From assembly GCA_038231435.1 (NCBI GenBank), contig JBBRLJ010000024.1, forward strand, positions 26,546 to 90,545: 64,000 nucleotides of DNA, written 5' to 3'. This stretch comes from Planctomycetota bacterium. Its GTDB lineage: Bacteria; Planctomycetota; UBA11346. Within the stretch, counting starts at the first letter, position 1, and each line of letters starts with the position of its first letter. This document shows, one piece after another, positions 1 through 64,000 of this stretch. The translations under genes were made by a program, and so were the position numbers. The notes under the pieces are model-generated. The model did no database searches. It saw only the letters and a list, made by a program, of their open reading frames with translations, and was not told the DNA's origin.

Positions 1-97
1 TGCCGAAGCCCTGGCTGAATTGGATGGCGAACGGGCTGAGGTGGTGCACCCAGAAATGCTGGTCGCCGGGTTGGACGAACACCGAGGGATCCGCCAT
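1..97 (-). CDS. lgt: Prolipoprotein diacylglyceryl transferase, N-terminal part (runs off window)
   Basis: Hand translation MADPSVFVQPGDQHFWVHHLSPFAIQFSQGFG resembles the Lgt N-terminus just before the IRWYG motif; AGGAG upstream of the ATG. Only 32 codons visible. Confidence 0.6.
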   Translation of the reverse strand, partial: MADPSVFVQPGDQHFWVHHLSPFAIQFSQGFG

Positions 98-318
98 GGT
101 CGATGCACTCCTGCCCGGATGTTCCGCTCGATGCTGGCGGCCGTGTCCGGTCGGCGGTTATGGCCCAGCGCCAGCTGAAGGAAAGCGTTGCCCCCGGGAT
201 CCACGGTTCGACGAGGTTCGCGCATGGACAGCGGCGCGTCGCGCTTAGAGTGCCGCCCTCCCGCGCCAGTGTTCTCTCCTTGCCGCGGGTACGGCCACCG
301 CCACCGATCGGATTCCCC

Positions 319-1446
319 ATGCCCAGCCCAATTCGCGCCATTGCCATGTTCACGGCTTCCCGATTAGCGCTCGCGTGCGCCTTGGTCCTCTTGGTGTGCT
401 CGTCAGGTTCCGCGGCCACCATCGATGAATTCCCGGTGGTGGGGATCCTGCCGGATGGAGTGACTTCGGGTCCGGATGGAGCGTTGTGGTTCGTGGAGAG
501 CGGCCGCTACGCGCGCATGACCACCACCGGCACGCTCGTCGAATTCGCCTTCCCCGTCGGCACGCCGCGCTTGGTGAATGTCGCAACCGGAGCCGATGGC
601 CGGCTGTGGAGCTGCGAGCGCTCGACCGGCAAGCTCGCCGCCATCACCGTTGGCGGCACCATCACCGAATACCCGGTGACCACCGTCGGAGCCGTGCCGT
701 ACGGCATCTGCAGCGTCACCGCTGGCGACCTGTGGTTTTGCGAGCAGGGGGCCGACGCCATCGGTTCCAGCACCACCGCGGGCGTGATCACCGAGTATCC
801 GATCGCGACCGGCGCGCAGCCGCGCTACATCTGCGTGGGTTCCGACGGCGCCCTGTGGTTCACCATGACCGGCCTGAACAAGATCGGGCAGATCACCACC
901 GCAGGCGCCGCCACCAGCTTTCCGGCCGGCGCCCTGTCGCAGCCGATCGGCATCTGCGCCGGGCCTGATACGGCGCTATGGTTCACCGAGCCGGGGAGCA
1001 ACCAGATCGGCCGCATGACCACCGCTGGAGCGCTCACCGAGTACCCGCTCCCCACCGCCGGAGCCACGCCGTACGGCATCTGCGTCGGACCCGATGGAGC
1101 CATGTGGTTCTGCGAGAACGGCGCCAACCAGATCGGGCGTATCACCACCGCCGGTGTGATCACCGAAGTCGCGCTGCCCACCGCCAGCGCCGCGCCCACC
1201 GACGTGGTTGCGGGCCCGGATGGCAATCTGTGGATCACCGAGGAGGCGGCCGGCAAGCTCGCCCGGCTCAACCCGACCACCGTCGCGGTCACCACCACCA
1301 CGGGCACGACGACCGCGACCGGCGGCACCACCGGCCCGGTGGTCTATCCCGCTAGCGGCAGCGGCCGTGGTTGCGGCCTGGGCTCGGGAGCGCTCGCCAT
1401 CCTGGCCATGGTCCTGATGCTCGGCCGGTTGCGCGCGCGCCGCTGA
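319..1446 (+). CDS. Secreted Vgb (virginiamycin B lyase)-like beta-propeller with C-terminal sorting tail
   Basis: Signal peptide; ~42-aa repeats PxGIxxGPDGALWFxE; Thr/Gly linker, GCGLGSG, hydrophobic helix, RLRARR. Start is 319 or 346. Confidence 0.8.
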   Translation: MPSPIRAIAMFTASRLALACALVLLVCSSGSAATIDEFPVVGILPDGVTSGPDGALWFVESGRYARMTTTGTLVEFAFPVGTPRLVNVATGADGRLWSCERSTGKLAAITVGGTITEYPVTTVGAVPYGICSVTAGDLWFCEQGADAIGSSTTAGVITEYPIATGAQPRYICVGSDGALWFTMTGLNKIGQITTAGAATSFPAGALSQPIGICAGPDTALWFTEPGSNQIGRMTTAGALTEYPLPTAGATPYGICVGPDGAMWFCENGANQIGRITTAGVITEVALPTASAAPTDVVAGPDGNLWITEEAAGKLARLNPTTVAVTTTTGTTTATGGTTGPVVYPASGSGRGCGLGSGALAILAMVLMLGRLRARR

Positions 1447-1525
1447 CCGGCCTGTACGAGGGCGCATGTCATGGTTCCGCACAGCCGGTTCTGACCGTCG
1501 TCCGCTCCCGTGAGGGCCATCGCCG

Positions 1526-1984
1526 TCAGCTGGTGAGCGCCTGTCCGCTCTCGAGCTCCCACAGGCCGAGGCCGTGCAGGGTGAACATGACGTTGTCGCC
1601 GAGCCCGGCCTCGAGCGCCTTGAGCTCGTCAGAGCGCACCAGCACGAACTGCAGGTCGGCGGCATCGACGTAGATCAGGCCGGCCTCGTCGAGCCGGGTG
1701 ATCAGGCCGCGCACCTGGTAGTCGCCCTGGGGCTCGAGCGGGGTCAGCATCGGCACCATGGTGCCGCGGTGCTTCCAGATGCGCAGATCGCTGATCGCGG
1801 CCTGGCTGATCTCGACCTGCAGGTCGGCGCCGACCTTCCATCCGAAGCGCCGGCGCGAGGCCGGCACCAGCACCGCGGTGCCGTCGCCCAGCGCGCAGCC
1901 GAAACGCACCACGTAGCCCTTGGTGTCTCCACCGGGAACCGTGACCTCGTCGAGCGAGGGGATGTCCTTGATGACGATCTTCAC
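1526..1984 (-). CDS. Hypothetical protein, possibly tandem OB/TOBE-like domains
   Basis: GTG start (VKIVIKDIP); two beta-rich segments ending GWKVGADLQVEI and LEAGLGDNVMFTL. Confidence 0.55.
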   Translation of the reverse strand: MKIVIKDIPSLDEVTVPGGDTKGYVVRFGCALGDGTAVLVPASRRRFGWKVGADLQVEISQAAISDLRIWKHRGTMVPMLTPLEPQGDYQVRGLITRLDEAGLIYVDAADLQFVLVRSDELKALEAGLGDNVMFTLHGLGLWELESGQALTS

Positions 1985-2004
1985 TCGTGTTTTCGCCGGC
2001 TCAC
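1981..2004 (-). CDS. Bridging mini-ORF, 7 aa (MSRRKHE)
   Basis: GTGA overlap with the hydrolase stop and GTGA overlap with the 1984 start. Confidence 0.35.
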   Translation of the reverse strand: MSRRKHE

Positions 2005-2813
2005 GGCTGGGAACTCTCGGCGGCGCCGCGATGCCCGGGATCGCAGAACGAGGCCTCGGCCTCAGGCGCGCGCGCATGCTCCTGGATGAAGGGCACGATG
2101 CGCTCGAGCGCGGCCTTGCCGCCGCGATCCATGGGGTTCTCGACGAACTGGTGGCCCAGGCCGCTGAGCACGGCGAGCGCGCTCTCCTCACCGCCCTCGA
2201 CCACCTTGAGGTGGAAGCGGTGCGCGAGCTTGGCCGGCACCTCGGCATCGGCGTCGCCGTGCAGCAGCAGCAGCGGCGGGAAGGCCTCGGGGCGGATGTG
2301 TAGCGGGCTCAGCGCATGGCGCTGGGTACCTGCGAACTGGTCGATGGCCTTGGCCAGGGTCCCCGCCATGCCGTCGCCGTGATCGAGCGAGGGGGTGACG
2401 CCGCAGGCGATGGCGCCGCGCACGCGCAGCTTTGGATCCTCGCCGAGCTGGGCCGCGAGCGTCAGCGCGAGCAGGCTGCCCGAGCCGCTGCCGAGCAGGA
2501 TCAGCGAGCGTCCGTCCATGCCGTTGACCGCGGAATCGTCGAGGATCTTCACGATCGCGCCGCGGATCTCGTCGATCAGGTCCTGTCCGGCGCGAGCGCC
2601 ATCCGCGAAGGAGCGGAAATCGATCGTCGCGGAGGCGATGCGGCTCTCGGCCAGTGCGAGGCAGAGCAGGCGCAGGTCCTCGTTACGGCCCTGGCTCCAC
2701 CAACCGCCGTGCAGGCAGATGGTGAGCGCGGATTCCTCGGACCCTTCTGGGATGAAGAGATCGTAGTGGTTACGGGCGTGGGGCCCGTACGGAACCTTGA
2801 GGGCGCAGTACAT
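2001..2813 (-). CDS. Alpha/beta hydrolase fold protein (HSL/kynurenine formamidase-like), nucleophile apparently lost
   Basis: HGGWW oxyanion motif, LLHGDADAEVP, GLGH; the elbow reads GSGSGS instead of GxSAGG. Confidence 0.8.
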   Translation of the reverse strand: MYCALKVPYGPHARNHYDLFIPEGSEESALTICLHGGWWSQGRNEDLRLLCLALAESRIASATIDFRSFADGARAGQDLIDEIRGAIVKILDDSAVNGMDGRSLILLGSGSGSLLALTLAAQLGEDPKLRVRGAIACGVTPSLDHGDGMAGTLAKAIDQFAGTQRHALSPLHIRPEAFPPLLLLHGDADAEVPAKLAHRFHLKVVEGGEESALAVLSGLGHQFVENPMDRGGKAALERIVPFIQEHARAPEAEASFCDPGHRGAAESSQP

Positions 2814-2866
2814 GTGGCCGGCACTATAGGGGTTGGGGTGACGGGGCCAGGGGGTCCCAGCCCCAC

Positions 2867-4624
2867 CTACATACGCTCGGGAGCCTTCAGTCCGAGCAGG
2901 CGTAACCCCTCACCGAGCGCGCCGCGCGCGGCGCGGACCAGGGCCAGGCGGGCCGATGCGGTCGCGGCGTCGGGGCAGAGCACCCGCAGGTCCGGGTCGT
3001 GGTTGCCGGCGGTCAGCCAGCCGGCGATCGCCGAGGCCAGCGCCAGTAGCGCCTGCGCCAACGCGCTCGGCTCGTCGCTCTCGGCCACGCGCTCGAGCGC
3101 CGCGCGCAGGCGCGCGATCGCCAGCAGCACCGACTTCTCGGCCTCGAGCGTCAGCCGGCGCGGATCCGCCGTGACGGGGGCCGGGTGCAGATCGGGGAAC
3201 TTGCGCTCGATCGAGCACAGCCGCGCGTGCGCGAACTGCAGGTACGGGCCGGTCTCGCCGTCGAATCGCAGCGCTTCCTCGAACTTGAACTTCACATCGT
3301 TCATGCGCGAGTTCTTCAGGTCGTTGAAGACCACGGCGCCGACGCCCACGGCGTGGGCGATCGCCTCGCGCTCCTCGCCGACGATCTCGGGATTCTTCTC
3401 GGCCACGATCGCGCGCGCGCGGTCGATGCCCTCCTGGAGCACGTCCATGAGCATCATCGGCACGCCCTTGCGGGTCGCGGTCTTCTCCCAGGCCGAGGTC
3501 TCCTCGTTCCACATCAGCACCAGGCCATGCGCGACATGGCGCAGGCGGTCGGCGTACGGCCGGCCGAGCAGCTTCGCGACCGCGAACCACTCCTTGAAGT
3601 GCAGGTTCTGGCCGACGTCGACCTCGTAGATCGAGCGGTCGAAGCGGTAGCGCGCGAATCGATCGTCGCAGGCCGCGAGATCGCGGGTCGCGTACAGGCT
3701 GCCGCCGTCCGAGCGCAGGATCAGGCAGGGCTTCTTCATGCCCACCGAGGTCAAGTCGACGACCTGGGCGCCCTGGTCCTCCTTCAAGAGGCCCTTCTCA
3801 CGCAGCTCGGCCACGATTGGCCCCATGGCGTTGCGGTAGTGCGCTTCACCGTTCCAGTCGTCGAAGCGCACGCCCAGGATGGCGTAGATCTGCTGGCAGG
3901 CGGCTACGCTGACATCCCGGATGGTCTGCCACAGCGCCAGCGCCTCGGCATCGCCGTCCTCGCACTTGCGCGACCACAGCCGCGCCTCCTGCTCGACCGT
4001 CGGATCCTCCTTCTCGAGGCGCGAGATGCGCACGTAGAGCTGGTTGAGGAAGCCGACCTTGTCGGGCGAGGCCTCGAGCGCGGCCATGGTCAGACCCTCG
4101 CGCTTCCAGCCGGCGATCAGGCGCCCGAAGGCGGTGCCCCAGTCGCCGAGGAAGTTGATGCGCACCACTGTCCAGCCCGCCGCCTCGTAGATGCCGGCGA
4201 GGGCGTTGCCGATCATGGTCGAGCGGATGTGGTGGAAGGCCATGTGCTTCGCGATGTTCGGCGACGAGAAGTCGATGCACGCGGTGCGCCCGGCGCCGAC
4301 CTGCGACCGCAGCGCCTGTCGTGGGTCCGCCAGCTCCGGCAGTAACGTGGCCGCGACCGCAGCAGCCGAGAAGGTGATGTTGAGGAACGGGCCCGAGGCG
4401 GCCACGGTCACGCCGAGATCCGCCGCAGCGATGACGCCGGCGAGCTCCGCCGCCATCGCCGGCGGGGCCATGCCCTTGGCCTTGGCCAGCTGGAAGCAGG
4501 GCAGCGCGATGTCTGCCGGGACGCCCTTGGCCGGCGGAGCGTAGAGCCCGGCGACCTTTTCGATCGGCAGGCCGACATGCGCGGCGACGCGCGCGCTGAT
4601 GGGCGTGGTGAGGATGTCCAGCAT
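2867..4624 (-). CDS. argS: Arginine-tRNA ligase
   Basis: DFSSPNIAK, INFLGDWGT, GGSLYATRDLA, FDGETGPYLQFAHARLCSI, C-terminal GLRLLGLKAPERM. Confidence 0.97.
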   Translation of the reverse strand: MLDILTTPISARVAAHVGLPIEKVAGLYAPPAKGVPADIALPCFQLAKAKGMAPPAMAAELAGVIAAADLGVTVAASGPFLNITFSAAAVAATLLPELADPRQALRSQVGAGRTACIDFSSPNIAKHMAFHHIRSTMIGNALAGIYEAAGWTVVRINFLGDWGTAFGRLIAGWKREGLTMAALEASPDKVGFLNQLYVRISRLEKEDPTVEQEARLWSRKCEDGDAEALALWQTIRDVSVAACQQIYAILGVRFDDWNGEAHYRNAMGPIVAELREKGLLKEDQGAQVVDLTSVGMKKPCLILRSDGGSLYATRDLAACDDRFARYRFDRSIYEVDVGQNLHFKEWFAVAKLLGRPYADRLRHVAHGLVLMWNEETSAWEKTATRKGVPMMLMDVLQEGIDRARAIVAEKNPEIVGEEREAIAHAVGVGAVVFNDLKNSRMNDVKFKFEEALRFDGETGPYLQFAHARLCSIERKFPDLHPAPVTADPRRLTLEAEKSVLLAIARLRAALERVAESDEPSALAQALLALASAIAGWLTAGNHDPDLRVLCPDAATASARLALVRAARGALGEGLRLLGLKAPERM

Positions 4625-4716
4625 GTGCTCTCGAGTAGGGCTCGCGGGCGACAGCGCTCGCGGGGCGACAGCTTGCCGCGCGATCGACGTCCGCAAGGAC
4701 GCACGCCCCACGCGGA

Positions 4717-4744
4717 TTGCGGTGGCGAGCCGCGCGCCTATTTT
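4717..4744 (+). promoter_or_regulatory. Putative sigma70 promoter of a leaderless mRNA
   Basis: TTGCGG-16 nt-TATTTT, then 6 nt to ATG 4751. Confidence 0.5.
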
Positions 4745-4750
4745 CCGCCC

Positions 4751-6280
4751 ATGACCGCATCGCGTGTATCGAGGATGGCGCTAGTGACGGCCATGCCGGT
4801 GGCGTTGGCGTGGCTGACGGCCTGCGCTGGCGACCAGCCGAGGCCGGAGGCCTCGCCCACGCTCACGCCAGCGTCCACGCCCACCCCCAGCGTCCGCGAC
4901 CTGTTCAACCAGCGATCCCAAGGGCTGGTGGTGCTTGCGCTCACGGACGACTCGGACGGCGCTTTTCTGCCGCGCCTCGAGGCCATGCGCGAGCTCCGCC
5001 GCGCGCGGTTCAGTGGATGCGCATCCGCCCTGGTCGTGCGCGCCGAACGCAGTCGGACCGATATCGAGCAGGCCGAGGCGCTCGACACCCTATTCGCCTG
5101 CTATCCGCGCGAGGCCTCGGCCGCGGTGGCGCGTCTCGCCGAGGCGTTCGCAGGCGAGACCGCCGAGGAACGGCGCCTGGCCGACGTCATCCTCACGCAC
5201 CGCGACGCCGAGCACTACGGCGTCGCCCTGCGCCTGCTCAGGGTCGCGAACGGGCCTGAGCCGCTGTTCCACGTGCGCCACGAGATCGTCGCCTGCGGCG
5301 AGCCGATGCTCGACCAGCTGCGGCCGCTGATCGCCGACGGCCCGCTCGGCGCGCTGGCGCGCATGCTCGCCGCCGCGATCAGTGGCGGTGGCGACCTCGA
5401 CGGTGACCTGTCGGCACTGCGCGCCGCGGGCTTTCCGCACGAGGCGCTGCGGGCATTCGTCGAGCTCCACCACCAGGCTGCGATCCCGGGGCTGCGCGCG
5501 GCGCTCGATGCCGATGGCCCCGATCGCGCCGAAGCGGTGCTCGCCCTGGGCGAACTCGGAGACGGGACCTCGTCGGACGCCATCCGCGCCTGCCTGCGCG
5601 CGGCCGAGGATGTCGGCACCCGCTGCGCGTGCCTGCTGGCGCTCGGCCAGCTGGGAATCGCCGAGGCCGCGCCCGACCTGATCGCTGCGTGCGACGACGC
5701 CACCGAGATTCCGGGCGCCACCTACAAGGCCGGCCGCACCGTGTATGGCGGCCCGACCCGGCCGGTGGCGCAGGCCGCGGTCGCCGGTCTGGCGAAGATG
5801 CCCGGCGAAGCCGCGTACGAGGCGTTGACCTCGGCGCTGCGCCGCTCGGACCGTCCGCTGCTCGTCGAGGCCGCCGCCGCCGCGCTATCGATGCGCGGCG
5901 ACGCGCGCGCGGTGCCCGAGCTCGAGCGCGCCCAGGAAGCGCTTGCGCGCGAGGGCCATGCGGCGGAATTCACCGTGGCCGACGCGATCGCCGCGCTCTC
6001 CGGCCATCGCCGCGAGCGCGGCGGCGTGCTGGTCTACGTGGTCTCGTACCGCGACGGCGGCAAGCCCTTCACCATCATCGTCGACCAGCCGCTGCTGCCG
6101 GTCGACGGCCCCGGCCAGGTGCTGCTCGGGGCGATGGAGCCGTGCTCGGTCAGCCAGGAATCCTTCACGCTCACCGAGGACGAGATCGCCGCCGCCATCA
6201 ACATGCGCAACCACCGCACCCTCGACCGGCTCGGGTTCGGCGGGCAGCACGTGGACGACGTGGATCTGTTGGCGCGCTGA
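4751..6280 (+). CDS. HEAT/PBS-lyase repeat lipoprotein
   Basis: Lipobox LTAC; repeats AVLALGELGD, LLALGQLG, AAAALSMRGDARAVPEL. Confidence 0.75.
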   Translation: MTASRVSRMALVTAMPVALAWLTACAGDQPRPEASPTLTPASTPTPSVRDLFNQRSQGLVVLALTDDSDGAFLPRLEAMRELRRARFSGCASALVVRAERSRTDIEQAEALDTLFACYPREASAAVARLAEAFAGETAEERRLADVILTHRDAEHYGVALRLLRVANGPEPLFHVRHEIVACGEPMLDQLRPLIADGPLGALARMLAAAISGGGDLDGDLSALRAAGFPHEALRAFVELHHQAAIPGLRAALDADGPDRAEAVLALGELGDGTSSDAIRACLRAAEDVGTRCACLLALGQLGIAEAAPDLIAACDDATEIPGATYKAGRTVYGGPTRPVAQAAVAGLAKMPGEAAYEALTSALRRSDRPLLVEAAAAALSMRGDARAVPELERAQEALAREGHAAEFTVADAIAALSGHRRERGGVLVYVVSYRDGGKPFTIIVDQPLLPVDGPGQVLLGAMEPCSVSQESFTLTEDEIAAAINMRNHRTLDRLGFGGQHVDDVDLLAR

Positions 6281-6384
6281 ACACGGCATTCGAGGTCGAT
6301 GTCGGCGTTGGCTCACCCTAGCTGTGGAAGCCCACAGCGTCGGGATCGCCGCCTTGGCCTCGGCCTCGACTGCCGTGTTCAGCG
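6275..6384. repeat. 110-bp imperfect palindrome (REP/MITE-like)
   Basis: 29-bp arms with 25 matches, outer 14 bp perfect (CGCTGAACACGGCA / TGCCGTGTTCAGCG); inner hairpin GCTGTGG/CCACAGC. Confidence 0.7.
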
Positions 6385-6478
6385 TGAATGCGATCAATGC
6401 GTGATGAGGCTAAGCCAACCTGTTCCCTGTTTTGTGGGGGCCAGGCCGGCGGCCGTTCCAGGGGAGCGCAGCCCCAGA

Positions 6479-6499
6479 GGTGCCGCGCTCCGCGGCACC
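6479..6499. terminator. GC hairpin downstream of glyQS
   Basis: GGTGCCGCG-CTC-CGCGGCACC between convergent genes; no clear U-tract. Confidence 0.4.
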
Positions 6500-6509
6500 G
6501 GACCGCATG

Positions 6510-8270
6510 TCATCCCTGACCGAGGCGTGTGCGTATCTGCGCGGGAATGTCAGTGGCCGGCAGGCGGACCTGGATGGTGGTGTCGCGGTCGCGCAGCGTG
6601 ACGGTGTCGTCTACGAGCGACTGGCTATCGACGGTAACGCACCAGGGCGTACCGATCTCGTCGTGCTTGGCGTAACGCTTGCCGATCGCGTGCTTCTCAT
6701 CGTACTTCGAACGAAGGCCTGCTTTGAGCAGGGCTGCGATGATCTCGCGCGCCACTTCAGGCATGCCGTCCTTCTTCACCAGCGGCAGCACCGCGCAGGT
6801 GATCGGCGCGAGGCGCGGGTGCAGGCGCAGCACGGTACGCGTCACCGGCTTGTTCTCGGCGTCGACGCGCTCCTCTTCATGGTAGGCGTCGAGCAGGAAG
6901 GCCAGCACCGCGCGCGTCGCGCCCGCGGCGGGCTCGATCACGTACGGCTTGTAGGCCCAGGGCTTCTTGCCGGTCACGGGATCGGCTTTCTCCTGATCGA
7001 CGTAGCGCAGCTTTTGACCACTGTGGGTCTCGTGTTGGGTGAGGTCGTGGTCGGTGCGCGAGGCGATGCCCTCGAGCTCGCCCCAGCCCCAGGGGTAGTT
7101 GTATTCGACGTCGTAGCAGTCGTCGGCGTAGAAGGCCATCTCGTCGGCCGCGTGCTGGCGAAAGCGGAAGTGGGATGGGTAGTTCGCGAAGCGCTGCCAC
7201 CAGTCCATGCGCGCCTGCTTCCAGTACGTCATCCACTCCTTCTGCGTCCCGGGCTCGCAGAAGAACTCCATCTCCATCTGCTCGAACTCGCAGGAGCGGA
7301 AGATGAAGTGCTCGACCGTTACCTCGTTGCGGAAGCTCTTGCCCATCTGCGCGATGCCGAAGGGCGGTTTGAGCGACTGCGAGTCCATGACGTTCTTGAA
7401 CTGCACGAACATCGCCTGGGCGGTCTCGGGGCGCAGGTAGGCCATGCTCGGGCCGGTGACCAGCTCAATCGCGCCGCGCAGGATCTTGGCGCGGTCGTTG
7501 GCGGCGAGCGCCTTGGCGATCGCGCCTTCGTCGGCGTCTTTGCCGAAGCGCGCTTTAACGGCCGCGACCAGGTCCGGTGCTGTGGTCAGGTCGGCCATCA
7601 GCTGGGCCACGTCCTGCATCGGATCCACGGCGCCAAGGGCGACGCGGAACATCAGGTTGAACTGGCGCTCGTCGCTCAGGAACGGCGAGCCGAACGATGG
7701 CGACACGTAGCCGCGCCACGGGAAGGTCTTCGCCGCGGCGGTGGCGCCTTTGGGGAAGAAACCGATCGTCACCGCATCGATGGCGCGCATGCCGCGCAGC
7801 ACGTTGCCGTCGCGCTCGAGCGCGACCGCGAAGCGCTTCTCGATCAGCTCGGCCCAGGTCTTGGCCACGCCCTTGTCGGGGCAGGTGATGGGCAGCTCGT
7901 CGCCCGGCGCCGGACGGGGAGCCTTGTCGGCGCGGAAGCGCTCCTGCGAGACCAGGTCGTCGACCAGCGGATCGCTGAAGCCGGCGGCGTGGCCGGAGGC
8001 GCGCCAGACTTCCGGTCGCATGATGATCGAGGCATCGATGCCGACCACGTTCTCGCGCGTGGTCACCATGTCGCGCCACCACTCGGACATGATGTTGCGC
8101 TTGAGCTCGGCGCCGAGCGGACCGTAGTCGTACGCGCTCTTGAGTCCGCCGTAGATCTCGGAGCTCTGGAACACGAAGCCGCGGTTCTTGCACAGCGCCA
8201 CCAGCTTCTTCATCACATCGTCGGGCCGCTTGCCCTGGAAGGCGGCGGCTGCGGGGGCTGGATCGCTCAT
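6510..8270 (-). CDS. glyQS: Glycine-tRNA ligase, alpha2 type
   Basis: RGFVFQSSEIYGG, YDYGPLG, YLRPETAQ, GKSFRNE, EFEQME, ELEGIA, IGKRYAKHDEIGTP; GAGGT RBS. Confidence 0.97.
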   Translation of the reverse strand: MSDPAPAAAAFQGKRPDDVMKKLVALCKNRGFVFQSSEIYGGLKSAYDYGPLGAELKRNIMSEWWRDMVTTRENVVGIDASIIMRPEVWRASGHAAGFSDPLVDDLVSQERFRADKAPRPAPGDELPITCPDKGVAKTWAELIEKRFAVALERDGNVLRGMRAIDAVTIGFFPKGATAAAKTFPWRGYVSPSFGSPFLSDERQFNLMFRVALGAVDPMQDVAQLMADLTTAPDLVAAVKARFGKDADEGAIAKALAANDRAKILRGAIELVTGPSMAYLRPETAQAMFVQFKNVMDSQSLKPPFGIAQMGKSFRNEVTVEHFIFRSCEFEQMEMEFFCEPGTQKEWMTYWKQARMDWWQRFANYPSHFRFRQHAADEMAFYADDCYDVEYNYPWGWGELEGIASRTDHDLTQHETHSGQKLRYVDQEKADPVTGKKPWAYKPYVIEPAAGATRAVLAFLLDAYHEEERVDAENKPVTRTVLRLHPRLAPITCAVLPLVKKDGMPEVAREIIAALLKAGLRSKYDEKHAIGKRYAKHDEIGTPWCVTVDSQSLVDDTVTLRDRDTTIQVRLPATDIPAQIRTRLGQG

Positions 8271-8460
8271 GGGGACCTCGGAATGGGGAGACACAGGGTA
8301 AATCGCGCGGGTGGGGGGCAAGGGTTTGTGGTTGGTGGTGGATGGTCGGCGTGGGATCGGATGGTGGACGACGGCGACGGCGATGGCGAATGGAGACGGG
8401 TTGATGGTCGGGAGCTGACGTGGCGCGGCGGGAGCGCCTACCGCGCGATGCGCGGCGGGC

Positions 8461-8466
8461 TATGCT
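8461..8466 (+). promoter_or_regulatory. Putative -10 box, leaderless tsaB
   Basis: TATGCT exactly 6 nt before ATG 8473. Confidence 0.5.
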
Positions 8467-8472
8467 CGCGGA

Positions 8473-9201
8473 ATGCTGTTGGCCTTCGAAACCGTGGCGC
8501 GGACGGCATCGGCGTGCGTGTGCGCCGATGACGGGACCGTCACGCAATACCGGGATCTCGCCGGCGGCGAGGCAGAGATCGGCCTGGTGCGCATGCTCCA
8601 AGAGCTCATCGAGACGCACGGCAGGCCCAGCGCCGTGGCGGTGGCCGCTGGCCCCGGCAGCTTCACCGGCCTGCGCATCGGAGTGACTGCCGCGCGCACG
8701 CTGGGCTGGATCGACGCCGTGCCCGTGCACCCCGTCGACAGCCTGCGCGCGCGCGCCTTGCAGCAGGGCGATGGCTTGTGGTGGGTGCTGATGCCGCTCA
8801 AGCGCGACACCTTCTTCCATGGCCTCTTCGAGGTCGTGGGCGGCCGCATCGAGGCGCTGGTCGAGACCGTTGCGGTGGATGACGCGGCCGAGCCCGCGCC
8901 GCATCCCCGCTTGCGCGAGGCCACCGCCATCGGTGCGCTGGTGGGCGCGCGTCCGCGGACCATCGCACGCTGGTGCCCACAGGCCGTGCTCGGTTCGCCA
9001 GCCGGGCTGGACGCGCGCGGCGTCGCGCTCGCCGCCCGCCTGGTGCCCGCGGTGCCCTGGAATCTGGTCCTGCCCGACTACCATCAGGACGCCGCCCCGG
9101 TGCTGCAGCGCGCCCGCGCGCTGCTCTCCACTGGGATCCCGGCCACCGCGATCCCGGCATCGCCGACCACGGACCACGGACCACGGACCACGGACACCTG
9201 A
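8473..9201 (+). CDS. tsaB: tRNA t6A biosynthesis protein TsaB
   Basis: LLAFET, GPGSFTGLRIG. Confidence 0.92.
   Translation: MLLAFETVARTASACVCADDGTVTQYRDLAGGEAEIGLVRMLQELIETHGRPSAVAVAAGPGSFTGLRIGVTAARTLGWIDAVPVHPVDSLRARALQQGDGLWWVLMPLKRDTFFHGLFEVVGGRIEALVETVAVDDAAEPAPHPRLREATAIGALVGARPRTIARWCPQAVLGSPAGLDARGVALAARLVPAVPWNLVLPDYHQDAAPVLQRARALLSTGIPATAIPASPTTDHGPRTTDT
9165..9195 (+). repeat. Heptamer tandem repeat (GACCACG)x4 in the tsaB 3' end
   Basis: Four perfect copies plus GAC. Confidence 0.9.
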
Positions 9202-10299
9202 ATGGCCTGGCGCAACCGCGTCGAAGTCAGCTACGGGACCCTCAGGGCCAACATCGCGGCGATCATCGCCGCGGCGGGGGGGCGGCGCGTGATCGCGGTG
9301 GTGAAGGCCGACGCCTACGGCCTGGGGCTCGAGCGCTGTGCGCGCATCTACCTCGAATCCGGCGTCTCCGCTCTGGCGGTTGCGGCATTGAGCGAGGCCG
9401 ATCGCGTGCGCGCCGCGGTGCCGGATGCGCGCGTGATCCTGCTCGGTTCGCCCTTGCCGGAAGAGCGGCCGGCGGTGGTCGCGAGCGGCTACGACGTGTG
9501 TTGCTCGACGCTCGACGAGGTCCACGAGTTCGCGAACCTGGCCAGTCCGCGCGCCCCGCACCCGGTGCACATCATGGTCGACACCGGCATGGGCCGCTTC
9601 GGATCCGTGCCCGAGGACGCCGAGCGCTTGGTGCGGGTGGTGCTGCAGGCGCCGAGCCTACGACTCGCGGGGATCGCCACCCACTACCCGATGGCGCACC
9701 ACGAGCTCTTCTCGCTCAGCCAAGAGGACGCCTTCGCGGCGATGATCGCGCGCCTGCCCAAGCTGCCCGCCGACTGCTGGGTGCATTATGCGAACTCCGA
9801 AGGCCTGCTGCTACGCCCGCCGGGCGAGACCAACGCGGTACGCGTCGGCATCCTCATCAGCGGGGTGCTGCCAGACGGATGCCCGGATCCGGGCATCGCG
9901 CCGGCGGTGCGGTGGGTCTCGAGCCTGAGTCTCACCAAGCGGCTGCCGAAGGGCCACGGCATCAGCTACGACCACCACCGGCTGCTCGCGCGCGACAGCC
10001 TGGTCGGGATCGTGCCGGTGGGTTATGCCGACGGATATCCGATCGCGCTCTCCAACAAGGGCAGCATCCTGGTGCAGGGCCGGCGCTGCCCGATCCTCGG
10101 CCGGGTGACCATGGATTACCTGATCGTCGACCTCACCGATCTGCCGCATCCGCCCACTCCAGGCGAGCCGGTGGTGTTGTTCGGCGGCCAGGGGGCCGAG
10201 ACCATCACCGTGTCCGAGCTCGCCCGCCTCGCCGGCACCATCCCCTACGACATTCTGTGCGGGCTGCGTGGACGCTGCGAGGTGGTTGGCGTGCCGTGA
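9202..10299 (+). CDS. alr: Alanine racemase
   Basis: AVVKADAYG, VDTGMGRFG, GYADGY, GRVTMD, TIPYDILC. Confidence 0.96.
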   Translation: MAWRNRVEVSYGTLRANIAAIIAAAGGRRVIAVVKADAYGLGLERCARIYLESGVSALAVAALSEADRVRAAVPDARVILLGSPLPEERPAVVASGYDVCCSTLDEVHEFANLASPRAPHPVHIMVDTGMGRFGSVPEDAERLVRVVLQAPSLRLAGIATHYPMAHHELFSLSQEDAFAAMIARLPKLPADCWVHYANSEGLLLRPPGETNAVRVGILISGVLPDGCPDPGIAPAVRWVSSLSLTKRLPKGHGISYDHHRLLARDSLVGIVPVGYADGYPIALSNKGSILVQGRRCPILGRVTMDYLIVDLTDLPHPPTPGEPVVLFGGQGAETITVSELARLAGTIPYDILCGLRGRCEVVGVP

Positions 10300-10450
10300 T
10301 ACCGGGCTGGGTGACGGTTGTCCCCGACCTCGCGACGATGCCCGTGACGGCCCGATCCTGACCTTCCTAGGTACGTGTGGCACCAGGAGCTACGTTTAGG
10401 AGCGGGCTAGGCTGGCCGTGCCCGCCGATGCCGTTACAAAGTGACACTGC

Positions 10451-13033
10451 ATGCCAGGCCCCATGGAGAGTTCGATCCTCAGCGTCTCGCTGGTGGACCT
10501 GCCCGGCCTGATCCAGTCCATCGCCTCGCGACGTCGCTCGGGAGTGCTGACGGTACGCCACAAGGACAACAGCCAGGAGCGCCGCGTGCGCTTCGGCGGA
10601 GGCATGATCAACGCCGTGACCGGTGGTGATCCCGACGCCTTCGGCAAGGCGCTGGTATGGGCGGGGGTCCTGACCTTGCCGCAGTATCATGCGTCGCTCT
10701 TGCGCGTCGGTGACCACTGCCCGCCGGAGAAGCTGCTCAAGGCGCTGGTGAACGCGAAGGTGATCACTCCCGATGGCGTGCTCGATGCGCTCGATTGCTA
10801 CATCGAGGAGGAGTTCACCACCATCCTCGGCTGGCAGCAGCCGGAGCTGTCGTTCAACGAGGTCATCATCGCCGACGAGTGGGGCGTCGCCCAGGCCAAG
10901 ACCGGCTTGGCGGTGAATCCCGGATCGATGCTGCTCGAATCGCTACGCCGGCAGGACGAGCTCGGCACCATCGCCGAGCTGATCCCCGACCAGTGGGACG
11001 CGCTCTTCCGCGTGCCGTCGGTTGCCTCGCCCGACGATCTGCACGCCGACGCCAAGCATATCCTGAGCGATTGGACGGATGGGACGGCGGTCAACGCCAT
11101 CCTCGATCATCCGACACTTCCGCCATTCCGTTCGAAGCTCGCGCTCGGCATCCTCTTCCGCCACGGCCTGCTGCGCGTGGCGAACGTCAATGAGCTGGTG
11201 GTCGAGGCCGACGCCGCGTACGCGAACGGCTACCATCAGAACGCCTACGGCCTCTATCGCCGCACCCTCGGCTACGGGATGGACAACGCCCGCATCCACA
11301 TGCATCTCGCCGAACTCGCCGAGCGCTTCGGCGATAATGCGGCCGCGGCGACGTCGTTCATGGCCGCGGCGCAGCAGATGTCCGATCCAAACGCCACGGT
11401 GGTGGCGCTGCGCAACGCACTGCGCCTGGGCGCGGATAAAGAGGCGGTGCTGACGCAGATGGTGGCGCTGAACCTGCAGCTCGGCAGCGACGCCGATTCG
11501 GTCGCGAGCATGCTCATGCTCGCCGAGTTCTACGGCGAGAAGGGCAGCTACCAGCAGGCCATCCAATCGGTGCGCGAAGCCCAGGGAATCGGCGCCGATC
11601 GCGGTACCACTGCCCTGATGATCGCGCGCTTCTCGCGCTCCGACGGCGACACCGAGCAGGCGGCGCTCCAGCTCGAGCTGGCCGCGCGCGCCTTCCACGA
11701 GAACGACCGCACTGATCAGGCGATCAACGCCTGGCGCGAGCTGCTGAAGCTGCTGCCTGGACGCTGCGAATACGCCAAGGAATGCGCCGAGCTGCTGGTA
11801 TGGACTAGTCAGAAGGCCGAGGCGATCGCGGTATTGCGCGCTGCCATAGCGTCGCAGAAGGAGGCCGGAGAGGACATCCTGCTGCAGATCTACGAGTTGC
11901 TCAGCCAGCTCGATCCGGCCGATGTCGATGCCCATGACTGGCTTGCCTCGGCCTATGAGCGCCGGCGCGACCGCGACGGCGCCACCAAGCAGCTGCGGCT
12001 GTCGGCGCAGGCGCAGGAGAAGGCCAAGGATTTCGCAGAGCTGGCGCAGACCCTCGAGCGCATCGTCGAGCTCGGTGGCGAGAAGATCGAGAACTACGGC
12101 TGGCTGGCGCGCACCCGCGTCAAGCTGCGTCAGGAGTCGCTCGCCAGCGACGCCTACTGCAACGCCATCGACGCCGCCCTGGCGCTCGGCTTGCTCAAGG
12201 AAGCGCGTCCGATCATCGAGACCGCGCTCGAGAGCCTGCCGGCGAGCATGGGCTTGCGCGTGCGACTGGCGCAGGTCGCGAATCGCGAGGGCGACCGCAC
12301 CACCGCCATCAAGCAGTTCCTCGCCGCCGCGGAGCTCGCGCGCGGCGCCGGTGCCCTGGAAGTGGCTCGCGACATGCTCGTGCAGGCCTGCCGCCTGCGG
12401 CCAGACGATCTGTCTTCTCGCGTGCGCCTCGCCGAAGTCGCCGAGGAGCTCAAGGACCAGAACCTCGACGCCATCCTCTCAGAGGTGGTGAATGTCGCCG
12501 TGCGCTCGACCAACCACGGCATCGCCCTCGAGCACGCCCGCAAGCGCATCGTCGCCACCGCGGGTACCGCGTACGAGCCGCGCCTCGAGCTGCTCGAGCT
12601 GCTGCGCCTGTGCGGCGACACCACCGGCCAGCTGGCCACCGGCAAGCAGCTGCTGATGGAGCTGCTTGAGCAGGGGGAATTCGAGAAGGCGGTCGAGGTG
12701 CTCAGCCGCCTGGTCGCCAGCCATCCCAAGAACTCGGAGCTGGTCCTCCAGCTCGCCGAGGTCTACGCCGCGCTCGGCGACGAACGACAGGCCTTCCGTT
12801 TCTACAAGCACGTCATCCCGCTGCTGCAGCTCGACGACAAGGCGGTCGAAGCGCGCGCGGCGCTTGACCTGCTCGAGGGCATGTGCGACGAACACGAGCT
12901 GCCGGGCATCGCTCAGGCGCGTGATCGTCTGGACAAGGGCCAGGTCATCGACTGGGACAAGATCCGCCGCGACCTCGAGCTCGGTCAGCGGCGCAAAGCC
13001 GTGGGCCGGGTGGTACAGCCGGGGTTGGATTAG
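10451..13033 (+). CDS. DUF4388 (PatA-N-like) domain plus extended TPR protein
   Basis: LPGLIQSIASRRRSGVLTV...LLESLRRQDE, then many TPR-like helical repeats. Confidence 0.75.
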   Translation: MPGPMESSILSVSLVDLPGLIQSIASRRRSGVLTVRHKDNSQERRVRFGGGMINAVTGGDPDAFGKALVWAGVLTLPQYHASLLRVGDHCPPEKLLKALVNAKVITPDGVLDALDCYIEEEFTTILGWQQPELSFNEVIIADEWGVAQAKTGLAVNPGSMLLESLRRQDELGTIAELIPDQWDALFRVPSVASPDDLHADAKHILSDWTDGTAVNAILDHPTLPPFRSKLALGILFRHGLLRVANVNELVVEADAAYANGYHQNAYGLYRRTLGYGMDNARIHMHLAELAERFGDNAAAATSFMAAAQQMSDPNATVVALRNALRLGADKEAVLTQMVALNLQLGSDADSVASMLMLAEFYGEKGSYQQAIQSVREAQGIGADRGTTALMIARFSRSDGDTEQAALQLELAARAFHENDRTDQAINAWRELLKLLPGRCEYAKECAELLVWTSQKAEAIAVLRAAIASQKEAGEDILLQIYELLSQLDPADVDAHDWLASAYERRRDRDGATKQLRLSAQAQEKAKDFAELAQTLERIVELGGEKIENYGWLARTRVKLRQESLASDAYCNAIDAALALGLLKEARPIIETALESLPASMGLRVRLAQVANREGDRTTAIKQFLAAAELARGAGALEVARDMLVQACRLRPDDLSSRVRLAEVAEELKDQNLDAILSEVVNVAVRSTNHGIALEHARKRIVATAGTAYEPRLELLELLRLCGDTTGQLATGKQLLMELLEQGEFEKAVEVLSRLVASHPKNSELVLQLAEVYAALGDERQAFRFYKHVIPLLQLDDKAVEARAALDLLEGMCDEHELPGIAQARDRLDKGQVIDWDKIRRDLELGQRRKAVGRVVQPGLD

Positions 13034-13097
13034 GGAGTGTGTGGGGTGTGGTTGGGATGTGGACGTTCACCACGTGCTGTCCACCAAGCACCATACA

Positions 13098-14330
<1,233 letters not shown>

Positions 14331-14339
14331 GTTCCGATG

Positions 14340-14467
14340 CTACGGACGCGGCCACCAAAACGAGCGCGATTGCCCTATCGAACCAGTCACTAGCGGGCGA
14401 TGCTTGATCACGATCCCTCTTCGCCGGGCATCGACCACGGACCACCGACTACGGACGTTTCCCTCAC
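14340..14467 (-). CDS. Two chained mini-ORFs: 14467-14408 (19 aa) and 14411-14340 (23 aa)
   Basis: GTGA overlap with the sufD stop, GTGA overlap with each other; the second ends 9 nt before sufS. Confidence 0.3.
14433..14460 (+). repeat. Degenerate heptamer repeat, GACCACG family
   Basis: GACCACG GACCACC GACTACG GACGTTT. Confidence 0.65.
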
Positions 14468-15711
14468 CCCGCCAGCGAGCCGAGCACCTCGCGCCCGGCG
14501 AGTTCGCGCATGCCTGGTTGGCGCAGCAGCCCGCTGACCTCGGCGGCGAAGCCGCCGGTGAGCAGGGTGCGCGCCTGTTCGGCGCCGATGCCGCGCGCGC
14601 GCAGGTAGAACAGTTCGTCGGCGTCGAGCTGACCGACGGTGGCGCCGTGGCTCGCCTTGACGTCATCGGCGAGGATGTCGAGCTGCGGCCGGGTGTCGAC
14701 GCGCGCCTTCGCCGAGAGCAGCAGGTTGTTGTTCCGCTGCGCGGCCGAGGCCAGATCCGCGCCGTGGTCGATCGCGACCAGGCCATCGAAGCTCGCGATC
14801 GCCGAGCCGTCGACGATGTTCTTGAACAGCTGCGTGCTGGTGTTCTGGCCGGAGCGATGCGCGAGGCGCACCACGTCGTGGGCCTGGCGCTGGCCATCGA
14901 GGACGCTCAGCGAGCGCAGCTCGAGAGCGCAGCCGACGCCGCCGAGTTCGGCGCGCACCCGCGTGCGTGCCAGCTCGGCGCCGGCGCGCGCGCTTGTCCA
15001 AGATACCTGGGCATCGCGCGCGAGATCGAGCCGGTTCGCCGGGAACAGCTGCGCGGCAGCGGCCGCGGGTCCGTACTGCAGCTCGTCAACGCGTAGCGAC
15101 GAACCCTGTCCGGCCTCGACCTCGATGCCCAGGCACGAGCGCGAGCGGCCGAGCGCGACCTGCGACACCGCCAGATCCAGCGCGGCGCCGGGTGAGAGCT
15201 CGATGACGATCCGGCCCGCGCTGGCGCCGCCGGTGGCGAACGACAGCACGTGCACCGGCGCGGTAGCGAGCCCGCGCACGCGCAGTCGGGCGCCGCCGAC
15301 GCAATCGGCGAACGACCAGCAGATGGCGAGGTCGTCGGTCGCGTCCAGCTCGGCGCGCCAGCGCGCCACCAGGAGCCGGCCATCGCTCTCGGACAGCTGG
15401 AGGAGGTCGTCGACGGCGATCTGCGCCGGGATCGAGGCGAGGTTCGAGAGATCGGCGCGGTAAGCGCCGTCGACGAACACGATACAGGCGGGCAGACCGC
15501 GCACGCGGTGCGTATCTATCTCGCTCACGGTCACGGCACGCCGTGAGGTGGCGATCGGCTGCTTGAGCGGCGCCAGCTGCACATAGCGCCAATCCTCGAG
15601 CGCGGTGGTCGGCGGCCCGAGCACCGCGGCGCGCGCCGTGGCCGCGGCGCGCAGCTCGGCGAAGGCGGTGCCCCAGGCAGCTGGAGCGCTGGGCCCTCCT
15701 TGGCTGGACAT
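14464..15711 (-). CDS. sufD: Fe-S assembly protein SufD
   Basis: EDWRY, NNNLLLS, TRPQLDILADDVKASHGATVGQLD, LFYLRARGI. Confidence 0.93.
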   Translation of the reverse strand: MSSQGGPSAPAAWGTAFAELRAAATARAAVLGPPTTALEDWRYVQLAPLKQPIATSRRAVTVSEIDTHRVRGLPACIVFVDGAYRADLSNLASIPAQIAVDDLLQLSESDGRLLVARWRAELDATDDLAICWSFADCVGGARLRVRGLATAPVHVLSFATGGASAGRIVIELSPGAALDLAVSQVALGRSRSCLGIEVEAGQGSSLRVDELQYGPAAAAAQLFPANRLDLARDAQVSWTSARAGAELARTRVRAELGGVGCALELRSLSVLDGQRQAHDVVRLAHRSGQNTSTQLFKNIVDGSAIASFDGLVAIDHGADLASAAQRNNNLLLSAKARVDTRPQLDILADDVKASHGATVGQLDADELFYLRARGIGAEQARTLLTGGFAAEVSGLLRQPGMRELAGREVLGSLAG

Positions 15712-15794
15712 CAGGCGTCCGCTCCGCGGCCACTCATGGCGCGTTGCGCGGAGAGGGCGCGATGCTCGGGGATGACGCGACGCTCGGCGGACAT
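15711..15794 (-). CDS. Bridging mini-ORF, 27 aa (MSAERRVIPEHRALSAQRAMSGRGADA)
   Basis: ATG 1 nt after the sufC stop; TGATG overlap with the sufD start. Confidence 0.4.
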   Translation of the reverse strand: MSAERRVIPEHRALSAQRAMSGRGADA

Positions 15795-15795
15795 C

Positions 15796-16539
15796 TCAGG
15801 TGCGATCCAGCCAGTCGTAGCCCTTGGCCTCGAGTTCGATCGCGAGCTCCTTACCGCCACTCGTGACGATGGTTCCGCCAGCGAGCACGTGCACGCGGTC
15901 CGGAACCACCAGCTCGAGCAGGCGCTGGTAATGCGTGATCAGCACGATGCCGCGATCGGAACGGCGGTAGGCCTCGATGCCGCGCGCGACCACGCGCAGC
16001 GCGTCGATGTCGAGCCCGCTGTCGGTCTCGTCCAGGATCGCGAGCGTCGGCTCGAGCACCACCATCTGCAGGATCTCATTGCGCTTCTTCTGCCCGCCCG
16101 AGAAGCCTGCGTTCAGTTGGCGGTCACGCAGCACCTCGTCGAGCTCGACATCTTCCATGCGCTTGTGCAGGATCGGCGCGAAGGCCTTGGCATCGAGCTC
16201 GGGTTGGCCGGTGGCCTTGCGCTTGGCGTTCAGGGCCATGCGCAGGAAGTCGGCGTTGTTCACGCCCGGGACCTCGACCGGATACTGGAAGCCGATGAAG
16301 ATCCCCGAAGTGGCGCGGACCTCGGGCGCGACGCCGGCGAGATCCCTGCCCTGGAAGGTGATCGAGCCCGAGGTGACCTCGTACGCCGGATGCCCGGCGA
16401 TGACCTTGCTCAGCGTGCTCTTGCCGGAACCGTTCGGGCCCATGATCGCATGCACCTCGCCGGCCTTCACGGTCAACGACAGCTCCTTGAGGATCGGCTG
16501 GCCGTTCACACCGGCGCACAGCCTGTCGATCACCAGCAT
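15796..16539 (-). CDS. sufC: Fe-S assembly ATPase SufC
   Basis: GPNGSGKS, FQYPVEVPGV, FSGGQKKRNEILQ, LDETDSGLDIDAL, ITHYQRLL. Confidence 0.97.
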   Translation of the reverse strand: MLVIDRLCAGVNGQPILKELSLTVKAGEVHAIMGPNGSGKSTLSKVIAGHPAYEVTSGSITFQGRDLAGVAPEVRATSGIFIGFQYPVEVPGVNNADFLRMALNAKRKATGQPELDAKAFAPILHKRMEDVELDEVLRDRQLNAGFSGGQKKRNEILQMVVLEPTLAILDETDSGLDIDALRVVARGIEAYRRSDRGIVLITHYQRLLELVVPDRVHVLAGGTIVTSGGKELAIELEAKGYDWLDRT

Positions 16540-16569
16540 GAAAGTTCCCCGGATGCGGAGTCGCCGCGG

Positions 16570-18033
16570 TCAGCCAACCGAATTCTCCAGCTTGAGGGTC
16601 AGCAGCTTCTGCGCCTCGGCGGCGAACTCCAGGGGCAGCACCGCGAGCACGTCCTTGCAGAAGCCCGAGACGATCGCGCCGACCGCCTCCTCGTGCCCGA
16701 TGCCGCGCGAACGGAAATAGAAGAGCTGATCCTCGCTGATCTTCGAGGTGGTGGCCTCGTGCTCGATCTGGGCGCCGGGGTTGTTGACGTCGATGTAGGG
16801 ATAGGTGTGGGCGGTGCAGTCCTTACCGACCAGCATGCTGTCGCACTGGGTGAAGTTGCGCGCGCCCTCGGCCTTTGGATGCACCTTCACCAGGCCACGG
16901 TAGACGTTCGAGGAATGGTCGGCGGCGATGCCCTTCGAGATGATCGTCGAGCGGGTGTTCTTGCCGAGATGGATCATTTTGGTGCCGGTGTCGGCTTGCA
17001 TGCGGCCGTTGGTCAGCGCCACCGAGTAGAACTCGCCCACCGAATCGTCGCCCTGCAGGATGCAGCTCGGATACTTCCAGGTGATGGCCGAGCCGGTCTC
17101 GACCTGGGTCCAGCTGATCTTGGATCGCTTGCCGCGGCAGGCGCCGCGCTTGGTGACGAAGTTGTAGACCCCGCCCTCGCCGGTGAGCGGGTCGCCCGCG
17201 TACCAGTTCTGCACGGTGGAATACTTGATCTCGGCGTCGTCGAGCGTGACCAGCTCGACCACCGCCGCGTGCAGCTGGTGCTTCGAGGACTTGGGCGCGG
17301 TGCAGCCCTCGAGGTAGCTGACATGGGCGCCGACGTCGGCGATGATCAAGGTGCGCTCGAACTGGCCGGCGTCGAGGTTGTTGATGCGGAAGTAGGTCGA
17401 CAGCTCGAGCGGGCAGCGCGTGAACGGAGGGATGTAGACGAACGAGCCGTCGGAGAACACCGCGCTGTTGAGCGCGGCGAAGTAGTTGTCGGCCGACGGC
17501 ACCACGGATCCCAGCCAGCGCTCGACCAGCCGCGGGAACTGGTGCACCGCCTCGTTGAAGCTGCAGAAGATCACCCCGGCATCGAACAGCTTGGCCTGGT
17601 GGGTGGTGGCGATGGACATGGAATCGAAGACCGCATCGACCGCGACGCCGCTCAGGCGTTTCTGCTCGTCGAGCGGGATGCCGAGCTTGGCGAAGGTGGC
17701 GATGATCTCGGGGTCCACCTCGTCGAGCGAGTTGTAGGTTGGTTTATCCGGCTTCTCGTTCTTGGCCTTGGGCGCCGAGAAGTACTGGATCGACTGGTAG
17801 TCGATCGGCGGGTAGTCGATGTGCGCCCAGTCGGGCTCCTCCATCTTGGAGAACACCTCGAAGGCCTTCAGCCGGAACTTGAGCAGGAATTCGGGTTCGT
17901 GGCGCGCCGCCGAGATCGCCCGCACCACCTCGGCGTTCAGGCCGCGCCCGAACGCCACCGCCTCGACGGCGGTGGAGAAGCCGTACTTGTAGGCTTGGTC
18001 GTCGGCCGAGAAGCCCGCTGGTTCGTCGCTCAT
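16570..18033 (-). CDS. sufB: Fe-S assembly protein SufB
   Basis: [45 protein letters not shown]. Confidence 0.98.
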
Positions 18034-18818
18034 GGCGCATCCTTCGGCGGCTTCAACGTGGCATCCACGGTCAGGAGCGGGTGGATCCCGCCGCGCAGGG
18101 CATCCTCGAGGAACCGGGCCAACGTCGGCACCTGGTCCGCCGCCACCGCGCTGAACTCGATCACCACCCGGAAATCGTCGTGGAGACCGGTGATGGAATA
18201 GCTCGGAACCCCGGGCGGGGGCGATCCTCCGGCGGAGGCGGTCATTCCGGGCATGCGCTGGCGGAGGGTGGGCTCCGCCAGCGCATCCACTCTAGCGATC
18301 TTCTTCAGCAAGGAGAGCGGCAACCAGGCTTCATCCACCGCCGTCCAATCCTGCTTGCGCTTGCGCTGGTAGACCGGCGTTTCCGCGGGTTTGGTCAGGA
18401 GCGTGACCCGTGGTAACTCCGCCTCAGCGAGTATCTGGACCTCGCCGATGAATTCGGCTGCCGCCAGCGCGTCCTCGGCCAAGGCCGGGGTGGCCGGATC
18501 GTCGCGCAGTAGCGCCTCGATCTGCTCCACAGTCAGTCGGCAGGCATCGGATACGGTGCGTCCGCGCACCGATTCGGTGAAGACGTCGGCAAGGGCGTGG
18601 CTGGCGAGCGAGCCGAAGGCCAGGAAGCGCGAATCCTCGATGACCCGGGTGGCCAGGTCGACCAGCCAGTAGATCCGGCACTGGCCAGCGCCATCGGCCA
18701 CCGACAGCAGCCCGAGCTGCCGGCGGGCGGCGTCGATGGGCATGAAGGAGCCGCGCGTCCGCGGTTTGCGCAGGCGGGCCTCGGCTTTCGCCGACATTCC
18801 GATGACGCCGCTGGCCAT
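18030..18818 (-). CDS. NifU-like (IscU plus Nfu-like domain) protein, Cys ligands degenerate
   Basis: IYWLVD...[29 protein letters not shown]-terminal IHPLLTV, recalling chlamydial NifU; ATGA-coupled to sufB. Confidence 0.7.
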
Positions 18819-18824
18819 GCTGGC

Positions 18825-18852
18825 ACCGTAGACCGGCGATAGGGGGCTGCAA
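18825..18852 (-). promoter_or_regulatory. Putative promoter of the suf operon (leaderless)
   Basis: TTGCAG-16 nt-TACGGT, then 6 nt to ATG 18818. Confidence 0.5.
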
Positions 18853-18979
18853 TCGGCGCTGCCTTCAGCACCGACGTCGGCACACGGCGTGGCAGCTGCC
18901 CGGCGGCGAACTTGTGGGCGCGCCGCCGTCGTCCAGGATCCCATTGGCACTGCGAGGCACTGCGAGGCATGAGGACGGC

Positions 18980-19987
18980 ATGAAGAACCTGGTCACCGGC
19001 GCCGCTGGCTTCATCGGCTTCCACGTCTGCCAGCGCCTGCTCGCCCGCGGCGACGAGGTGGTAGGCATCGACAACGTAAACGCCTATTACGATCCGGGGC
19101 TGAAGCAGGCCCGTCTGGCCCAGCTCGATGGCAAGCCCGGCTTCCGCTTCCAGCGCCTGGACCTCGCCGATCGCGAAGGCATGGACGCGCTGTTCAAGAA
19201 CGGGGACTTCAAGCGCGTGGTGCATCTCGGGGCCCAGGCCGGCGTGCGCTACAGCATCGAGAATCCCCGCGCCTACGTCGACAGCAACCTGGTCGGATTC
19301 GTCAACGTGCTCGAGCCGTGCCGCCACCACCGCATCGAGCATCTGGTCTACGCGAGCTCGAGCTCGGTGTATGGGCTCAACAGCGCGATGCCGTTCAGCG
19401 TCGAGCACAACGTCGATCACCCCGTCAGCCTGTACGCGGCGACCAAGAAGGCCAACGAGCTGATGGCCCACACCTACAGCCATCTCTACCGGCTACCCAC
19501 CACCGGCCTGCGTTTCTTCACGGTCTACGGCCCGTGGGGGCGTCCGGACATGGCCTATTGGTCGTTCACCGAGGCGATCCTCGCTGGCAAGCCCATCGAC
19601 GTCTTCAACCACGGCAAGATGCGCCGCGATTTCACCTACATCGACGACATCGTCGAGGGCGTGGTGCGGGTGCTCGATCGCGTGCCGGTGCCCGATCCGG
19701 CCTGGAACGCCGCCGCGCCTTCTGCGGCGTCGAGCCCGGCCCCGTACCGGGTCTACAACATCGGCAACAACCAGCCGATCGAGCTCAACCGCTTCATCGC
19801 CGCCATCGAGAAGGCCGTCGGGAAGCAAGCCGAGCAGCGCTTCCTGCCCATGCAGCCAGGCGACGTGGTGGCCACCGCCGCCGACGTCAGCGACCTCGCA
19901 GAGGCGGTAGGGTTCTCGCCCGACACGCCGATCGAGACCGGGATCGAGCGCTTCGTGGCCTGGTACCGCTCCTACCGCGCTTCCTGA
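18980..19987 (+). CDS. UDP-glucuronate 4-epimerase-type NAD-dependent epimerase
   Basis: TGAAGFIG, AQAGVRYSIENP, YAATKKANE, YGPWGRPDMA, MQPGDV. Confidence 0.93.
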   Translation: MKNLVTGAAGFIGFHVCQRLLARGDEVVGIDNVNAYYDPGLKQARLAQLDGKPGFRFQRLDLADREGMDALFKNGDFKRVVHLGAQAGVRYSIENPRAYVDSNLVGFVNVLEPCRHHRIEHLVYASSSSVYGLNSAMPFSVEHNVDHPVSLYAATKKANELMAHTYSHLYRLPTTGLRFFTVYGPWGRPDMAYWSFTEAILAGKPIDVFNHGKMRRDFTYIDDIVEGVVRVLDRVPVPDPAWNAAAPSAASSPAPYRVYNIGNNQPIELNRFIAAIEKAVGKQAEQRFLPMQPGDVVATAADVSDLAEAVGFSPDTPIETGIERFVAWYRSYRAS

Positions 19988-20214
19988 AGAGACTCCCGCG
20001 CGATCCGCACGACGCCTAGGCATCTGCGAGGGTCTCGCGAAGGCCCCGGTGCGATTGCCGCAGGCTCCATGAGATACGGGACTTGCGTCTAAAATGACAG
20101 GTCCAGACTAGATCCGTTTACCCGCACTCCTCCGGTTCACGGATGATTCGGCGTATCCCGCCCAGGCACCGTCCCAGGTGTCGCGCGCGGAGCGTGCCCC
20201 TACCCTATGTGCGA

Positions 20215-20268
20215 ATGGCACAGGACCCATCCAGCATGACCCCCAGCAACGAGCGATCGATCAGATGA
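20215..20268 (+). CDS. Leader mini-ORF, 17 aa (MAQDPSSMTPSNERSIR)
   Basis: ATG 8 nt after TACCCT; ATGA overlap with the legB start. Confidence 0.3.
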   Translation: MAQDPSSMTPSNERSIR

Positions 20269-21551
20269 GCCTGTGCCTCACCCAGCGCATCGAGGAGATC
20301 ACGTGCCGCGTGACCGGTCGCGCCCAGTCGTTGTTCCAGGCCGACTGCGACGCGCGCGCCGACCAGATCCGCGAGGCCATCCGCGGGCGGCGCATCCTGG
20401 TCGCCGGCGGCGCCGGTTCGATCGGCTCGGCGACCATCATCGAGCTGTTGCGCCACCGCCCGGCGGCACTGGCGGTCCTCGATCCGAGCGAGAACAACCT
20501 CGCCGAACTGGTGCGCACCATCCGCGCGGGCGATGGTTTCTCGGGCGAGCTCTCGATCGAACCGCTGCCGTATGGCAGCGCGATCGCGCGCGCGTATCTG
20601 GCGTCGCAAAAGCCCTTCGATCTGGTTCTCTCGTTCGCCGCTCTCAAGCACGTGCGCTCGGAACGCGATTCGTTCTCGAGCCTGCGCATGCTCGAGGTGA
20701 ATCTCCTCGAGGCCGATCACTTCCTCGCGTCATTGCGTCTGCATGGTCATGGCAAGCACGGGGTGTTCTTCGTTTCGACCGACAAGGCGGCGAATCCAGT
20801 GAGCTTGATGGGCGCATCGAAGCGCGCGATGGAGCTGCTGCTCCATGCTCACAGCCAGTCCGGTGCTCCAACCAGCCTGATCCCTGGAGATCGACCGCTG
20901 CCACCCATGGCGGAATTGAAGAAGATCACGTCCACGCGTTTCGCGAATGTCGCTTTCAGTGATGGAAGTCTGCCGTGGGGATTCCTGCAACGGCTCGAGA
21001 AGTCCCAGCCCTTGGCGGCACCGAAGGACATCCGACGCTACTTGGTGTCGCCACGCGAATCCGGTCAGCTGTGTATGCTCGCCGCGCTGTGTTGCGCCCA
21101 TCAATGCCTGATGATTCCGGATCTCGACCCCGCTCGCGATCTGGTGTCATTCATCGACATCGCTGCCGAGACGCTGCGCGCCCACGGCTTGGAGCCTGCA
21201 TGGTACGATGATGAGGCGTCGGCGCGCGCGCATCTCGCGACCGACCGCGCGGCCAAGCGCTATCCGGTGCTGCGCACCATATCCGATACCAGCGGCGAGA
21301 AGGAGATCGAGGAGTTCGTAGGATCCGGTGAGCAAGCGATCGATATCGGTCTGAAGTCGGTGAGGTCGGTCGCGATACGAGGAGTTGGTCACTCTCGTGT
21401 ATCGGCGCTGCTCATGTCTCTCGATATGTCTGCTGATTACGAAAAGAAGCATTCGTCCGAGAACAAGCGCGACTTCGTGAAGGAACTCGAATATTTTCTT
21501 CCAGGCTTCGCCCACCGCGAGACCGGCCGCTCGCTCGATGGGAAGATGTGA
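20265..21551 (+). CDS. legB: NDP-GlcNAc 4,6-dehydratase, LegB-like
   Basis: GGAGSIG, SENNLAELVR, ALKHVRSE, STDKAANP, RFANVAFSDGSL, HRETGRSLDGKM. Confidence 0.85.
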   Translation: MSLCLTQRIEEITCRVTGRAQSLFQADCDARADQIREAIRGRRILVAGGAGSIGSATIIELLRHRPAALAVLDPSENNLAELVRTIRAGDGFSGELSIEPLPYGSAIARAYLASQKPFDLVLSFAALKHVRSERDSFSSLRMLEVNLLEADHFLASLRLHGHGKHGVFFVSTDKAANPVSLMGASKRAMELLLHAHSQSGAPTSLIPGDRPLPPMAELKKITSTRFANVAFSDGSLPWGFLQRLEKSQPLAAPKDIRRYLVSPRESGQLCMLAALCCAHQCLMIPDLDPARDLVSFIDIAAETLRAHGLEPAWYDDEASARAHLATDRAAKRYPVLRTISDTSGEKEIEEFVGSGEQAIDIGLKSVRSVAIRGVGHSRVSALLMSLDMSADYEKKHSSENKRDFVKELEYFLPGFAHRETGRSLDGKM

Positions 21552-22765
21552 TGGGCGCCACCATCCCGCTCTGCGAACCCTGTCTCGACGGCAATGCCGA
21601 ACGCTACCTGCAGGAGTGCCTGAAGAGCACCTTCGTCAGCTCGGTCGGCCCGTTCGTCGAGCGCTTCGAGCGCGAATTCGCCGCCTATGTCGGATCTCCG
21701 CACGCGGTGGCCTGCGCTAGCGGAACCGCCGCGATCCATCTCGCGCTGCGCGCGCTGGGCGTCGGACGCGGCGACCTGGTGCTGTGCGCCGACTTCACGT
21801 TCATCGCCACCGCCAACCCCGTCGTCTACCAGGGCGCCATCCCGTGCTTCATCGACAGCGAACCGGCGAGCTGGAACATGGATCCGCGCCTGCTCGCGAA
21901 TGCCCTCGACGAGCTCGCCGCCGAGAAGCGCCTGCCCAAGGCGGTGATCGCCGTGCACATCCTCGGCCAGCCCGCCGACCTGGGGCCGATCCTCGATGCC
22001 TGCGCTCGCCACCGCGTGCCGCTGATCGAGGACGCAGCCGAGGCGCTCGGCGCATCCTACGGCGCGGGATACCCGCATCCCGCCTGCCGCGGCCGCCAGG
22101 TGGGCTCCATCGGGCATGTCGGCTGCTACAGCTTCAATGGCAACAAGATCATCACCACCGGCGGCGGTGGCATGATCACCACCGCGGATGGCGACCTGGC
22201 CAAACGCATCAAGCACCTGTCGACCCAGGCCAAGCAGCCGGGGCTGGCGTTCGTACACGATCATGTCGGCTACAACTACCGCATGCCCAACCTCAATGCC
22301 GCATTGGGCGTGGCGCAGCTCGAGCGCATGCCGGCGTTCCTGGCGCGCAAACGCGCGATCGCCGAGCGCTACCGCAGCGCCTGCTCCGAGCTCGGTTTCG
22401 CCTTCCAGCCCGCGCTCGTCGACGTCCAGCCGAGCTGGTGGCTGCCGTCGCTGACGGTCGGATCGATCCGCGACAAGCTGCTCGAGCGCTTGACCGTGGC
22501 AGGCATCGGTGCGCGTCCGCTGTGGCTGCCGGTATCCGAGCAGCCGTGCTACGCATCGTTGCCGTCGTCAGCGTCCTCGACGTCGGCTCCGGACGCCGTC
22601 GGCCCGGGGAGGCGCATCTGGAGCTCGGGACTCGCGAAGCGGCTGGCACGCGAAGGACTCAGCCTGCCGTGCTCGGTCGGACTCGACGAGGCCACGCAAG
22701 AGCGCGTGATCGCTGAACTCGCCAATGCCGCCAGGGCCGTCGCAACCGCGAGCGCCACCCGATGA
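21548..22765 (+). CDS. legC: LegC-family PLP aminotransferase (DegT/DnrJ)
   Basis: VSSVGPFVERFE, EDAAEALG, SFNGNKIITTGGGG, GYNYRMPNLNAALG. Confidence 0.88.
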   Translation: MMGATIPLCEPCLDGNAERYLQECLKSTFVSSVGPFVERFEREFAAYVGSPHAVACASGTAAIHLALRALGVGRGDLVLCADFTFIATANPVVYQGAIPCFIDSEPASWNMDPRLLANALDELAAEKRLPKAVIAVHILGQPADLGPILDACARHRVPLIEDAAEALGASYGAGYPHPACRGRQVGSIGHVGCYSFNGNKIITTGGGGMITTADGDLAKRIKHLSTQAKQPGLAFVHDHVGYNYRMPNLNAALGVAQLERMPAFLARKRAIAERYRSACSELGFAFQPALVDVQPSWWLPSLTVGSIRDKLLERLTVAGIGARPLWLPVSEQPCYASLPSSASSTSAPDAVGPGRRIWSSGLAKRLAREGLSLPCSVGLDEATQERVIAELANAARAVATASATR

Positions 22766-22818
22766 CCCAAGACACGAACGATGTTCGCCGGCAGTGGACG
22801 GATCGGAGCTCCGAATGA
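22762..22818 (+). CDS. Bridging mini-ORF, 18 aa (MTQDTNDVRRQWTDRSSE)
   Basis: ATGA overlaps at both ends. Confidence 0.4.
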   Translation: MTQDTNDVRRQWTDRSSE

Positions 22819-23996
22819 TGCAGCTCGCGGTATTCACCAGCGGTCGGCAGGACGTCGGCATCATCGCGCCGGTCCTGCGCGAGCTCGCCGCGACGGCCGG
22901 GGTGCGCACCGAGCTGATCTCGGGCGGCCTGCATATCGGCCGCGGCAAGGCCGGCCGCGGCGCGCCCAAGGATATCGAGGGCTACCGCGTCGCCGCGTCG
23001 ATTCCGGCTTTTCCCGACGGCGATTCCGATCTCGCGGTCGCGCGCGCGGCGGGCGAGACGACCCTGCAGATGGCAGAGACGCTGGTCACGCTCGGCTCGC
23101 AGGCGCTGCTGCTCGCAGGCGACCGCTCAGAGACCCTGGCGGCCGCACTCGCCGCCACCTGCCTGCGCCTGCCGATCGTGCATCTGCATGGCGGCGAGGA
23201 ATCCGCGGGCGCCATCGACAACGCCTGCCGCCACGCCCTCACCAAGCTCGCACATCTGCACTGCGTCGCCCACGCGGATTTCCGCGCGCGCCTGATCGCC
23301 ATGGGTGAACGCGAGGACCGCGTGCACGTCACCGGCGCGCCCGCCCTCGACCAGGCCTGGTCCACGCCGCTGGATAACGCCGAGGAGCTCGCGCGCTCCC
23401 TCGGCCGTCAGGCGCTGGGGCATCCCCTGATCGTGATGACCCACCATCCGACCACCATCGGCGGGCTCTCGCCCACCATCGAAATCGCGGCGGTCATCGA
23501 TGGCGTGCGCGCGGCGGTGCGCGATCGCCCGGATGCGCTGGTGGTCATGACCAAGGCCAACCACGACGCCGGCGGCGGCGCCATCAACCACCTGCTCGCG
23601 GCGCAGGCTTCGGTGGACAGCCGCTTCATGCTCGTGGATGCGCTCGGCACCCGACGCTACTACAGCCTGCTGGCGCTCGCCGATGCGATGGTCGGCAACA
23701 GCTCGAGCGGGATCCTCGAGGCGCCGACATTCTCGCTGCCAGTGGTGAACGTCGGCGAGCGCCAGCGCGGGCGGCTGCGCATAGGCGCGGTCGCCGACGC
23801 GCCGACGCAAGGGCCGGCGATCGGCGCCGCGCTGTCCCGCCTGCTCGCCTCGCCGCGCGCAGCGGGTGTCCCGGTGGCCACCGCGTACGGCGATGGCCAC
23901 GCGGCTGCGCGCGTACGTGCGGCGATCGAGGCCTTCGCCGCCGAGCCTGCGGAAGCGCGTCTCGACAAGACCCCGCGCAAGAAGGGCGCCGCATGA
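22815..23996 (+). CDS. neuC: Hydrolysing NDP-HexNAc 2-epimerase (NeuC/LegG), copy 1
   Basis: GDRSE, HLHGGE, IDNACRHALTKLAH, GNSSSGILEAP, NVGERQRGR, YGDG. Confidence 0.88.
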   Translation: MMQLAVFTSGRQDVGIIAPVLRELAATAGVRTELISGGLHIGRGKAGRGAPKDIEGYRVAASIPAFPDGDSDLAVARAAGETTLQMAETLVTLGSQALLLAGDRSETLAAALAATCLRLPIVHLHGGEESAGAIDNACRHALTKLAHLHCVAHADFRARLIAMGEREDRVHVTGAPALDQAWSTPLDNAEELARSLGRQALGHPLIVMTHHPTTIGGLSPTIEIAAVIDGVRAAVRDRPDALVVMTKANHDAGGGAINHLLAAQASVDSRFMLVDALGTRRYYSLLALADAMVGNSSSGILEAPTFSLPVVNVGERQRGRLRIGAVADAPTQGPAIGAALSRLLASPRAAGVPVATAYGDGHAAARVRAAIEAFAAEPAEARLDKTPRKKGAA

Positions 23997-25072
23997 CCAG
24001 GAATCTGCCGGAGCCGACGCTCGCCTCGTTGGTGGTGCGCCCCGAGGACAGCATCATCGAAGTGATGCGGGCAATCGACCGCAACGGCTTCGAGGTCGCG
24101 CTGGTGTGCGATACCGGGCGTCGGCTGCTCGCGGTGGTCACCGATGGCGACATCCGCCGCGCGCTCATCCGCGGCGACGCCCTGACCCGCGCCATCGAAG
24201 GCGTCGGAAAGACGGCATTCACCTCGCTGCCCCCGGGTTCCACCCGTGCCGAGGCCCTGCAGCTGATGCTCACCCTCGGGATCAAGTCGGTTCCGGTGAT
24301 CGACGCGGACAAGCGGCTGGTCGACCTGCATACGGTGCAGTTGGCGCTGAACGCGGCGGCATGCGCATCGTGGGCCGTGGTCATGGCCGGCGGAAAAGGC
24401 GAGCGCCTGGGCGAGCTGACCACCGGCATGCCCAAACCCATGCTGCCGATCGGCGACCGCCCGATCCTCGAGCACATCGTCCAGCACCTGGTCAGCCACG
24501 GCATCCGCAGGATCTTCCTCTCGGTCAATTACCTCGGCTCGATGATCGAGGATCATTTCGGGGACGGCAGCCGCTTCCACTGCCGCATCGACTACCTGCG
24601 CGAGCGCGAACCGCTCGGCACCGGCGGCGCCCTGGGCCTGCTTCCAGAACGGCCGACGGCGCCGGTGCTGGTGATGAACGGAGATCTGCTCACCCGCATC
24701 AACGTTGGCAAGCTGCTCGACTTCCATCGCGACGCCAAGGCGGCGGCGACGCTCGCGCTGCGCGACCACGTGGTGAAGGTCCCGTTCGGCGTTGCCGAGA
24801 TCAGCGGCGATCGCATCACCCGGCTGGTGGAGAAGCCCGAGGTCTCGTACCTGATCAATGCCGGCATCTACGTGCTCGAGCCGCAGCTGCTGGCGCTGAT
24901 CCCGGCGGGCGTGAACTATCCGATCACCCGCCTGGTGGAGCAGTGCCTGGGCGACGGGAACACAGTGGCCGCGTATCCCATGCAAGAGGTGTGGGCGGAC
25001 ATCGGCGTGCCCGAGGAATACGATTCGGGCACCGCCAAGCGCCGTCCAGCGGGCCGCGGCTCGGCCACGTGA
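23993..25072 (+). CDS. CBS-domain sugar-phosphate nucleotidyltransferase (PtmE-like)
   Basis: N-terminal CBS pair (TDGDIRR), MAGGKGERL, PKPML, PLGTGG, NGDLLT. Confidence 0.88.
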   Translation: MTRNLPEPTLASLVVRPEDSIIEVMRAIDRNGFEVALVCDTGRRLLAVVTDGDIRRALIRGDALTRAIEGVGKTAFTSLPPGSTRAEALQLMLTLGIKSVPVIDADKRLVDLHTVQLALNAAACASWAVVMAGGKGERLGELTTGMPKPMLPIGDRPILEHIVQHLVSHGIRRIFLSVNYLGSMIEDHFGDGSRFHCRIDYLREREPLGTGGALGLLPERPTAPVLVMNGDLLTRINVGKLLDFHRDAKAAATLALRDHVVKVPFGVAEISGDRITRLVEKPEVSYLINAGIYVLEPQLLALIPAGVNYPITRLVEQCLGDGNTVAAYPMQEVWADIGVPEEYDSGTAKRRPAGRGSAT

Positions 25073-25134
25073 GATATGCGCGTGGGCGCGGGGTTGCGCG
25101 CCAGCCGAGCGGCAGGTCCAGGTCGCCGACGTGA
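25069..25134 (+). CDS. Bridging mini-ORF, 21 aa (MRYARGRGVARQPSGRSRSPT)
   Basis: GTGA overlaps at both ends. Confidence 0.4.
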   Translation: MRYARGRGVARQPSGRSRSPT

Positions 25135-26660
25135 GCATCCGCCGCTTCGCCACCGCTAGCGCGTGGATCTCTGGCGGACTGCTCGCTGGGCGTCTCGCGG
25201 GCTTCGTGCGCGAGTCGACCGTCGCGGCGACCTTCGGTGCCGGTGAACGCGCGGACGCGGCGGTGCTGGTGCTGACCGTGCCCGACCTGCTGGTGAACAT
25301 CCTCGCGGGTGGCGCACTGTCGGTGGCGCTGGTGCCGGAGTTCACCCGTCGCGCGCACGCTGATGGGCGCCGGCTGTTCCTGCGCGCGAGCGCGATCGTG
25401 GCGCTGGCCTTCGCGGCAGTCGCCATGGTCCTGGCGGTGGTTCCAGGCGTGCTGGTGTCCGCCCTTGCACCCGGGCTTCCCTCCGCCGCCATCGTCGACA
25501 TCTCGGCACCGATGCGCTGGGTGTTGTGGTCGATCCCGCTGACCGCGCTCGCGGGCGTCAGCACCGCCTATCTGCAGGCCCGAGGACGCTTCGCGGTCGC
25601 GGCGCTCGGGACCCTGATCTTCAATACGGTGGTGATCGTCGGGCTGTTCGCGCTGGTGCGCCAGCGCGGTTCGCTCGACCTGCTGGCCCTCGCGATCATC
25701 GCCGCGTCGCTGGCGCGCTGGCTCAGCCAGCTCGCCGCCCTGCCCGGGCCGGACCTGTCGCGATCCGCGACTGGCGAGGTCCGGCCAGCGACGGACCTCG
25801 CCGCATCGCTCATGGCGCGCTACGGCCAGGCGCTGCTCGCAGGTGGATTCCTGCTGCTGCTGCCGGTGGTGGTGCGCGCGATCGCCTCGTGCGGAGACGC
25901 GGGCGGGATCGCCCGGATCAACTACGCGACCAAGCTGGTGGAACTGCCACTCGGCGCCTGCGTCACGGTGCTGTCGGTGGCGCTCTTCCCGAGGCTGTCC
26001 GAGCATTTCGGCGCGGATGCGCGCTCTCCCGCCGCCGCCACGCTGCTGCGCGAGGGGGTGCTCGCGGTTCTGGCATTGGCGCTGGCGGCGACGGTGGCCA
26101 CCACCTGGTTCAGCGCCGAACTCGCGCGACTCGCCTTCGGCTGGGGCGGCATGGGCGACGACGCGATCGCGGCGGTGGGCGCGCTGGCGGCGATCGGGTT
26201 CCTGTCGCTGCCTGCGCAGGGCGTGTCGAGCCTGGTGGTGGCCGCCTTCAACGCCAAGCGCGACGTGGCGACGCCGATGTGGATCAACCTCCTGGCCTTG
26301 CCCGCGCTCGCTGGGGTGGGCTGGATCGCCTCCGGACGCTGGGGCCTGGTGGGATTGATGGCGGCGCTCACTGGCACCTATTGGCTGGTCGCCATCACCC
26401 AGGTGGCGGCGCTGCAGATCCGTCACGGCATCGCGCTCGCGCCGACCCTGTGCGGGTTGCCCGCGGCCCGCTTGCTGGTCGCCTGCGTGCTCGGCTTCGC
26501 TCCGGTTGCGGCGTTGTGCCTGGTCTGGCATCCAGGCCGATTCGCCGCCACGGCTCTCGCTGGCGTGGGCTTCCTACTCGCCAACGGGGCGTGCGTGCTG
26601 GCCACCCCGCACTGGCGATCGCGCGCCCTGCATCCACGCCTGGCCAAGCCCTCGCCATGA
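25131..26660 (+). CDS. MurJ/MviN-like MOP flippase
   Basis: GRLAGFVRE, FGAG, ALVPEF, INYATKLVELPLG; many TM helices. Confidence 0.85.
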   Translation: MSIRRFATASAWISGGLLAGRLAGFVRESTVAATFGAGERADAAVLVLTVPDLLVNILAGGALSVALVPEFTRRAHADGRRLFLRASAIVALAFAAVAMVLAVVPGVLVSALAPGLPSAAIVDISAPMRWVLWSIPLTALAGVSTAYLQARGRFAVAALGTLIFNTVVIVGLFALVRQRGSLDLLALAIIAASLARWLSQLAALPGPDLSRSATGEVRPATDLAASLMARYGQALLAGGFLLLLPVVVRAIASCGDAGGIARINYATKLVELPLGACVTVLSVALFPRLSEHFGADARSPAAATLLREGVLAVLALALAATVATTWFSAELARLAFGWGGMGDDAIAAVGALAAIGFLSLPAQGVSSLVVAAFNAKRDVATPMWINLLALPALAGVGWIASGRWGLVGLMAALTGTYWLVAITQVAALQIRHGIALAPTLCGLPAARLLVACVLGFAPVAALCLVWHPGRFAATALAGVGFLLANGACVLATPHWRSRALHPRLAKPSP

Positions 26661-26671
26661 GCCTCCTGTGA
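26657..26671 (+). CDS. Bridging mini-ORF, 4 aa (MSLL)
   Basis: ATGA overlap upstream, GTGA overlap downstream. Confidence 0.3.
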   Translation: MSLL

Positions 26672-27549
26672 TCCGCCTGATCCTGATCACCAATAGTCCA
26701 GCGCTCGCGGCGCACGGCGCCGCCTGCGGCGTCGGCCGGGTCATGGTCGATCTCGAGATCCTGGGCAAGCACGAGCGCCAGGGCCACCTCGATACGCTGA
26801 TCAGCGCCCACGCGATGTCCGACGTGCGGCCGGTGCGCGAAGCGGTGGCCGCCGCCAGAGCTGGGGCAGGGGCCGCCGAAGTGATGGTGCGCCTCAATCC
26901 GCTCCACGCCGGCAGCGGTGGCGAGATCGACGGCGCGATCGCGTCCGGCGCCGAGCTGCTGATGCTGCCGATGTGGCGCACCGCGTCAGAGGTGCGCGCG
27001 TTCTGCTCGCTGGTGCGCTCTCGCGCGCGCGTGGTGCCGCTCGTCGAGACCCCGGAGGCGATGCGCTGCGTGGGCGAGGCGGCGCGCGTGGAGGGGGTCT
27101 CCGAGCTCTACATCGGCTTGAACGACCTCCATCTCGGCCTCGGCATGACCTTCATGTTCGAGCCGCTCGCCTCGGGACTGGTCGACGGCATGGCGCGCGA
27201 TATCCGCGAGGCGGGCAAGCCCTTCGGTTTCGGCGGCATCGCCCGCGTTGGGCAGGGGACGCTGCCGGCGGAACGCATCCTCGGCGAGCACGTGCGGCTC
27301 GGGTCCTCGGCGGTGATCCTGTCGCGGGCGTTCCACGGTCAGGCTAAAGGCCTCGATGGCCTGCCAGCTGGCCTCGACCTGGCGAGCGAGATCGCGGCGC
27401 TGCGCGCGGCCGAAACCAGGCTGCGGCAGCGCGATGCCGCGGCTGTCGAGGCCGATCGCCTGGCGGTGGGCGCCGGCGTCGCGGAGATCGTCTTCGCCAT
27501 CCGCGCCCGTCCGGCCAAGGATCCGCAGCGCGCGGGTGGCCGGCCGTGA
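26668..27549 (+). CDS. HpcH/HpaI aldolase / citrate-lyase-like TIM barrel
   Basis: VDLEILGKHERQ, VRLNP, LMLPM, PLVET, IGLNDL, FGFGG. Confidence 0.75.
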   Translation: MIRLILITNSPALAAHGAACGVGRVMVDLEILGKHERQGHLDTLISAHAMSDVRPVREAVAAARAGAGAAEVMVRLNPLHAGSGGEIDGAIASGAELLMLPMWRTASEVRAFCSLVRSRARVVPLVETPEAMRCVGEAARVEGVSELYIGLNDLHLGLGMTFMFEPLASGLVDGMARDIREAGKPFGFGGIARVGQGTLPAERILGEHVRLGSSAVILSRAFHGQAKGLDGLPAGLDLASEIAALRAAETRLRQRDAAAVEADRLAVGAGVAEIVFAIRARPAKDPQRAGGRP

Positions 27550-28103
27550 AACGCGTGTTCGACGTGGTAGTCGCGCTGATCGCGCTGATCGCGCTGTCAC
27601 CGCTCCTGATCCTCACCGCGCTGGTGGTGGTGTCGACCTCCCGTGGCGGGGTGTTCTTCCGCCAGGACCGCGTCGGCCGGGGCGGCGCCACCTTCCGCAT
27701 CTTCAAATTCCGCAGCATGGTCGCCGGCGCAGACCGCGTCGGCCCCTATTCGACGGCTCCCGGTGACGCGCGCATCACCCGCGTCGGCCACGTGTTGCGG
27801 CGCACCAGCATCGATGAATTGCCGCAGCTCCTGAACGTGATCATGGGCCACATGAGCCTGGTCGGGCCGCGCCCCGATGTGCCCGCGCAGCGCGAGCTGT
27901 ACAGCGAGGACGAATGGCGCTCCCGCCACGCCGTCAGGCCGGGCATCACCGGGCTGGCCCAGGCCACGCTGCGCTCGGCCGCGACCATGGAGCAGCGCAA
28001 GGCGCTCGATCTCGACTACGCGTCGCGGCCATCGCTGTGGTTCGATCTGCGCATCATGGCCATGACCATCAAGCAGGTGCTGTTCAAGGGCGGCAACCAC
28101 TAG
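27546..28103 (+). CDS. Small monotopic phosphoglycosyl transferase (PglC-like)
   Basis: KRVFD, KFRSM, DELPQL, SLVGPRP, RPGITG. Confidence 0.92.
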
Positions 28104-28171
28104 TGCGCAACTTCCGCGGAACGGACGTTTCCCGGATTGAACCCGTCACTCCGGCCGTGTCTGGCGCATGA
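28103..28171 (+). CDS. Bridging mini-ORF, 22 aa (MRNFRGTDVSRIEPVTPAVSGA)
   Basis: TAGTG overlap upstream, ATGA overlap downstream. Confidence 0.4.
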   Translation: MRNFRGTDVSRIEPVTPAVSGA

Positions 28172-29346
28172 AGAGCATCCTCGCTATCGCCTACGGTGGC
28201 GGACACATCGCCTGCCTGCTGCCGGTCGTCGAGCGCCTGCGCGCGCGCGGAGACCGCGTCGAGCTGCTCGCCCTGACCACCGCGGCCTCGGTCTGCGCCG
28301 CGCGCGGCATCGCGCATCGCCGGTTCGCCGACTTCGCCGAGATCCAGGATGCGCGCTCGCGCGTGCACGGAGAACGCCTCGCCGGCGATCAGCCCGCCAA
28401 CGCGGCGGTGCCGCGCGCTGAGACCGTCGCCTACCTCGGCGCGAACTACCGTGACCTCGAGGACGCGATCGGGGCGGACGCCGCGGCCACGCGCTTCGCT
28501 GGCGAGGGCCGTCAGTGCTTCCTGCCGGTCGCCTCACTCACCGCGATCCTGCGTTCGCTGCGCCCCGACGTGGTGCTCGCCACCTCCGCTCCACGCGCCG
28601 AGCGCGCTGCGGTGATCGCTGCGCGTTCGCTCGGCATCCCCACCGTGGTGGTGGTCGATCTGTTCGGGATGTGGGAGGACTGGCTGGTGGACGCGGCGTA
28701 CGGCGACGCGGTCTGCGTACTCTCAACCTCGGTGAAGGAGCGGCTGGTGGCCGCGGGACGGCCCGCCATGCACATCACCGTCACCGGCAACCCCGCATTC
28801 GACCGGCTCGGCGATCCCACGCTGCGACTGCGCGGCCTCGAGCTGCGCGCGGCGCGTGGTTGGAGCGATCACCGCGTCGTGACCTGGGCGAGCCAGCCGG
28901 AACCCGATGACCCGCGGCTGCCGCGCCGCATCGAGGAGCAGCTGATCGCGGCGCTGCCGTCGCATCCGGACTGGCAGCTGGTGCTGCGCCCGCATCCGAG
29001 CGACAGCCATGCTCCGCCCGCCGCCGCCGACCGTCTGGCGATCAGCACCCGCGAAGACGATCTGCATACCCTGCTCGCTGCGAGCGACGCGGTGGTGACC
29101 ATGACCTCGACCGTGGGCCTGGAGGCGGTCATCGCCGGCAAGCCGCTGGTCACTTGGGACCGCAGCCAGAATACCCGCTACTGTCCTTACAGCGAGATGG
29201 GCCTGTCGCGCGGAGTCACCGAGCTGTCGGCCCTGCCTTCCGCAATCGCCGAGGCGCTGGCTGGCGGAATCCCCAAGCCGTCGCTGCCGCCGGTCGGCGG
29301 CTCCGGCGAACGTGTCGTCGCCGTGATCGACCGGGTGGCACCATGA
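28168..29346 (+). CDS. GT-B glycosyltransferase, candidate nonulosonate transferase
   Basis: YGGGH, TGNPAFD, LRPHP, STVGLEA. Confidence 0.7.
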   Translation: MKSILAIAYGGGHIACLLPVVERLRARGDRVELLALTTAASVCAARGIAHRRFADFAEIQDARSRVHGERLAGDQPANAAVPRAETVAYLGANYRDLEDAIGADAAATRFAGEGRQCFLPVASLTAILRSLRPDVVLATSAPRAERAAVIAARSLGIPTVVVVDLFGMWEDWLVDAAYGDAVCVLSTSVKERLVAAGRPAMHITVTGNPAFDRLGDPTLRLRGLELRAARGWSDHRVVTWASQPEPDDPRLPRRIEEQLIAALPSHPDWQLVLRPHPSDSHAPPAAADRLAISTREDDLHTLLAASDAVVTMTSTVGLEAVIAGKPLVTWDRSQNTRYCPYSEMGLSRGVTELSALPSAIAEALAGGIPKPSLPPVGGSGERVVAVIDRVAP

Positions 29347-29474
29347 CCATCCACCCTGACCACCCACGCTCGCGGCCTCGGTCTTGCGCCACCATATCCC
29401 ATGACCCAACGTCTCCATCCATGACCAATCGCCGACCGACCGTGCGCACCTGCTCCGACGCGGATCATCCATGA
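29343..29474 (+). CDS. Bridging mini-ORF, 43 aa (MTIHPDHPRS...DADHP)
   Basis: ATGA overlaps at both ends; low-complexity sequence. Confidence 0.4.
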   Translation: MTIHPDHPRSRPRSCATISHDPTSPSMTNRRPTVRTCSDADHP

Positions 29475-30526
29475 GCGGAATCCCCGAACTCGACATCGGC
29501 ATCCGGCGCATTGGACCGGGACACCCGTGCTTCATCATCGCCGAGGCCGGCGTCAATCACGATGGCGATTACGATCAGGCGCGCCGGCTGATCGACGCCG
29601 CCGCCACTGCCGGCGCCGATGCGGTCAAGTTCCAGACCTGGCGCACCGAGCTGATCTGCAAGCCCGGTGCCGCCACCGCCGCGTACCAGCAGGAGGCCAC
29701 CGGCGCCGCCGACCAGTTCGCCATGCTCAAGGCTCTGGAGCCGCCCCAGGCCTGGCATGCGCCGCTGCGCGATCACGCGCGTGCGCGCGGCATCCTCTTC
29801 CTATCAACGCCTGACGAGATCGTCAGCGCGCGCTTCCTGCACGCGCTCGGGCTGCCGCTCCTGAAGATCGGTTCGGCTGAGCTCGACAACCTGCCGTTCC
29901 TGCACGCTGTCGGCGGTCTGTGCACGCCGATCCTGCTGTCCACCGGCATGGGCGACCTGGCCGAGGTCGCCGCCGCGCTCGACGCCCTGCGCGCCGGCGG
30001 CTGCCCAGGCATCGGCCTGTTCCACTGCGTGAGCGACTATCCAGCGCCATTGGCGCAGATGAACGTGCGCGCGATCGAGACCCTGCGCCGCGCCTTCGGC
30101 GTGCCGGTGGGGCTCAGCGACCACTATCCAGGCGTGGAAGCGGCGCTGGCGGCGGTCGGCGTCGGCATGGACATCTGGGAGAAGCACTTCACCACCGATC
30201 GCGCGCGCAGCGGCCCGGACCATCGCATGAGTCTCGAGCCCGCCGAGCTGAAGGCGCAGATCCTGGCGGTGCGCGCGGCAGAGACCGCGTTGGGCGACGG
30301 CCGCAAGGTACCTCAGGCGTCCGAGCTCGCCACCCGCGCGGTGGTGCGCAAGCGCCTGTGCGCGGCGCGCGCCCTGCCCGCCGGACACGTGCTGGCTGCC
30401 GACGATCTCACCGGGCTGCGCGCCGAGCGCGGCCTGCCCATCTCGGCATGGAGCGCGGTGATCGGCCGCCGCCTGGCGCGCGCGGTCGGACATCTCGACG
30501 CGCTGGTCGACGAGGATCTCGGCTGA
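29471..30526 (+). CDS. neuB: Nonulosonic acid synthase (NeuB/LegI) with SAF domain
   Basis: IIAEAGVNHDG, DAVKFQT, LSTGM, HCVSDYP, GLSDH, EKHFT, GPDH. Confidence 0.93.
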   Translation: MSGIPELDIGIRRIGPGHPCFIIAEAGVNHDGDYDQARRLIDAAATAGADAVKFQTWRTELICKPGAATAAYQQEATGAADQFAMLKALEPPQAWHAPLRDHARARGILFLSTPDEIVSARFLHALGLPLLKIGSAELDNLPFLHAVGGLCTPILLSTGMGDLAEVAAALDALRAGGCPGIGLFHCVSDYPAPLAQMNVRAIETLRRAFGVPVGLSDHYPGVEAALAAVGVGMDIWEKHFTTDRARSGPDHRMSLEPAELKAQILAVRAAETALGDGRKVPQASELATRAVVRKRLCAARALPAGHVLAADDLTGLRAERGLPISAWSAVIGRRLARAVGHLDALVDEDLG

Positions 30527-31638
30527 TGAAAGCCGAGCCGCTGCGCCTGTGCGTGGTCTCGACCAGCCGCAGTGATCTGGGCCTGCTACTGCCGGTGGTG
30601 CGGGCGGCCAGCGCTGATCCGCGCTTCACGGCGCGCTTGGTGGTCACCGGCACGCATCTCGCCGAGGGCACTCCCGACCCGGCCGAGCTTGCCGGCGTGG
30701 CCTCCACCCGGCTACCGCGGCCCGCGGATTCGCTCGGCCTCGTGCATCAGCAGGCGTTGCTGACATCGCTCGTGGACACCAAGACCGAGGCCGTGCTGCT
30801 GCTGGGCGATCGGTTGGAGCTGCTCGAGGCGTTGCTGCCGCTGGTGCGCGCCCGCGTCGCCATCGCGCACTGCTCGGGCGGAGAGACCACCGCGGGCGCC
30901 TGGGACGACCTGGTGCGCGACGCGGTCACCCGCCTCGCGCACCTGCACTATCCCGCGCACGAGCATGCGGGTGCATCGCTGCGCGCGCGTGGCGAGCAGG
31001 CGTGGCGGATCGCGGTGGTCGGAGAGCCGGGCCTGGACGCGATCCGCACCGAGCCACGGATGTCCCCCGAGGCCCTGGCTGGGATCTGCGGCCGCGTCCC
31101 AACCCGCGACGATCTGCTGGTGGCGGTGCATCCGGTGACCGGGGTTCCGGGCGAGCTCGAGACCATCCTCGAGGCGGTATCCGGATTAGCGGAGACGTGG
31201 CCAGGCGCACTGTTCCTGTCGTCTCCGAACGGCGATCCGGGCAGTGACGACATCCGCGCCGCGTGGACGGCGCTCGCTCGCGCGCATTCGCGCGTGGTTG
31301 TGCTGGGCAACCACGGCGCCGCGTTCTTCCGTTCGCTGACCGCCGCCTGCGCGGTGGTGGTGGGCAACAGCAGCAGCGGTCTGGTCGAAGCGCCATCCTT
31401 GGGTACGCCTACCGTGGACGTCGGTTCGCGGCAGGGAGGGCGCCTGCGTGGTCCGAGCGTGGTGGACTGTCCGGCCGCGAGCGCCGTGGCGTTGTTGGCT
31501 GCCACGCGCACGGCGATCGCCAAGCGTACGCTCGCCAGCATGGACACGAATCCGTATGGCGACGGCCGGGCGGTTCCCCGTTTGCTGGACCACCTCTGGG
31601 CCACCGCGCGACGTGCCGACGTGTTGATCAAGCCATGA
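30526..31638 (+). CDS. neuC: NeuC-like 2-epimerase, copy 2
   Basis: LLGDRLE, HCSGGE, GNSSSGLVEAP, VGSRQGGR, NPYGDG. Confidence 0.82.
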   Translation: MKAEPLRLCVVSTSRSDLGLLLPVVRAASADPRFTARLVVTGTHLAEGTPDPAELAGVASTRLPRPADSLGLVHQQALLTSLVDTKTEAVLLLGDRLELLEALLPLVRARVAIAHCSGGETTAGAWDDLVRDAVTRLAHLHYPAHEHAGASLRARGEQAWRIAVVGEPGLDAIRTEPRMSPEALAGICGRVPTRDDLLVAVHPVTGVPGELETILEAVSGLAETWPGALFLSSPNGDPGSDDIRAAWTALARAHSRVVVLGNHGAAFFRSLTAACAVVVGNSSSGLVEAPSLGTPTVDVGSRQGGRLRGPSVVDCPAASAVALLAATRTAIAKRTLASMDTNPYGDGRAVPRLLDHLWATARRADVLIKP

Positions 31639-32738
31639 ACGATCTGATCGGCGGTAATCCCCCGGTGGCCGAGGCCTGGTTCGAGCCCGCGTCAGGAGAA
31701 GGCGCGGTGACCTGGCTTGCCAGCGGACGCGATGGCTATCTGCTCGCGGTGCTCGCCTCGGGCATCCGAGATTGGCTGGTGCCAGACCCGATCTGTCCGG
31801 TGGTCATCGAGGTGCTGCGCGCGGCGGGCTGCGCCGTGCGCGCCTACCGGCATGGCGGATTGGCGGATCACAACCGCAATGGCGCGGCCGTGGCGCTGGC
31901 CTGGGATGTCGCCGCCAGACCGCACGAGGCGGACATCGCCGCTGCGTCCGCCGCCGCGCTGGTGCTCGAGGATCGCTGCCTGTGGGCGGGCTTGCCTGCC
32001 GATCTGACAGCCGAGCCAGCGCACGAGCCAGCGGCAGGTGGTGGTCGGCGATGGGTCGTGGGCTCCGCGCGCAAATGGCTCGGCACCGCCGAGGGCGGCT
32101 GGCTGGTGTCGCCACGTTCCCTTGGGCTGCCGCTCGATCCGCCGGACCGGCGCCATGCCGCGCTGCAGCTGGCCGCGGCGGCGGTGCGCGCCGCCAGGCG
32201 CGGTGGTGCCACTGCGTCCGATGCCACCGCTGCTGTGGCTGCTGGGTCCGACTCGAGTCCCGACCTCGAACGCGCGTCCCTCGCGCTGGTGCCGCTCGCC
32301 GAGGACGCGGTCGGAACTCCGCAGCGCCCGCGCGCGATGTCCCGGCTCGGCCGCGCGCTGCTCGGCCACGGCGCCGCCGAGGTCCGCGCCGAACGCGCCG
32401 CCACCACCGCCGCGCTCGCGGCTCGCCTCGGCGCGACCTGGACACCCGGGCCTGGCGCCAGCGCCCTGCGCCTCGCCTTCCCCACCGTCGAGTCGCGCGA
32501 TGCCTGCAGGCAGGCGCTGAAGACCTCCGGCGTGCTCGCGCCGATCCATTGGCCGGGTGCGGCGTGGTCGGGCGAGGCCTCGGCGCGCGCGGCGATGATG
32601 CGAACGCTGACTCTGCCGGTTGCGGTGGGTGATGCCGGTCGCGCGGCCTACGTGAAGCTGATGGCGACCGTGCTCGATGGTTTTCCTGGCGTCCAGCCGG
32701 TCGAACGGCCGGCGGAGCCACCGCTCGGTCGCGCATGA
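31635..32738 (+). CDS. Divergent DegT-like PLP-dependent protein
   Basis: ASGRDG, VPDPICPVV, LVLED, GSARKWLG (putative PLP Lys), PIHWP, TLTLPV. Confidence 0.55.
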   Translation: MNDLIGGNPPVAEAWFEPASGEGAVTWLASGRDGYLLAVLASGIRDWLVPDPICPVVIEVLRAAGCAVRAYRHGGLADHNRNGAAVALAWDVAARPHEADIAAASAAALVLEDRCLWAGLPADLTAEPAHEPAAGGGRRWVVGSARKWLGTAEGGWLVSPRSLGLPLDPPDRRHAALQLAAAAVRAARRGGATASDATAAVAAGSDSSPDLERASLALVPLAEDAVGTPQRPRAMSRLGRALLGHGAAEVRAERAATTAALAARLGATWTPGPGASALRLAFPTVESRDACRQALKTSGVLAPIHWPGAAWSGEASARAAMMRTLTLPVAVGDAGRAAYVKLMATVLDGFPGVQPVERPAEPPLGRA

Positions 32739-33754
32739 GCACGGTGACGGTGATCCCATCGCGCGACGCGCAGGCGTGGCGCGCGGCACTGGGCGTCTTC
32801 CCGGACGCCGACGTCTACCACGATCCGTGTTTCGCTGGCGCGGCCGCGCCAGCAGACCTGTGGACGGTCGGCGACGGAGCCGATGCGCTGGCGGTGATCC
32901 TCGCGCGTCAAGCGTTGCCGGAATGGCTGGACGAGGCCGGCGGCGATGCCGAGACCCCCAACGGATACGCGGCGCCGTTGGCCATCGGCGCGGGCGAGCG
33001 GCTCTGGCCGGCGCTGGCGGCGGCGCTGGCCCAGGCCGGCGTGGTGAACGCCTTCCTTCGCCTGCATCCGTTCCTGCCGCATCGCGTGGATCCGGCCTGG
33101 TACCTGGGCGCGCCGCATCCGACGGCGTGGATCCCGCTCGAAGCGGGCCTATCCGGAGCGTTCGCTGGCGGCCGCTGCTCGACGCATCGCTCGCAGGTGT
33201 CGCGCGCGGAACGCCTCGGACATGCGGTGCGCCTGACGCTCGCGCCAACCGCGGCCCGGCTGGACGGCTTCCGCTCCCTGTACGATCTGACCATGCAACG
33301 CCTGGGTGCCTCGACCGGTTATCGTTTCGAGGATGGATATTTCCATGCCCTCGTCGGCCTCGGCGATCGGCTCGCGCTCGTTGAGGTGACGGATGCGGCG
33401 GGCGTCCTGGTGAATGCGGCGCTGTTCATGCGCGGAGCGGCCTGGTGCCACTACCATCTCAGCGCGCGCGGCGAACAGGCGCACAACAGCTCGGGCCATC
33501 TCCTGTTCACCGCCGCGGCCGCGTGGGCGGCCGAGCACGGTTGCCGGGGCATCCATCTCGGCGGCGGCACCAGCGCCGAGCCGACGGATCCGCTGCTCGT
33601 CTACAAGCGGCGCATCGGCCGCGGCGATGCGGAATTCCGCACCGCCGGCGTCGTCGTGGACGCCGAGCGCCATCAGCGCCTTCGGGCAGAATGGTCGCAG
33701 CGCAGCCGTCGGCCGGGACGCTGGTTCCAGGCCTACCGCGAACCGCTGGCATGA
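32735..33754 (+). CDS. FemAB-like GNAT (acyl/aminoacyl transferase)
   Basis: DVYH, TPNGY, FLRLHP, LYDLTM, HYHLSA, HLGGG, LLVYK. Confidence 0.7.
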   Translation: MSTVTVIPSRDAQAWRAALGVFPDADVYHDPCFAGAAAPADLWTVGDGADALAVILARQALPEWLDEAGGDAETPNGYAAPLAIGAGERLWPALAAALAQAGVVNAFLRLHPFLPHRVDPAWYLGAPHPTAWIPLEAGLSGAFAGGRCSTHRSQVSRAERLGHAVRLTLAPTAARLDGFRSLYDLTMQRLGASTGYRFEDGYFHALVGLGDRLALVEVTDAAGVLVNAALFMRGAAWCHYHLSARGEQAHNSSGHLLFTAAAAWAAEHGCRGIHLGGGTSAEPTDPLLVYKRRIGRGDAEFRTAGVVVDAERHQRLRAEWSQRSRRPGRWFQAYREPLA

Positions 33755-33900
33755 TTCGGGCCGGCATGACGGGAAATGCGCGTTCCGCCATCGTGCCCGG
33801 GTCGCAGCATGCGCTCGACCGCGGCGGACACGTCCGCGGCAGCGAGGTGGCGGTGATGCATCGGCGTTCGATACCTGCGGCCTGGATGGTCACGCCATGA
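33751..33900 (+). CDS. Bridging mini-ORF, 49 aa (MIRAGMTGNARS...WMVTP)
   Basis: ATGA overlaps at both ends. Confidence 0.4.
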   Translation: MIRAGMTGNARSAIVPGSQHALDRGGHVRGSEVAVMHRRSIPAAWMVTP

Positions 33901-34805
33901 GATGCCTGGTCGTGGGCTTCGGATCCATCGGCCGCCGCCATGCTCGCCTCATCCGGGATGCTGGCCACGAGGTCGAGATCGTGTCGCGCCAGAGCGACAG
34001 CGGATTCCGCCGGCACATCGGCATCGCCGAGGCGTTGACGACGCGCTTCGACTACGTGGTCATCGCCAATGCGACCGTGGACCACGCTCCCGCGCTCGAT
34101 GCGGTGGCGGCGAGCGGACACGCCGGCGTGGTGCTGGTCGAGAAGCCGATCTTCGCCCAGCCGCGCGCGCTCCCCATCCATCGCTTCGCCGCGCTGTGGG
34201 TCGGCTACAACCTGCGATTCCATCCCTGCGTGCAGTCGGTCCGCCGCGAGCTCGCCGGCCGCCGCGCCCATTCGGCGAGCGCGTACGTCGGGCAGTGGTT
34301 GCCGTCGTGGCGGCCCGACACCGATTACCGCGTGTCGTATTCGGCCGATGCGGCGCAGGGGGGCGGAGTGGCGCGTGACCTGAGCCACGAGATCGATCTG
34401 GCCGGTTGGCTGTTCGGGCCCTGGCGCAGGCTCGCAGCGCTCGGAGGGCGGTTCTCGGCGCTCGAGATCCGCAGCGACGATACGCTCTCGATGCTCGCCG
34501 AATGCCAGCGCTGCCCTGCGGTGCAGATCCATCTGGATTACCTCGATCGTCGCGGCCGGCGGCACTTGACCGTCAACCACGACGGCGGCACCATCCACGC
34601 CGATCTCGTCGCCGGCACGGTGGACGGAGCTCGCAAGGAGCGCCACGCCGTGCATCGCGACGACACCTACAAGGCGATGCACCGTGCGGTCCTCGAGGGC
34701 GTTGGCGCCTCGTCGCTGTGTTCGGCCGACGAGGCGATGGCGACCCTGCGCGTGGTGATGGCTGCTGAAACATCCGTGAACGAAAGGACCTGGCGATGGC
34801 TGTGA
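33897..34805 (+). CDS. Gfo/Idh/MocA oxidoreductase (PtmF-like)
   Basis: GFGSIGRRH, VEKP, GYNLRFHP, WRPDTDYRVSYSA, DLSHEID. Confidence 0.85.
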   Translation: MRCLVVGFGSIGRRHARLIRDAGHEVEIVSRQSDSGFRRHIGIAEALTTRFDYVVIANATVDHAPALDAVAASGHAGVVLVEKPIFAQPRALPIHRFAALWVGYNLRFHPCVQSVRRELAGRRAHSASAYVGQWLPSWRPDTDYRVSYSADAAQGGGVARDLSHEIDLAGWLFGPWRRLAALGGRFSALEIRSDDTLSMLAECQRCPAVQIHLDYLDRRGRRHLTVNHDGGTIHADLVAGTVDGARKERHAVHRDDTYKAMHRAVLEGVGASSLCSADEAMATLRVVMAAETSVNERTWRWL

Positions 34806-35500
34806 GCCGAATCTGCACGATCTGCGCGCGTGGCGGCTCGAAGGGGCTGAAGAACAAGAACGTCATGCCCTTGAAGGGCAGGCCCCTGATCGCCCACTCG
34901 GTCATCCAGGCGCTGGCCACCAAGCTCTTCGACGTCATCGCCGTCAGCAGCGATTCGCCCGAGATCCTCGCGGCCGCCCAGGCCGCCGGGGCCCAGCTGC
35001 TGATCAAGCGCCCCGACGAGATGGCCACCGACACCGCGGCGAAGGTCCCGGCCATCAAGCACTGCCTGCTCGAGAGCGAACGTCTGACCAAGCGCACCTT
35101 CGACGTGCTGGTCGATCTCGACGCGACCTCGCCGCTGCGCACGCCCCAGGATGTCATCGACGTGGTCGAGATGCTCGAGGCGGGCGACGCGTCGAACGTC
35201 ATCACCGCCTGTCCGGCCCGGCGCTCACCGTACTTCAATCTCGTCGAGGTCGGCGCCGACAACGTGGTCAGGTTGTCCAAGCCGCCCGCGTCGGCGATCG
35301 TGCGCCGCCAGGATTCGCCCGATTGCTACGACATGAACGCCTCGATCTACGCGTGGTGGCGCCAGATCCTGATCGACGAGCCCCGTGTGTTCCTCGACAA
35401 GACCAGGCTGCACGTCATGCCCCGCGAGCGCTCGATCGACATCGACGACGACGTGGATTTCCTGGTGGTCGAGACGCTCATGACCAAGGCGATGGCATGA
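34796..35500 (+). CDS. neuA: CMP-nonulosonate synthetase (NeuA/LegF/PtmB)
   Basis: ARGGSKGLKNKN, VSSD, LDATSPLR, RRQD, SIDIDD. Confidence 0.92.
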   Translation: MAVSRICTICARGGSKGLKNKNVMPLKGRPLIAHSVIQALATKLFDVIAVSSDSPEILAAAQAAGAQLLIKRPDEMATDTAAKVPAIKHCLLESERLTKRTFDVLVDLDATSPLRTPQDVIDVVEMLEAGDASNVITACPARRSPYFNLVEVGADNVVRLSKPPASAIVRRQDSPDCYDMNASIYAWWRQILIDEPRVFLDKTRLHVMPRERSIDIDDDVDFLVVETLMTKAMA

Positions 35501-36318
35501 CCTCGTACCGCGCGCTGTTCGATCTCTCGGGCAAGGTTGCCATCGTCACCGGCGGCGCCGGCATCCTGGGTACCCGTTTCTGCACCGGTCTCGCCGAATT
35601 CGGCGCCGACGTGGTGGTGGCGGACATCGACGCGGGCAAGGGCGCCGAGCTGGCCGCGCGGCTCGCCAGCGCGCACCAGGTGCGCGCGGCGTTCGTCCCG
35701 TGCGACGTGGCGGACCCGGCCTCGGTGAGCGAGATGGTGAAGCGCGTGGTCACCGATTTCGGCGGCATCCACGTCCTGCACAACAACGCTGGCGGCAAGT
35801 CGAAGGATCTCGAGAAGTACTTCGCGCCGATCGAGTCCTACTCGCTCGAGCAGTGGCGCGAGAGCATGGCGGTGAATCTCGACGGCATGTTCCTGGTCGC
35901 GAAGGAAGTCGGCGGTCAGATGATCCGGCAGGGCGGCGGCGGCTCGATCGTGCAGACCGCGTCGATCTACGGCGTGGTCGCGCCAGACCAGCGCATCTAT
36001 GAGGGCTCGAGCTACCTCGGACGCGCCATCAACACGCCAGCGGTCTATTCCACCTCGAAGGCCGGCGTCGTGGGTCTGACCCGCCACCTGGCGACGGCCT
36101 GGGCCCACCACCGCATCCGCGTCAACACGCTTACCCCGGGTGGCGTCCAGAGCGGCCAGAACGAGGAGTTCAAGCGCCGCTACTCGGCGCGCATCCCGCT
36201 CGGGCGCATGGCCGAGGGAGAGGAGATGGTCGGCGCGCTGGTATACCTGGCGAGCGACGCCTCGAGCTATGTCACCGGCCACAACCTGATGGTCGATGGA
36301 GGGCTGAGCGCGTGGTGA
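35497..36318 (+). CDS. SDR oxidoreductase (PtmA-like)
   Basis: TGGAGILG, ASIYGVVAP, YSTSK, IRVNTLTPGG, VDGG. Confidence 0.88.
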   Translation: MTSYRALFDLSGKVAIVTGGAGILGTRFCTGLAEFGADVVVADIDAGKGAELAARLASAHQVRAAFVPCDVADPASVSEMVKRVVTDFGGIHVLHNNAGGKSKDLEKYFAPIESYSLEQWRESMAVNLDGMFLVAKEVGGQMIRQGGGGSIVQTASIYGVVAPDQRIYEGSSYLGRAINTPAVYSTSKAGVVGLTRHLATAWAHHRIRVNTLTPGGVQSGQNEEFKRRYSARIPLGRMAEGEEMVGALVYLASDASSYVTGHNLMVDGGLSAW

Positions 36319-36380
36319 AGCGCGGCGAAGCGTCTCCAGCCGGCCACCAGTGCCTTCGGACTCCGTCCACGAACGCATGA
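36315..36380 (+). CDS. Bridging mini-ORF, 21 aa (MKRGEASPAGHQCLRTPSTNA)
   Basis: GTGA overlap upstream, ATGA overlap downstream. Confidence 0.4.
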   Translation: MKRGEASPAGHQCLRTPSTNA

Positions 36381-38281
36381 CCGCCAGCGGTCCCATCATT
36401 CCAGCGAATCCCTCGGCGCCGCGGCGCTCCTGGTTCGACCGCCGCCAGATCGTCCAGGCCGCCTGGATGCTGATGGATGCGCTGATGATGGTCGCGGCTA
36501 TGGCCACCACCTCGGCGCTGATGGGCCGCGAGCCGCCGTCGGAGTACCTGTCGATCCTCGCGCTGATCATCGCGGCGCGCGCACTGGCGTTCTATTGGCT
36601 GGGCCTCTACCACTCGGTGCTGCGCTACTCCGGCATCCATACCGTGCTGGTGACCGTCGCCGGCATCGGCATCGGCTCGGCGGTCGGCATCACGGTGTCG
36701 ATCTTCAGCGACATCCACACACCGGTGGTCGCCCAGCTCGGCCGCGTGTTCATGGTCATGGAGGGCCTGCTCAGCCTGGTGGCGTGCGGTGGCTCGCGTC
36801 TGTTGGTGCGCATGGTGTTCGAACGCCAGGGCGGCGGCGATGCCCAGCGCGTGCTGATCTATGGCGCCGGCTCCTTCGGCGAGCTGGTGCTGCGCGACCT
36901 GCGCCGCCTCGGCGGCTATACGCCGATCGGCTTCCTCGACGACGACGCGAAGAAGCGCGGTACCCTCATCCATGGCCGGCGCGTTTTCGGAGGCCTGGCC
37001 GAACTCAACGCCATCGTCGAGCGCCGCCACCCGGACCTGGTGATCATCGCCATCAGCGACCTACAGCCGGCGACCGCGCGCACGCTCTTTCAGGCGTGCA
37101 TGGCGCGCAAGGTGCGCGTGCTGGTGATGGGCGGCGTGGGTTCCGCGCTCGGCACCCAGGGCGGCATCAACCTGCGCGAGTTGGCCCTCGAGGACCTGCT
37201 CAGCCGTCCGTCGCGATCGCTCGACGCCTCGCCGGTGATGCGCATGCTGAAGGGCCGGTCGGTGCTGGTCACCGGCGCGGGCGGCTCCATCGGCTCGGAG
37301 CTGTGCCGGCAGATCGCCGGGATGGAAGTCTCGAAGCTGGTCATCGTCGACCATGGCGAGCTCAACCTCTACACCATCGACAGCGCGTTGCGCGACCGCT
37401 TCCCGAACCTGACGGTGGTGCCGGTGCTGTGCAACCTCCAGCACCGCCCGACCCTCGACCAGCTGTTCGCGGCGCACCGTCCCGAAGTGGTCTTCCACGC
37501 CGCGGCCTACAAGCACGTGCCGCTGGTCGAGGAGAATCCGTTCCTCGGTTTCGAGAACAACGTGGGCGGTTTCCGCAACCTGCTCGAGGCCGCGGACGCC
37601 GCGGGGGTCGAGCGCCTGGTGCTGATCTCGAGCGACAAGGCGGTGCGCCCGACCAACGTCATGGGCGCGTCCAAGCGCGCGTGCGAGCTGCTGCTGCAGA
37701 ACTACCCGACTCGCGCGACCAAGCTCTGCGCGGTGCGCTTCGGCAACGTGCTCGGCTCGTCAGGCAGCGTGGTGCCGCGATTCCTCGACCAGATCTCCAG
37801 GGGTGGCCCGGTCACCGTCACCCACCCTGACATGACCCGCTACTTCATGCTCATTTCCGAGGCGGTCGCGTTGGTGCTCCAAGCCGGAGCGATGGCCGAA
37901 CAGGGCGAGATCTTCATCCTCGACATGGGCGAGCCGGTGAAGATCGCCGACATGGCGCGCCAGCTCATCTTCATGTCAGGCAGGCGCCCGGATGAGGACA
38001 TCCGCATTGTTTTCAGCGGCCTGCGGCCGGGCGAGAAGCTGTTCGAGGAGCTGTGGATCCAGGATTCGGAGCGTGGTACGGCCATCGATGGGATCAGCGT
38101 GTCGAAGGTGATCAGGGTTCCGTACGATGAGCTCAAGGGGCGGGTGGAGCGCGTGCTGATCGCCTGTTCCACGCGCGACCGCGATCGATTTACAGCAGGG
38201 CTGTGCGAATTGGTACCGGAGTGGTCGCCCAGCGGTGGGTTGTCCAGTCGGGTGGCCGTGACTACTATTGGATCGGTCTGA
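36377..38281 (+). CDS. Membrane UDP-GlcNAc 4,6-dehydratase (PglF/WbpM/CapD)
   Basis: N-terminal TM helices, GFLDDD, TGAGGSIG, HAAAYKHVP, DKAVRP, RFGNVLGSSGSV, GLRPGEKL. Confidence 0.93.
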   Translation: MTASGPIIPANPSAPRRSWFDRRQIVQAAWMLMDALMMVAAMATTSALMGREPPSEYLSILALIIAARALAFYWLGLYHSVLRYSGIHTVLVTVAGIGIGSAVGITVSIFSDIHTPVVAQLGRVFMVMEGLLSLVACGGSRLLVRMVFERQGGGDAQRVLIYGAGSFGELVLRDLRRLGGYTPIGFLDDDAKKRGTLIHGRRVFGGLAELNAIVERRHPDLVIIAISDLQPATARTLFQACMARKVRVLVMGGVGSALGTQGGINLRELALEDLLSRPSRSLDASPVMRMLKGRSVLVTGAGGSIGSELCRQIAGMEVSKLVIVDHGELNLYTIDSALRDRFPNLTVVPVLCNLQHRPTLDQLFAAHRPEVVFHAAAYKHVPLVEENPFLGFENNVGGFRNLLEAADAAGVERLVLISSDKAVRPTNVMGASKRACELLLQNYPTRATKLCAVRFGNVLGSSGSVVPRFLDQISRGGPVTVTHPDMTRYFMLISEAVALVLQAGAMAEQGEIFILDMGEPVKIADMARQLIFMSGRRPDEDIRIVFSGLRPGEKLFEELWIQDSERGTAIDGISVSKVIRVPYDELKGRVERVLIACSTRDRDRFTAGLCELVPEWSPSGGLSSRVAVTTIGSV

Positions 38282-38284
38282 GTC

Positions 38285-38362
38285 GTGCACGGTAGGGAAA
38301 CATCGATCGGAACGGTCGCATGCGCGGGACTGTCCAGGATCGCGATCGTTGGTGTGCGATGA
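38285..38362 (+). CDS. Bridging mini-ORF, 25 aa (MHGRETSIGTVACAGLSRIAIVGVR)
   Basis: GTG 3 nt after the upstream stop; ATGA overlap downstream. Confidence 0.35.
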   Translation: MHGRETSIGTVACAGLSRIAIVGVR

Positions 38363-39489
38363 GCGCCGATCTTCTCGTTGGAGCCAGGGTGGCGATCGTT
38401 CACGAGTGGCTGGTGAACATCGCGGGGTCGGAGCGGGTGGTGGCCGAGCTGCTGGGCATGTTTCCCGGCGCTGACCTCCATGCGGTCGTGGACCATCTCG
38501 ATTTCGAGGACCGTGCGGTCATGGGCAATCGGCACGCGCGGACCACATTCATCCAGAAGATGCCGTTCTCGCGTCGGCTATATCGGCACTACCTGCCATT
38601 GATGCCGTTGGCAATCGAGCAGCTGGATATGTCGGCGTATGACGTGGTGATATCGAGTTCGCATGCGGTGGCCAAAGGTGTGATCACCGGGCCCGGGCAG
38701 ATGCACGTCTGCTACTGCCATACTCCCATGCGTTATGTCTGGGATCTCCATCATCAGTACCGGCAGGGTCCGCTGACCCGCGTGCTGATGCATTACTTTC
38801 GGCTGTGGGATCAGCGCACAGGTAATGGAGTCGACCACTTCGTCGCCAATTCTCGTTACATCGCGGGACGCATTCAGAAGGTCTATGGTCGTTCCTCCGT
38901 GGTGATCCACCCACCGGTGGACGTCGAGGCCTTCGCCGAGGGATCAGAGAGGCGCGACCACTACGTATGCCTGTCGCGGCTCGTACCGTACAAACGCGTC
39001 GACCTGGTGGTCGAGGCGTTCCGCTCTCTCCCGGATCGCAAGCTGGTGGTCGTCGGGGACGGTCCCGAGCTCGCGGTGATCCGGCGCAAAGCGGCAGCCA
39101 ATATCGAAATCATGGGGTACCAGCCGCGAACCCGCGTCGTTGAACTCGTGGCCGGCGCCCGTGCCTTCGTCATGGCGACTGAGGAGGACTTCGGTATCGC
39201 TCCGGTCGAGGCCCAGGCCAGTGGCACCCCGGTCATCGCCTTCGGCCGGGGGGGTGTCCTCGATTCGGTGATCGATGGAGAAACGGGAGTACTGTTCGCG
39301 GAGCAGTCGGTGTCGTCCCTGGTCAGTGCCGTGCAGCGGTTCGAAGGGCTTGAGAAACGATTGAGCGCCGAGAGATGCAGTCAGAATGCAAGCCGCTTCT
39401 CCAGGGCCACTTTCCGCGATCAGATGGGACGATTCCTCGATGAACGATGGACGGATTTCCGCCGGAACGGTCCACCGAAGCGCGCTTAA
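38359..39489 (+). CDS. GT4 glycosyltransferase (WbaZ-like)
   Basis: HEWLVNIAGSERV, YCHTPMRY, RLVPYK, EEDFGIAPVEAQA. Confidence 0.9.
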   Translation: MSADLLVGARVAIVHEWLVNIAGSERVVAELLGMFPGADLHAVVDHLDFEDRAVMGNRHARTTFIQKMPFSRRLYRHYLPLMPLAIEQLDMSAYDVVISSSHAVAKGVITGPGQMHVCYCHTPMRYVWDLHHQYRQGPLTRVLMHYFRLWDQRTGNGVDHFVANSRYIAGRIQKVYGRSSVVIHPPVDVEAFAEGSERRDHYVCLSRLVPYKRVDLVVEAFRSLPDRKLVVVGDGPELAVIRRKAAANIEIMGYQPRTRVVELVAGARAFVMATEEDFGIAPVEAQASGTPVIAFGRGGVLDSVIDGETGVLFAEQSVSSLVSAVQRFEGLEKRLSAERCSQNASRFSRATFRDQMGRFLDERWTDFRRNGPPKRA

Positions 39490-40948
39490 GGCGAGCGCCC
39501 CGGAACTCGAGCGTTTGCGCGAAGCCCGTCCGCGTTCCTTGTTGGCGGTCGCTACCCAGCCATGGTTGTCGACCTTCCTCCTGCTCACAACCGATTTCGC
39601 CGCGATGGCCATCGCCAACGTCTCGGCCGTATGGCTACGCTTGGCGTTCGACGGCCATTTCACCCTCAACCTCTACCTCCATCTCTGGCCCCTAATCGGC
39701 CTGTTCGTGGTGGTTTTCTATGCGTACAATCTCTACTCGAGCCTGACTCCAACCCCAGCCGAGGAACTCAAGCGCATTGCCCATGCCTGCTCCATATCGT
39801 TCCTGCTTCCAGCTGCGGCAACCTTTCTCACGCGGGGGGCAGAGGATTATTCGCGCGGCGTCCTGATCATGGCGTGGCTGATGTCGATCGCCATCGTGCC
39901 GATGATGCGGGCATCGCTTCGCCGCATGGTGTGCCGTCGCAATTGGTGGGGGCATCCTGTGGTGGTACTCGGAGCCGGAGATACCGCTGAGTCCGTGGTA
40001 GCCATGCTGATCAAGCGCCCTGCATTCGGCCTCAAGCCGATTGCCATGCTCGATGATGATGTCGCCAAGCACGGAAGCCTGATCCACGGAGTGCCTGTTT
40101 TAGGCGAGCTGGGATTGGCGACTCGGATCGCCAGTGAATTCAAGGTATCTCATGCGATCCTGGCGATGCCAGGGGCTCCGCTCGCCAGGCTGCGTGAGTT
40201 GGAGGTGCAGAATCAACGGCATTTCCCGCATTTGATGGTGGTGCCGAATCTCTGCGGCTTTGCCAGCCTATGGGTGGTTCCGAGAGACCTCGGGGGCATC
40301 CTGGGCCTGGAGGTCCGGCGCAACCTGCTGCTCCCTGGCCCACAGTTGCTCAAGCGCACGATGGAGCTGTCGCTGTGCGTGATCGGGGGTGTGCTGGCGC
40401 TTCCGCTGGTGATCCTATTCGGATTGGCGATCAAACTGGAATCGCGTGGACCCGTTTTCTTTGCTCAGGAACGGATCGGCCGGGATAACACTCGCTTCCG
40501 TGCATGGAAGTTTCGATCTATGGTGCAGGATGCGAATCAGCGTCTAGCCGAATACCTGGAACGACATCCCGAATTGCGCCCGGAGTGGGACAGGGATCAC
40601 AAGTTGCGTGATGATCCGCGTCTGACTCGGGTCGGACGATTCCTCCGCAAGACCAGTCTGGATGAGTTGCCGCAGATATTGAATGTGCTGCGCGGGGAGA
40701 TGAGCTTAGTGGGGCCACGGCCTATCGTGGATGCGGAAGTGAAGCGGTATGGAGATGATTTCGACCTCTTCAACCAAGTACGGCCTGGCATCACTGGACT
40801 ATGGCAGGTGTCCGGACGCAACGATGTGACCTACGAGGAACGGGTGGCTCTCGATTGCTATTATGTGCGGAATTGGTCGGTGTGGCTCGATGTGTTCATC
40901 CTAGCGAAGACGGTGCGGGTGGTCGTGGCTGGAAAAGGCGCTTATTAG
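39440..40948 (+). CDS. wbaP: Undecaprenyl-phosphate hexose phosphotransferase (WbaP-like)
   Basis: N-terminal TMs, [34 protein letters not shown]. Start uncertain. Confidence 0.88.
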
Positions 40949-41189
40949 ACGTCTGCCGGGATCCGCTTACACGTTCACCCGGAGGAATCGATCGCGCCTT
41001 CGAAAACCGCGTGAGCACAGTTAGGGCCGACAGGGATTACATCAATCTGACACTGAGCGACAGAGAACTACGGGGGAAACGGTGGCGCCGTGTCGCCTTG
41101 CTATTCGACATAAGTCCTCATGCTGCCGAGCTACCCTGGATTACGGGTATCTGACCGAGAACTGCACGGAAAACCCATCTGGCTGACGC

Positions 41190-41999
41190 ATGGCAACACG
41201 ACCTACGCTTCCCCCGGCCATGATCCTCTGTGGTGGACAAGGCACGCGCCTACGGGATGTCACCGAGATCCTGCCGAAGCCGATGGTGCCAGTGGGGCCG
41301 CATCCGATTGTCTGGCACATCATGAAGACCTATGCATCTTTCGGAGTGCGCCGGTTCATATTGTGTCTGGGGTATAAACGCGAATCCTTCATCGACTATT
41401 TCGTCAACTATCATGCGCGCGCGACAGATGTCACCTTGACCCTCGGACGGCATCCGCAGATCGCCTATCATGGGGAGCACGGAGAAGAGGACTGGGAGGT
41501 CACGCTCGCCGATACCGGCGATCGCACCATGACTGGTGGACGAGTCTATCGTGCCGCAAAGTATCTCAAAGACACAGACGAGAGTTTTTTTCTCACCTAT
41601 GGTGATGGATTGGCGAATGTGGATGTAGGCAAACAATACGCCGTCCATCAGGCACACGCAAAAGCCATCACCGTAACGGCAGTGCATCCGTCTGGTCGGT
41701 TCGGAGAGATGAAGGTAGATGGGGACGCGGTAATCGGCTTCCAAGAGAAACCGCAAACAGAAATCGGATTGATCAATGGCGGGTACATGGTGCTCCGCCG
41801 TTCATTCATCACGAAATATCTCCATGCCGATCCGAAATTGATCCTGGAGCAGGATCCCATGCGTTCCGCGGTCGCTCATGGGGACATGTCCGCGTTCATG
41901 CATGGTGGCTTCTGGCAATGCATGGATACCGCGCGTGAGCATAAGTTCCTCAATGAGCTTTGGGACCAGGGCAACGCCCCGTGGAAGGAACATTGGTGA
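41190..41999 (+). CDS. rfbF: Glucose-1-phosphate cytidylyltransferase
   Basis: LCGGQGTRL, PKPMV, TMTGGR, TYGDG, FWQCMDT, APW. Confidence 0.93.
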   Translation: MATRPTLPPAMILCGGQGTRLRDVTEILPKPMVPVGPHPIVWHIMKTYASFGVRRFILCLGYKRESFIDYFVNYHARATDVTLTLGRHPQIAYHGEHGEEDWEVTLADTGDRTMTGGRVYRAAKYLKDTDESFFLTYGDGLANVDVGKQYAVHQAHAKAITVTAVHPSGRFGEMKVDGDAVIGFQEKPQTEIGLINGGYMVLRRSFITKYLHADPKLILEQDPMRSAVAHGDMSAFMHGGFWQCMDTAREHKFLNELWDQGNAPWKEHW

Positions 42000-43102
42000 T
42001 GTTCGACGGTTTCTACAAGGGAAGGAGGATCCTCGTTACAGGTCACACCGGGTTCAAGGGATCCTGGTTAAGTCAATGGCTGATCCAACTCGGTGCGGAA
42101 GTCACGGGGCTGGCTTTGCCGCCCGCGACGACGCCGAGTCTGTTCGCGGAACTCGGTCTCGAACGCTTCCTGACGCATCATACGGCCGATGTGCGCAATG
42201 CCGGCGCGATCGCATCGGTCCTCTCCACTGCCCGACCGGAGATCGTCTTCCACCTGGCCGCTCAGCCGCTGGTGCGGGAATCGTACCGCGATCCGAAATC
42301 GACCTTCGACATCAATGTCGGAGGAACTGTCAATGTATTGGAGGCGATCCGCGGAACGCCAGGAGTCGCGGTATGCGTCGTGGTCACGACCGATAAGTGC
42401 TACGAGAACCGGGAATGGCCATGGGGCTATCGCGAGATCGACCCCATGGGTGGACATGATCCGTACAGTGCCAGTAAGGGCGCTGCGGAACTGGTGGTAG
42501 CGAGTTATCGACGTTCATTCTTTGCAAAAAATGGCCTCCGGATTGCCTCCGCCCGAGCCGGCAATGTCATCGGCGGGGGGGATTGGGCGAAGGATCGGAT
42601 CGTCACCGATTTCATCCGCAGGATCGGTGCTGGTGGTGATCTCGAGTTGCGGAATCCCAAGGCTACCCGTCCTTGGCAGCATGTGCTCGAACCGCTGTCG
42701 GGGTATCTGCACTTGGCACGCATGTTGGCCAGCGACCAAGGCGCGAGATTCGCTGAGGCATGGAATTTCGGACCTGATGATGAATCGGTCATTCCCGTCG
42801 AGGCCCTCGCACGTCTCCTGGTCAAAGCCTGGGGTGCTGGACGAGTCATTACAGCGGCGGCAAGCCATCAGCCGCACGAGGCGGGGCTGCTGAAGCTCGA
42901 TTGCAGCAAGGCGGCGCACGAATTGGGTTGGAGGGGCGTTTGGGGGGTCGCACAGGCCGTGAACCAGACCGTGTCCTGGTACCGGCAGCACGCGGAGTCC
43001 GGTGATCTGGCGGAAATCACCAGTCGACAGATCAGCATGTATGCCCGCGATGCGGCCGCGCGTGGCCTTCCCTGGGCCGACCATTTGGAGGCGAAAGCGT
43101 GA
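41999..43102 (+). CDS. rfbG: CDP-glucose 4,6-dehydratase
   Basis: TGHTGFKGSWL, HLAAQPLV, TDKCYEN, DPYSASK, RPWQHVLEPL. Confidence 0.95.
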   Translation: MFDGFYKGRRILVTGHTGFKGSWLSQWLIQLGAEVTGLALPPATTPSLFAELGLERFLTHHTADVRNAGAIASVLSTARPEIVFHLAAQPLVRESYRDPKSTFDINVGGTVNVLEAIRGTPGVAVCVVVTTDKCYENREWPWGYREIDPMGGHDPYSASKGAAELVVASYRRSFFAKNGLRIASARAGNVIGGGDWAKDRIVTDFIRRIGAGGDLELRNPKATRPWQHVLEPLSGYLHLARMLASDQGARFAEAWNFGPDDESVIPVEALARLLVKAWGAGRVITAAASHQPHEAGLLKLDCSKAAHELGWRGVWGVAQAVNQTVSWYRQHAESGDLAEITSRQISMYARDAAARGLPWADHLEAKA

Positions 43103-44526
43103 ACGACAGATTGTCCCAGCTGAAGCGCGAGATCCTCGAGCGCACGAAAGAGCTCGTCCAGTTGCAGCAGTCGGCGCCAAAGGATCCTTCCCAGGATCCG
43201 GTGCCGTATGCGGCGCGGGTCTACGACCATGAGGAAGTCGTCGCCGGTGTGTCGAGCATGCTCGATTTCTGGCTGACATTGGGGCCCGAAGGCGACGCCT
43301 TCGAGAAGGAGTTGGCCGCGTATCTCGGTGTGCGCACGAGCCTACTCGTCAACTCCGGATCGTCGGCGAATCTCGTCGCATTCGCAGCGCTGACTTCGCA
43401 CAAGCTCGGGGATCGTCAGATTCGGCCGGGGGACGAGGTCATCACTCCAGCGGCGGGATTTCCCACCACCGTAGCGCCGATCATCCAGAACGGGGCTGTT
43501 CCGGTCTTCATCGACAACGACCCGTTCACTGGCAACGCGCGCGTGGACATGTTGGAGGGCGCGTACGTCAAGGGCCGCACCAAGGCTGTGATGATGGCCC
43601 ATACGCTGGGCAACCCTTTCGATCTCCGCGAAACCAAGCGCTTCTGCGACGACCACGGCCTGTGGCTGATCGAAGACAACTGCGACGCGCTGGGCAGCCG
43701 TTACGATGGGCGTTTGACGGGAACATTCGGCGACATCAGCACCCAGAGCTTTTATCCCCCTCACCACCTCACAATGGGCGAGGGCGGCGCAGTATCGATC
43801 GTCAAGAACGCGCAGCTCAAGGTATTGGCCGAATCCTTCCGTGATTGGGGCCGCGACTGCTGGTGTCCGTCCGGCAAGGACAATACCTGCAGGAAGCGAT
43901 TCGATTGGGAGCTCGGCGAATTGCCGAAAGGGTACGATCACAAGTACATCTACAGTCACCTAGGCTACAATCTCAAGCCCACCGATCCCCAGGCCGCCAT
44001 CGGCCGCGCCCAGCTGAAGAAACTGCCGTCGTTCGTCGACGCTAGACGCCGCAATTGGGACATCCTGCGCAAGGCGCTGGCTCCGCTCGAGGACGTCGTC
44101 GATTTCATGCTCCCGACGCATGCGCGCTCCTGGACTCCGACCGGCCTGGTGTGGCAGGAAGGCGCACCCCGCGTGGACCCCAGTTGGTTCGGGTTCATGA
44201 TGCTCGTCAAGCCGAGCTCGCCGGTATCCCGCAGGGATCTCGCTCACCACCTGGATCGCGCGCGCATCGGAAACCGCATGCTTTTCGGTGGAAACTTGGT
44301 GCGTCAGCCGGCTTTCGTGGCTCTCAAGCGTCAGTTCGACAACGGCGAGCGCCAAGGGTCGTCCGCTCCGTACAGGGTCATGGGGGATCTGGCTGGAGCG
44401 GATCGCATCATGAACGAGTCCCTGTTCATCGGCGTGTATCCAGGCCTTCATCGACAGCACATAGATAGGATGTCAACCACCATCACCGCCATCATGCGTC
44501 AGCAGCAGAGCGCAACGGGCGTATGA
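43099..44526 (+). CDS. rfbH: CDP-4-keto-6-deoxyglucose 3-dehydrase (E1)
   Basis: NSGSSANL, EDNCDALG, SFYPPHHLTMGEGG (His at the PLP-Lys site), DWGRDCWC, DNTC. Confidence 0.95.
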   Translation: MNDRLSQLKREILERTKELVQLQQSAPKDPSQDPVPYAARVYDHEEVVAGVSSMLDFWLTLGPEGDAFEKELAAYLGVRTSLLVNSGSSANLVAFAALTSHKLGDRQIRPGDEVITPAAGFPTTVAPIIQNGAVPVFIDNDPFTGNARVDMLEGAYVKGRTKAVMMAHTLGNPFDLRETKRFCDDHGLWLIEDNCDALGSRYDGRLTGTFGDISTQSFYPPHHLTMGEGGAVSIVKNAQLKVLAESFRDWGRDCWCPSGKDNTCRKRFDWELGELPKGYDHKYIYSHLGYNLKPTDPQAAIGRAQLKKLPSFVDARRRNWDILRKALAPLEDVVDFMLPTHARSWTPTGLVWQEGAPRVDPSWFGFMMLVKPSSPVSRRDLAHHLDRARIGNRMLFGGNLVRQPAFVALKRQFDNGERQGSSAPYRVMGDLAGADRIMNESLFIGVYPGLHRQHIDRMSTTITAIMRQQQSATGV

Positions 44527-45605
44527 TTTCCCGCGAGCTGCCCCGAGATGACCTCGACCGAGTCGCCAGTTGGGGTGGCTCGGATTGGGATCATCTTCGG
44601 GGCGCGCGCGTTTTCCTGACCGGTGGTACCGGGTTCATCGGTACATGGATGCTGGGCGCCGCGATCCACGCAACGGAGATACGCGGGCTCGATACTCGGT
44701 TCGTCGCGTTGAGTCGCGATCCTGAGCGCTTTCGCGTCCGCTTCCCATCCATCGCCAACCATCCGAGGGTGAGCCTCCTGGCCGGGGATGTGAGGACTTT
44801 TCCCATTCCTCAGGAGCGCTTCACGCATGCGATCCATGCCGCCACGGACGCGAGCGCGACGATGAATCTCGAGCGCCCGATGGAGATGATCGATACGATC
44901 GTCGGGGGCACTCGGCATGTGCTGGATGCCGCGATCGCGATGGGATGCCAACGTGTCCTGTTCGTGAGCTCCGGAGCGGTGTACGGCAAGCAGCCCTCGT
45001 CGATCACTTCGGTGAGCGAAGAGTACATGGGTGGACCGGATCCATTGCATCCGACTTCCGCATACGGTGAAGGAAAGCGATTGGCAGAACAAGTCTGCGC
45101 GGCGTTCAGCAGGCTTCATGGCATCGATGTCGCCATAGCGCGGTGCTGGGCCTTCATTGGGCCCTTGCTGCCCCTGGACGCCCACTTCGCCGCCGGGAAC
45201 CTCATCTCCGATGGGCTGCGCGGAGGGCCTTTGCTCATCAAAGGAGATGGCACGACCGTGCGCTCGTATCTCTATGCTGCGGATCTCGCCGCCTGGCTGT
45301 GGCGCATCGCCCTGCGTGGCGCTGTACTCAGAGCCTACAATGTGGGATCAGATGTCGCCGTGACCATACGCGAACTGGCTGAAGCCGTTGGGCGTGCTTG
45401 CGGCGGCGCCTTCGATGTGCAGATCGCCCAGTCGGTCAAGCCGGGTTATCATGTGGACAGGTACGTGCCTGACATCACGCGCGCGCGTAATGAATTGGGC
45501 CTGGAGATATTCACGCCGTTGGACCGTGCCCTGGCCTCCACCATCGCTTGGCACCGGAACGGTGACGCCGCGTTCCCAGCCCGGGCAGCCGGTACCATGA
45601 CATGA
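44523..45605 (+). CDS. NAD-dependent epimerase/dehydratase/reductase
   Basis: TGGTGFIG, SSGAVYG, YGEGK, RSYLY. Confidence 0.85.
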   Translation: MISRELPRDDLDRVASWGGSDWDHLRGARVFLTGGTGFIGTWMLGAAIHATEIRGLDTRFVALSRDPERFRVRFPSIANHPRVSLLAGDVRTFPIPQERFTHAIHAATDASATMNLERPMEMIDTIVGGTRHVLDAAIAMGCQRVLFVSSGAVYGKQPSSITSVSEEYMGGPDPLHPTSAYGEGKRLAEQVCAAFSRLHGIDVAIARCWAFIGPLLPLDAHFAAGNLISDGLRGGPLLIKGDGTTVRSYLYAADLAAWLWRIALRGAVLRAYNVGSDVAVTIRELAEAVGRACGGAFDVQIAQSVKPGYHVDRYVPDITRARNELGLEIFTPLDRALASTIAWHRNGDAAFPARAAGTMT

Positions 45606-47419
45606 CCATGATGCGCGTCGCGGATTACGTCGCCCAGGCATTGGCGCGTCACGGGATCACCCAGATCTTCCTGGTCACGGGCGGTGGCGCGATGCATCTG
45701 AACGATGCTATCGGCCGCTGCAAAGACCTGACTTACATCTGCTGCCATCATGAGCAGGCATGCGCCATGGCTGCCGAGAGCTACTTCCGGCTCAGCGGCC
45801 GATTGGCGGCCATCAATGTGACCTCGGGACCAGGAGGCACCAATGCCATCACCGGCGTGTACGGAGCGTTCGTGGATTCCCTCGGCATGGTTGTCATCTC
45901 GGGACAGGTGAAATGGGAGACCCTGGTCCGTAGCACAGGTCTGCCTTTGCGCCAGTTAGGCGATCAGGAGTTGGATATCATCCCGATCGTCAAGACGATC
46001 ACCAAGTACGCCGAGATGGTCACCGATCCGCAATCCATCCGCTACCATGTCGAGCGCGCGCTGCACCTGGCCGTCAGCGGCCGACCTGGACCGGTGTGGC
46101 TCGATATTCCGTTGAATGTCCAGGGTGCTATGGTCGATCCAGAAGCCCTGAGCTCCTACGATCCAGCGGAAGACGCTCCGGTATGGGAGACGCCCAACCT
46201 CCAGGCTGCCTGTAATGATGTGGTCCAATACCTGCTGAAGGCGAAACGGCCGGTCGTCTACGTTGGAGCGGGAGTCCGCATCTCGGGCATGCAACCAGAA
46301 CTTCTGCGCTTGCTTGAGCGACTACGGATCCCGGTGGTCACTGCATGGAATTCTCACGATCTGGTGGCCGACGACCATCCGTGCTATGCCGGAAGGCCTG
46401 GATCGATTGGAGATCGTCCGGGAAATTTCACGGTCCAGAACTCGGACTTCGTGCTGGTGCTCGGTTGTCGCCTCAACATCCGGCAGGTCAGCTATGCATG
46501 GGACAACTTCGCGCGCCATGCGCACGTGGCGATGGTGGACGTGGACGCCGCTGAATTGAAGAAGCCGACGCTGAAAGTCGGAACGCCTATCCATGCGGAT
46601 CTCAAATCAGCGCTGCCGATGCTGACCGCCGCCGCGCCTGAGAACGGGGACCGCCGTCATGCCGAGTGGCTGGCTTGGTGTAGGGACAAGGTGGTCAGGT
46701 ACCCGACGGTCCTCCCTGAGTATTGGCAGGCGACCGGCCTGATAAATCCGTACTGTTTCGGACAAGCACTGTTCGAGGCCCTCGATGTCGACGACGCCGT
46801 AGTCACCGGCGACGGCACCGCGTGCGTGACCACCTTCCAATCTGCAAGGATCCGCGGATCCCAACGTCTTTACACCAACTCTGGTTGCGCATCCATGGGT
46901 TATGATGTTCCGGGTGCGATCGGCGCCTGCCTGGCCCGGGGCCGTAGGCGCACCGTGTGCGTGGCCGGAGACGGCAGCATCCAGATGAACATCCAGGAAC
47001 TGCAGACGATCGTCGGGGCGAACCTGCCCATTAAGATCTTCGTGCTCAACAATGAGGGATATCACTCCATCCGCCAGACGCAGACGGCGTATTTCCCGGA
47101 CAGCCTCATCGGCTTCGATGCGGCGAGCGGCGTCTCGTTTCCTGATTTCGAACGCATCGCCTACGGCTACCGTCTGCCATTCGTGAGGTGCTCGACGGTC
47201 CAGGCCATGCCAGACGTCATTCGCGCGTTCCTCGCGGCTCCTGGGCCAGGAATCTGTGAGGTGATGCTCGATCCGCACCAACCATTCGCGCCCAAGCTCT
47301 CGAGCAAGAAACTCGCGAACGGAAAGATGGTGTCCGCTCCTCTCGAGGACCTCGCCCCATTTCTACCTCGTGACGAATTCATCAAGAACATGATCGTCCC
47401 GACCCTTACCGAATCCTGA
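45602..47419 (+). CDS. ThDP-dependent carboligase (YerE/IlvB-like)
   Basis: GGGAMHLNDA, HHEQA, TSGPGGTN, GRPGPVWLDIP, GDGS...NN. Confidence 0.88.
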   Translation: MTMMRVADYVAQALARHGITQIFLVTGGGAMHLNDAIGRCKDLTYICCHHEQACAMAAESYFRLSGRLAAINVTSGPGGTNAITGVYGAFVDSLGMVVISGQVKWETLVRSTGLPLRQLGDQELDIIPIVKTITKYAEMVTDPQSIRYHVERALHLAVSGRPGPVWLDIPLNVQGAMVDPEALSSYDPAEDAPVWETPNLQAACNDVVQYLLKAKRPVVYVGAGVRISGMQPELLRLLERLRIPVVTAWNSHDLVADDHPCYAGRPGSIGDRPGNFTVQNSDFVLVLGCRLNIRQVSYAWDNFARHAHVAMVDVDAAELKKPTLKVGTPIHADLKSALPMLTAAAPENGDRRHAEWLAWCRDKVVRYPTVLPEYWQATGLINPYCFGQALFEALDVDDAVVTGDGTACVTTFQSARIRGSQRLYTNSGCASMGYDVPGAIGACLARGRRRTVCVAGDGSIQMNIQELQTIVGANLPIKIFVLNNEGYHSIRQTQTAYFPDSLIGFDAASGVSFPDFERIAYGYRLPFVRCSTVQAMPDVIRAFLAAPGPGICEVMLDPHQPFAPKLSSKKLANGKMVSAPLEDLAPFLPRDEFIKNMIVPTLTES

Positions 47420-47441
47420 AACCTCTGGAACAAGGAACCTC

Positions 47442-48263
47442 ATGAACCCCACCGAAAAGAAGATGGTGCAGATCCTCGGAACACTGAAGGAACGTTTCCA
47501 CGTCACCGGGGTGAAGGCCGAATTCGAGGCCGAGGGCACGCGCATGGAAGAGGCGATGCTCCTCAAGCATGTCGTCGCCGCAGCTGGAGTCAGTCTCAAC
47601 ATCAAGATCGGAGGTTGCGAAGCCATCCGTGACATGTTCGACGCCGTCAGTCTTGGCGCCAATCGCATCATCGCTCCGATGGTCGAGACCCCGTACGCAT
47701 TGCGGAAATTCCTCGGCGCCGTGAAGATTGCGTTCTTCAACGGCGGGCATGACGATTGCGAATTCCTGGTCAACCTCGAGACGGTCACCTCGTTCGAGAA
47801 CTTCGACGCCATGCTCGCGATCCCCGAGATCAAGCAGCTGCATGGCATCGTCATCGGCCGGGTGGATCTGACCGGATCGATGGGATTGTCGCGCGAAGAC
47901 GTGAATGGCGACAAAGTGCTCAAGCTGTCGTGCGAAGCGGCCGCCAAGGCGAAGGCCAGGGGATTGCAGGTCGTGGTGGGAGGTGGCGTCTCCGTCCACT
48001 CCATACCATTCTTCACGGCATTCCCAAAAGGGCACCTGGATCGGTTCGAAACCCGCAAGGTGATCTTCAACTGTCCCGGCGCCCTGAACGATCCTGAAGA
48101 GGCCTTCCTCCTGGCGGTCGAGTTCGAAATGCTCTGGTTGAAGAACAAGAAAGAGTATTACGGCGCGATCTATCGCGAGGATGACAACCGCATAAAGATG
48201 CTCGAGCAGCGGTATGCGAAATCCATCGATGCCATCCACGGGAAAAAGCAGGCCGCGAATTGA
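47442..48263 (+). CDS. HpcH/CitE-like aldolase/lyase
   Basis: KAEFEAEG, KIGGCEA, APMVET, NLET, GRVDL. Confidence 0.7.
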   Translation: MNPTEKKMVQILGTLKERFHVTGVKAEFEAEGTRMEEAMLLKHVVAAAGVSLNIKIGGCEAIRDMFDAVSLGANRIIAPMVETPYALRKFLGAVKIAFFNGGHDDCEFLVNLETVTSFENFDAMLAIPEIKQLHGIVIGRVDLTGSMGLSREDVNGDKVLKLSCEAAAKAKARGLQVVVGGGVSVHSIPFFTAFPKGHLDRFETRKVIFNCPGALNDPEEAFLLAVEFEMLWLKNKKEYYGAIYREDDNRIKMLEQRYAKSIDAIHGKKQAAN

Positions 48264-48931
48264 TGCCGAAGGTAGCGGTGGTGACAGGTGGCTCGCGCGG
48301 CATCGGCAAGGCGATCGCCGCCGAACTGGCTCGTCAGGGGATCAACGTGCGCGCGCCGGGACGTGCCGAGCTGGATTTAGCCGATCCGACGCGCATACAG
48401 GGCTGGCTGGCCAGCCCTGGCGCGGACAACATCGATATCCTGGTGAACAATGCCGGCATCAACGAGTTGGGGACGGTGAGCGAGATGTCCGATGAGGCAT
48501 GGAAGTCCATGCTTCAAATCAACCTCACGGCTCCCCTGGCGCTCTGCCGCGGTCTGATGGGGCCGATGATGGAACGCGGCTGGGGCCGTATCGTCAGCGT
48601 ATCCTCCATCTGGTCGATTCTCGGTCGAGAACGGCGTGGGGGCTACGCGGCCACCAAAGCGGCGATCAATGGTTTGACCCGCGTCGCCGCGGTCGAGGGC
48701 GCCCGTTCGGGGGTTCTGGTGAATGCCGTGGCTCCTGGATACATCGCCACCGAACTAACGCGCAGGAACAATTCGCCACAGGACATCCTCGAAATAGAGA
48801 AGCGCATTCCCGCGGGTCGCCTCGGTGAACCTGATGAGATTGCTCGAGTGGTCGCCTGGCTCTGCTCCGAAGCCAACACCTATGTCACAGGCCAGACCAT
48901 CGTCGCCGACGGTGGATTCTCGATCGTCTGA
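48260..48931 (+). CDS. SDR oxidoreductase
   Basis: TGGSRGIG, NNAG, YAATK, VNAVAPG. Confidence 0.9.
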   Translation: MMPKVAVVTGGSRGIGKAIAAELARQGINVRAPGRAELDLADPTRIQGWLASPGADNIDILVNNAGINELGTVSEMSDEAWKSMLQINLTAPLALCRGLMGPMMERGWGRIVSVSSIWSILGRERRGGYAATKAAINGLTRVAAVEGARSGVLVNAVAPGYIATELTRRNNSPQDILEIEKRIPAGRLGEPDEIARVVAWLCSEANTYVTGQTIVADGGFSIV

Positions 48932-48933
48932 TC

Positions 48934-49998
48934 ATGCGCATCGACATCAGCAGTCGTTCGGGTCCATACGCGGTCGAATCCGCCGAGACCATCTCTCAAG
49001 CGGTTTCGCGCGCATGCGTCGCCGGCAAGACCTGGGTACTGGCTGACGCTTCGGTGTTCGCCCTGCACGACGAGGCCATCCTCGAATCGGTGTCGCGAGA
49101 GCGCATCCTGACGCTGGAGGCGAACGAAGAGGCGAAGTCGTTCGAACGTCTTGCGCCGGTGTTCACTTGGCTCCTGAAGGGTGGATTCAAGCGCGATTGT
49201 ACTTTGCTTGCGATCGGCGGAGGGGTCATCCAGGATATTTCGGCGTTCGTGGCGACGGTGCTCGTGCGCGGCATCCGCTGGGATTTCATTCCCACGACTC
49301 TTTTGGCTCAGTGCGACAGCTGCATCGGAGCGAAGAGTTCGATCAACATAGGATCCTACAAGAACCAGTTGGGGAGCTTCTATCCTCCCGCGGTGATCCA
49401 CCTAGTCCCAGCGGTGCTCGCCACGCTTCCCCGCGAAGCGGTGTTTTCCGGTCTGGGTGAGGTGATCAAATTCCATCTTCTCGACGGCAAACCCGCTTGG
49501 GAAGCCATCCAGCGCGAATTGCTGCCGGAACGCATCCCTGCTCTGGAGCCATTGATCTGGACATCGCTGGGGATCAAGAAGCGATACATCGAAGTCGATG
49601 AACTCGATACCGGCATCCGCAATCTGTTGAATTATGGCCACACTTTCGGTCATGCGTTCGAATCCGCCACGGGTTTCGGGATCCCGCATGGCATCGGCGT
49701 CGCTCTTGGCATGTCCGCCGCCACCTTCATTTCTGCGCGCCGTCACCTGGTTTCCGCAGAACATTTTCTCGAGGTCGACAGCGTGCTCCGGCGCATCTAT
49801 CGCCCGTTCGAACAACGCCTGCGCGATGCCGGAATGGAGTCGATCCTTTCGGGAATGCGTGCCGACAAGAAGAACACCCATGGCGCGACCTACGTCATCC
49901 TCACGAACGGGCCAGGGGCCATGGTGAAGACCAAGGTTGATCTGGATAAGGAGATCGCTCCGTTGTTGACCGAATTCATCCGCGCCATCCAAGCATAG
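48934..49998 (+). CDS. AroB-related sugar-phosphate cyclase
   Basis: GGGVIQD, PTTLLAQCDSCIGAK, KNQLG, GEVIK, NYGHTFGHAFE, PHG. Confidence 0.85.
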   Translation: MRIDISSRSGPYAVESAETISQAVSRACVAGKTWVLADASVFALHDEAILESVSRERILTLEANEEAKSFERLAPVFTWLLKGGFKRDCTLLAIGGGVIQDISAFVATVLVRGIRWDFIPTTLLAQCDSCIGAKSSINIGSYKNQLGSFYPPAVIHLVPAVLATLPREAVFSGLGEVIKFHLLDGKPAWEAIQRELLPERIPALEPLIWTSLGIKKRYIEVDELDTGIRNLLNYGHTFGHAFESATGFGIPHGIGVALGMSAATFISARRHLVSAEHFLEVDSVLRRIYRPFEQRLRDAGMESILSGMRADKKNTHGATYVILTNGPGAMVKTKVDLDKEIAPLLTEFIRAIQA

Positions 49999-50011
49999 CG
50001 GGACGCACGAC

Positions 50012-51322
50012 GTGAGAGGTGTGGATCGCGCGACGGCATATGCACTGGCCTGCCGCATCATCCAGGGCGCATCCGGTCTCTTGTCGCTGGCGGTCGTCGC
50101 CTGGAAACTCGACCCGCAAGCGCAGGGGGCGTACTTCACCATCGGTGCCCTGTTGCAGATGCAGGCAGCCGCCGAGCTGGGGCTCTCGGTGGTCTTGATC
50201 CAGGTGGCGAGCCATGAATGCGCGGGCGCCGTCGATCCACACCTCGGCGAGGAACGCCTCGCCCGCCTAGGCTCACTGTTCAGGCAGGCGCTCTCATGGT
50301 TCGGAGCGGCGACGGCGTTGTTCTTCATCGTGCTCGCCCCGACCGGCCTATGGCTCTTCGGCTCCGATGCGGGTGGGGCCCAGGTCGGGCCCTGGCTGCT
50401 CGCCGTCACGTGCACCGCGGCGAACATGATGCCGATTCCCTTGCTCGCCGTGTCGGAGGGCAGTGGTCGGGTGACCGGGGCATGGAGGATCAGATTGATC
50501 CAACAGGCGTCGATGGCGACCGTGCTCATTGGATGCCTGATGGCGGGAGTGGGGACGTGGTCTCTCGGCGTGAGCTCACTGGCCGGACTGGTAGCGGTGC
50601 TGATGTCCCTAGCCGGCCAAGAAGCGGCGTTCGCCGCGCGATTGATGAGGGCCGGGCCGTCGGCGGAACCACTTCGCTGGATGACTTCGGTCTGGCCATT
50701 CCAATGGCGCATCACCCTCAGTTTTCTGAGTGGCATCTTCATCGTGCTGTTCGCGGTTCCATCGGTCTACCGCATCTGCGGCGCGGTCGAGGCGGGCAAG
50801 TTCGGACTGGCATTCTCGGCGTTACGCGGCATCTGCTCAGTCGCTCTGGCGAACATCGGCACGAAGGCGCAATTGCTCGGCTCGCTCGTGGCACAGGGTG
50901 AACGGGGCGAACTGGATCGGCAATTCAGCAGGGCATGCCGAGCCTCGATGGCATTGGCTGGAGCAGGCATGACCGCATTCCTGCTCGCGGCTTGGTCCTT
51001 GCATGCGCTGTCCCTGCCATGGGAATCGCGCCTACCATCGATGAGCGTGATCCTCATCCTCGCCGTGGCGCTCTGGCTCCAGCACCTCACCCAATGCCAA
51101 GCGATCTACCTGAGGGCCCATAGGCGCGAACCCTTCTTGGTGCCATCGCTTATCGGCGCCCTCCTGCTGGGGCTCGGATTCCCCTTATCAGCGGCCAGTG
51201 GGGGGGTCCTCGGGGTCAGTCTCTGCTTCCTCGCGGTGACTCTTCTCCTCGGCACCGTGGTCGGGACCTTGCTGTTCCGTAGCCACGGCGGGTCGGCCAA
51301 CAAGCCATCCGCCGTTGAATAG
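50012..51322 (+). CDS. Wzx-like polysaccharide flippase
   Basis: QGAYFT, ELGL, WPFQWRI, YLRAHRREP; multiple TM helices. Confidence 0.75.
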   Translation: MRGVDRATAYALACRIIQGASGLLSLAVVAWKLDPQAQGAYFTIGALLQMQAAAELGLSVVLIQVASHECAGAVDPHLGEERLARLGSLFRQALSWFGAATALFFIVLAPTGLWLFGSDAGGAQVGPWLLAVTCTAANMMPIPLLAVSEGSGRVTGAWRIRLIQQASMATVLIGCLMAGVGTWSLGVSSLAGLVAVLMSLAGQEAAFAARLMRAGPSAEPLRWMTSVWPFQWRITLSFLSGIFIVLFAVPSVYRICGAVEAGKFGLAFSALRGICSVALANIGTKAQLLGSLVAQGERGELDRQFSRACRASMALAGAGMTAFLLAAWSLHALSLPWESRLPSMSVILILAVALWLQHLTQCQAIYLRAHRREPFLVPSLIGALLLGLGFPLSAASGGVLGVSLCFLAVTLLLGTVVGTLLFRSHGGSANKPSAVE

Positions 51323-51420
51323 CAGGGCGGCATGGAATGGCGTCATGAAGCTGCGCAATGGTGGCTCAGCGGTGCCATGCATCGTTGATTCCTGCAGTTG
51401 GTCCCATAATCCCATCCTCC

Positions 51421-52434
51421 ATGCCCCACGAACCAACCTCTTCTGCAAGTGTCGCCGTGCCCCCCCTGGGCCGCGTCAATGGCATCGAGACCGATCCAGT
51501 AACCCGCAAGACAATCTCGATCGTGATTCCGGCCTACAACGAGGAGGGGTGCGTTCTGGAAATGGCCAAACGACTCCAATCGGTATTCGCCTCGCTGCCC
51601 ACTTATGATTTTGAGATCATCTACATCGAGAATGGTTCGATCGATCGTACCTTCGAGGAGTTGATGAAAGTGCGGGTTGCGGATTCGAGATTCAAGATCA
51701 TCAAGCTGGCGCGAAATTTCCGCATGGACGGAGGCATCACCGCGGGGTTGAAATTCGCCACGGGTCATGCGGCCATCATTATGGCTGCGGATCTTCAGGA
51801 TCCGCCGGAATTCATTCCCAAATTGATCGAGAAGTGGGAAGAAGGATACGAGAACATATATCAGATAGTTTCGAAGCGCCAGGGCACCGGATTGATCAGG
51901 CGCATGAACTCGCAGATCTTCTACTGGCTGGTCGGCAAGCTCACCGACAACATGATTCCCAGGAATGTCAGCGATTTCAGGTTGGTCGATCGCAAAGTCT
52001 ATGCGGTCATCAATTCGATGGAGGAGCGCAACCGTTTCGTACGTGGTCTATTCGCCTGGAGCGGATTCAAGGTAATCGGGATCCCGTGTGAGCGACAGGA
52101 ACGTTTTTCCGGGGTATCCAACGCCGATACCTTGAAGGTGATGAGCCTCGCCCTCAAGGGTATATTCGCGCACTCGTATGTGCCGTTGAAGTTCATCCTC
52201 CTGATGGGCATCTGCGTGTCGGCACTCGCCTTCAGCATGTTGCTGTTTTTTATCGTCCGTACCATCGGGTGGGGAGTTCCCTTTCCGGGCTTCGGGACGA
52301 TCGTCTGCGTGATGTTGCTGATGTTCGGATTCCTCTTCACGATGCTCGGAGTCATCGGCGAGTATATCGGACTCATATATGAGGAAGTGAAGCAACGGCC
52401 GAATTACATCGTCCAAGAGAAGATCGGGTTGTGA
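51421..52434 (+). CDS. GtrB/DPM1-like GT2 (polyprenyl-P-sugar synthase)
   Basis: IVIPAYNEE, ENGSID, RNF, AADLQDPP, DFRL, two C-terminal TMs, IGEYIG, KQRP. Confidence 0.9.
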   Translation: MPHEPTSSASVAVPPLGRVNGIETDPVTRKTISIVIPAYNEEGCVLEMAKRLQSVFASLPTYDFEIIYIENGSIDRTFEELMKVRVADSRFKIIKLARNFRMDGGITAGLKFATGHAAIIMAADLQDPPEFIPKLIEKWEEGYENIYQIVSKRQGTGLIRRMNSQIFYWLVGKLTDNMIPRNVSDFRLVDRKVYAVINSMEERNRFVRGLFAWSGFKVIGIPCERQERFSGVSNADTLKVMSLALKGIFAHSYVPLKFILLMGICVSALAFSMLLFFIVRTIGWGVPFPGFGTIVCVMLLMFGFLFTMLGVIGEYIGLIYEEVKQRPNYIVQEKIGL

Positions 52435-52871
52435 GCGAGCCGATCACCGCAAGCGACCGCATCCCAGGCGATGCGGCAGGAGCGCCAGCCCGCGGAATCC
52501 GTGCCCAGGCGCTCGCGTACGCGGTCGTAGGGGCCATGAATGCCGTGCTCGGATACACATGCTTTTGCCTTCTTTTCTATCTATTCCGTGACCGATTCCA
52601 CTACCTCATCATCCTTACGGTTTCCAACGTCATCTACATGGTGGTTGCTTTCTTCACCAACCGGCGACTCGTGTTCCGATCCGCGGGGCCGGTACTTGGC
52701 CAATCAATGCGCTTCTATCTCGTATACGCCGTCTGCGTCGCCGCAAACTACGCGGTCATGATCGCATTGGTTGATGGATATGCGATCAGTCCCATGATCG
52801 CCCAGGTTCCGGCGACAGTCGTTTCGGTCGCGCTTGGATTCACCGGCAACAGGCTCTTCACATTCAGATGA
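52431..52871 (+). CDS. GtrA-family flippase
   Basis: YAVVGAMNAVLGY, NRRLVF, NRLFTF; 4 TMs. Confidence 0.85.
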   Translation: MSEPITASDRIPGDAAGAPARGIRAQALAYAVVGAMNAVLGYTCFCLLFYLFRDRFHYLIILTVSNVIYMVVAFFTNRRLVFRSAGPVLGQSMRFYLVYAVCVAANYAVMIALVDGYAISPMIAQVPATVVSVALGFTGNRLFTFR

Positions 52872-53812
52872 ATCCCTCAAGCGATGAAACATACACGACG
52901 GCCAGGTCATGCCCTTCCTGCGGAGCGGATCCAATTGCCTCGACTCGAATAGCCGCCACACCTGCCGAACAATTGGGCATCGAAGACTTGCGCAGATGCT
53001 GGAGCGGGTTCTTCAAGGGGAGCGTGTTCTTCAGCTACTCGAGATGCCCGAGCTGCGGATTGCTCTATGCCCCAATGTATTTCAACGGAAGCACGCTCGC
53101 ATCCATGTACGGCAGCATGTCCGACAATACCAACGGCCAGCCCCTGGGGCTGATGAAGGCGACCCAGGAAGGGTATTTTTCGGCGTGGAAGCCGTTCGGT
53201 CCGATGGCGGGCAACTACGCCGAGATCGGTCCGGATATAGGGTTGTTCGCAGAACTCTGCGCACAGAGATGCGGATTCTCCGAATACCATTTCTGGGAGC
53301 CCAACCGTACAGTCCATGGACGCCTCGCTGCCTCGGTTCCGGGAAAGCGGCATGTCATCCATGATGACATGTTCTCCCTCGAGGGGGTGCCTGATGGCCA
53401 TCTCGACGTCATGGTCATGATACATGTCCTGGATCACCTGATCGAACCATCCCGGTTCCTCGCAGATGTGCGTCGCAAGATGAAGAAGACGGGGCGGTTG
53501 CTGATCGTAACACATAATGAAGGATCGCTGATGGCCAGGGTGTTGGGCAGAAAATGGCCAGCGTTCTGCCTGCAACACCCGCAGCTCTTCAATCCGACTT
53601 CCATGCGCGATGGGCTCAGGCGCCAGGGGTTCAGGGTAGATACGATCACGCGCACGACCAACCATTTCCCAATGACCTATCTGCTACGGCATGCACTGTA
53701 TGCGGCGGGGATCCGGATCCCGATTCCGCAATGGCGTTTCCCGTCAATGCCATTGAAGCTGGGGAATATCGCCACCGTCGCCAGCATGGCTTCTGATGGA
53801 GAGACTTCGTGA
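52868..53812 (+). CDS. Class I SAM methyltransferase with N-terminal CxxC pair
   Basis: CPSC..CPSC, EIGPDIG, HVLDHL. Confidence 0.75.
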   Translation: MNPSSDETYTTARSCPSCGADPIASTRIAATPAEQLGIEDLRRCWSGFFKGSVFFSYSRCPSCGLLYAPMYFNGSTLASMYGSMSDNTNGQPLGLMKATQEGYFSAWKPFGPMAGNYAEIGPDIGLFAELCAQRCGFSEYHFWEPNRTVHGRLAASVPGKRHVIHDDMFSLEGVPDGHLDVMVMIHVLDHLIEPSRFLADVRRKMKKTGRLLIVTHNEGSLMARVLGRKWPAFCLQHPQLFNPTSMRDGLRRQGFRVDTITRTTNHFPMTYLLRHALYAAGIRIPIPQWRFPSMPLKLGNIATVASMASDGETS

Positions 53813-54726
53813 TTCGCGGGAGCGGCGCCATCATGAAGGAGCTGGAGCGGGAGGGGCTCTCATTCTCGACGTTCGCCTTCGTTCATGAAGGCGATTACCA
53901 TGTGGATGATGCCGACTGGAATTACAAGGATGTGCCACACCTGCACCACATCCATATGCTCGTCGAGGCGGTTCCGGCGGTGGTCCGGGACGACATCATC
54001 ACCACCATCAATATGCAGAAGATTCTCGGCATCACGGTTCCCGTCGCCTTGGTGAATTACGAGATATCAAAGGGGCGTCAGCTCTACTTCACGGCCCTGG
54101 GCCCGTTCGTCCTGGTGATCGAAACCTCGTGGGAGGAGATCGGAGAGATCCGCACCAGAGTGACCACGACCTACAACATCGGCTGCCGATGGTGGCTCAA
54201 GATATGCATTCCTGTCATCAAGTGGATCCTCAGAAGGAATTACGCCAATCTCATGAGCGGAGACATCCCCATGCGTGAACGGCGTGGGCAACTCAGGCGT
54301 TGGGGATATTCGTTTTCGAAGCCGGGAGAACGATATGCATTCGATGCGACGATGAATACTTCTGGGGAAAATGTCATCCATCCGAGTGATGTTCCGTTTC
54401 CATTTCCGGTTGAAATAAAAGTTTCGGATACGTTCCCCCGCGACGGAAGTGATTATTTCTTCGGAAGGCCGGATCATCTGGGACTGCGATTGCATCGAAC
54501 TGATGGTCGCATCCTGGTGTTCCCCAGACTGTGTCCTCATGAGGGGGCCGATCTTGACGGATCTTCGTGCAGCTCGAAGACGTTGCGATGCCCTTGGCAT
54601 GGCAGGGCTTTCAAGCCAATGGCAATTTTGAATGTGGGAACGTCCGAGTTCGCCACGACACCCAACCACGAATTGGCCATGAGGGGCGATATGCTTCACG
54701 TGGCCTTGAGGAATTCTAGAGCGTGA
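53809..54726 (+). CDS. Rieske non-heme-iron oxygenase-like protein with reversed domain order
   Basis: N-terminal NYKDVPHLHHIH and GDIPMRE; C-terminal CPH-x16-CPWH. Confidence 0.7.
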   Translation: MIRGSGAIMKELEREGLSFSTFAFVHEGDYHVDDADWNYKDVPHLHHIHMLVEAVPAVVRDDIITTINMQKILGITVPVALVNYEISKGRQLYFTALGPFVLVIETSWEEIGEIRTRVTTTYNIGCRWWLKICIPVIKWILRRNYANLMSGDIPMRERRGQLRRWGYSFSKPGERYAFDATMNTSGENVIHPSDVPFPFPVEIKVSDTFPRDGSDYFFGRPDHLGLRLHRTDGRILVFPRLCPHEGADLDGSSCSSKTLRCPWHGRAFKPMAILNVGTSEFATTPNHELAMRGDMLHVALRNSRA

Positions 54727-57242
54727 ACAAAAAAGTCCTGATTCAGGTCTATGCGGCGATCTGCGTTTTGGGGTTCCTGCCCGCGATCTATCCACTGGCG
54801 ACCATCGCAACGAGTGTGGTTTTTGGGTCGTTTCCAGTCCAGGTGTTTCCCCATGTCCAGCCATTCATGTATGAAGAGAAGCGCATCGAGATTGTGGCAT
54901 ATCTCATCGCTATCCCCGCCATTGCGGTCTACGCGTATCTGATCTATCTACTCTCAAAAAGACAATCCAGGGATACGGTCTATTCCAAAGCGATATCGTC
55001 CGCGCTTCTCGCCGTCGCCTTGGTGGCGGATGCTTTGGCATGGAAATACTCGCAAAGAAGCCTAAGTGCCATTTGGGCGATTGCGGCGGCTCTTCCGTTT
55101 TTAGATTTGGCTTGGGATCACGCCCTTGAAGCCTATGGGCGCAAAAGCTGGTCCGTCGGCTTGGTGATCGCATCTGTGGCGGTTCTGGTCGCGATGATGG
55201 CTCCTTTTCTTTTCCTCAAGCCACACATCGCCTGTGAATATTTGGACATTCCCACGGTGACCATTCTCTCCACGACCAAGGAGGTGGATACTGGCGCATT
55301 CTTGGCAGAGAATCGCCAGATCGGCTTCATGAAAGCCGACCCAAGCACTGGAGAGTTCGTTGGAGCCGAGCGATTTCCCTCGGTTCACATCGAGGCAAAT
55401 CCATTGCTGCAGTCTCTGCTAGCCGATAGGAGCAATCTGCTGCTCGGTGCGGTGATAGAGAAGGTAAAGATAGGCACCGACAGCGTAATCAACAGGGATG
55501 ATGATGGCGTCACCTCTTACAACATCGAGTCGGTAGTTTACGACAATTCAACGCGCTCGTTGGTGGCTATCGGTAAGATCAGCGACGAGTACAGGTGGCG
55601 ACTCCTCGAATGCGTCAAGCCTTCCGAGGAGGTCCTGATCAATGAGCTTTGCGCCAGGAGTTCGCATATCGCTGCGACGTTCACTTCGCAGCAGTATACT
55701 GCCGAACAGGCCAAGTTCATACTGCAGAACAAGAATGAATTCGAAACAGGGTTTCTCGCGCGACGGATCATCCATCACCATAATTTTTTGCTCGGTTCGA
55801 TTCAGGAGTTTTCAAGAGGACGACCAGTCTCTGAGATAAATCTCCAGTATGGGTATTTGTTCGTTTGGGGAATGAGTTGGGTCCTGGATAAGGTCGGGGG
55901 CGTGTCGTATCAGGCCTACGTGCCGCTCTTATACTCCTTCTATGTCCTGTATTATCTGCTCGCCGTCTGGATCGTTTATCGGATCACGGGAAGCAGGATC
56001 TTGGCAGCCATATTCCTCTGTCTGAGCGTCTCAGTTCAAGGGCTCGTCGGATACGAAGCGATGGCAATCGCGCCCGGCATGAATCCCGTGAGGCATATCT
56101 TTGACTTCATCATGTTCCTGCTACTCTTCATGCATTTTAAGCGTGGCGGACTCATGCCGGTCATTGGAATTTACGCATTGTGCGTGTTGTCCATCCTGAA
56201 TAACCGCCAGACGGGACTTTTTCTTTCCCTGGCAGCTTGTTCCGGAATCGCGCTGAATTCATTGTCAATGAAGCGAATCGGATACGTATCGCTGATCATG
56301 TCCGGGGCGTTTGGGGCGCTCGCGCTGCTCTTTTCGTTCAAGCTGTCTCCCGGCAAGGATGAACTGAGCGCTTATTACGTGGCCGGACTGTGTGGATTTC
56401 CAACGCATCGCATTCTCATGATCTCGGTGTTGGGCCTCTGCGCTGCAGGGGCCTGGCTGTTAATGGCCAAATGGGAGGAATTGCAGCGCGCCTCAAAAAT
56501 GCTCCTCGTAGTCACCATGGCGTACACCCTGATGATGTTCCTGTACTACGTCTGGGGGGGTAGCAAATACCATTTTTATAATTACGCCCCTATCTACCTT
56601 TTTACCGGTTTGGTGCTTATTGATTGCTGGATAAACTCGGAAAAGAGTCTGGAAACGGATGCTTATCACGTCAGGCGATCGCTGGGCCTTCTCGGCATCG
56701 CATCATCGATCATCTTGCTCTTCAGCTTCGCTCATTACGAATGGCTGTATTCCCGATATGCATCGGTCTTCAAATCCCATACATCTTACGAATGGGATCT
56801 GCCGAAGGCCAATATCGTGTCGACGATGTCACCTGAGCTTTTTAAGCAGTCGGTTCATTTGATCCAGCGGTACTCTCCAGAGCCGGGAATTTTCATTGTT
56901 TCGGAATACGATAATTTCCTGCCTTTTCTTGCGGACAAATACAGCGCAATGCCTTTCCCGGACTTGCAGTGGTTCGTGAATTCAGAGACGGAGAAGAAGG
57001 CCTGCATCGACTCTATTAAATCTACGCGTCCCAAGTATTTGTTTACTGACGCCGCGATCGGTCGGCAATTCATGTACGAAGTGGTGGACACGCATGTCCC
57101 TTTGATTGGGGGAATGCAATCCGAAGCAATTTTACGGGCACATCGCCTTCGCGTGATCCAGGATATATTCAACGCAGTCAAAGACGATTATACCTTCAGG
57201 GAGAAGTCGGGCCTGTTAGCAGTCTGGGAGCGCAATCAGTAA
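54723..57242 (+). CDS. Large polytopic membrane protein, GT-C-like
   Basis: Many TM helices, large loop, HHHNF...LQYG; follows the GT2/GtrA pair. Confidence 0.55.
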   Translation: MNKKVLIQVYAAICVLGFLPAIYPLATIATSVVFGSFPVQVFPHVQPFMYEEKRIEIVAYLIAIPAIAVYAYLIYLLSKRQSRDTVYSKAISSALLAVALVADALAWKYSQRSLSAIWAIAAALPFLDLAWDHALEAYGRKSWSVGLVIASVAVLVAMMAPFLFLKPHIACEYLDIPTVTILSTTKEVDTGAFLAENRQIGFMKADPSTGEFVGAERFPSVHIEANPLLQSLLADRSNLLLGAVIEKVKIGTDSVINRDDDGVTSYNIESVVYDNSTRSLVAIGKISDEYRWRLLECVKPSEEVLINELCARSSHIAATFTSQQYTAEQAKFILQNKNEFETGFLARRIIHHHNFLLGSIQEFSRGRPVSEINLQYGYLFVWGMSWVLDKVGGVSYQAYVPLLYSFYVLYYLLAVWIVYRITGSRILAAIFLCLSVSVQGLVGYEAMAIAPGMNPVRHIFDFIMFLLLFMHFKRGGLMPVIGIYALCVLSILNNRQTGLFLSLAACSGIALNSLSMKRIGYVSLIMSGAFGALALLFSFKLSPGKDELSAYYVAGLCGFPTHRILMISVLGLCAAGAWLLMAKWEELQRASKMLLVVTMAYTLMMFLYYVWGGSKYHFYNYAPIYLFTGLVLIDCWINSEKSLETDAYHVRRSLGLLGIASSIILLFSFAHYEWLYSRYASVFKSHTSYEWDLPKANIVSTMSPELFKQSVHLIQRYSPEPGIFIVSEYDNFLPFLADKYSAMPFPDLQWFVNSETEKKACIDSIKSTRPKYLFTDAAIGRQFMYEVVDTHVPLIGGMQSEAILRAHRLRVIQDIFNAVKDDYTFREKSGLLAVWERNQ

Positions 57243-57303
57243 AAGGACGTATTTACGCCCGCTCGGCCGTAATTCGCAATTAAGCACCAATAGCAGAGGG
57301 TAT

Positions 57304-58026
57304 GTGGATAGATCACTGAATTACGGACGGGAAATAATTGCCAGATATCTCGGTCGGTGCGCTCCTCTCGGAAAAGTTTTGGATCTTGGCGCTGGGCAAG
57401 GCGATGACCTACTCGCCGCGCGTAGTGTCGATCCACGGGCCGAGCTTTTCGCAATCGAAGCTTTCGCCCCGAGCGTGGAAATCCTCCAGCAACATAGAAT
57501 TGCCGTAAGTAACCTCAACATCGAGAATCAACATTTGCCATTCGATGATGAATCCATCGATATTGTTATGTCCAATCAGGTGCTTGAGCACGTGAAAGAA
57601 ATATTCTGGATTCTCCACGAAGCTTCGAGAGTGCTGAAAACGGGTGGTCACATGATCATAGGCGTCCCAAACTTGGCCTCATTGCACAATCGTCTCCTGC
57701 TTATGCTTGGCATCCAACCTTCTCCCATCAAGAATTGGTCTGCTCACGTGAGGGGATATACGAAGGGGGATCTGCTCGATACCTTTTCTCGCTGCTTTCC
57801 GGACGGATACCGATTGGTCGATTTCAAGGGTGGTAATTTCTATCCATTTCCTCGGTTCATCGCCATGCCATTGTCAAAATTGTTTCCGTCGTTTTCGTGG
57901 GGAATATTTCTGCTTTTACGGAAGCAGGCCGGCTACTCGCGGCAATTCCTCGATTTCCCGCAGCGTATGAAGTTGGAGACTAATTTCTTTCTTGGTGGTA
58001 CGCAATCCATTGAGCAGAGCGGATAG
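57304..58026 (+). CDS. Class I SAM methyltransferase
   Basis: VLDLGAGQG, LPFDDESID, VLEH, RVLKTGG. Confidence 0.88.
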   Translation: MDRSLNYGREIIARYLGRCAPLGKVLDLGAGQGDDLLAARSVDPRAELFAIEAFAPSVEILQQHRIAVSNLNIENQHLPFDDESIDIVMSNQVLEHVKEIFWILHEASRVLKTGGHMIIGVPNLASLHNRLLLMLGIQPSPIKNWSAHVRGYTKGDLLDTFSRCFPDGYRLVDFKGGNFYPFPRFIAMPLSKLFPSFSWGIFLLLRKQAGYSRQFLDFPQRMKLETNFFLGGTQSIEQSG

Positions 58027-58207
58027 AGACCCATTGACCTGTGCCCCTCATTTAGTCCGCCGATAGCTGGAGTGGGCAAGTTGTGGTTGTGATGGTTTCG
58101 GTGCGAGGTTCAAGGGTGTGGCAGCTTTCGACGGCGCCATTCCCAGCTGATCTTGTAAGTCCTATGGCTCGCATGGACGCGAAGAGGTGCGCATTCGTTC
58201 CGGTAGG

Positions 58208-58603
58208 TCAGCCAATGGTCTTGTGCGTGAAGACGAATGCCCTCATTAGGAAGAATGTGCAGGCGACCACTGGGGGTACGCTCATGGCTTGGGCGAAAAT
58301 CGGCCGGATGATCAACGATATGGATTCCAGCAGCGACAAATTAATTAGATATGAAATCATATAGACAAGGACGAACCTGAGAAAAAGGCGGTTGTCCTTG
58401 TTTTGAAACACGACGGATCTAATGGTCGAGAAATTGAAAATAACACCGATGACCGTGGCAAGCAGCAATGCTACGGACTTCGGCAACCCCACGAAGAAGA
58501 ATCCGACAAAGAGCGAGTAGCCAAAAGCGGTGTTGAGAACGCCGACAACGAGAAAGCGAATGAACGGGCGGGTCCACTGTCGCTTCGCAAGCTCTAGAAT
58601 CAC
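58208..58603 (-). CDS. GtrA-family flippase, copy 2
   Basis: RFLVVGVLNTAFGY, 4 TMs; GTGA-coupled to the upstream gene. Confidence 0.85.
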   Translation of the reverse strand: MILELAKRQWTRPFIRFLVVGVLNTAFGYSLFVGFFFVGLPKSVALLLATVIGVIFNFSTIRSVVFQNKDNRLFLRFVLVYMISYLINLSLLESISLIIRPIFAQAMSVPPVVACTFFLMRAFVFTHKTIG

Positions 58604-60315
58604 GTCGATTCCATGCCGATAGGCTTGGAATCGGGTTCCATCTCCGTGATCGGCTTTCCGAAAGCCATCTTCGGATAAGCGTTCAGGTGGGATTCGATGT
58701 GCACATGGAGGAGGAGTGGTTCTTGCGGATTATGCCATAACCAGGACATAGCCCCAGTGACTTCGCCTGGTGCGCTGATCTTTTTCGATGCGATGCCGTA
58801 GGCGCGAGCCACCTCGGCGAAGTTCGGGGCGCTATAACCCTGAAGCGTCGAGCGATACCTCTTGTCGAAATAAGTCTCTTGGAACTGCCGGACCATGCCG
58901 TGGCAACCATTATCTATTACGACCATTTTCAATGGGAGCTTATTCCTGACCACTGTCTGGAGTTCATGGATGTTACATTGAAATCCACCATCTCCCGCAA
59001 TCACGACGATGGGATGCGGCGCTGACGCGAACGCCGCTCCGATCGCGGCAGGCAGCGCGAACCCCATCGATCCCATCCCTCCCGAAGTCAAAAAGCGCTG
59101 CTCGGCATGCAGGCGGAGAGACTGCGCGGCCCACATTTGGTGCTGTCCGACATCGGCGACGAAAGCGGAGGCATTTACCGACGATTCGGAGATCGCGTGC
59201 ATCAGGCAATTCGGATTGATGCCGCTGCAGTTCCTGATTTCAGAGGAATCTGGTGACGCATTCTTGAGTTCCTTGATCTTCTCGATCCATTCGCTTGGCG
59301 CATCGAAGCCATCCTGAACTTCGGGCAAGGACGCATCCAGGAAGGCCTTGGCGTCAGAACAGATCGCGATGCATCCGCGAATGCGATTATTCACCTCCCC
59401 CTGCTCGCAATCAACGTGGATGATCTGGCGGCCGTTGGAGAATGATGAGACGTCGGCTCCGGTCTGGCGAATATCCAAGCGACTGCCGATGACGATGAGT
59501 ACATCGGATGTCCCGAGTGTTTGATTGGCGTAGCGGTTTCCGTAATTGCCGATCATTCCAACCCGCAGCGGATGCTCATGATCGAGCAGGTCGACCCCCA
59601 TCAAGGAGTGGACCACGGGAATGCGGGCGTGCTGAAGCAGTAAGCGCAGGCTCTGGGTTGCGTGCGCACTCCGTATCCCACCACCTAGCAGCATGAGCGG
59701 CCTATGCGCTGACCTGATGAGTTCCCAGGCAGACCTCACCTCGGCGGAATTCGGAATCAACGCATCGTCCTTGGTGTTTCGTGCCGATCGAGGTTCCAGT
59801 TCCACTCGTTGCACGTCCATGGGGATATCTATCAGGACAGGTCCTGGGCGCCCTGATCTGGCGATATGGAAGGCTTCGTCGAGGGAACCCTGGAGCTTGG
59901 ATGGATCTTGGACGGTCCAAGCTGCCTTGGTCACTGCACGAGCCATGGACACGATGTCGGTTTCCTGGAATCCGAGTTGCCGGATCCCGCGATCCCCCTT
60001 CATTTCATGCCTGTTGACTTGGCCGGTGATGAAGACCGAGGGGGTCGAATCGAAATAGCAGCTACCGATGCCCGTTAGAAGATTTGTGGCTCCCGGTCCG
60101 CTAGTGGCCATCGCGACGGCGGGGATGCCGGACATGCGCGCATGGCCGTCCACGGCGAATGCCGCCGCCTGTTCGTGATGCACGCTGATTATGTGGGTGA
60201 CGCCCCTACGATCGATGGAATCGAGTAGGTGGGTGATCATGCCGCCGACCATCTCGTACACATGGGTCACGCCATGCGCGATGAGGGCTTCGGCTATGAG
60301 ATCCGACGCTTTCAA
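58600..60315 (-). CDS. ThDP-dependent enzyme (IlvB/YerE-like), copy 2
   Basis: HHEQAA, TSGPGATN, DVGQHQMW, GSMGF, GDGG...DN; TTG start. Confidence 0.88.
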   Translation of the reverse strand: MKASDLIAEALIAHGVTHVYEMVGGMITHLLDSIDRRGVTHIISVHHEQAAAFAVDGHARMSGIPAVAMATSGPGATNLLTGIGSCYFDSTPSVFITGQVNRHEMKGDRGIRQLGFQETDIVSMARAVTKAAWTVQDPSKLQGSLDEAFHIARSGRPGPVLIDIPMDVQRVELEPRSARNTKDDALIPNSAEVRSAWELIRSAHRPLMLLGGGIRSAHATQSLRLLLQHARIPVVHSLMGVDLLDHEHPLRVGMIGNYGNRYANQTLGTSDVLIVIGSRLDIRQTGADVSSFSNGRQIIHVDCEQGEVNNRIRGCIAICSDAKAFLDASLPEVQDGFDAPSEWIEKIKELKNASPDSSEIRNCSGINPNCLMHAISESSVNASAFVADVGQHQMWAAQSLRLHAEQRFLTSGGMGSMGFALPAAIGAAFASAPHPIVVIAGDGGFQCNIHELQTVVRNKLPLKMVVIDNGCHGMVRQFQETYFDKRYRSTLQGYSAPNFAEVARAYGIASKKISAPGEVTGAMSWLWHNPQEPLLLHVHIESHLNAYPKMAFGKPITEMEPDSKPIGMEST

Positions 60316-60524
60316 CGTATGGCTTTCTGTACGAGCGTTGGCAGGAGTTTGATGCAGCGAGCCAGGACGTGAATGGCGACGGTAGGATAGGTCTGATAGA
60401 TTATTCTGAGGGGGTTAGAATGCATGTAGCTGACTCTCATGATGTTTTGATGCTGTAATCTAGAGTTTCACATGGACGCTGGATTTACAAGTGGCGACAG
60501 TCATTGAGGGGGCGCTCAGCGGCC

Positions 60525-62585
60525 TCAATGGTTCGATGTGCTCTGATCCATGATCTCCCACAGCGGAATCAAGTCGGCCTTTACCAAAGGTCGGTCCGGA
60601 GCGATGCCATCGATCGTTTTTCCGATATCGAGGAAAAGCCAGGCATCGTCTTGATAAACGATTCTCGTTCCTGGTGATGGAGAAATCGAGTTACTGATTC
60701 CGAGTTCGTGTTTATTGCAGAAAACGCAAAATGTTTTTTTGCGGTCATCTGGCATCAGCGATCGATCAAGGCCGTCGGCTCGCCATTGATCGATCACGGT
60801 TCGATTTGGGAGCAAGGGCAGGAAATAGAATTCCATGACGCGATCGAGATTCCGCCGCCGTTCCTCTACTTTTCCTCTTTGCCTTGGTAGGTAGAGGAAT
60901 CGATCCGATAGCAGACATGCGACGGCGGGATCGGTCAGGGTCAGGTATTCCGCGCCGACCCGTGTACAGTTGTCGCCAAATTCGCCGAGATATCGGAATG
61001 AGGACCACCCGATCAGCGCGCATGCCGCCACAGCAAGGAAGGGTTTCTGCCGTGAGATCCTTACTCGCCCGAAGGCAGTGGATCCTGGCATGAGGCCAAC
61101 GAGAAAGGGCGCGGACAAACAGGGGATCATGCTGGCATACACCTTCATGTAGGTGTAGTTGTGTCCTCCAGGGACAGCCAGCCATTTGAATTTGGCGAAT
61201 CCGATGGCCACTATGGCAATCGGAGCCAGCCAGAACGGCAGATCTGCTCTCAGTCTCTTGAGACCAATATACATGACGGCGACTGTTGCCGCGGTCAGGC
61301 TGGTTCTCCAGAGGATCTCTAGGCCTGACCTGCGTAAACGGATAGTGGTCACTTCTGGTGGGGTCCACGTGACGAATTCGGAATACGGGTTTGCTAGGCC
61401 GAGGATCTCGCAAGGCATGGCCCATCGTGGCTGCCAATACCCAGGATTGGCCAATGCGGCGATCCTCAGGGGGTCCCCCCACTGGGGCTGCCAGTACTTG
61501 GATGGTGCGAGATTCCTATGGCTGAGGTGATCCAGCGTCCGAGCCGAATACGGGAGAACAAGCGTACAACCGCACAAGAGAACGGCGCCGGCGAACGCCA
61601 ACGTCCTGAATGCGGAGGCGGCCTGTCCACGCACGATATCGCCGCAGACAATGAGGAAGATGAAAAGCATGAGTAGAGGCAGGATCTCGCTGTAGGTCAC
61701 GAGCAAGCATGAGAAAAACAGTGCTGATATTCCTACGAGTTTGAGGACTTGGGTTCTATTCATCTCTCGCATGAAATTGCGACCCGAGTACAATATGCCT
61801 ATACAAAGCGTCAAAAGTGGTATCGCCAACGCATGCGCCCATTGACCTTCGAGCATCACGTTCAACAGGGTGCAATTCATAACCAACAGTAATCCCCCAA
61901 TCATGGCCCACAGCAAGGGCATGTGGCATGACCTTCGGAAGAATATTACCCCAGAGCCGGCGATGAGTCCGTGGACCAAGGCGAGACTCGCAGGAGAAAT
62001 TGCAAACGGATGCTGTTCTCCGCTCAATATCAAATTGTTGGCGAGAAATAGGGGGTACCCCCATCGCAGATGTAACAGCCATCCATCACCTGCAATGCCG
62101 CTCAGAGACTCCCATGATTGTCCCGCGGTTTGTGTCATCACGGAGTACAGAACCCCATCGATGCCCAGTCTTACCGGTAGGAAGATGGAAAAGTGGCTCA
62201 TGCATTGGCATAAGGGGATAGCAGCGCCGAAAAGGATGACCAAAAGGAGCGCCGCTGTCGTGGATGTCATGCGTCGACGGAACACACTCAACAGGGACGC
62301 CAAGCCTTCATGATGCCCTGTCCTGATCCTGACGATGAGCGCAAGGATGACGAGGACCGCGGACAAGGTACCGGAAATGGGAATTGCCCACGAGATCGGT
62401 GACCCTATCAGCAACACATACATCCCAATCAACATGCTCGTAGCGATTCCGAGGCACGTAGTGATGACTACAGCAAAGGGAGGAAAGGAAAACAACTGCG
62501 GGCAGAGGATGAGGTACGGACCTGTGCCAATGGCGGAATATCCGAGAAAAATCGTCATGAACTGTAGGACAACCGACACCATCAT
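60525..62585 (-). CDS. Polytopic membrane protein, GT-C-like
   Basis: Many TM helices, loop LGIDGVLY, soluble C-terminal domain. Confidence 0.5.
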   Translation of the reverse strand: MMVSVVLQFMTIFLGYSAIGTGPYLILCPQLFSFPPFAVVITTCLGIATSMLIGMYVLLIGSPISWAIPISGTLSAVLVILALIVRIRTGHHEGLASLLSVFRRRMTSTTAALLLVILFGAAIPLCQCMSHFSIFLPVRLGIDGVLYSVMTQTAGQSWESLSGIAGDGWLLHLRWGYPLFLANNLILSGEQHPFAISPASLALVHGLIAGSGVIFFRRSCHMPLLWAMIGGLLLVMNCTLLNVMLEGQWAHALAIPLLTLCIGILYSGRNFMREMNRTQVLKLVGISALFFSCLLVTYSEILPLLMLFIFLIVCGDIVRGQAASAFRTLAFAGAVLLCGCTLVLPYSARTLDHLSHRNLAPSKYWQPQWGDPLRIAALANPGYWQPRWAMPCEILGLANPYSEFVTWTPPEVTTIRLRRSGLEILWRTSLTAATVAVMYIGLKRLRADLPFWLAPIAIVAIGFAKFKWLAVPGGHNYTYMKVYASMIPCLSAPFLVGLMPGSTAFGRVRISRQKPFLAVAACALIGWSSFRYLGEFGDNCTRVGAEYLTLTDPAVACLLSDRFLYLPRQRGKVEERRRNLDRVMEFYFLPLLPNRTVIDQWRADGLDRSLMPDDRKKTFCVFCNKHELGISNSISPSPGTRIVYQDDAWLFLDIGKTIDGIAPDRPLVKADLIPLWEIMDQSTSNH
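61383..61496 (-). repeat. 57-bp (19-aa) in-frame tandem duplication
   Basis: YWQPQWGDPLRIAALANPG / YWQPRWAMPCEILGLANPY. Confidence 0.75.
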
Positions 62586-62778
62586 TGGCTTCTAGCCACG
62601 CTCTCGGGCAATGCCATGGCTACGTACTTTGCCGGAGTCCAGCTTAGCGAGGCAGGTCATTGTCATCGTGTTCAGATGATTCGCCCTGGGACCACGGATT
62701 GACTACTCGTGTGAGGAGCGTACAGGAAAGAGCCTCATCCCGAAATTTGTTGTCCACGTCTGGATAGATCGTCCACGA

Positions 62779-63765
62779 ATGCCCCCTCGACTCACCATCG
62801 CCATACCGACATTCAATCGGAATCAGATTCTGGCGGATGCGCTTCGGGCTCTTACGCCACAACTCACTCCAGATGTGCTGGTCCTGATCATCGACAACTG
62901 TTCGACGGTTCCGGTCGAGAGCACCTTGGGGGTGATCGATCCGAGAGTACGGATAGTCCGGAATTCAGTCAATCTTGGCGGGAATGGGAATATCCTGCGC
63001 TGCGTCGAGCGATGCGAGACGCCATGGATATGGATTCTCGGCGATGACGATCGCCCCGAGCCCAATGCGATCGAGATCGCGCTCGCCGACATCGGGCGCT
63101 TTCCAGATGCCGTCTGCCTGAATTATTCCACACGGGGTGAGTTTTCCCGAACGTCAGATTTCTGCTCCAAGGGACGCAGCGAATTCCTGGGGAAAGTGGA
63201 TTCATTCGGCAATCTGCTGTTCGTGTCGTCCTCGCTGTACCGGACAGCATGTCTTCAGGGGCAGATGTCTTTCGGCCACCATTTCGCGTACAGTTGCGCG
63301 CCACATCTGGCCATGCTGCTCATGGCGATGGATCGGGACACGCAGGTGATGTTCTTGCGCGCTTCGCTCGTTTCGTGGGAGCGCACGTCCGTGGAGATCC
63401 GCGGATCATTGATAACGATCGCCCTGGGATTGCCCATACTGCTGGATTTGCCGATTCTGGCCTCGGAACGAAGGATCCTCGCCCGATCGCTCAGCCGTTT
63501 CCCCCGCACCGCCGCGATCGTGCATCATACGTTGCTGCAGATCATCTATGCCGGCGTCCGCCCGGGCGAAGCACGAAAGACCTTCAAGACGATCATGGGG
63601 AGGATCCCGATGCGCCTGGCTCCGATGCGGACGCTGATCGGTCAGGTGTGGTCCGTCATGCTGCTGTTTCCGCGCCCAACGTATTTTCTATTCGTCAAAC
63701 CGCTTTATCGTCGCATGACTGGTCACGAGAGCGGTCCGAACAAGCTGGGCATCGATCGCTTATAG
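62779..63765 (+). CDS. GT2 glycosyltransferase
   Basis: IAIPTFNR, IDNCS, NLGGNGN, ILGDDD. Confidence 0.9.
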   Translation: MPPRLTIAIPTFNRNQILADALRALTPQLTPDVLVLIIDNCSTVPVESTLGVIDPRVRIVRNSVNLGGNGNILRCVERCETPWIWILGDDDRPEPNAIEIALADIGRFPDAVCLNYSTRGEFSRTSDFCSKGRSEFLGKVDSFGNLLFVSSSLYRTACLQGQMSFGHHFAYSCAPHLAMLLMAMDRDTQVMFLRASLVSWERTSVEIRGSLITIALGLPILLDLPILASERRILARSLSRFPRTAAIVHHTLLQIIYAGVRPGEARKTFKTIMGRIPMRLAPMRTLIGQVWSVMLLFPRPTYFLFVKPLYRRMTGHESGPNKLGIDRL

Positions 63766-64000
63766 TCCCCGCCATCCATAGCGATGGCCTCGGAGCTGAT
63801 CCACTGCATGCCGTTCTTCGTTCTGTCGGGTGTTCTCAAATCGGGAGTTCCGTAGTCGGATTGATCCTCCCCCGTTTCAGTGGACCCATGGTTAAGCGAC
63901 AGCGGAATGCTGCCGCTCGAATTCCACCGGGCTGACGTAACCGATGGAGGAATGCCGCCGAACGCGATTGTAGAACACCTCAATGTATTCGAATATCTCC

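What the first reader, a model, noticed from the sequence alone, without database searches (positions are those of the whole stretch)
22762..38362. Mini-ORF translational relay: every gap in the glycan operon is exactly bridged by a tiny ORF
Seen: from legB to the GT4 gene there are 16 junctions. Eight are direct overlaps. All eight others hold an open ORF running from the upstream stop to the downstream start: 22762-22818 (18 aa), 25069-25134 (21), 26657-26671 (4), 28103-28171 (22), 29343-29474 (43), 33751-33900 (49), 36315-36380 (21), 38285-38362 (25). All eight stops overlap the next start as ATGA/GTGA. Seven starts overlap the previous stop; the eighth lies 3 nt after it. The peptides are unrelated and look like junk. 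Known: ATGA/TGATG overlaps mediate termination-reinitiation coupling. Inference: spacers are tolerated only if they preserve ribosome hand-off, giving about 19 kb of unbroken translation. I do not know of this being described as a system. Gaps in the lower-GC part (47419-47442, 49998-50012, 51322-51421, 57242-57304) lack such bridges. Caveat: high GC keeps frames open, and I chose some gene starts myself.
Basis: partly seen in the sequence, partly recalled or inferred. Interest (0 to 1): 0.85.

Follow-up and report, generated by a model that had tools for sequence, protein, structure and literature searches.

The report
Relay mini-ORFs bridging glycan operon spacers
In a 19-kb sugar-synthesis operon of an uncultured bacterium, nearly every spacer between genes is crossed by a tiny junk reading frame that starts on one gene's stop codon and ends on the next gene's start codon, probably to pass ribosomes along, an arrangement already known in outline from mycobacteria.

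Summary
All eight mini-ORFs exist at the stated coordinates, and the other eight junctions are direct overlaps. A seventh (33897) is a tie that a Rossmann motif favours. The eighth (38359) is doubtful.

The spacers are unique, unstructured and non-coding in composition. Genome-wide, 96 of 1278 co-directional gaps of 1-150 nt (7.5%) are bridged in this way. Six of eight in one operon is therefore an outlier: binomial 4e-6, and the next best run has 3 of 14.

Outside the operon the genome still shows an excess that depends on the phase of the gap and on a restart codon. A sister-genus genome shows none, and the homologous clusters of relatives have 1 of 22 gaps bridged.

No syntenic relative, RNA or ribosome data could be found, so function is inferred only. 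The idea is not new: MIRU repeats, mycobacterial RTGA-coupled small ORFs and a 2025 review describe it. This scan has also reported the same pattern in other genomes. I rate it a new variant of a known kind, of moderate interest.

The parts
20265..39489 (+). Seventeen-gene operon for a legionaminic/neuraminic-acid-like nonulosonic sugar glycan. It encodes a LegC-family aminotransferase, two NeuC-like epimerases, NeuB, a PseF-like cytidylyltransferase, a CBS-nucleotidyltransferase, a MurJ-like flippase, a sugar phosphotransferase, a PglF-like dehydratase, a GT4 and others.
   Evidence: Pfam, NCBIfam, own gene calls.
22762..22818 (+). Bridge 1, 18 aa. Its ATG overlaps the TGA of the aminotransferase gene, and its TGA overlaps the ATG of the NeuC-like gene at 22815.
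   Evidence: The alternative start 22818 is also overlapped, as TGATG.
25069..25134 (+). Bridge 2, 21 aa, with GTGA at both ends. The downstream start 25131 (MurJ-like) is the only canonical start in its frame.
26657..26671 (+). Bridge 3, 4 aa, running from ATGA to GTGA. The downstream start is 26668.
28103..28171 (+). Bridge 4, 22 aa. Its GTG shares one base with the TAG stop, and its TGA overlaps the ATG at 28168, the only candidate start.
   Evidence: A homologue in G004 aligns from residue 1.
29343..29474 (+). Bridge 5, 43 aa, with ATGA at both ends. The spacer is C-rich (58 C against 23 G in 124 nt). The downstream NeuB start 29471 is the only candidate.
   Evidence: There are three stops in the other two frames and none in the bridge frame.
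33751..33900 (+). Bridge 6, 49 aa, with ATGA at both ends. It holds only if the oxidoreductase gene starts at 33897. My caller ties 33897 with 33912.
36315..36380 (+). Bridge 7, 21 aa, running from GTGA to ATGA. The downstream start 36377 scores best.
38285..38362 (+). Near-bridge 8, 25 aa. Its GTG lies 3 nt after the TGA and is in the upstream gene's frame. It ends on the ATG at 38359, but 38389 (GTG with GGAG upstream) is at least as good a start for the GT4 gene.

Best explanation
The spacers are ordinary, unique, non-coding DNA. They survive in this tightly coupled operon because each one is spanned by a stop-free frame that begins on the upstream gene's stop codon and ends on the downstream gene's start codon. 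A ribosome that terminates on gene A would restart at once on the overlapping ATG or GTG, translate a junk peptide of 4-49 residues, and terminate on the TGA inside the next NTGA. There it can restart on gene B, and on the way it keeps that start region unfolded. A second likely benefit is that no long ribosome-free RNA is left for Rho in a 19-kb message. Shown: the anatomy, its rarity against the genome's own rate, and a genome-wide excess tied to gap phase and restart codon. Inferred: that ribosomes use these frames, and which of the two benefits (hand-off, or protection from polarity) is selected.
For: Anatomy. The spacers are not coding: GC by codon position is 0.63/0.65/0.71 and the codon log-odds are negative. 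They are not repeats, not junction duplications, not structured (z between -1.2 and +1.5) and match no Rfam family. Rarity: 96 of 1278 gaps are bridged genome-wide. The operon has 6 of 8 and the next best run 3 of 14; 0.7% of simulations reach a run with 6 or more. Elsewhere in the window 1 of 9 gaps is bridged. With the operon excluded: 90 bridges against 41.5 expected if the four features were independent, rising to 37 against 12.3 for the most confident starts. A restart codon on the stop and a stop on the start go together only when the gap equals 1 mod 3 (odds ratios 1.26, 1.97 and 1.13 for phases 0, 1 and 2; double-feature gaps 27, 101 and 56; p = 4e-6). In a test that does not use the called start, frames opened by a restart-competent stop end on an in-frame start of gene B in 131 of 482 cases, against 106 of 678 for stops without a restart codon (OR 2.0, p = 2e-6), with no such excess in the two control frames. 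TTG is depleted among bridge starts (4 of 82 against 70 of 396, p = 0.002). Shine-Dalgarno use is weak genome-wide (25% of starts at -6 kcal/mol or stronger, against 14% at random sites). The genome encodes Rho. Bridged junctions of this genome are overlapped or bridged in G004 in 7 of 15 syntenic cases, against 46 of 211 for unbridged gaps (OR 3.1, p = 0.052). Literature: reinitiation is lost at about 20 nt (PMC10666635, abstract); a short ORF can deliver a ribosome, as with MIRU (PMC12548453, passages).
Against: There is no RNA, ribosome or reporter evidence. No syntenic relative was available, so frame conservation against peptide conservation is untested. The strains in three other samples are identical in the spacers. 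Genes behind bridges have no weaker Shine-Dalgarno pairing than other genes. Four of the 8 spacers are open in all three frames, so openness itself says little. Two of the 8 bridges depend on the choice of start. The same pipeline on 1.94 Mb of sister-genus genome G004 finds 13 of 538 gaps bridged and no enrichment (restart-competent 16 of 132 against 51 of 338). Relatives' homologous clusters have 1 of 22 gaps bridged. So this is not a conserved property of the cluster or the family. Gene starts come from my own caller, not a standard one. The first-stage reader has flagged this pattern in many windows, so an extreme case may have been picked from a very large number of operons.
Confidence: 0.55

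Rival explanations
1. History plus chance, with no function. All 16 junctions were once ATGA overlaps. Each gene has kept its half by inertia: NTGA at the stop, and A as the first base of codon 2. Spacers then arose by rearrangement, and GC-rich spacers rarely hold stops, so bridges appear without being used.
For: Half of the junctions are still direct overlaps. Gene order differs in every relative found, so the junctions are young joints. Four of 8 spacers are open in all frames. Four of 15 bridged junctions elsewhere in the genome are direct -4 overlaps in G004. G004 shows no enrichment. Selection by the scan is possible.
Against: Even if both ends are granted as inherited, the spacer length must equal 1 mod 3. 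Seven of 8 has P = 0.0026 at one third, and bridging at about 0.21 gives P(6 or more of 8) = 0.0016. Genome-wide, the two end features go together only in the phase that joins them, and TTG restarts are avoided. Inertia does not predict either result. No trace of junction duplication was found.
Confidence: 0.3
2. Annotation or assembly artefact. The true starts lie elsewhere, or frameshift errors split longer genes, so the spacers and mini-ORFs are not real.
For: The genome is a draft bin of 108 contigs, 88% complete. Two downstream starts are ambiguous.
Against: Three downstream starts are the only canonical start in their frame. Profiles and homologues align from the first residues. An independently built 17.7-kb contig covers 20200-37290 with 2 substitutions and no gap, and pieces from two other samples cover five spacers with no difference inside a spacer. 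The spacers lack a coding signature in any frame.
Confidence: 0.05
3. The mini-ORFs encode functional small proteins.
For: They are open, and they have start and stop codons in operon context.
Against: Their composition is non-coding (GC3 0.71 against GC1 0.63 and GC2 0.65; codon log-odds negative where genes average +0.27 per codon). The peptides are unrelated to each other and the spacers have no copy elsewhere in the genome. tblastx against relatives' loci gave only short low-complexity matches.
Confidence: 0.03

Closest known systems
MIRU, mycobacterial interspersed repetitive units (Supply et al. 1997; seen here only as described in the review PMC12548453, passages read; details beyond that are recalled)
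   Same: Short DNA sits between genes of an operon. It carries an ORF that couples at -4 to the downstream gene, so the insert does little harm to expression. By recollection, the ORF ends overlap both neighbours.
   Different: MIRUs are a family of repeats. The eight spacers here are unique in the genome and unrelated to each other, and they have no hairpin or tandem structure.
RTGA-coupled small ORFs of mycobacteria (Shell et al. 2015, PMC4633059, passages read; NUGA uORF overlaps in bioRxiv 10.1101/2022.06.01.494293, passages read)
   Same: The small ORF's TGA forms the last two bases of the next gene's RTG start. The architecture is over-represented (23 of 220 against 32 of 1000 in that paper). 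The peptide is not conserved. More than half of the downstream genes lack a canonical SD.
   Different: Those ORFs start at leaderless 5' ends or in leaders. Here they start on the stop codon of the preceding gene, so they are coupled at both ends and lie inside an operon.
Translational coupling by termination-reinitiation at ATGA/TGATG overlaps (Huber et al. 2019, PMC6728339; 2023, PMC10666635; abstracts read)
   Same: The same overlap motifs occur at each end of each bridge and at the eight direct junctions. Coupling needs an overlap or a very short distance.
   Different: The published cases join two real genes directly. Here a junk ORF would make two such steps in series across 7-142 nt.

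Membership tests
Termination-reinitiation coupled junction (ATGA/TGATG) | [quoted passage not shown] | tested here: met
Upstream end: 7 of 8 bridges.
Termination-reinitiation coupled junction (ATGA/TGATG) | Downstream translation depends on upstream translation | not testable with these tools
   No RNA holder was listed and no ribosome data exist. Reporters are needed.
MIRU-type intercistronic element | Member of a dispersed or tandem repeat family | tested here: not met
   Each spacer matches only itself in the 5.2-Mb genome (other matches are 26 nt or less), and none matches another spacer beyond 10 nt. There is no similarity to the flanks.
MIRU-type intercistronic element | It lies between co-directional genes and carries an ORF coupled to the downstream start | tested here: met
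RTGA-coupled small ORF (Shell 2015) | The TGA of the small ORF shares bases with the RTG start of the next gene | tested here: met
RTGA-coupled small ORF (Shell 2015) | The small ORF starts at a leaderless transcript 5' end | tested here: not met
   The bridges start on the preceding gene's stop codon inside the operon. Transcription starts were not mapped.
RTGA-coupled small ORF (Shell 2015) | The architecture is conserved between species while the peptide is not | not testable with these tools
   No syntenic junction was found in 41 relatives, in genome contigs or in metagenome contigs.
Functional small protein gene | Coding signature (codon usage, GC3 periodicity) and conservation | tested here: not met
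   composition; no relatives.

The most novel reading that the evidence does not exclude
In this bacterial lineage, but not in its sister genus, double-overlap relay ORFs are a selected, genome-wide way to tolerate spacers in operons. There are roughly 30-50 more such junctions than expected. The legionaminic-type glycan operon is the extreme case: it is tiled by ribosomes from end to end, so that a 19-kb, Shine-Dalgarno-poor message is both translated and shielded from Rho without any dedicated antiterminator.
Probability: 0.3. Interest if true: 0.6.

Novelty: new variant of a known kind. Interest (0 to 1): 0.45.

Why it matters
If the bridges are used, then spacer length and phase between operon genes are under selection through junk translation. 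That would explain how long operons in GC-rich, Shine-Dalgarno-poor bacteria keep internal genes expressed and avoid polarity. It would also mean that gene finders and operon designers should treat such 'intergenic' DNA as translated. The case offers eight natural test junctions of different lengths in one operon. It does not open a new principle: the idea is in print for mycobacteria and is used in synthetic two-cistron designs.

Tried and rejected
- Junction duplication as the origin: local alignment of each spacer to 150 nt or more of both flanks never beat shuffles convincingly (best result: 1 of 200 shuffles reached the score, for the doubtful eighth spacer).
- Repeat element: rejected.
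- Hairpin or structured RNA: folding z-scores lie between -1.2 and +1.5, and Rfam gave 0 matches in 20-41 kb.
- Remnants of deleted genes: blastn and tblastx of the spacers against relatives' loci gave only short low-complexity matches. A weak GC3 rise (0.71) is all that could hint at past coding.
- Weaker Shine-Dalgarno pairing behind bridges: not seen.
- Comparative test at the same junctions: relatives G004, G021 and G008 carry homologues at 48-81% identity but in another gene order. The same-genus genomes hold only scattered pieces. Genome contigs gave one distant hit. Metagenome contigs gave none with gene 8, and with NeuB only full-length relatives of 53% identity or less plus one partial hit at 76%.
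- Population variation: contigs of four runs from one study are identical in the spacers, so nothing could be learnt about constraint.
- Expression: no RNA holder was listed.
- Literature: searches turned up no description of unique, non-repeat, doubly overlapping bridges that tile a whole operon. They did turn up the general idea.
Full report
**What was claimed and what is there.** The window is G000:C24:26546-90545, from a 5.2-Mb draft genome of 108 contigs, 67% GC and 88% complete. Earlier notes of this scan call it an uncultured Planctomycetota; I did not check that. Between 20.2 and 39.5 kb lie 17 co-directional genes of a nonulosonic-acid glycan pathway. They encode a LegC-family aminotransferase, two NeuC-like epimerases, NeuB, a PseF-like cytidylyltransferase, a CBS-nucleotidyltransferase, a MurJ-like flippase, a sugar phosphotransferase, a PglF-like dehydratase, a GT4 and several unnamed enzymes.

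All eight mini-ORFs are open at the stated coordinates. Seven start codons overlap the upstream stop, and the eighth lies 3 nt behind it. All eight TGA stops sit inside an ATGA or GTGA that can serve as the next gene's start. The remaining eight junctions are direct overlaps of -1, -4 or -10. The four gaps named in the lower-GC part are indeed unbridged.

**Are the gene starts right?** I built a gene caller on the whole genome: codon log-odds, a learned ribosome-site matrix and start-codon weights, with no term for the base after the start codon. It chose 33912 instead of 33897, and 38389 instead of 38359.
- 25131, 28168 and 29471 are the only canonical start in their open frame.
- 22815 ties with 22818, and both are overlapped by the bridge's stop.
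- 33897 ties with 33912. The former gives the full Rossmann strand MRCLVVGFGSIG, and the Pfam match begins exactly there.
- 38389 has a GGAG upstream and is at least as good as 38359.
- NCBIfam profiles align from residue 3 (NeuC) and residue 10 (MurJ), and a G004 homologue of gene 8 aligns from residue 1.

So six bridges are firm, one is probable and one is doubtful.

**What the spacers are.** They are not coding. Inside the mini-ORFs GC is 0.63/0.65/0.71 by codon position, and the codon log-odds are negative where genes average +0.27 per codon. They are unique in the genome and unrelated to each other. They show no similarity to their flanks that would mark a duplicated junction, no unusual folding and no Rfam match. 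Stops are scarce in all frames: none in the bridge frames and 7 in the other two frames taken together. Four spacers are open in all three frames. Openness alone is therefore weak evidence (P about 0.03). The signal lies in the spacer lengths (7 of 8 equal 1 mod 3, the only phase that can join the two overlaps) and in the NTGA ends. An independently assembled 17.7-kb contig covers 20200-37290 with two substitutions and no gap. Pieces from two other samples of the same study cover five spacers with no difference inside a spacer. Assembly error is therefore unlikely, but there is also no variation to learn from.

**Chance.** Genome-wide, 96 of 1278 co-directional gaps of 1-150 nt carry a strict double-overlap bridge (7.5%). 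By my own starts, the operon run has 6 bridged among its 8 gaps of 1-150 nt. Those 8 include the 76-nt gap after the GT4 gene and exclude the 157-nt gap made by my start at 33912. The binomial probability is 4.4e-6. The next best of 526 runs has 3 of 14, and 0.7% of simulations reach a run with 6 or more. Elsewhere in the window 1 of 9 such gaps is bridged. Even if both NTGA ends are granted as inherited, bridging at about 0.21 per gap gives P(6 or more of 8) = 0.0016, and the phase alone gives 0.0026. Against this stands a selection effect that I cannot quantify: the first-stage reader has flagged this pattern in many other windows.

**Is there a general signal in this genome?** Yes, with the operon left out.
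- Bridges number 90 against 41.5 expected if the four features (restart codon on the stop, stop on the start, phase, openness) were independent. The ratio rises from 2.2 to 3.0 as I keep only starts with larger score margins (37 against 12.3 at a margin of 5 or more).
- The two end features are associated only in the joining phase: odds ratios are 1.26, 1.97 and 1.13 for gaps equal to 0, 1 and 2 mod 3. Gaps with both features number 27, 101 and 56 (p = 4e-6).
- Given both ends in phase, 90 of 101 gaps are open, against 262 of 382 others.
- One test uses only gene B's reading frame, not its called start. The frame opened at a restart-competent stop ends on an in-frame start of B in 131 of 482 cases. 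The figure is 106 of 678 for stops preceded by C and not followed by TG (OR 2.0, p = 2e-6). The two control frames show no such excess.
- Bridge starts avoid TTG: 4 of 82 against 70 of 396 (p = 0.002).

**Results against, and controls.**
- Shine-Dalgarno pairing is weak throughout the genome and is no weaker behind bridges.
- The homologous clusters of three relatives have another gene order, so no bridged junction is syntenic. With my caller, 1 of their 22 positive gaps is bridged.
- I retrained the whole pipeline on 1.94 Mb (121 contigs or parts) of sister-genus genome G004. It finds 13 of 538 gaps bridged (2.4%) and no enrichment: double-feature gaps number 7, 19 and 17, and restart-competent stops score 16 of 132 against 51 of 338. 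This shows that the pipeline does not manufacture the signal. It also shows that the signal is not a family trait.
- There are 283 junctions syntenic between the two genomes. Junctions bridged in G000 are overlapped or bridged in G004 in 7 of 15 cases. The figures are 46 of 211 for unbridged gaps and 30 of 51 for direct overlaps (OR 3.1, p = 0.052 for the first contrast). This is a weak hint that bridges stand where coupling is kept. Four of the 15 are plain -4 overlaps in G004.
- No closer relative was found in the public collections, and no RNA run was listed.

**Mechanism.** Published reporter work shows that coupling by termination-reinitiation is nearly abolished at about 20 nt (PMC10666635, abstract). 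It also shows that overlapping pairs are strictly coupled in 13 of 14 cases (PMC6728339, abstract). Gaps of 49-142 nt could therefore be coupled only through an intermediate ORF.

The most likely reading (0.55) is as follows. Ribosomes that end gene A restart on the overlapping codon, run through the junk frame and stop on the TGA inside the next start. This promotes restart there and keeps the site open. Because the genome encodes Rho and at least one spacer is C-rich and G-poor (58 C against 23 G), shielding of the message from Rho is a second plausible benefit. That translated overlaps protect against Rho-dependent termination is reported for M. tuberculosis (bioRxiv 10.1101/2022.06.01.494293, passages). 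The steps from 'frame present' to 'frame used' are inferred. Two reinitiations per spacer must lose ribosomes, so fresh initiation has to contribute. The phrase '19 kb of unbroken translation' overstates the case.

**What is known.** The 2025 review PMC12548453 (passages read) states that a short ORF may serve only to deliver a ribosome. It also states that MIRU repeats insert at start codons so that their ORF is coupled at -4. I could not read Supply et al. 1997, which it cites. Shell et al. 2015 (PMC4633059, passages) describe RTGA-coupled small ORFs that are over-represented and conserved in architecture but not in peptide. My searches found no account of unique, non-repeat, doubly overlapping bridges tiling an operon.

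This scan has reported the same pattern on other DNA several times. Those notes led me to test for junction duplication and hairpin repeats, and neither applies here. The finding is therefore a new variant of a known kind. It is real, statistically unusual and plausibly functional, but it is unproven and not new in principle.

Noticed in passing
L013 9968-11707 (G004), L015 5271-7019 (G008); open frames of 614-646 aa around NeuB: In three relatives the NeuB gene lies in one long open frame with the upstream cytidylyltransferase-like gene. No stop separates them, so this is either a true fusion protein or an in-frame linker that replaces a junction.
   Followed up: no
whole genome G000: Co-directional gaps that keep both genes in the same frame are under-represented (298, against 483 and 489 for the other two phases). 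Their upstream stops carry a restart codon less often (0.26, against 0.43 and 0.44). In G004 the skew is mild (161, 196, 181). I have no explanation.
   Followed up: partly
whole genome G000: Where a stop overlaps a restart codon but no bridge forms, the restart frame holds more stops in the gap (2.5-3.9 per 100 codons, against about 1.7). It looks as if stray reinitiation were cut short. Not tested further.
   Followed up: no
window 29347-29470: The 124-nt spacer before NeuB is C-rich and G-poor (58 C, 23 G). Counting its two ends, it holds four CCATGA motifs. In composition it looks like a Rho loading site.
   Followed up: partly
window 40000-64000: GC falls from about 70% to 50-60% downstream of the operon. 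An ORF at 41960-43102 that overlaps both neighbours was not called by my codon model. This suggests a foreign, later-added part of the glycan cluster.
   Followed up: no
window 26668-27549, 31635-32738, 32735-33754, 33897-34805: Four genes of the cluster have no NCBIfam match. One of them (31635-32738) also has no Pfam match. They are unnamed enzymes inside a legionaminic-type pathway.
   Followed up: no
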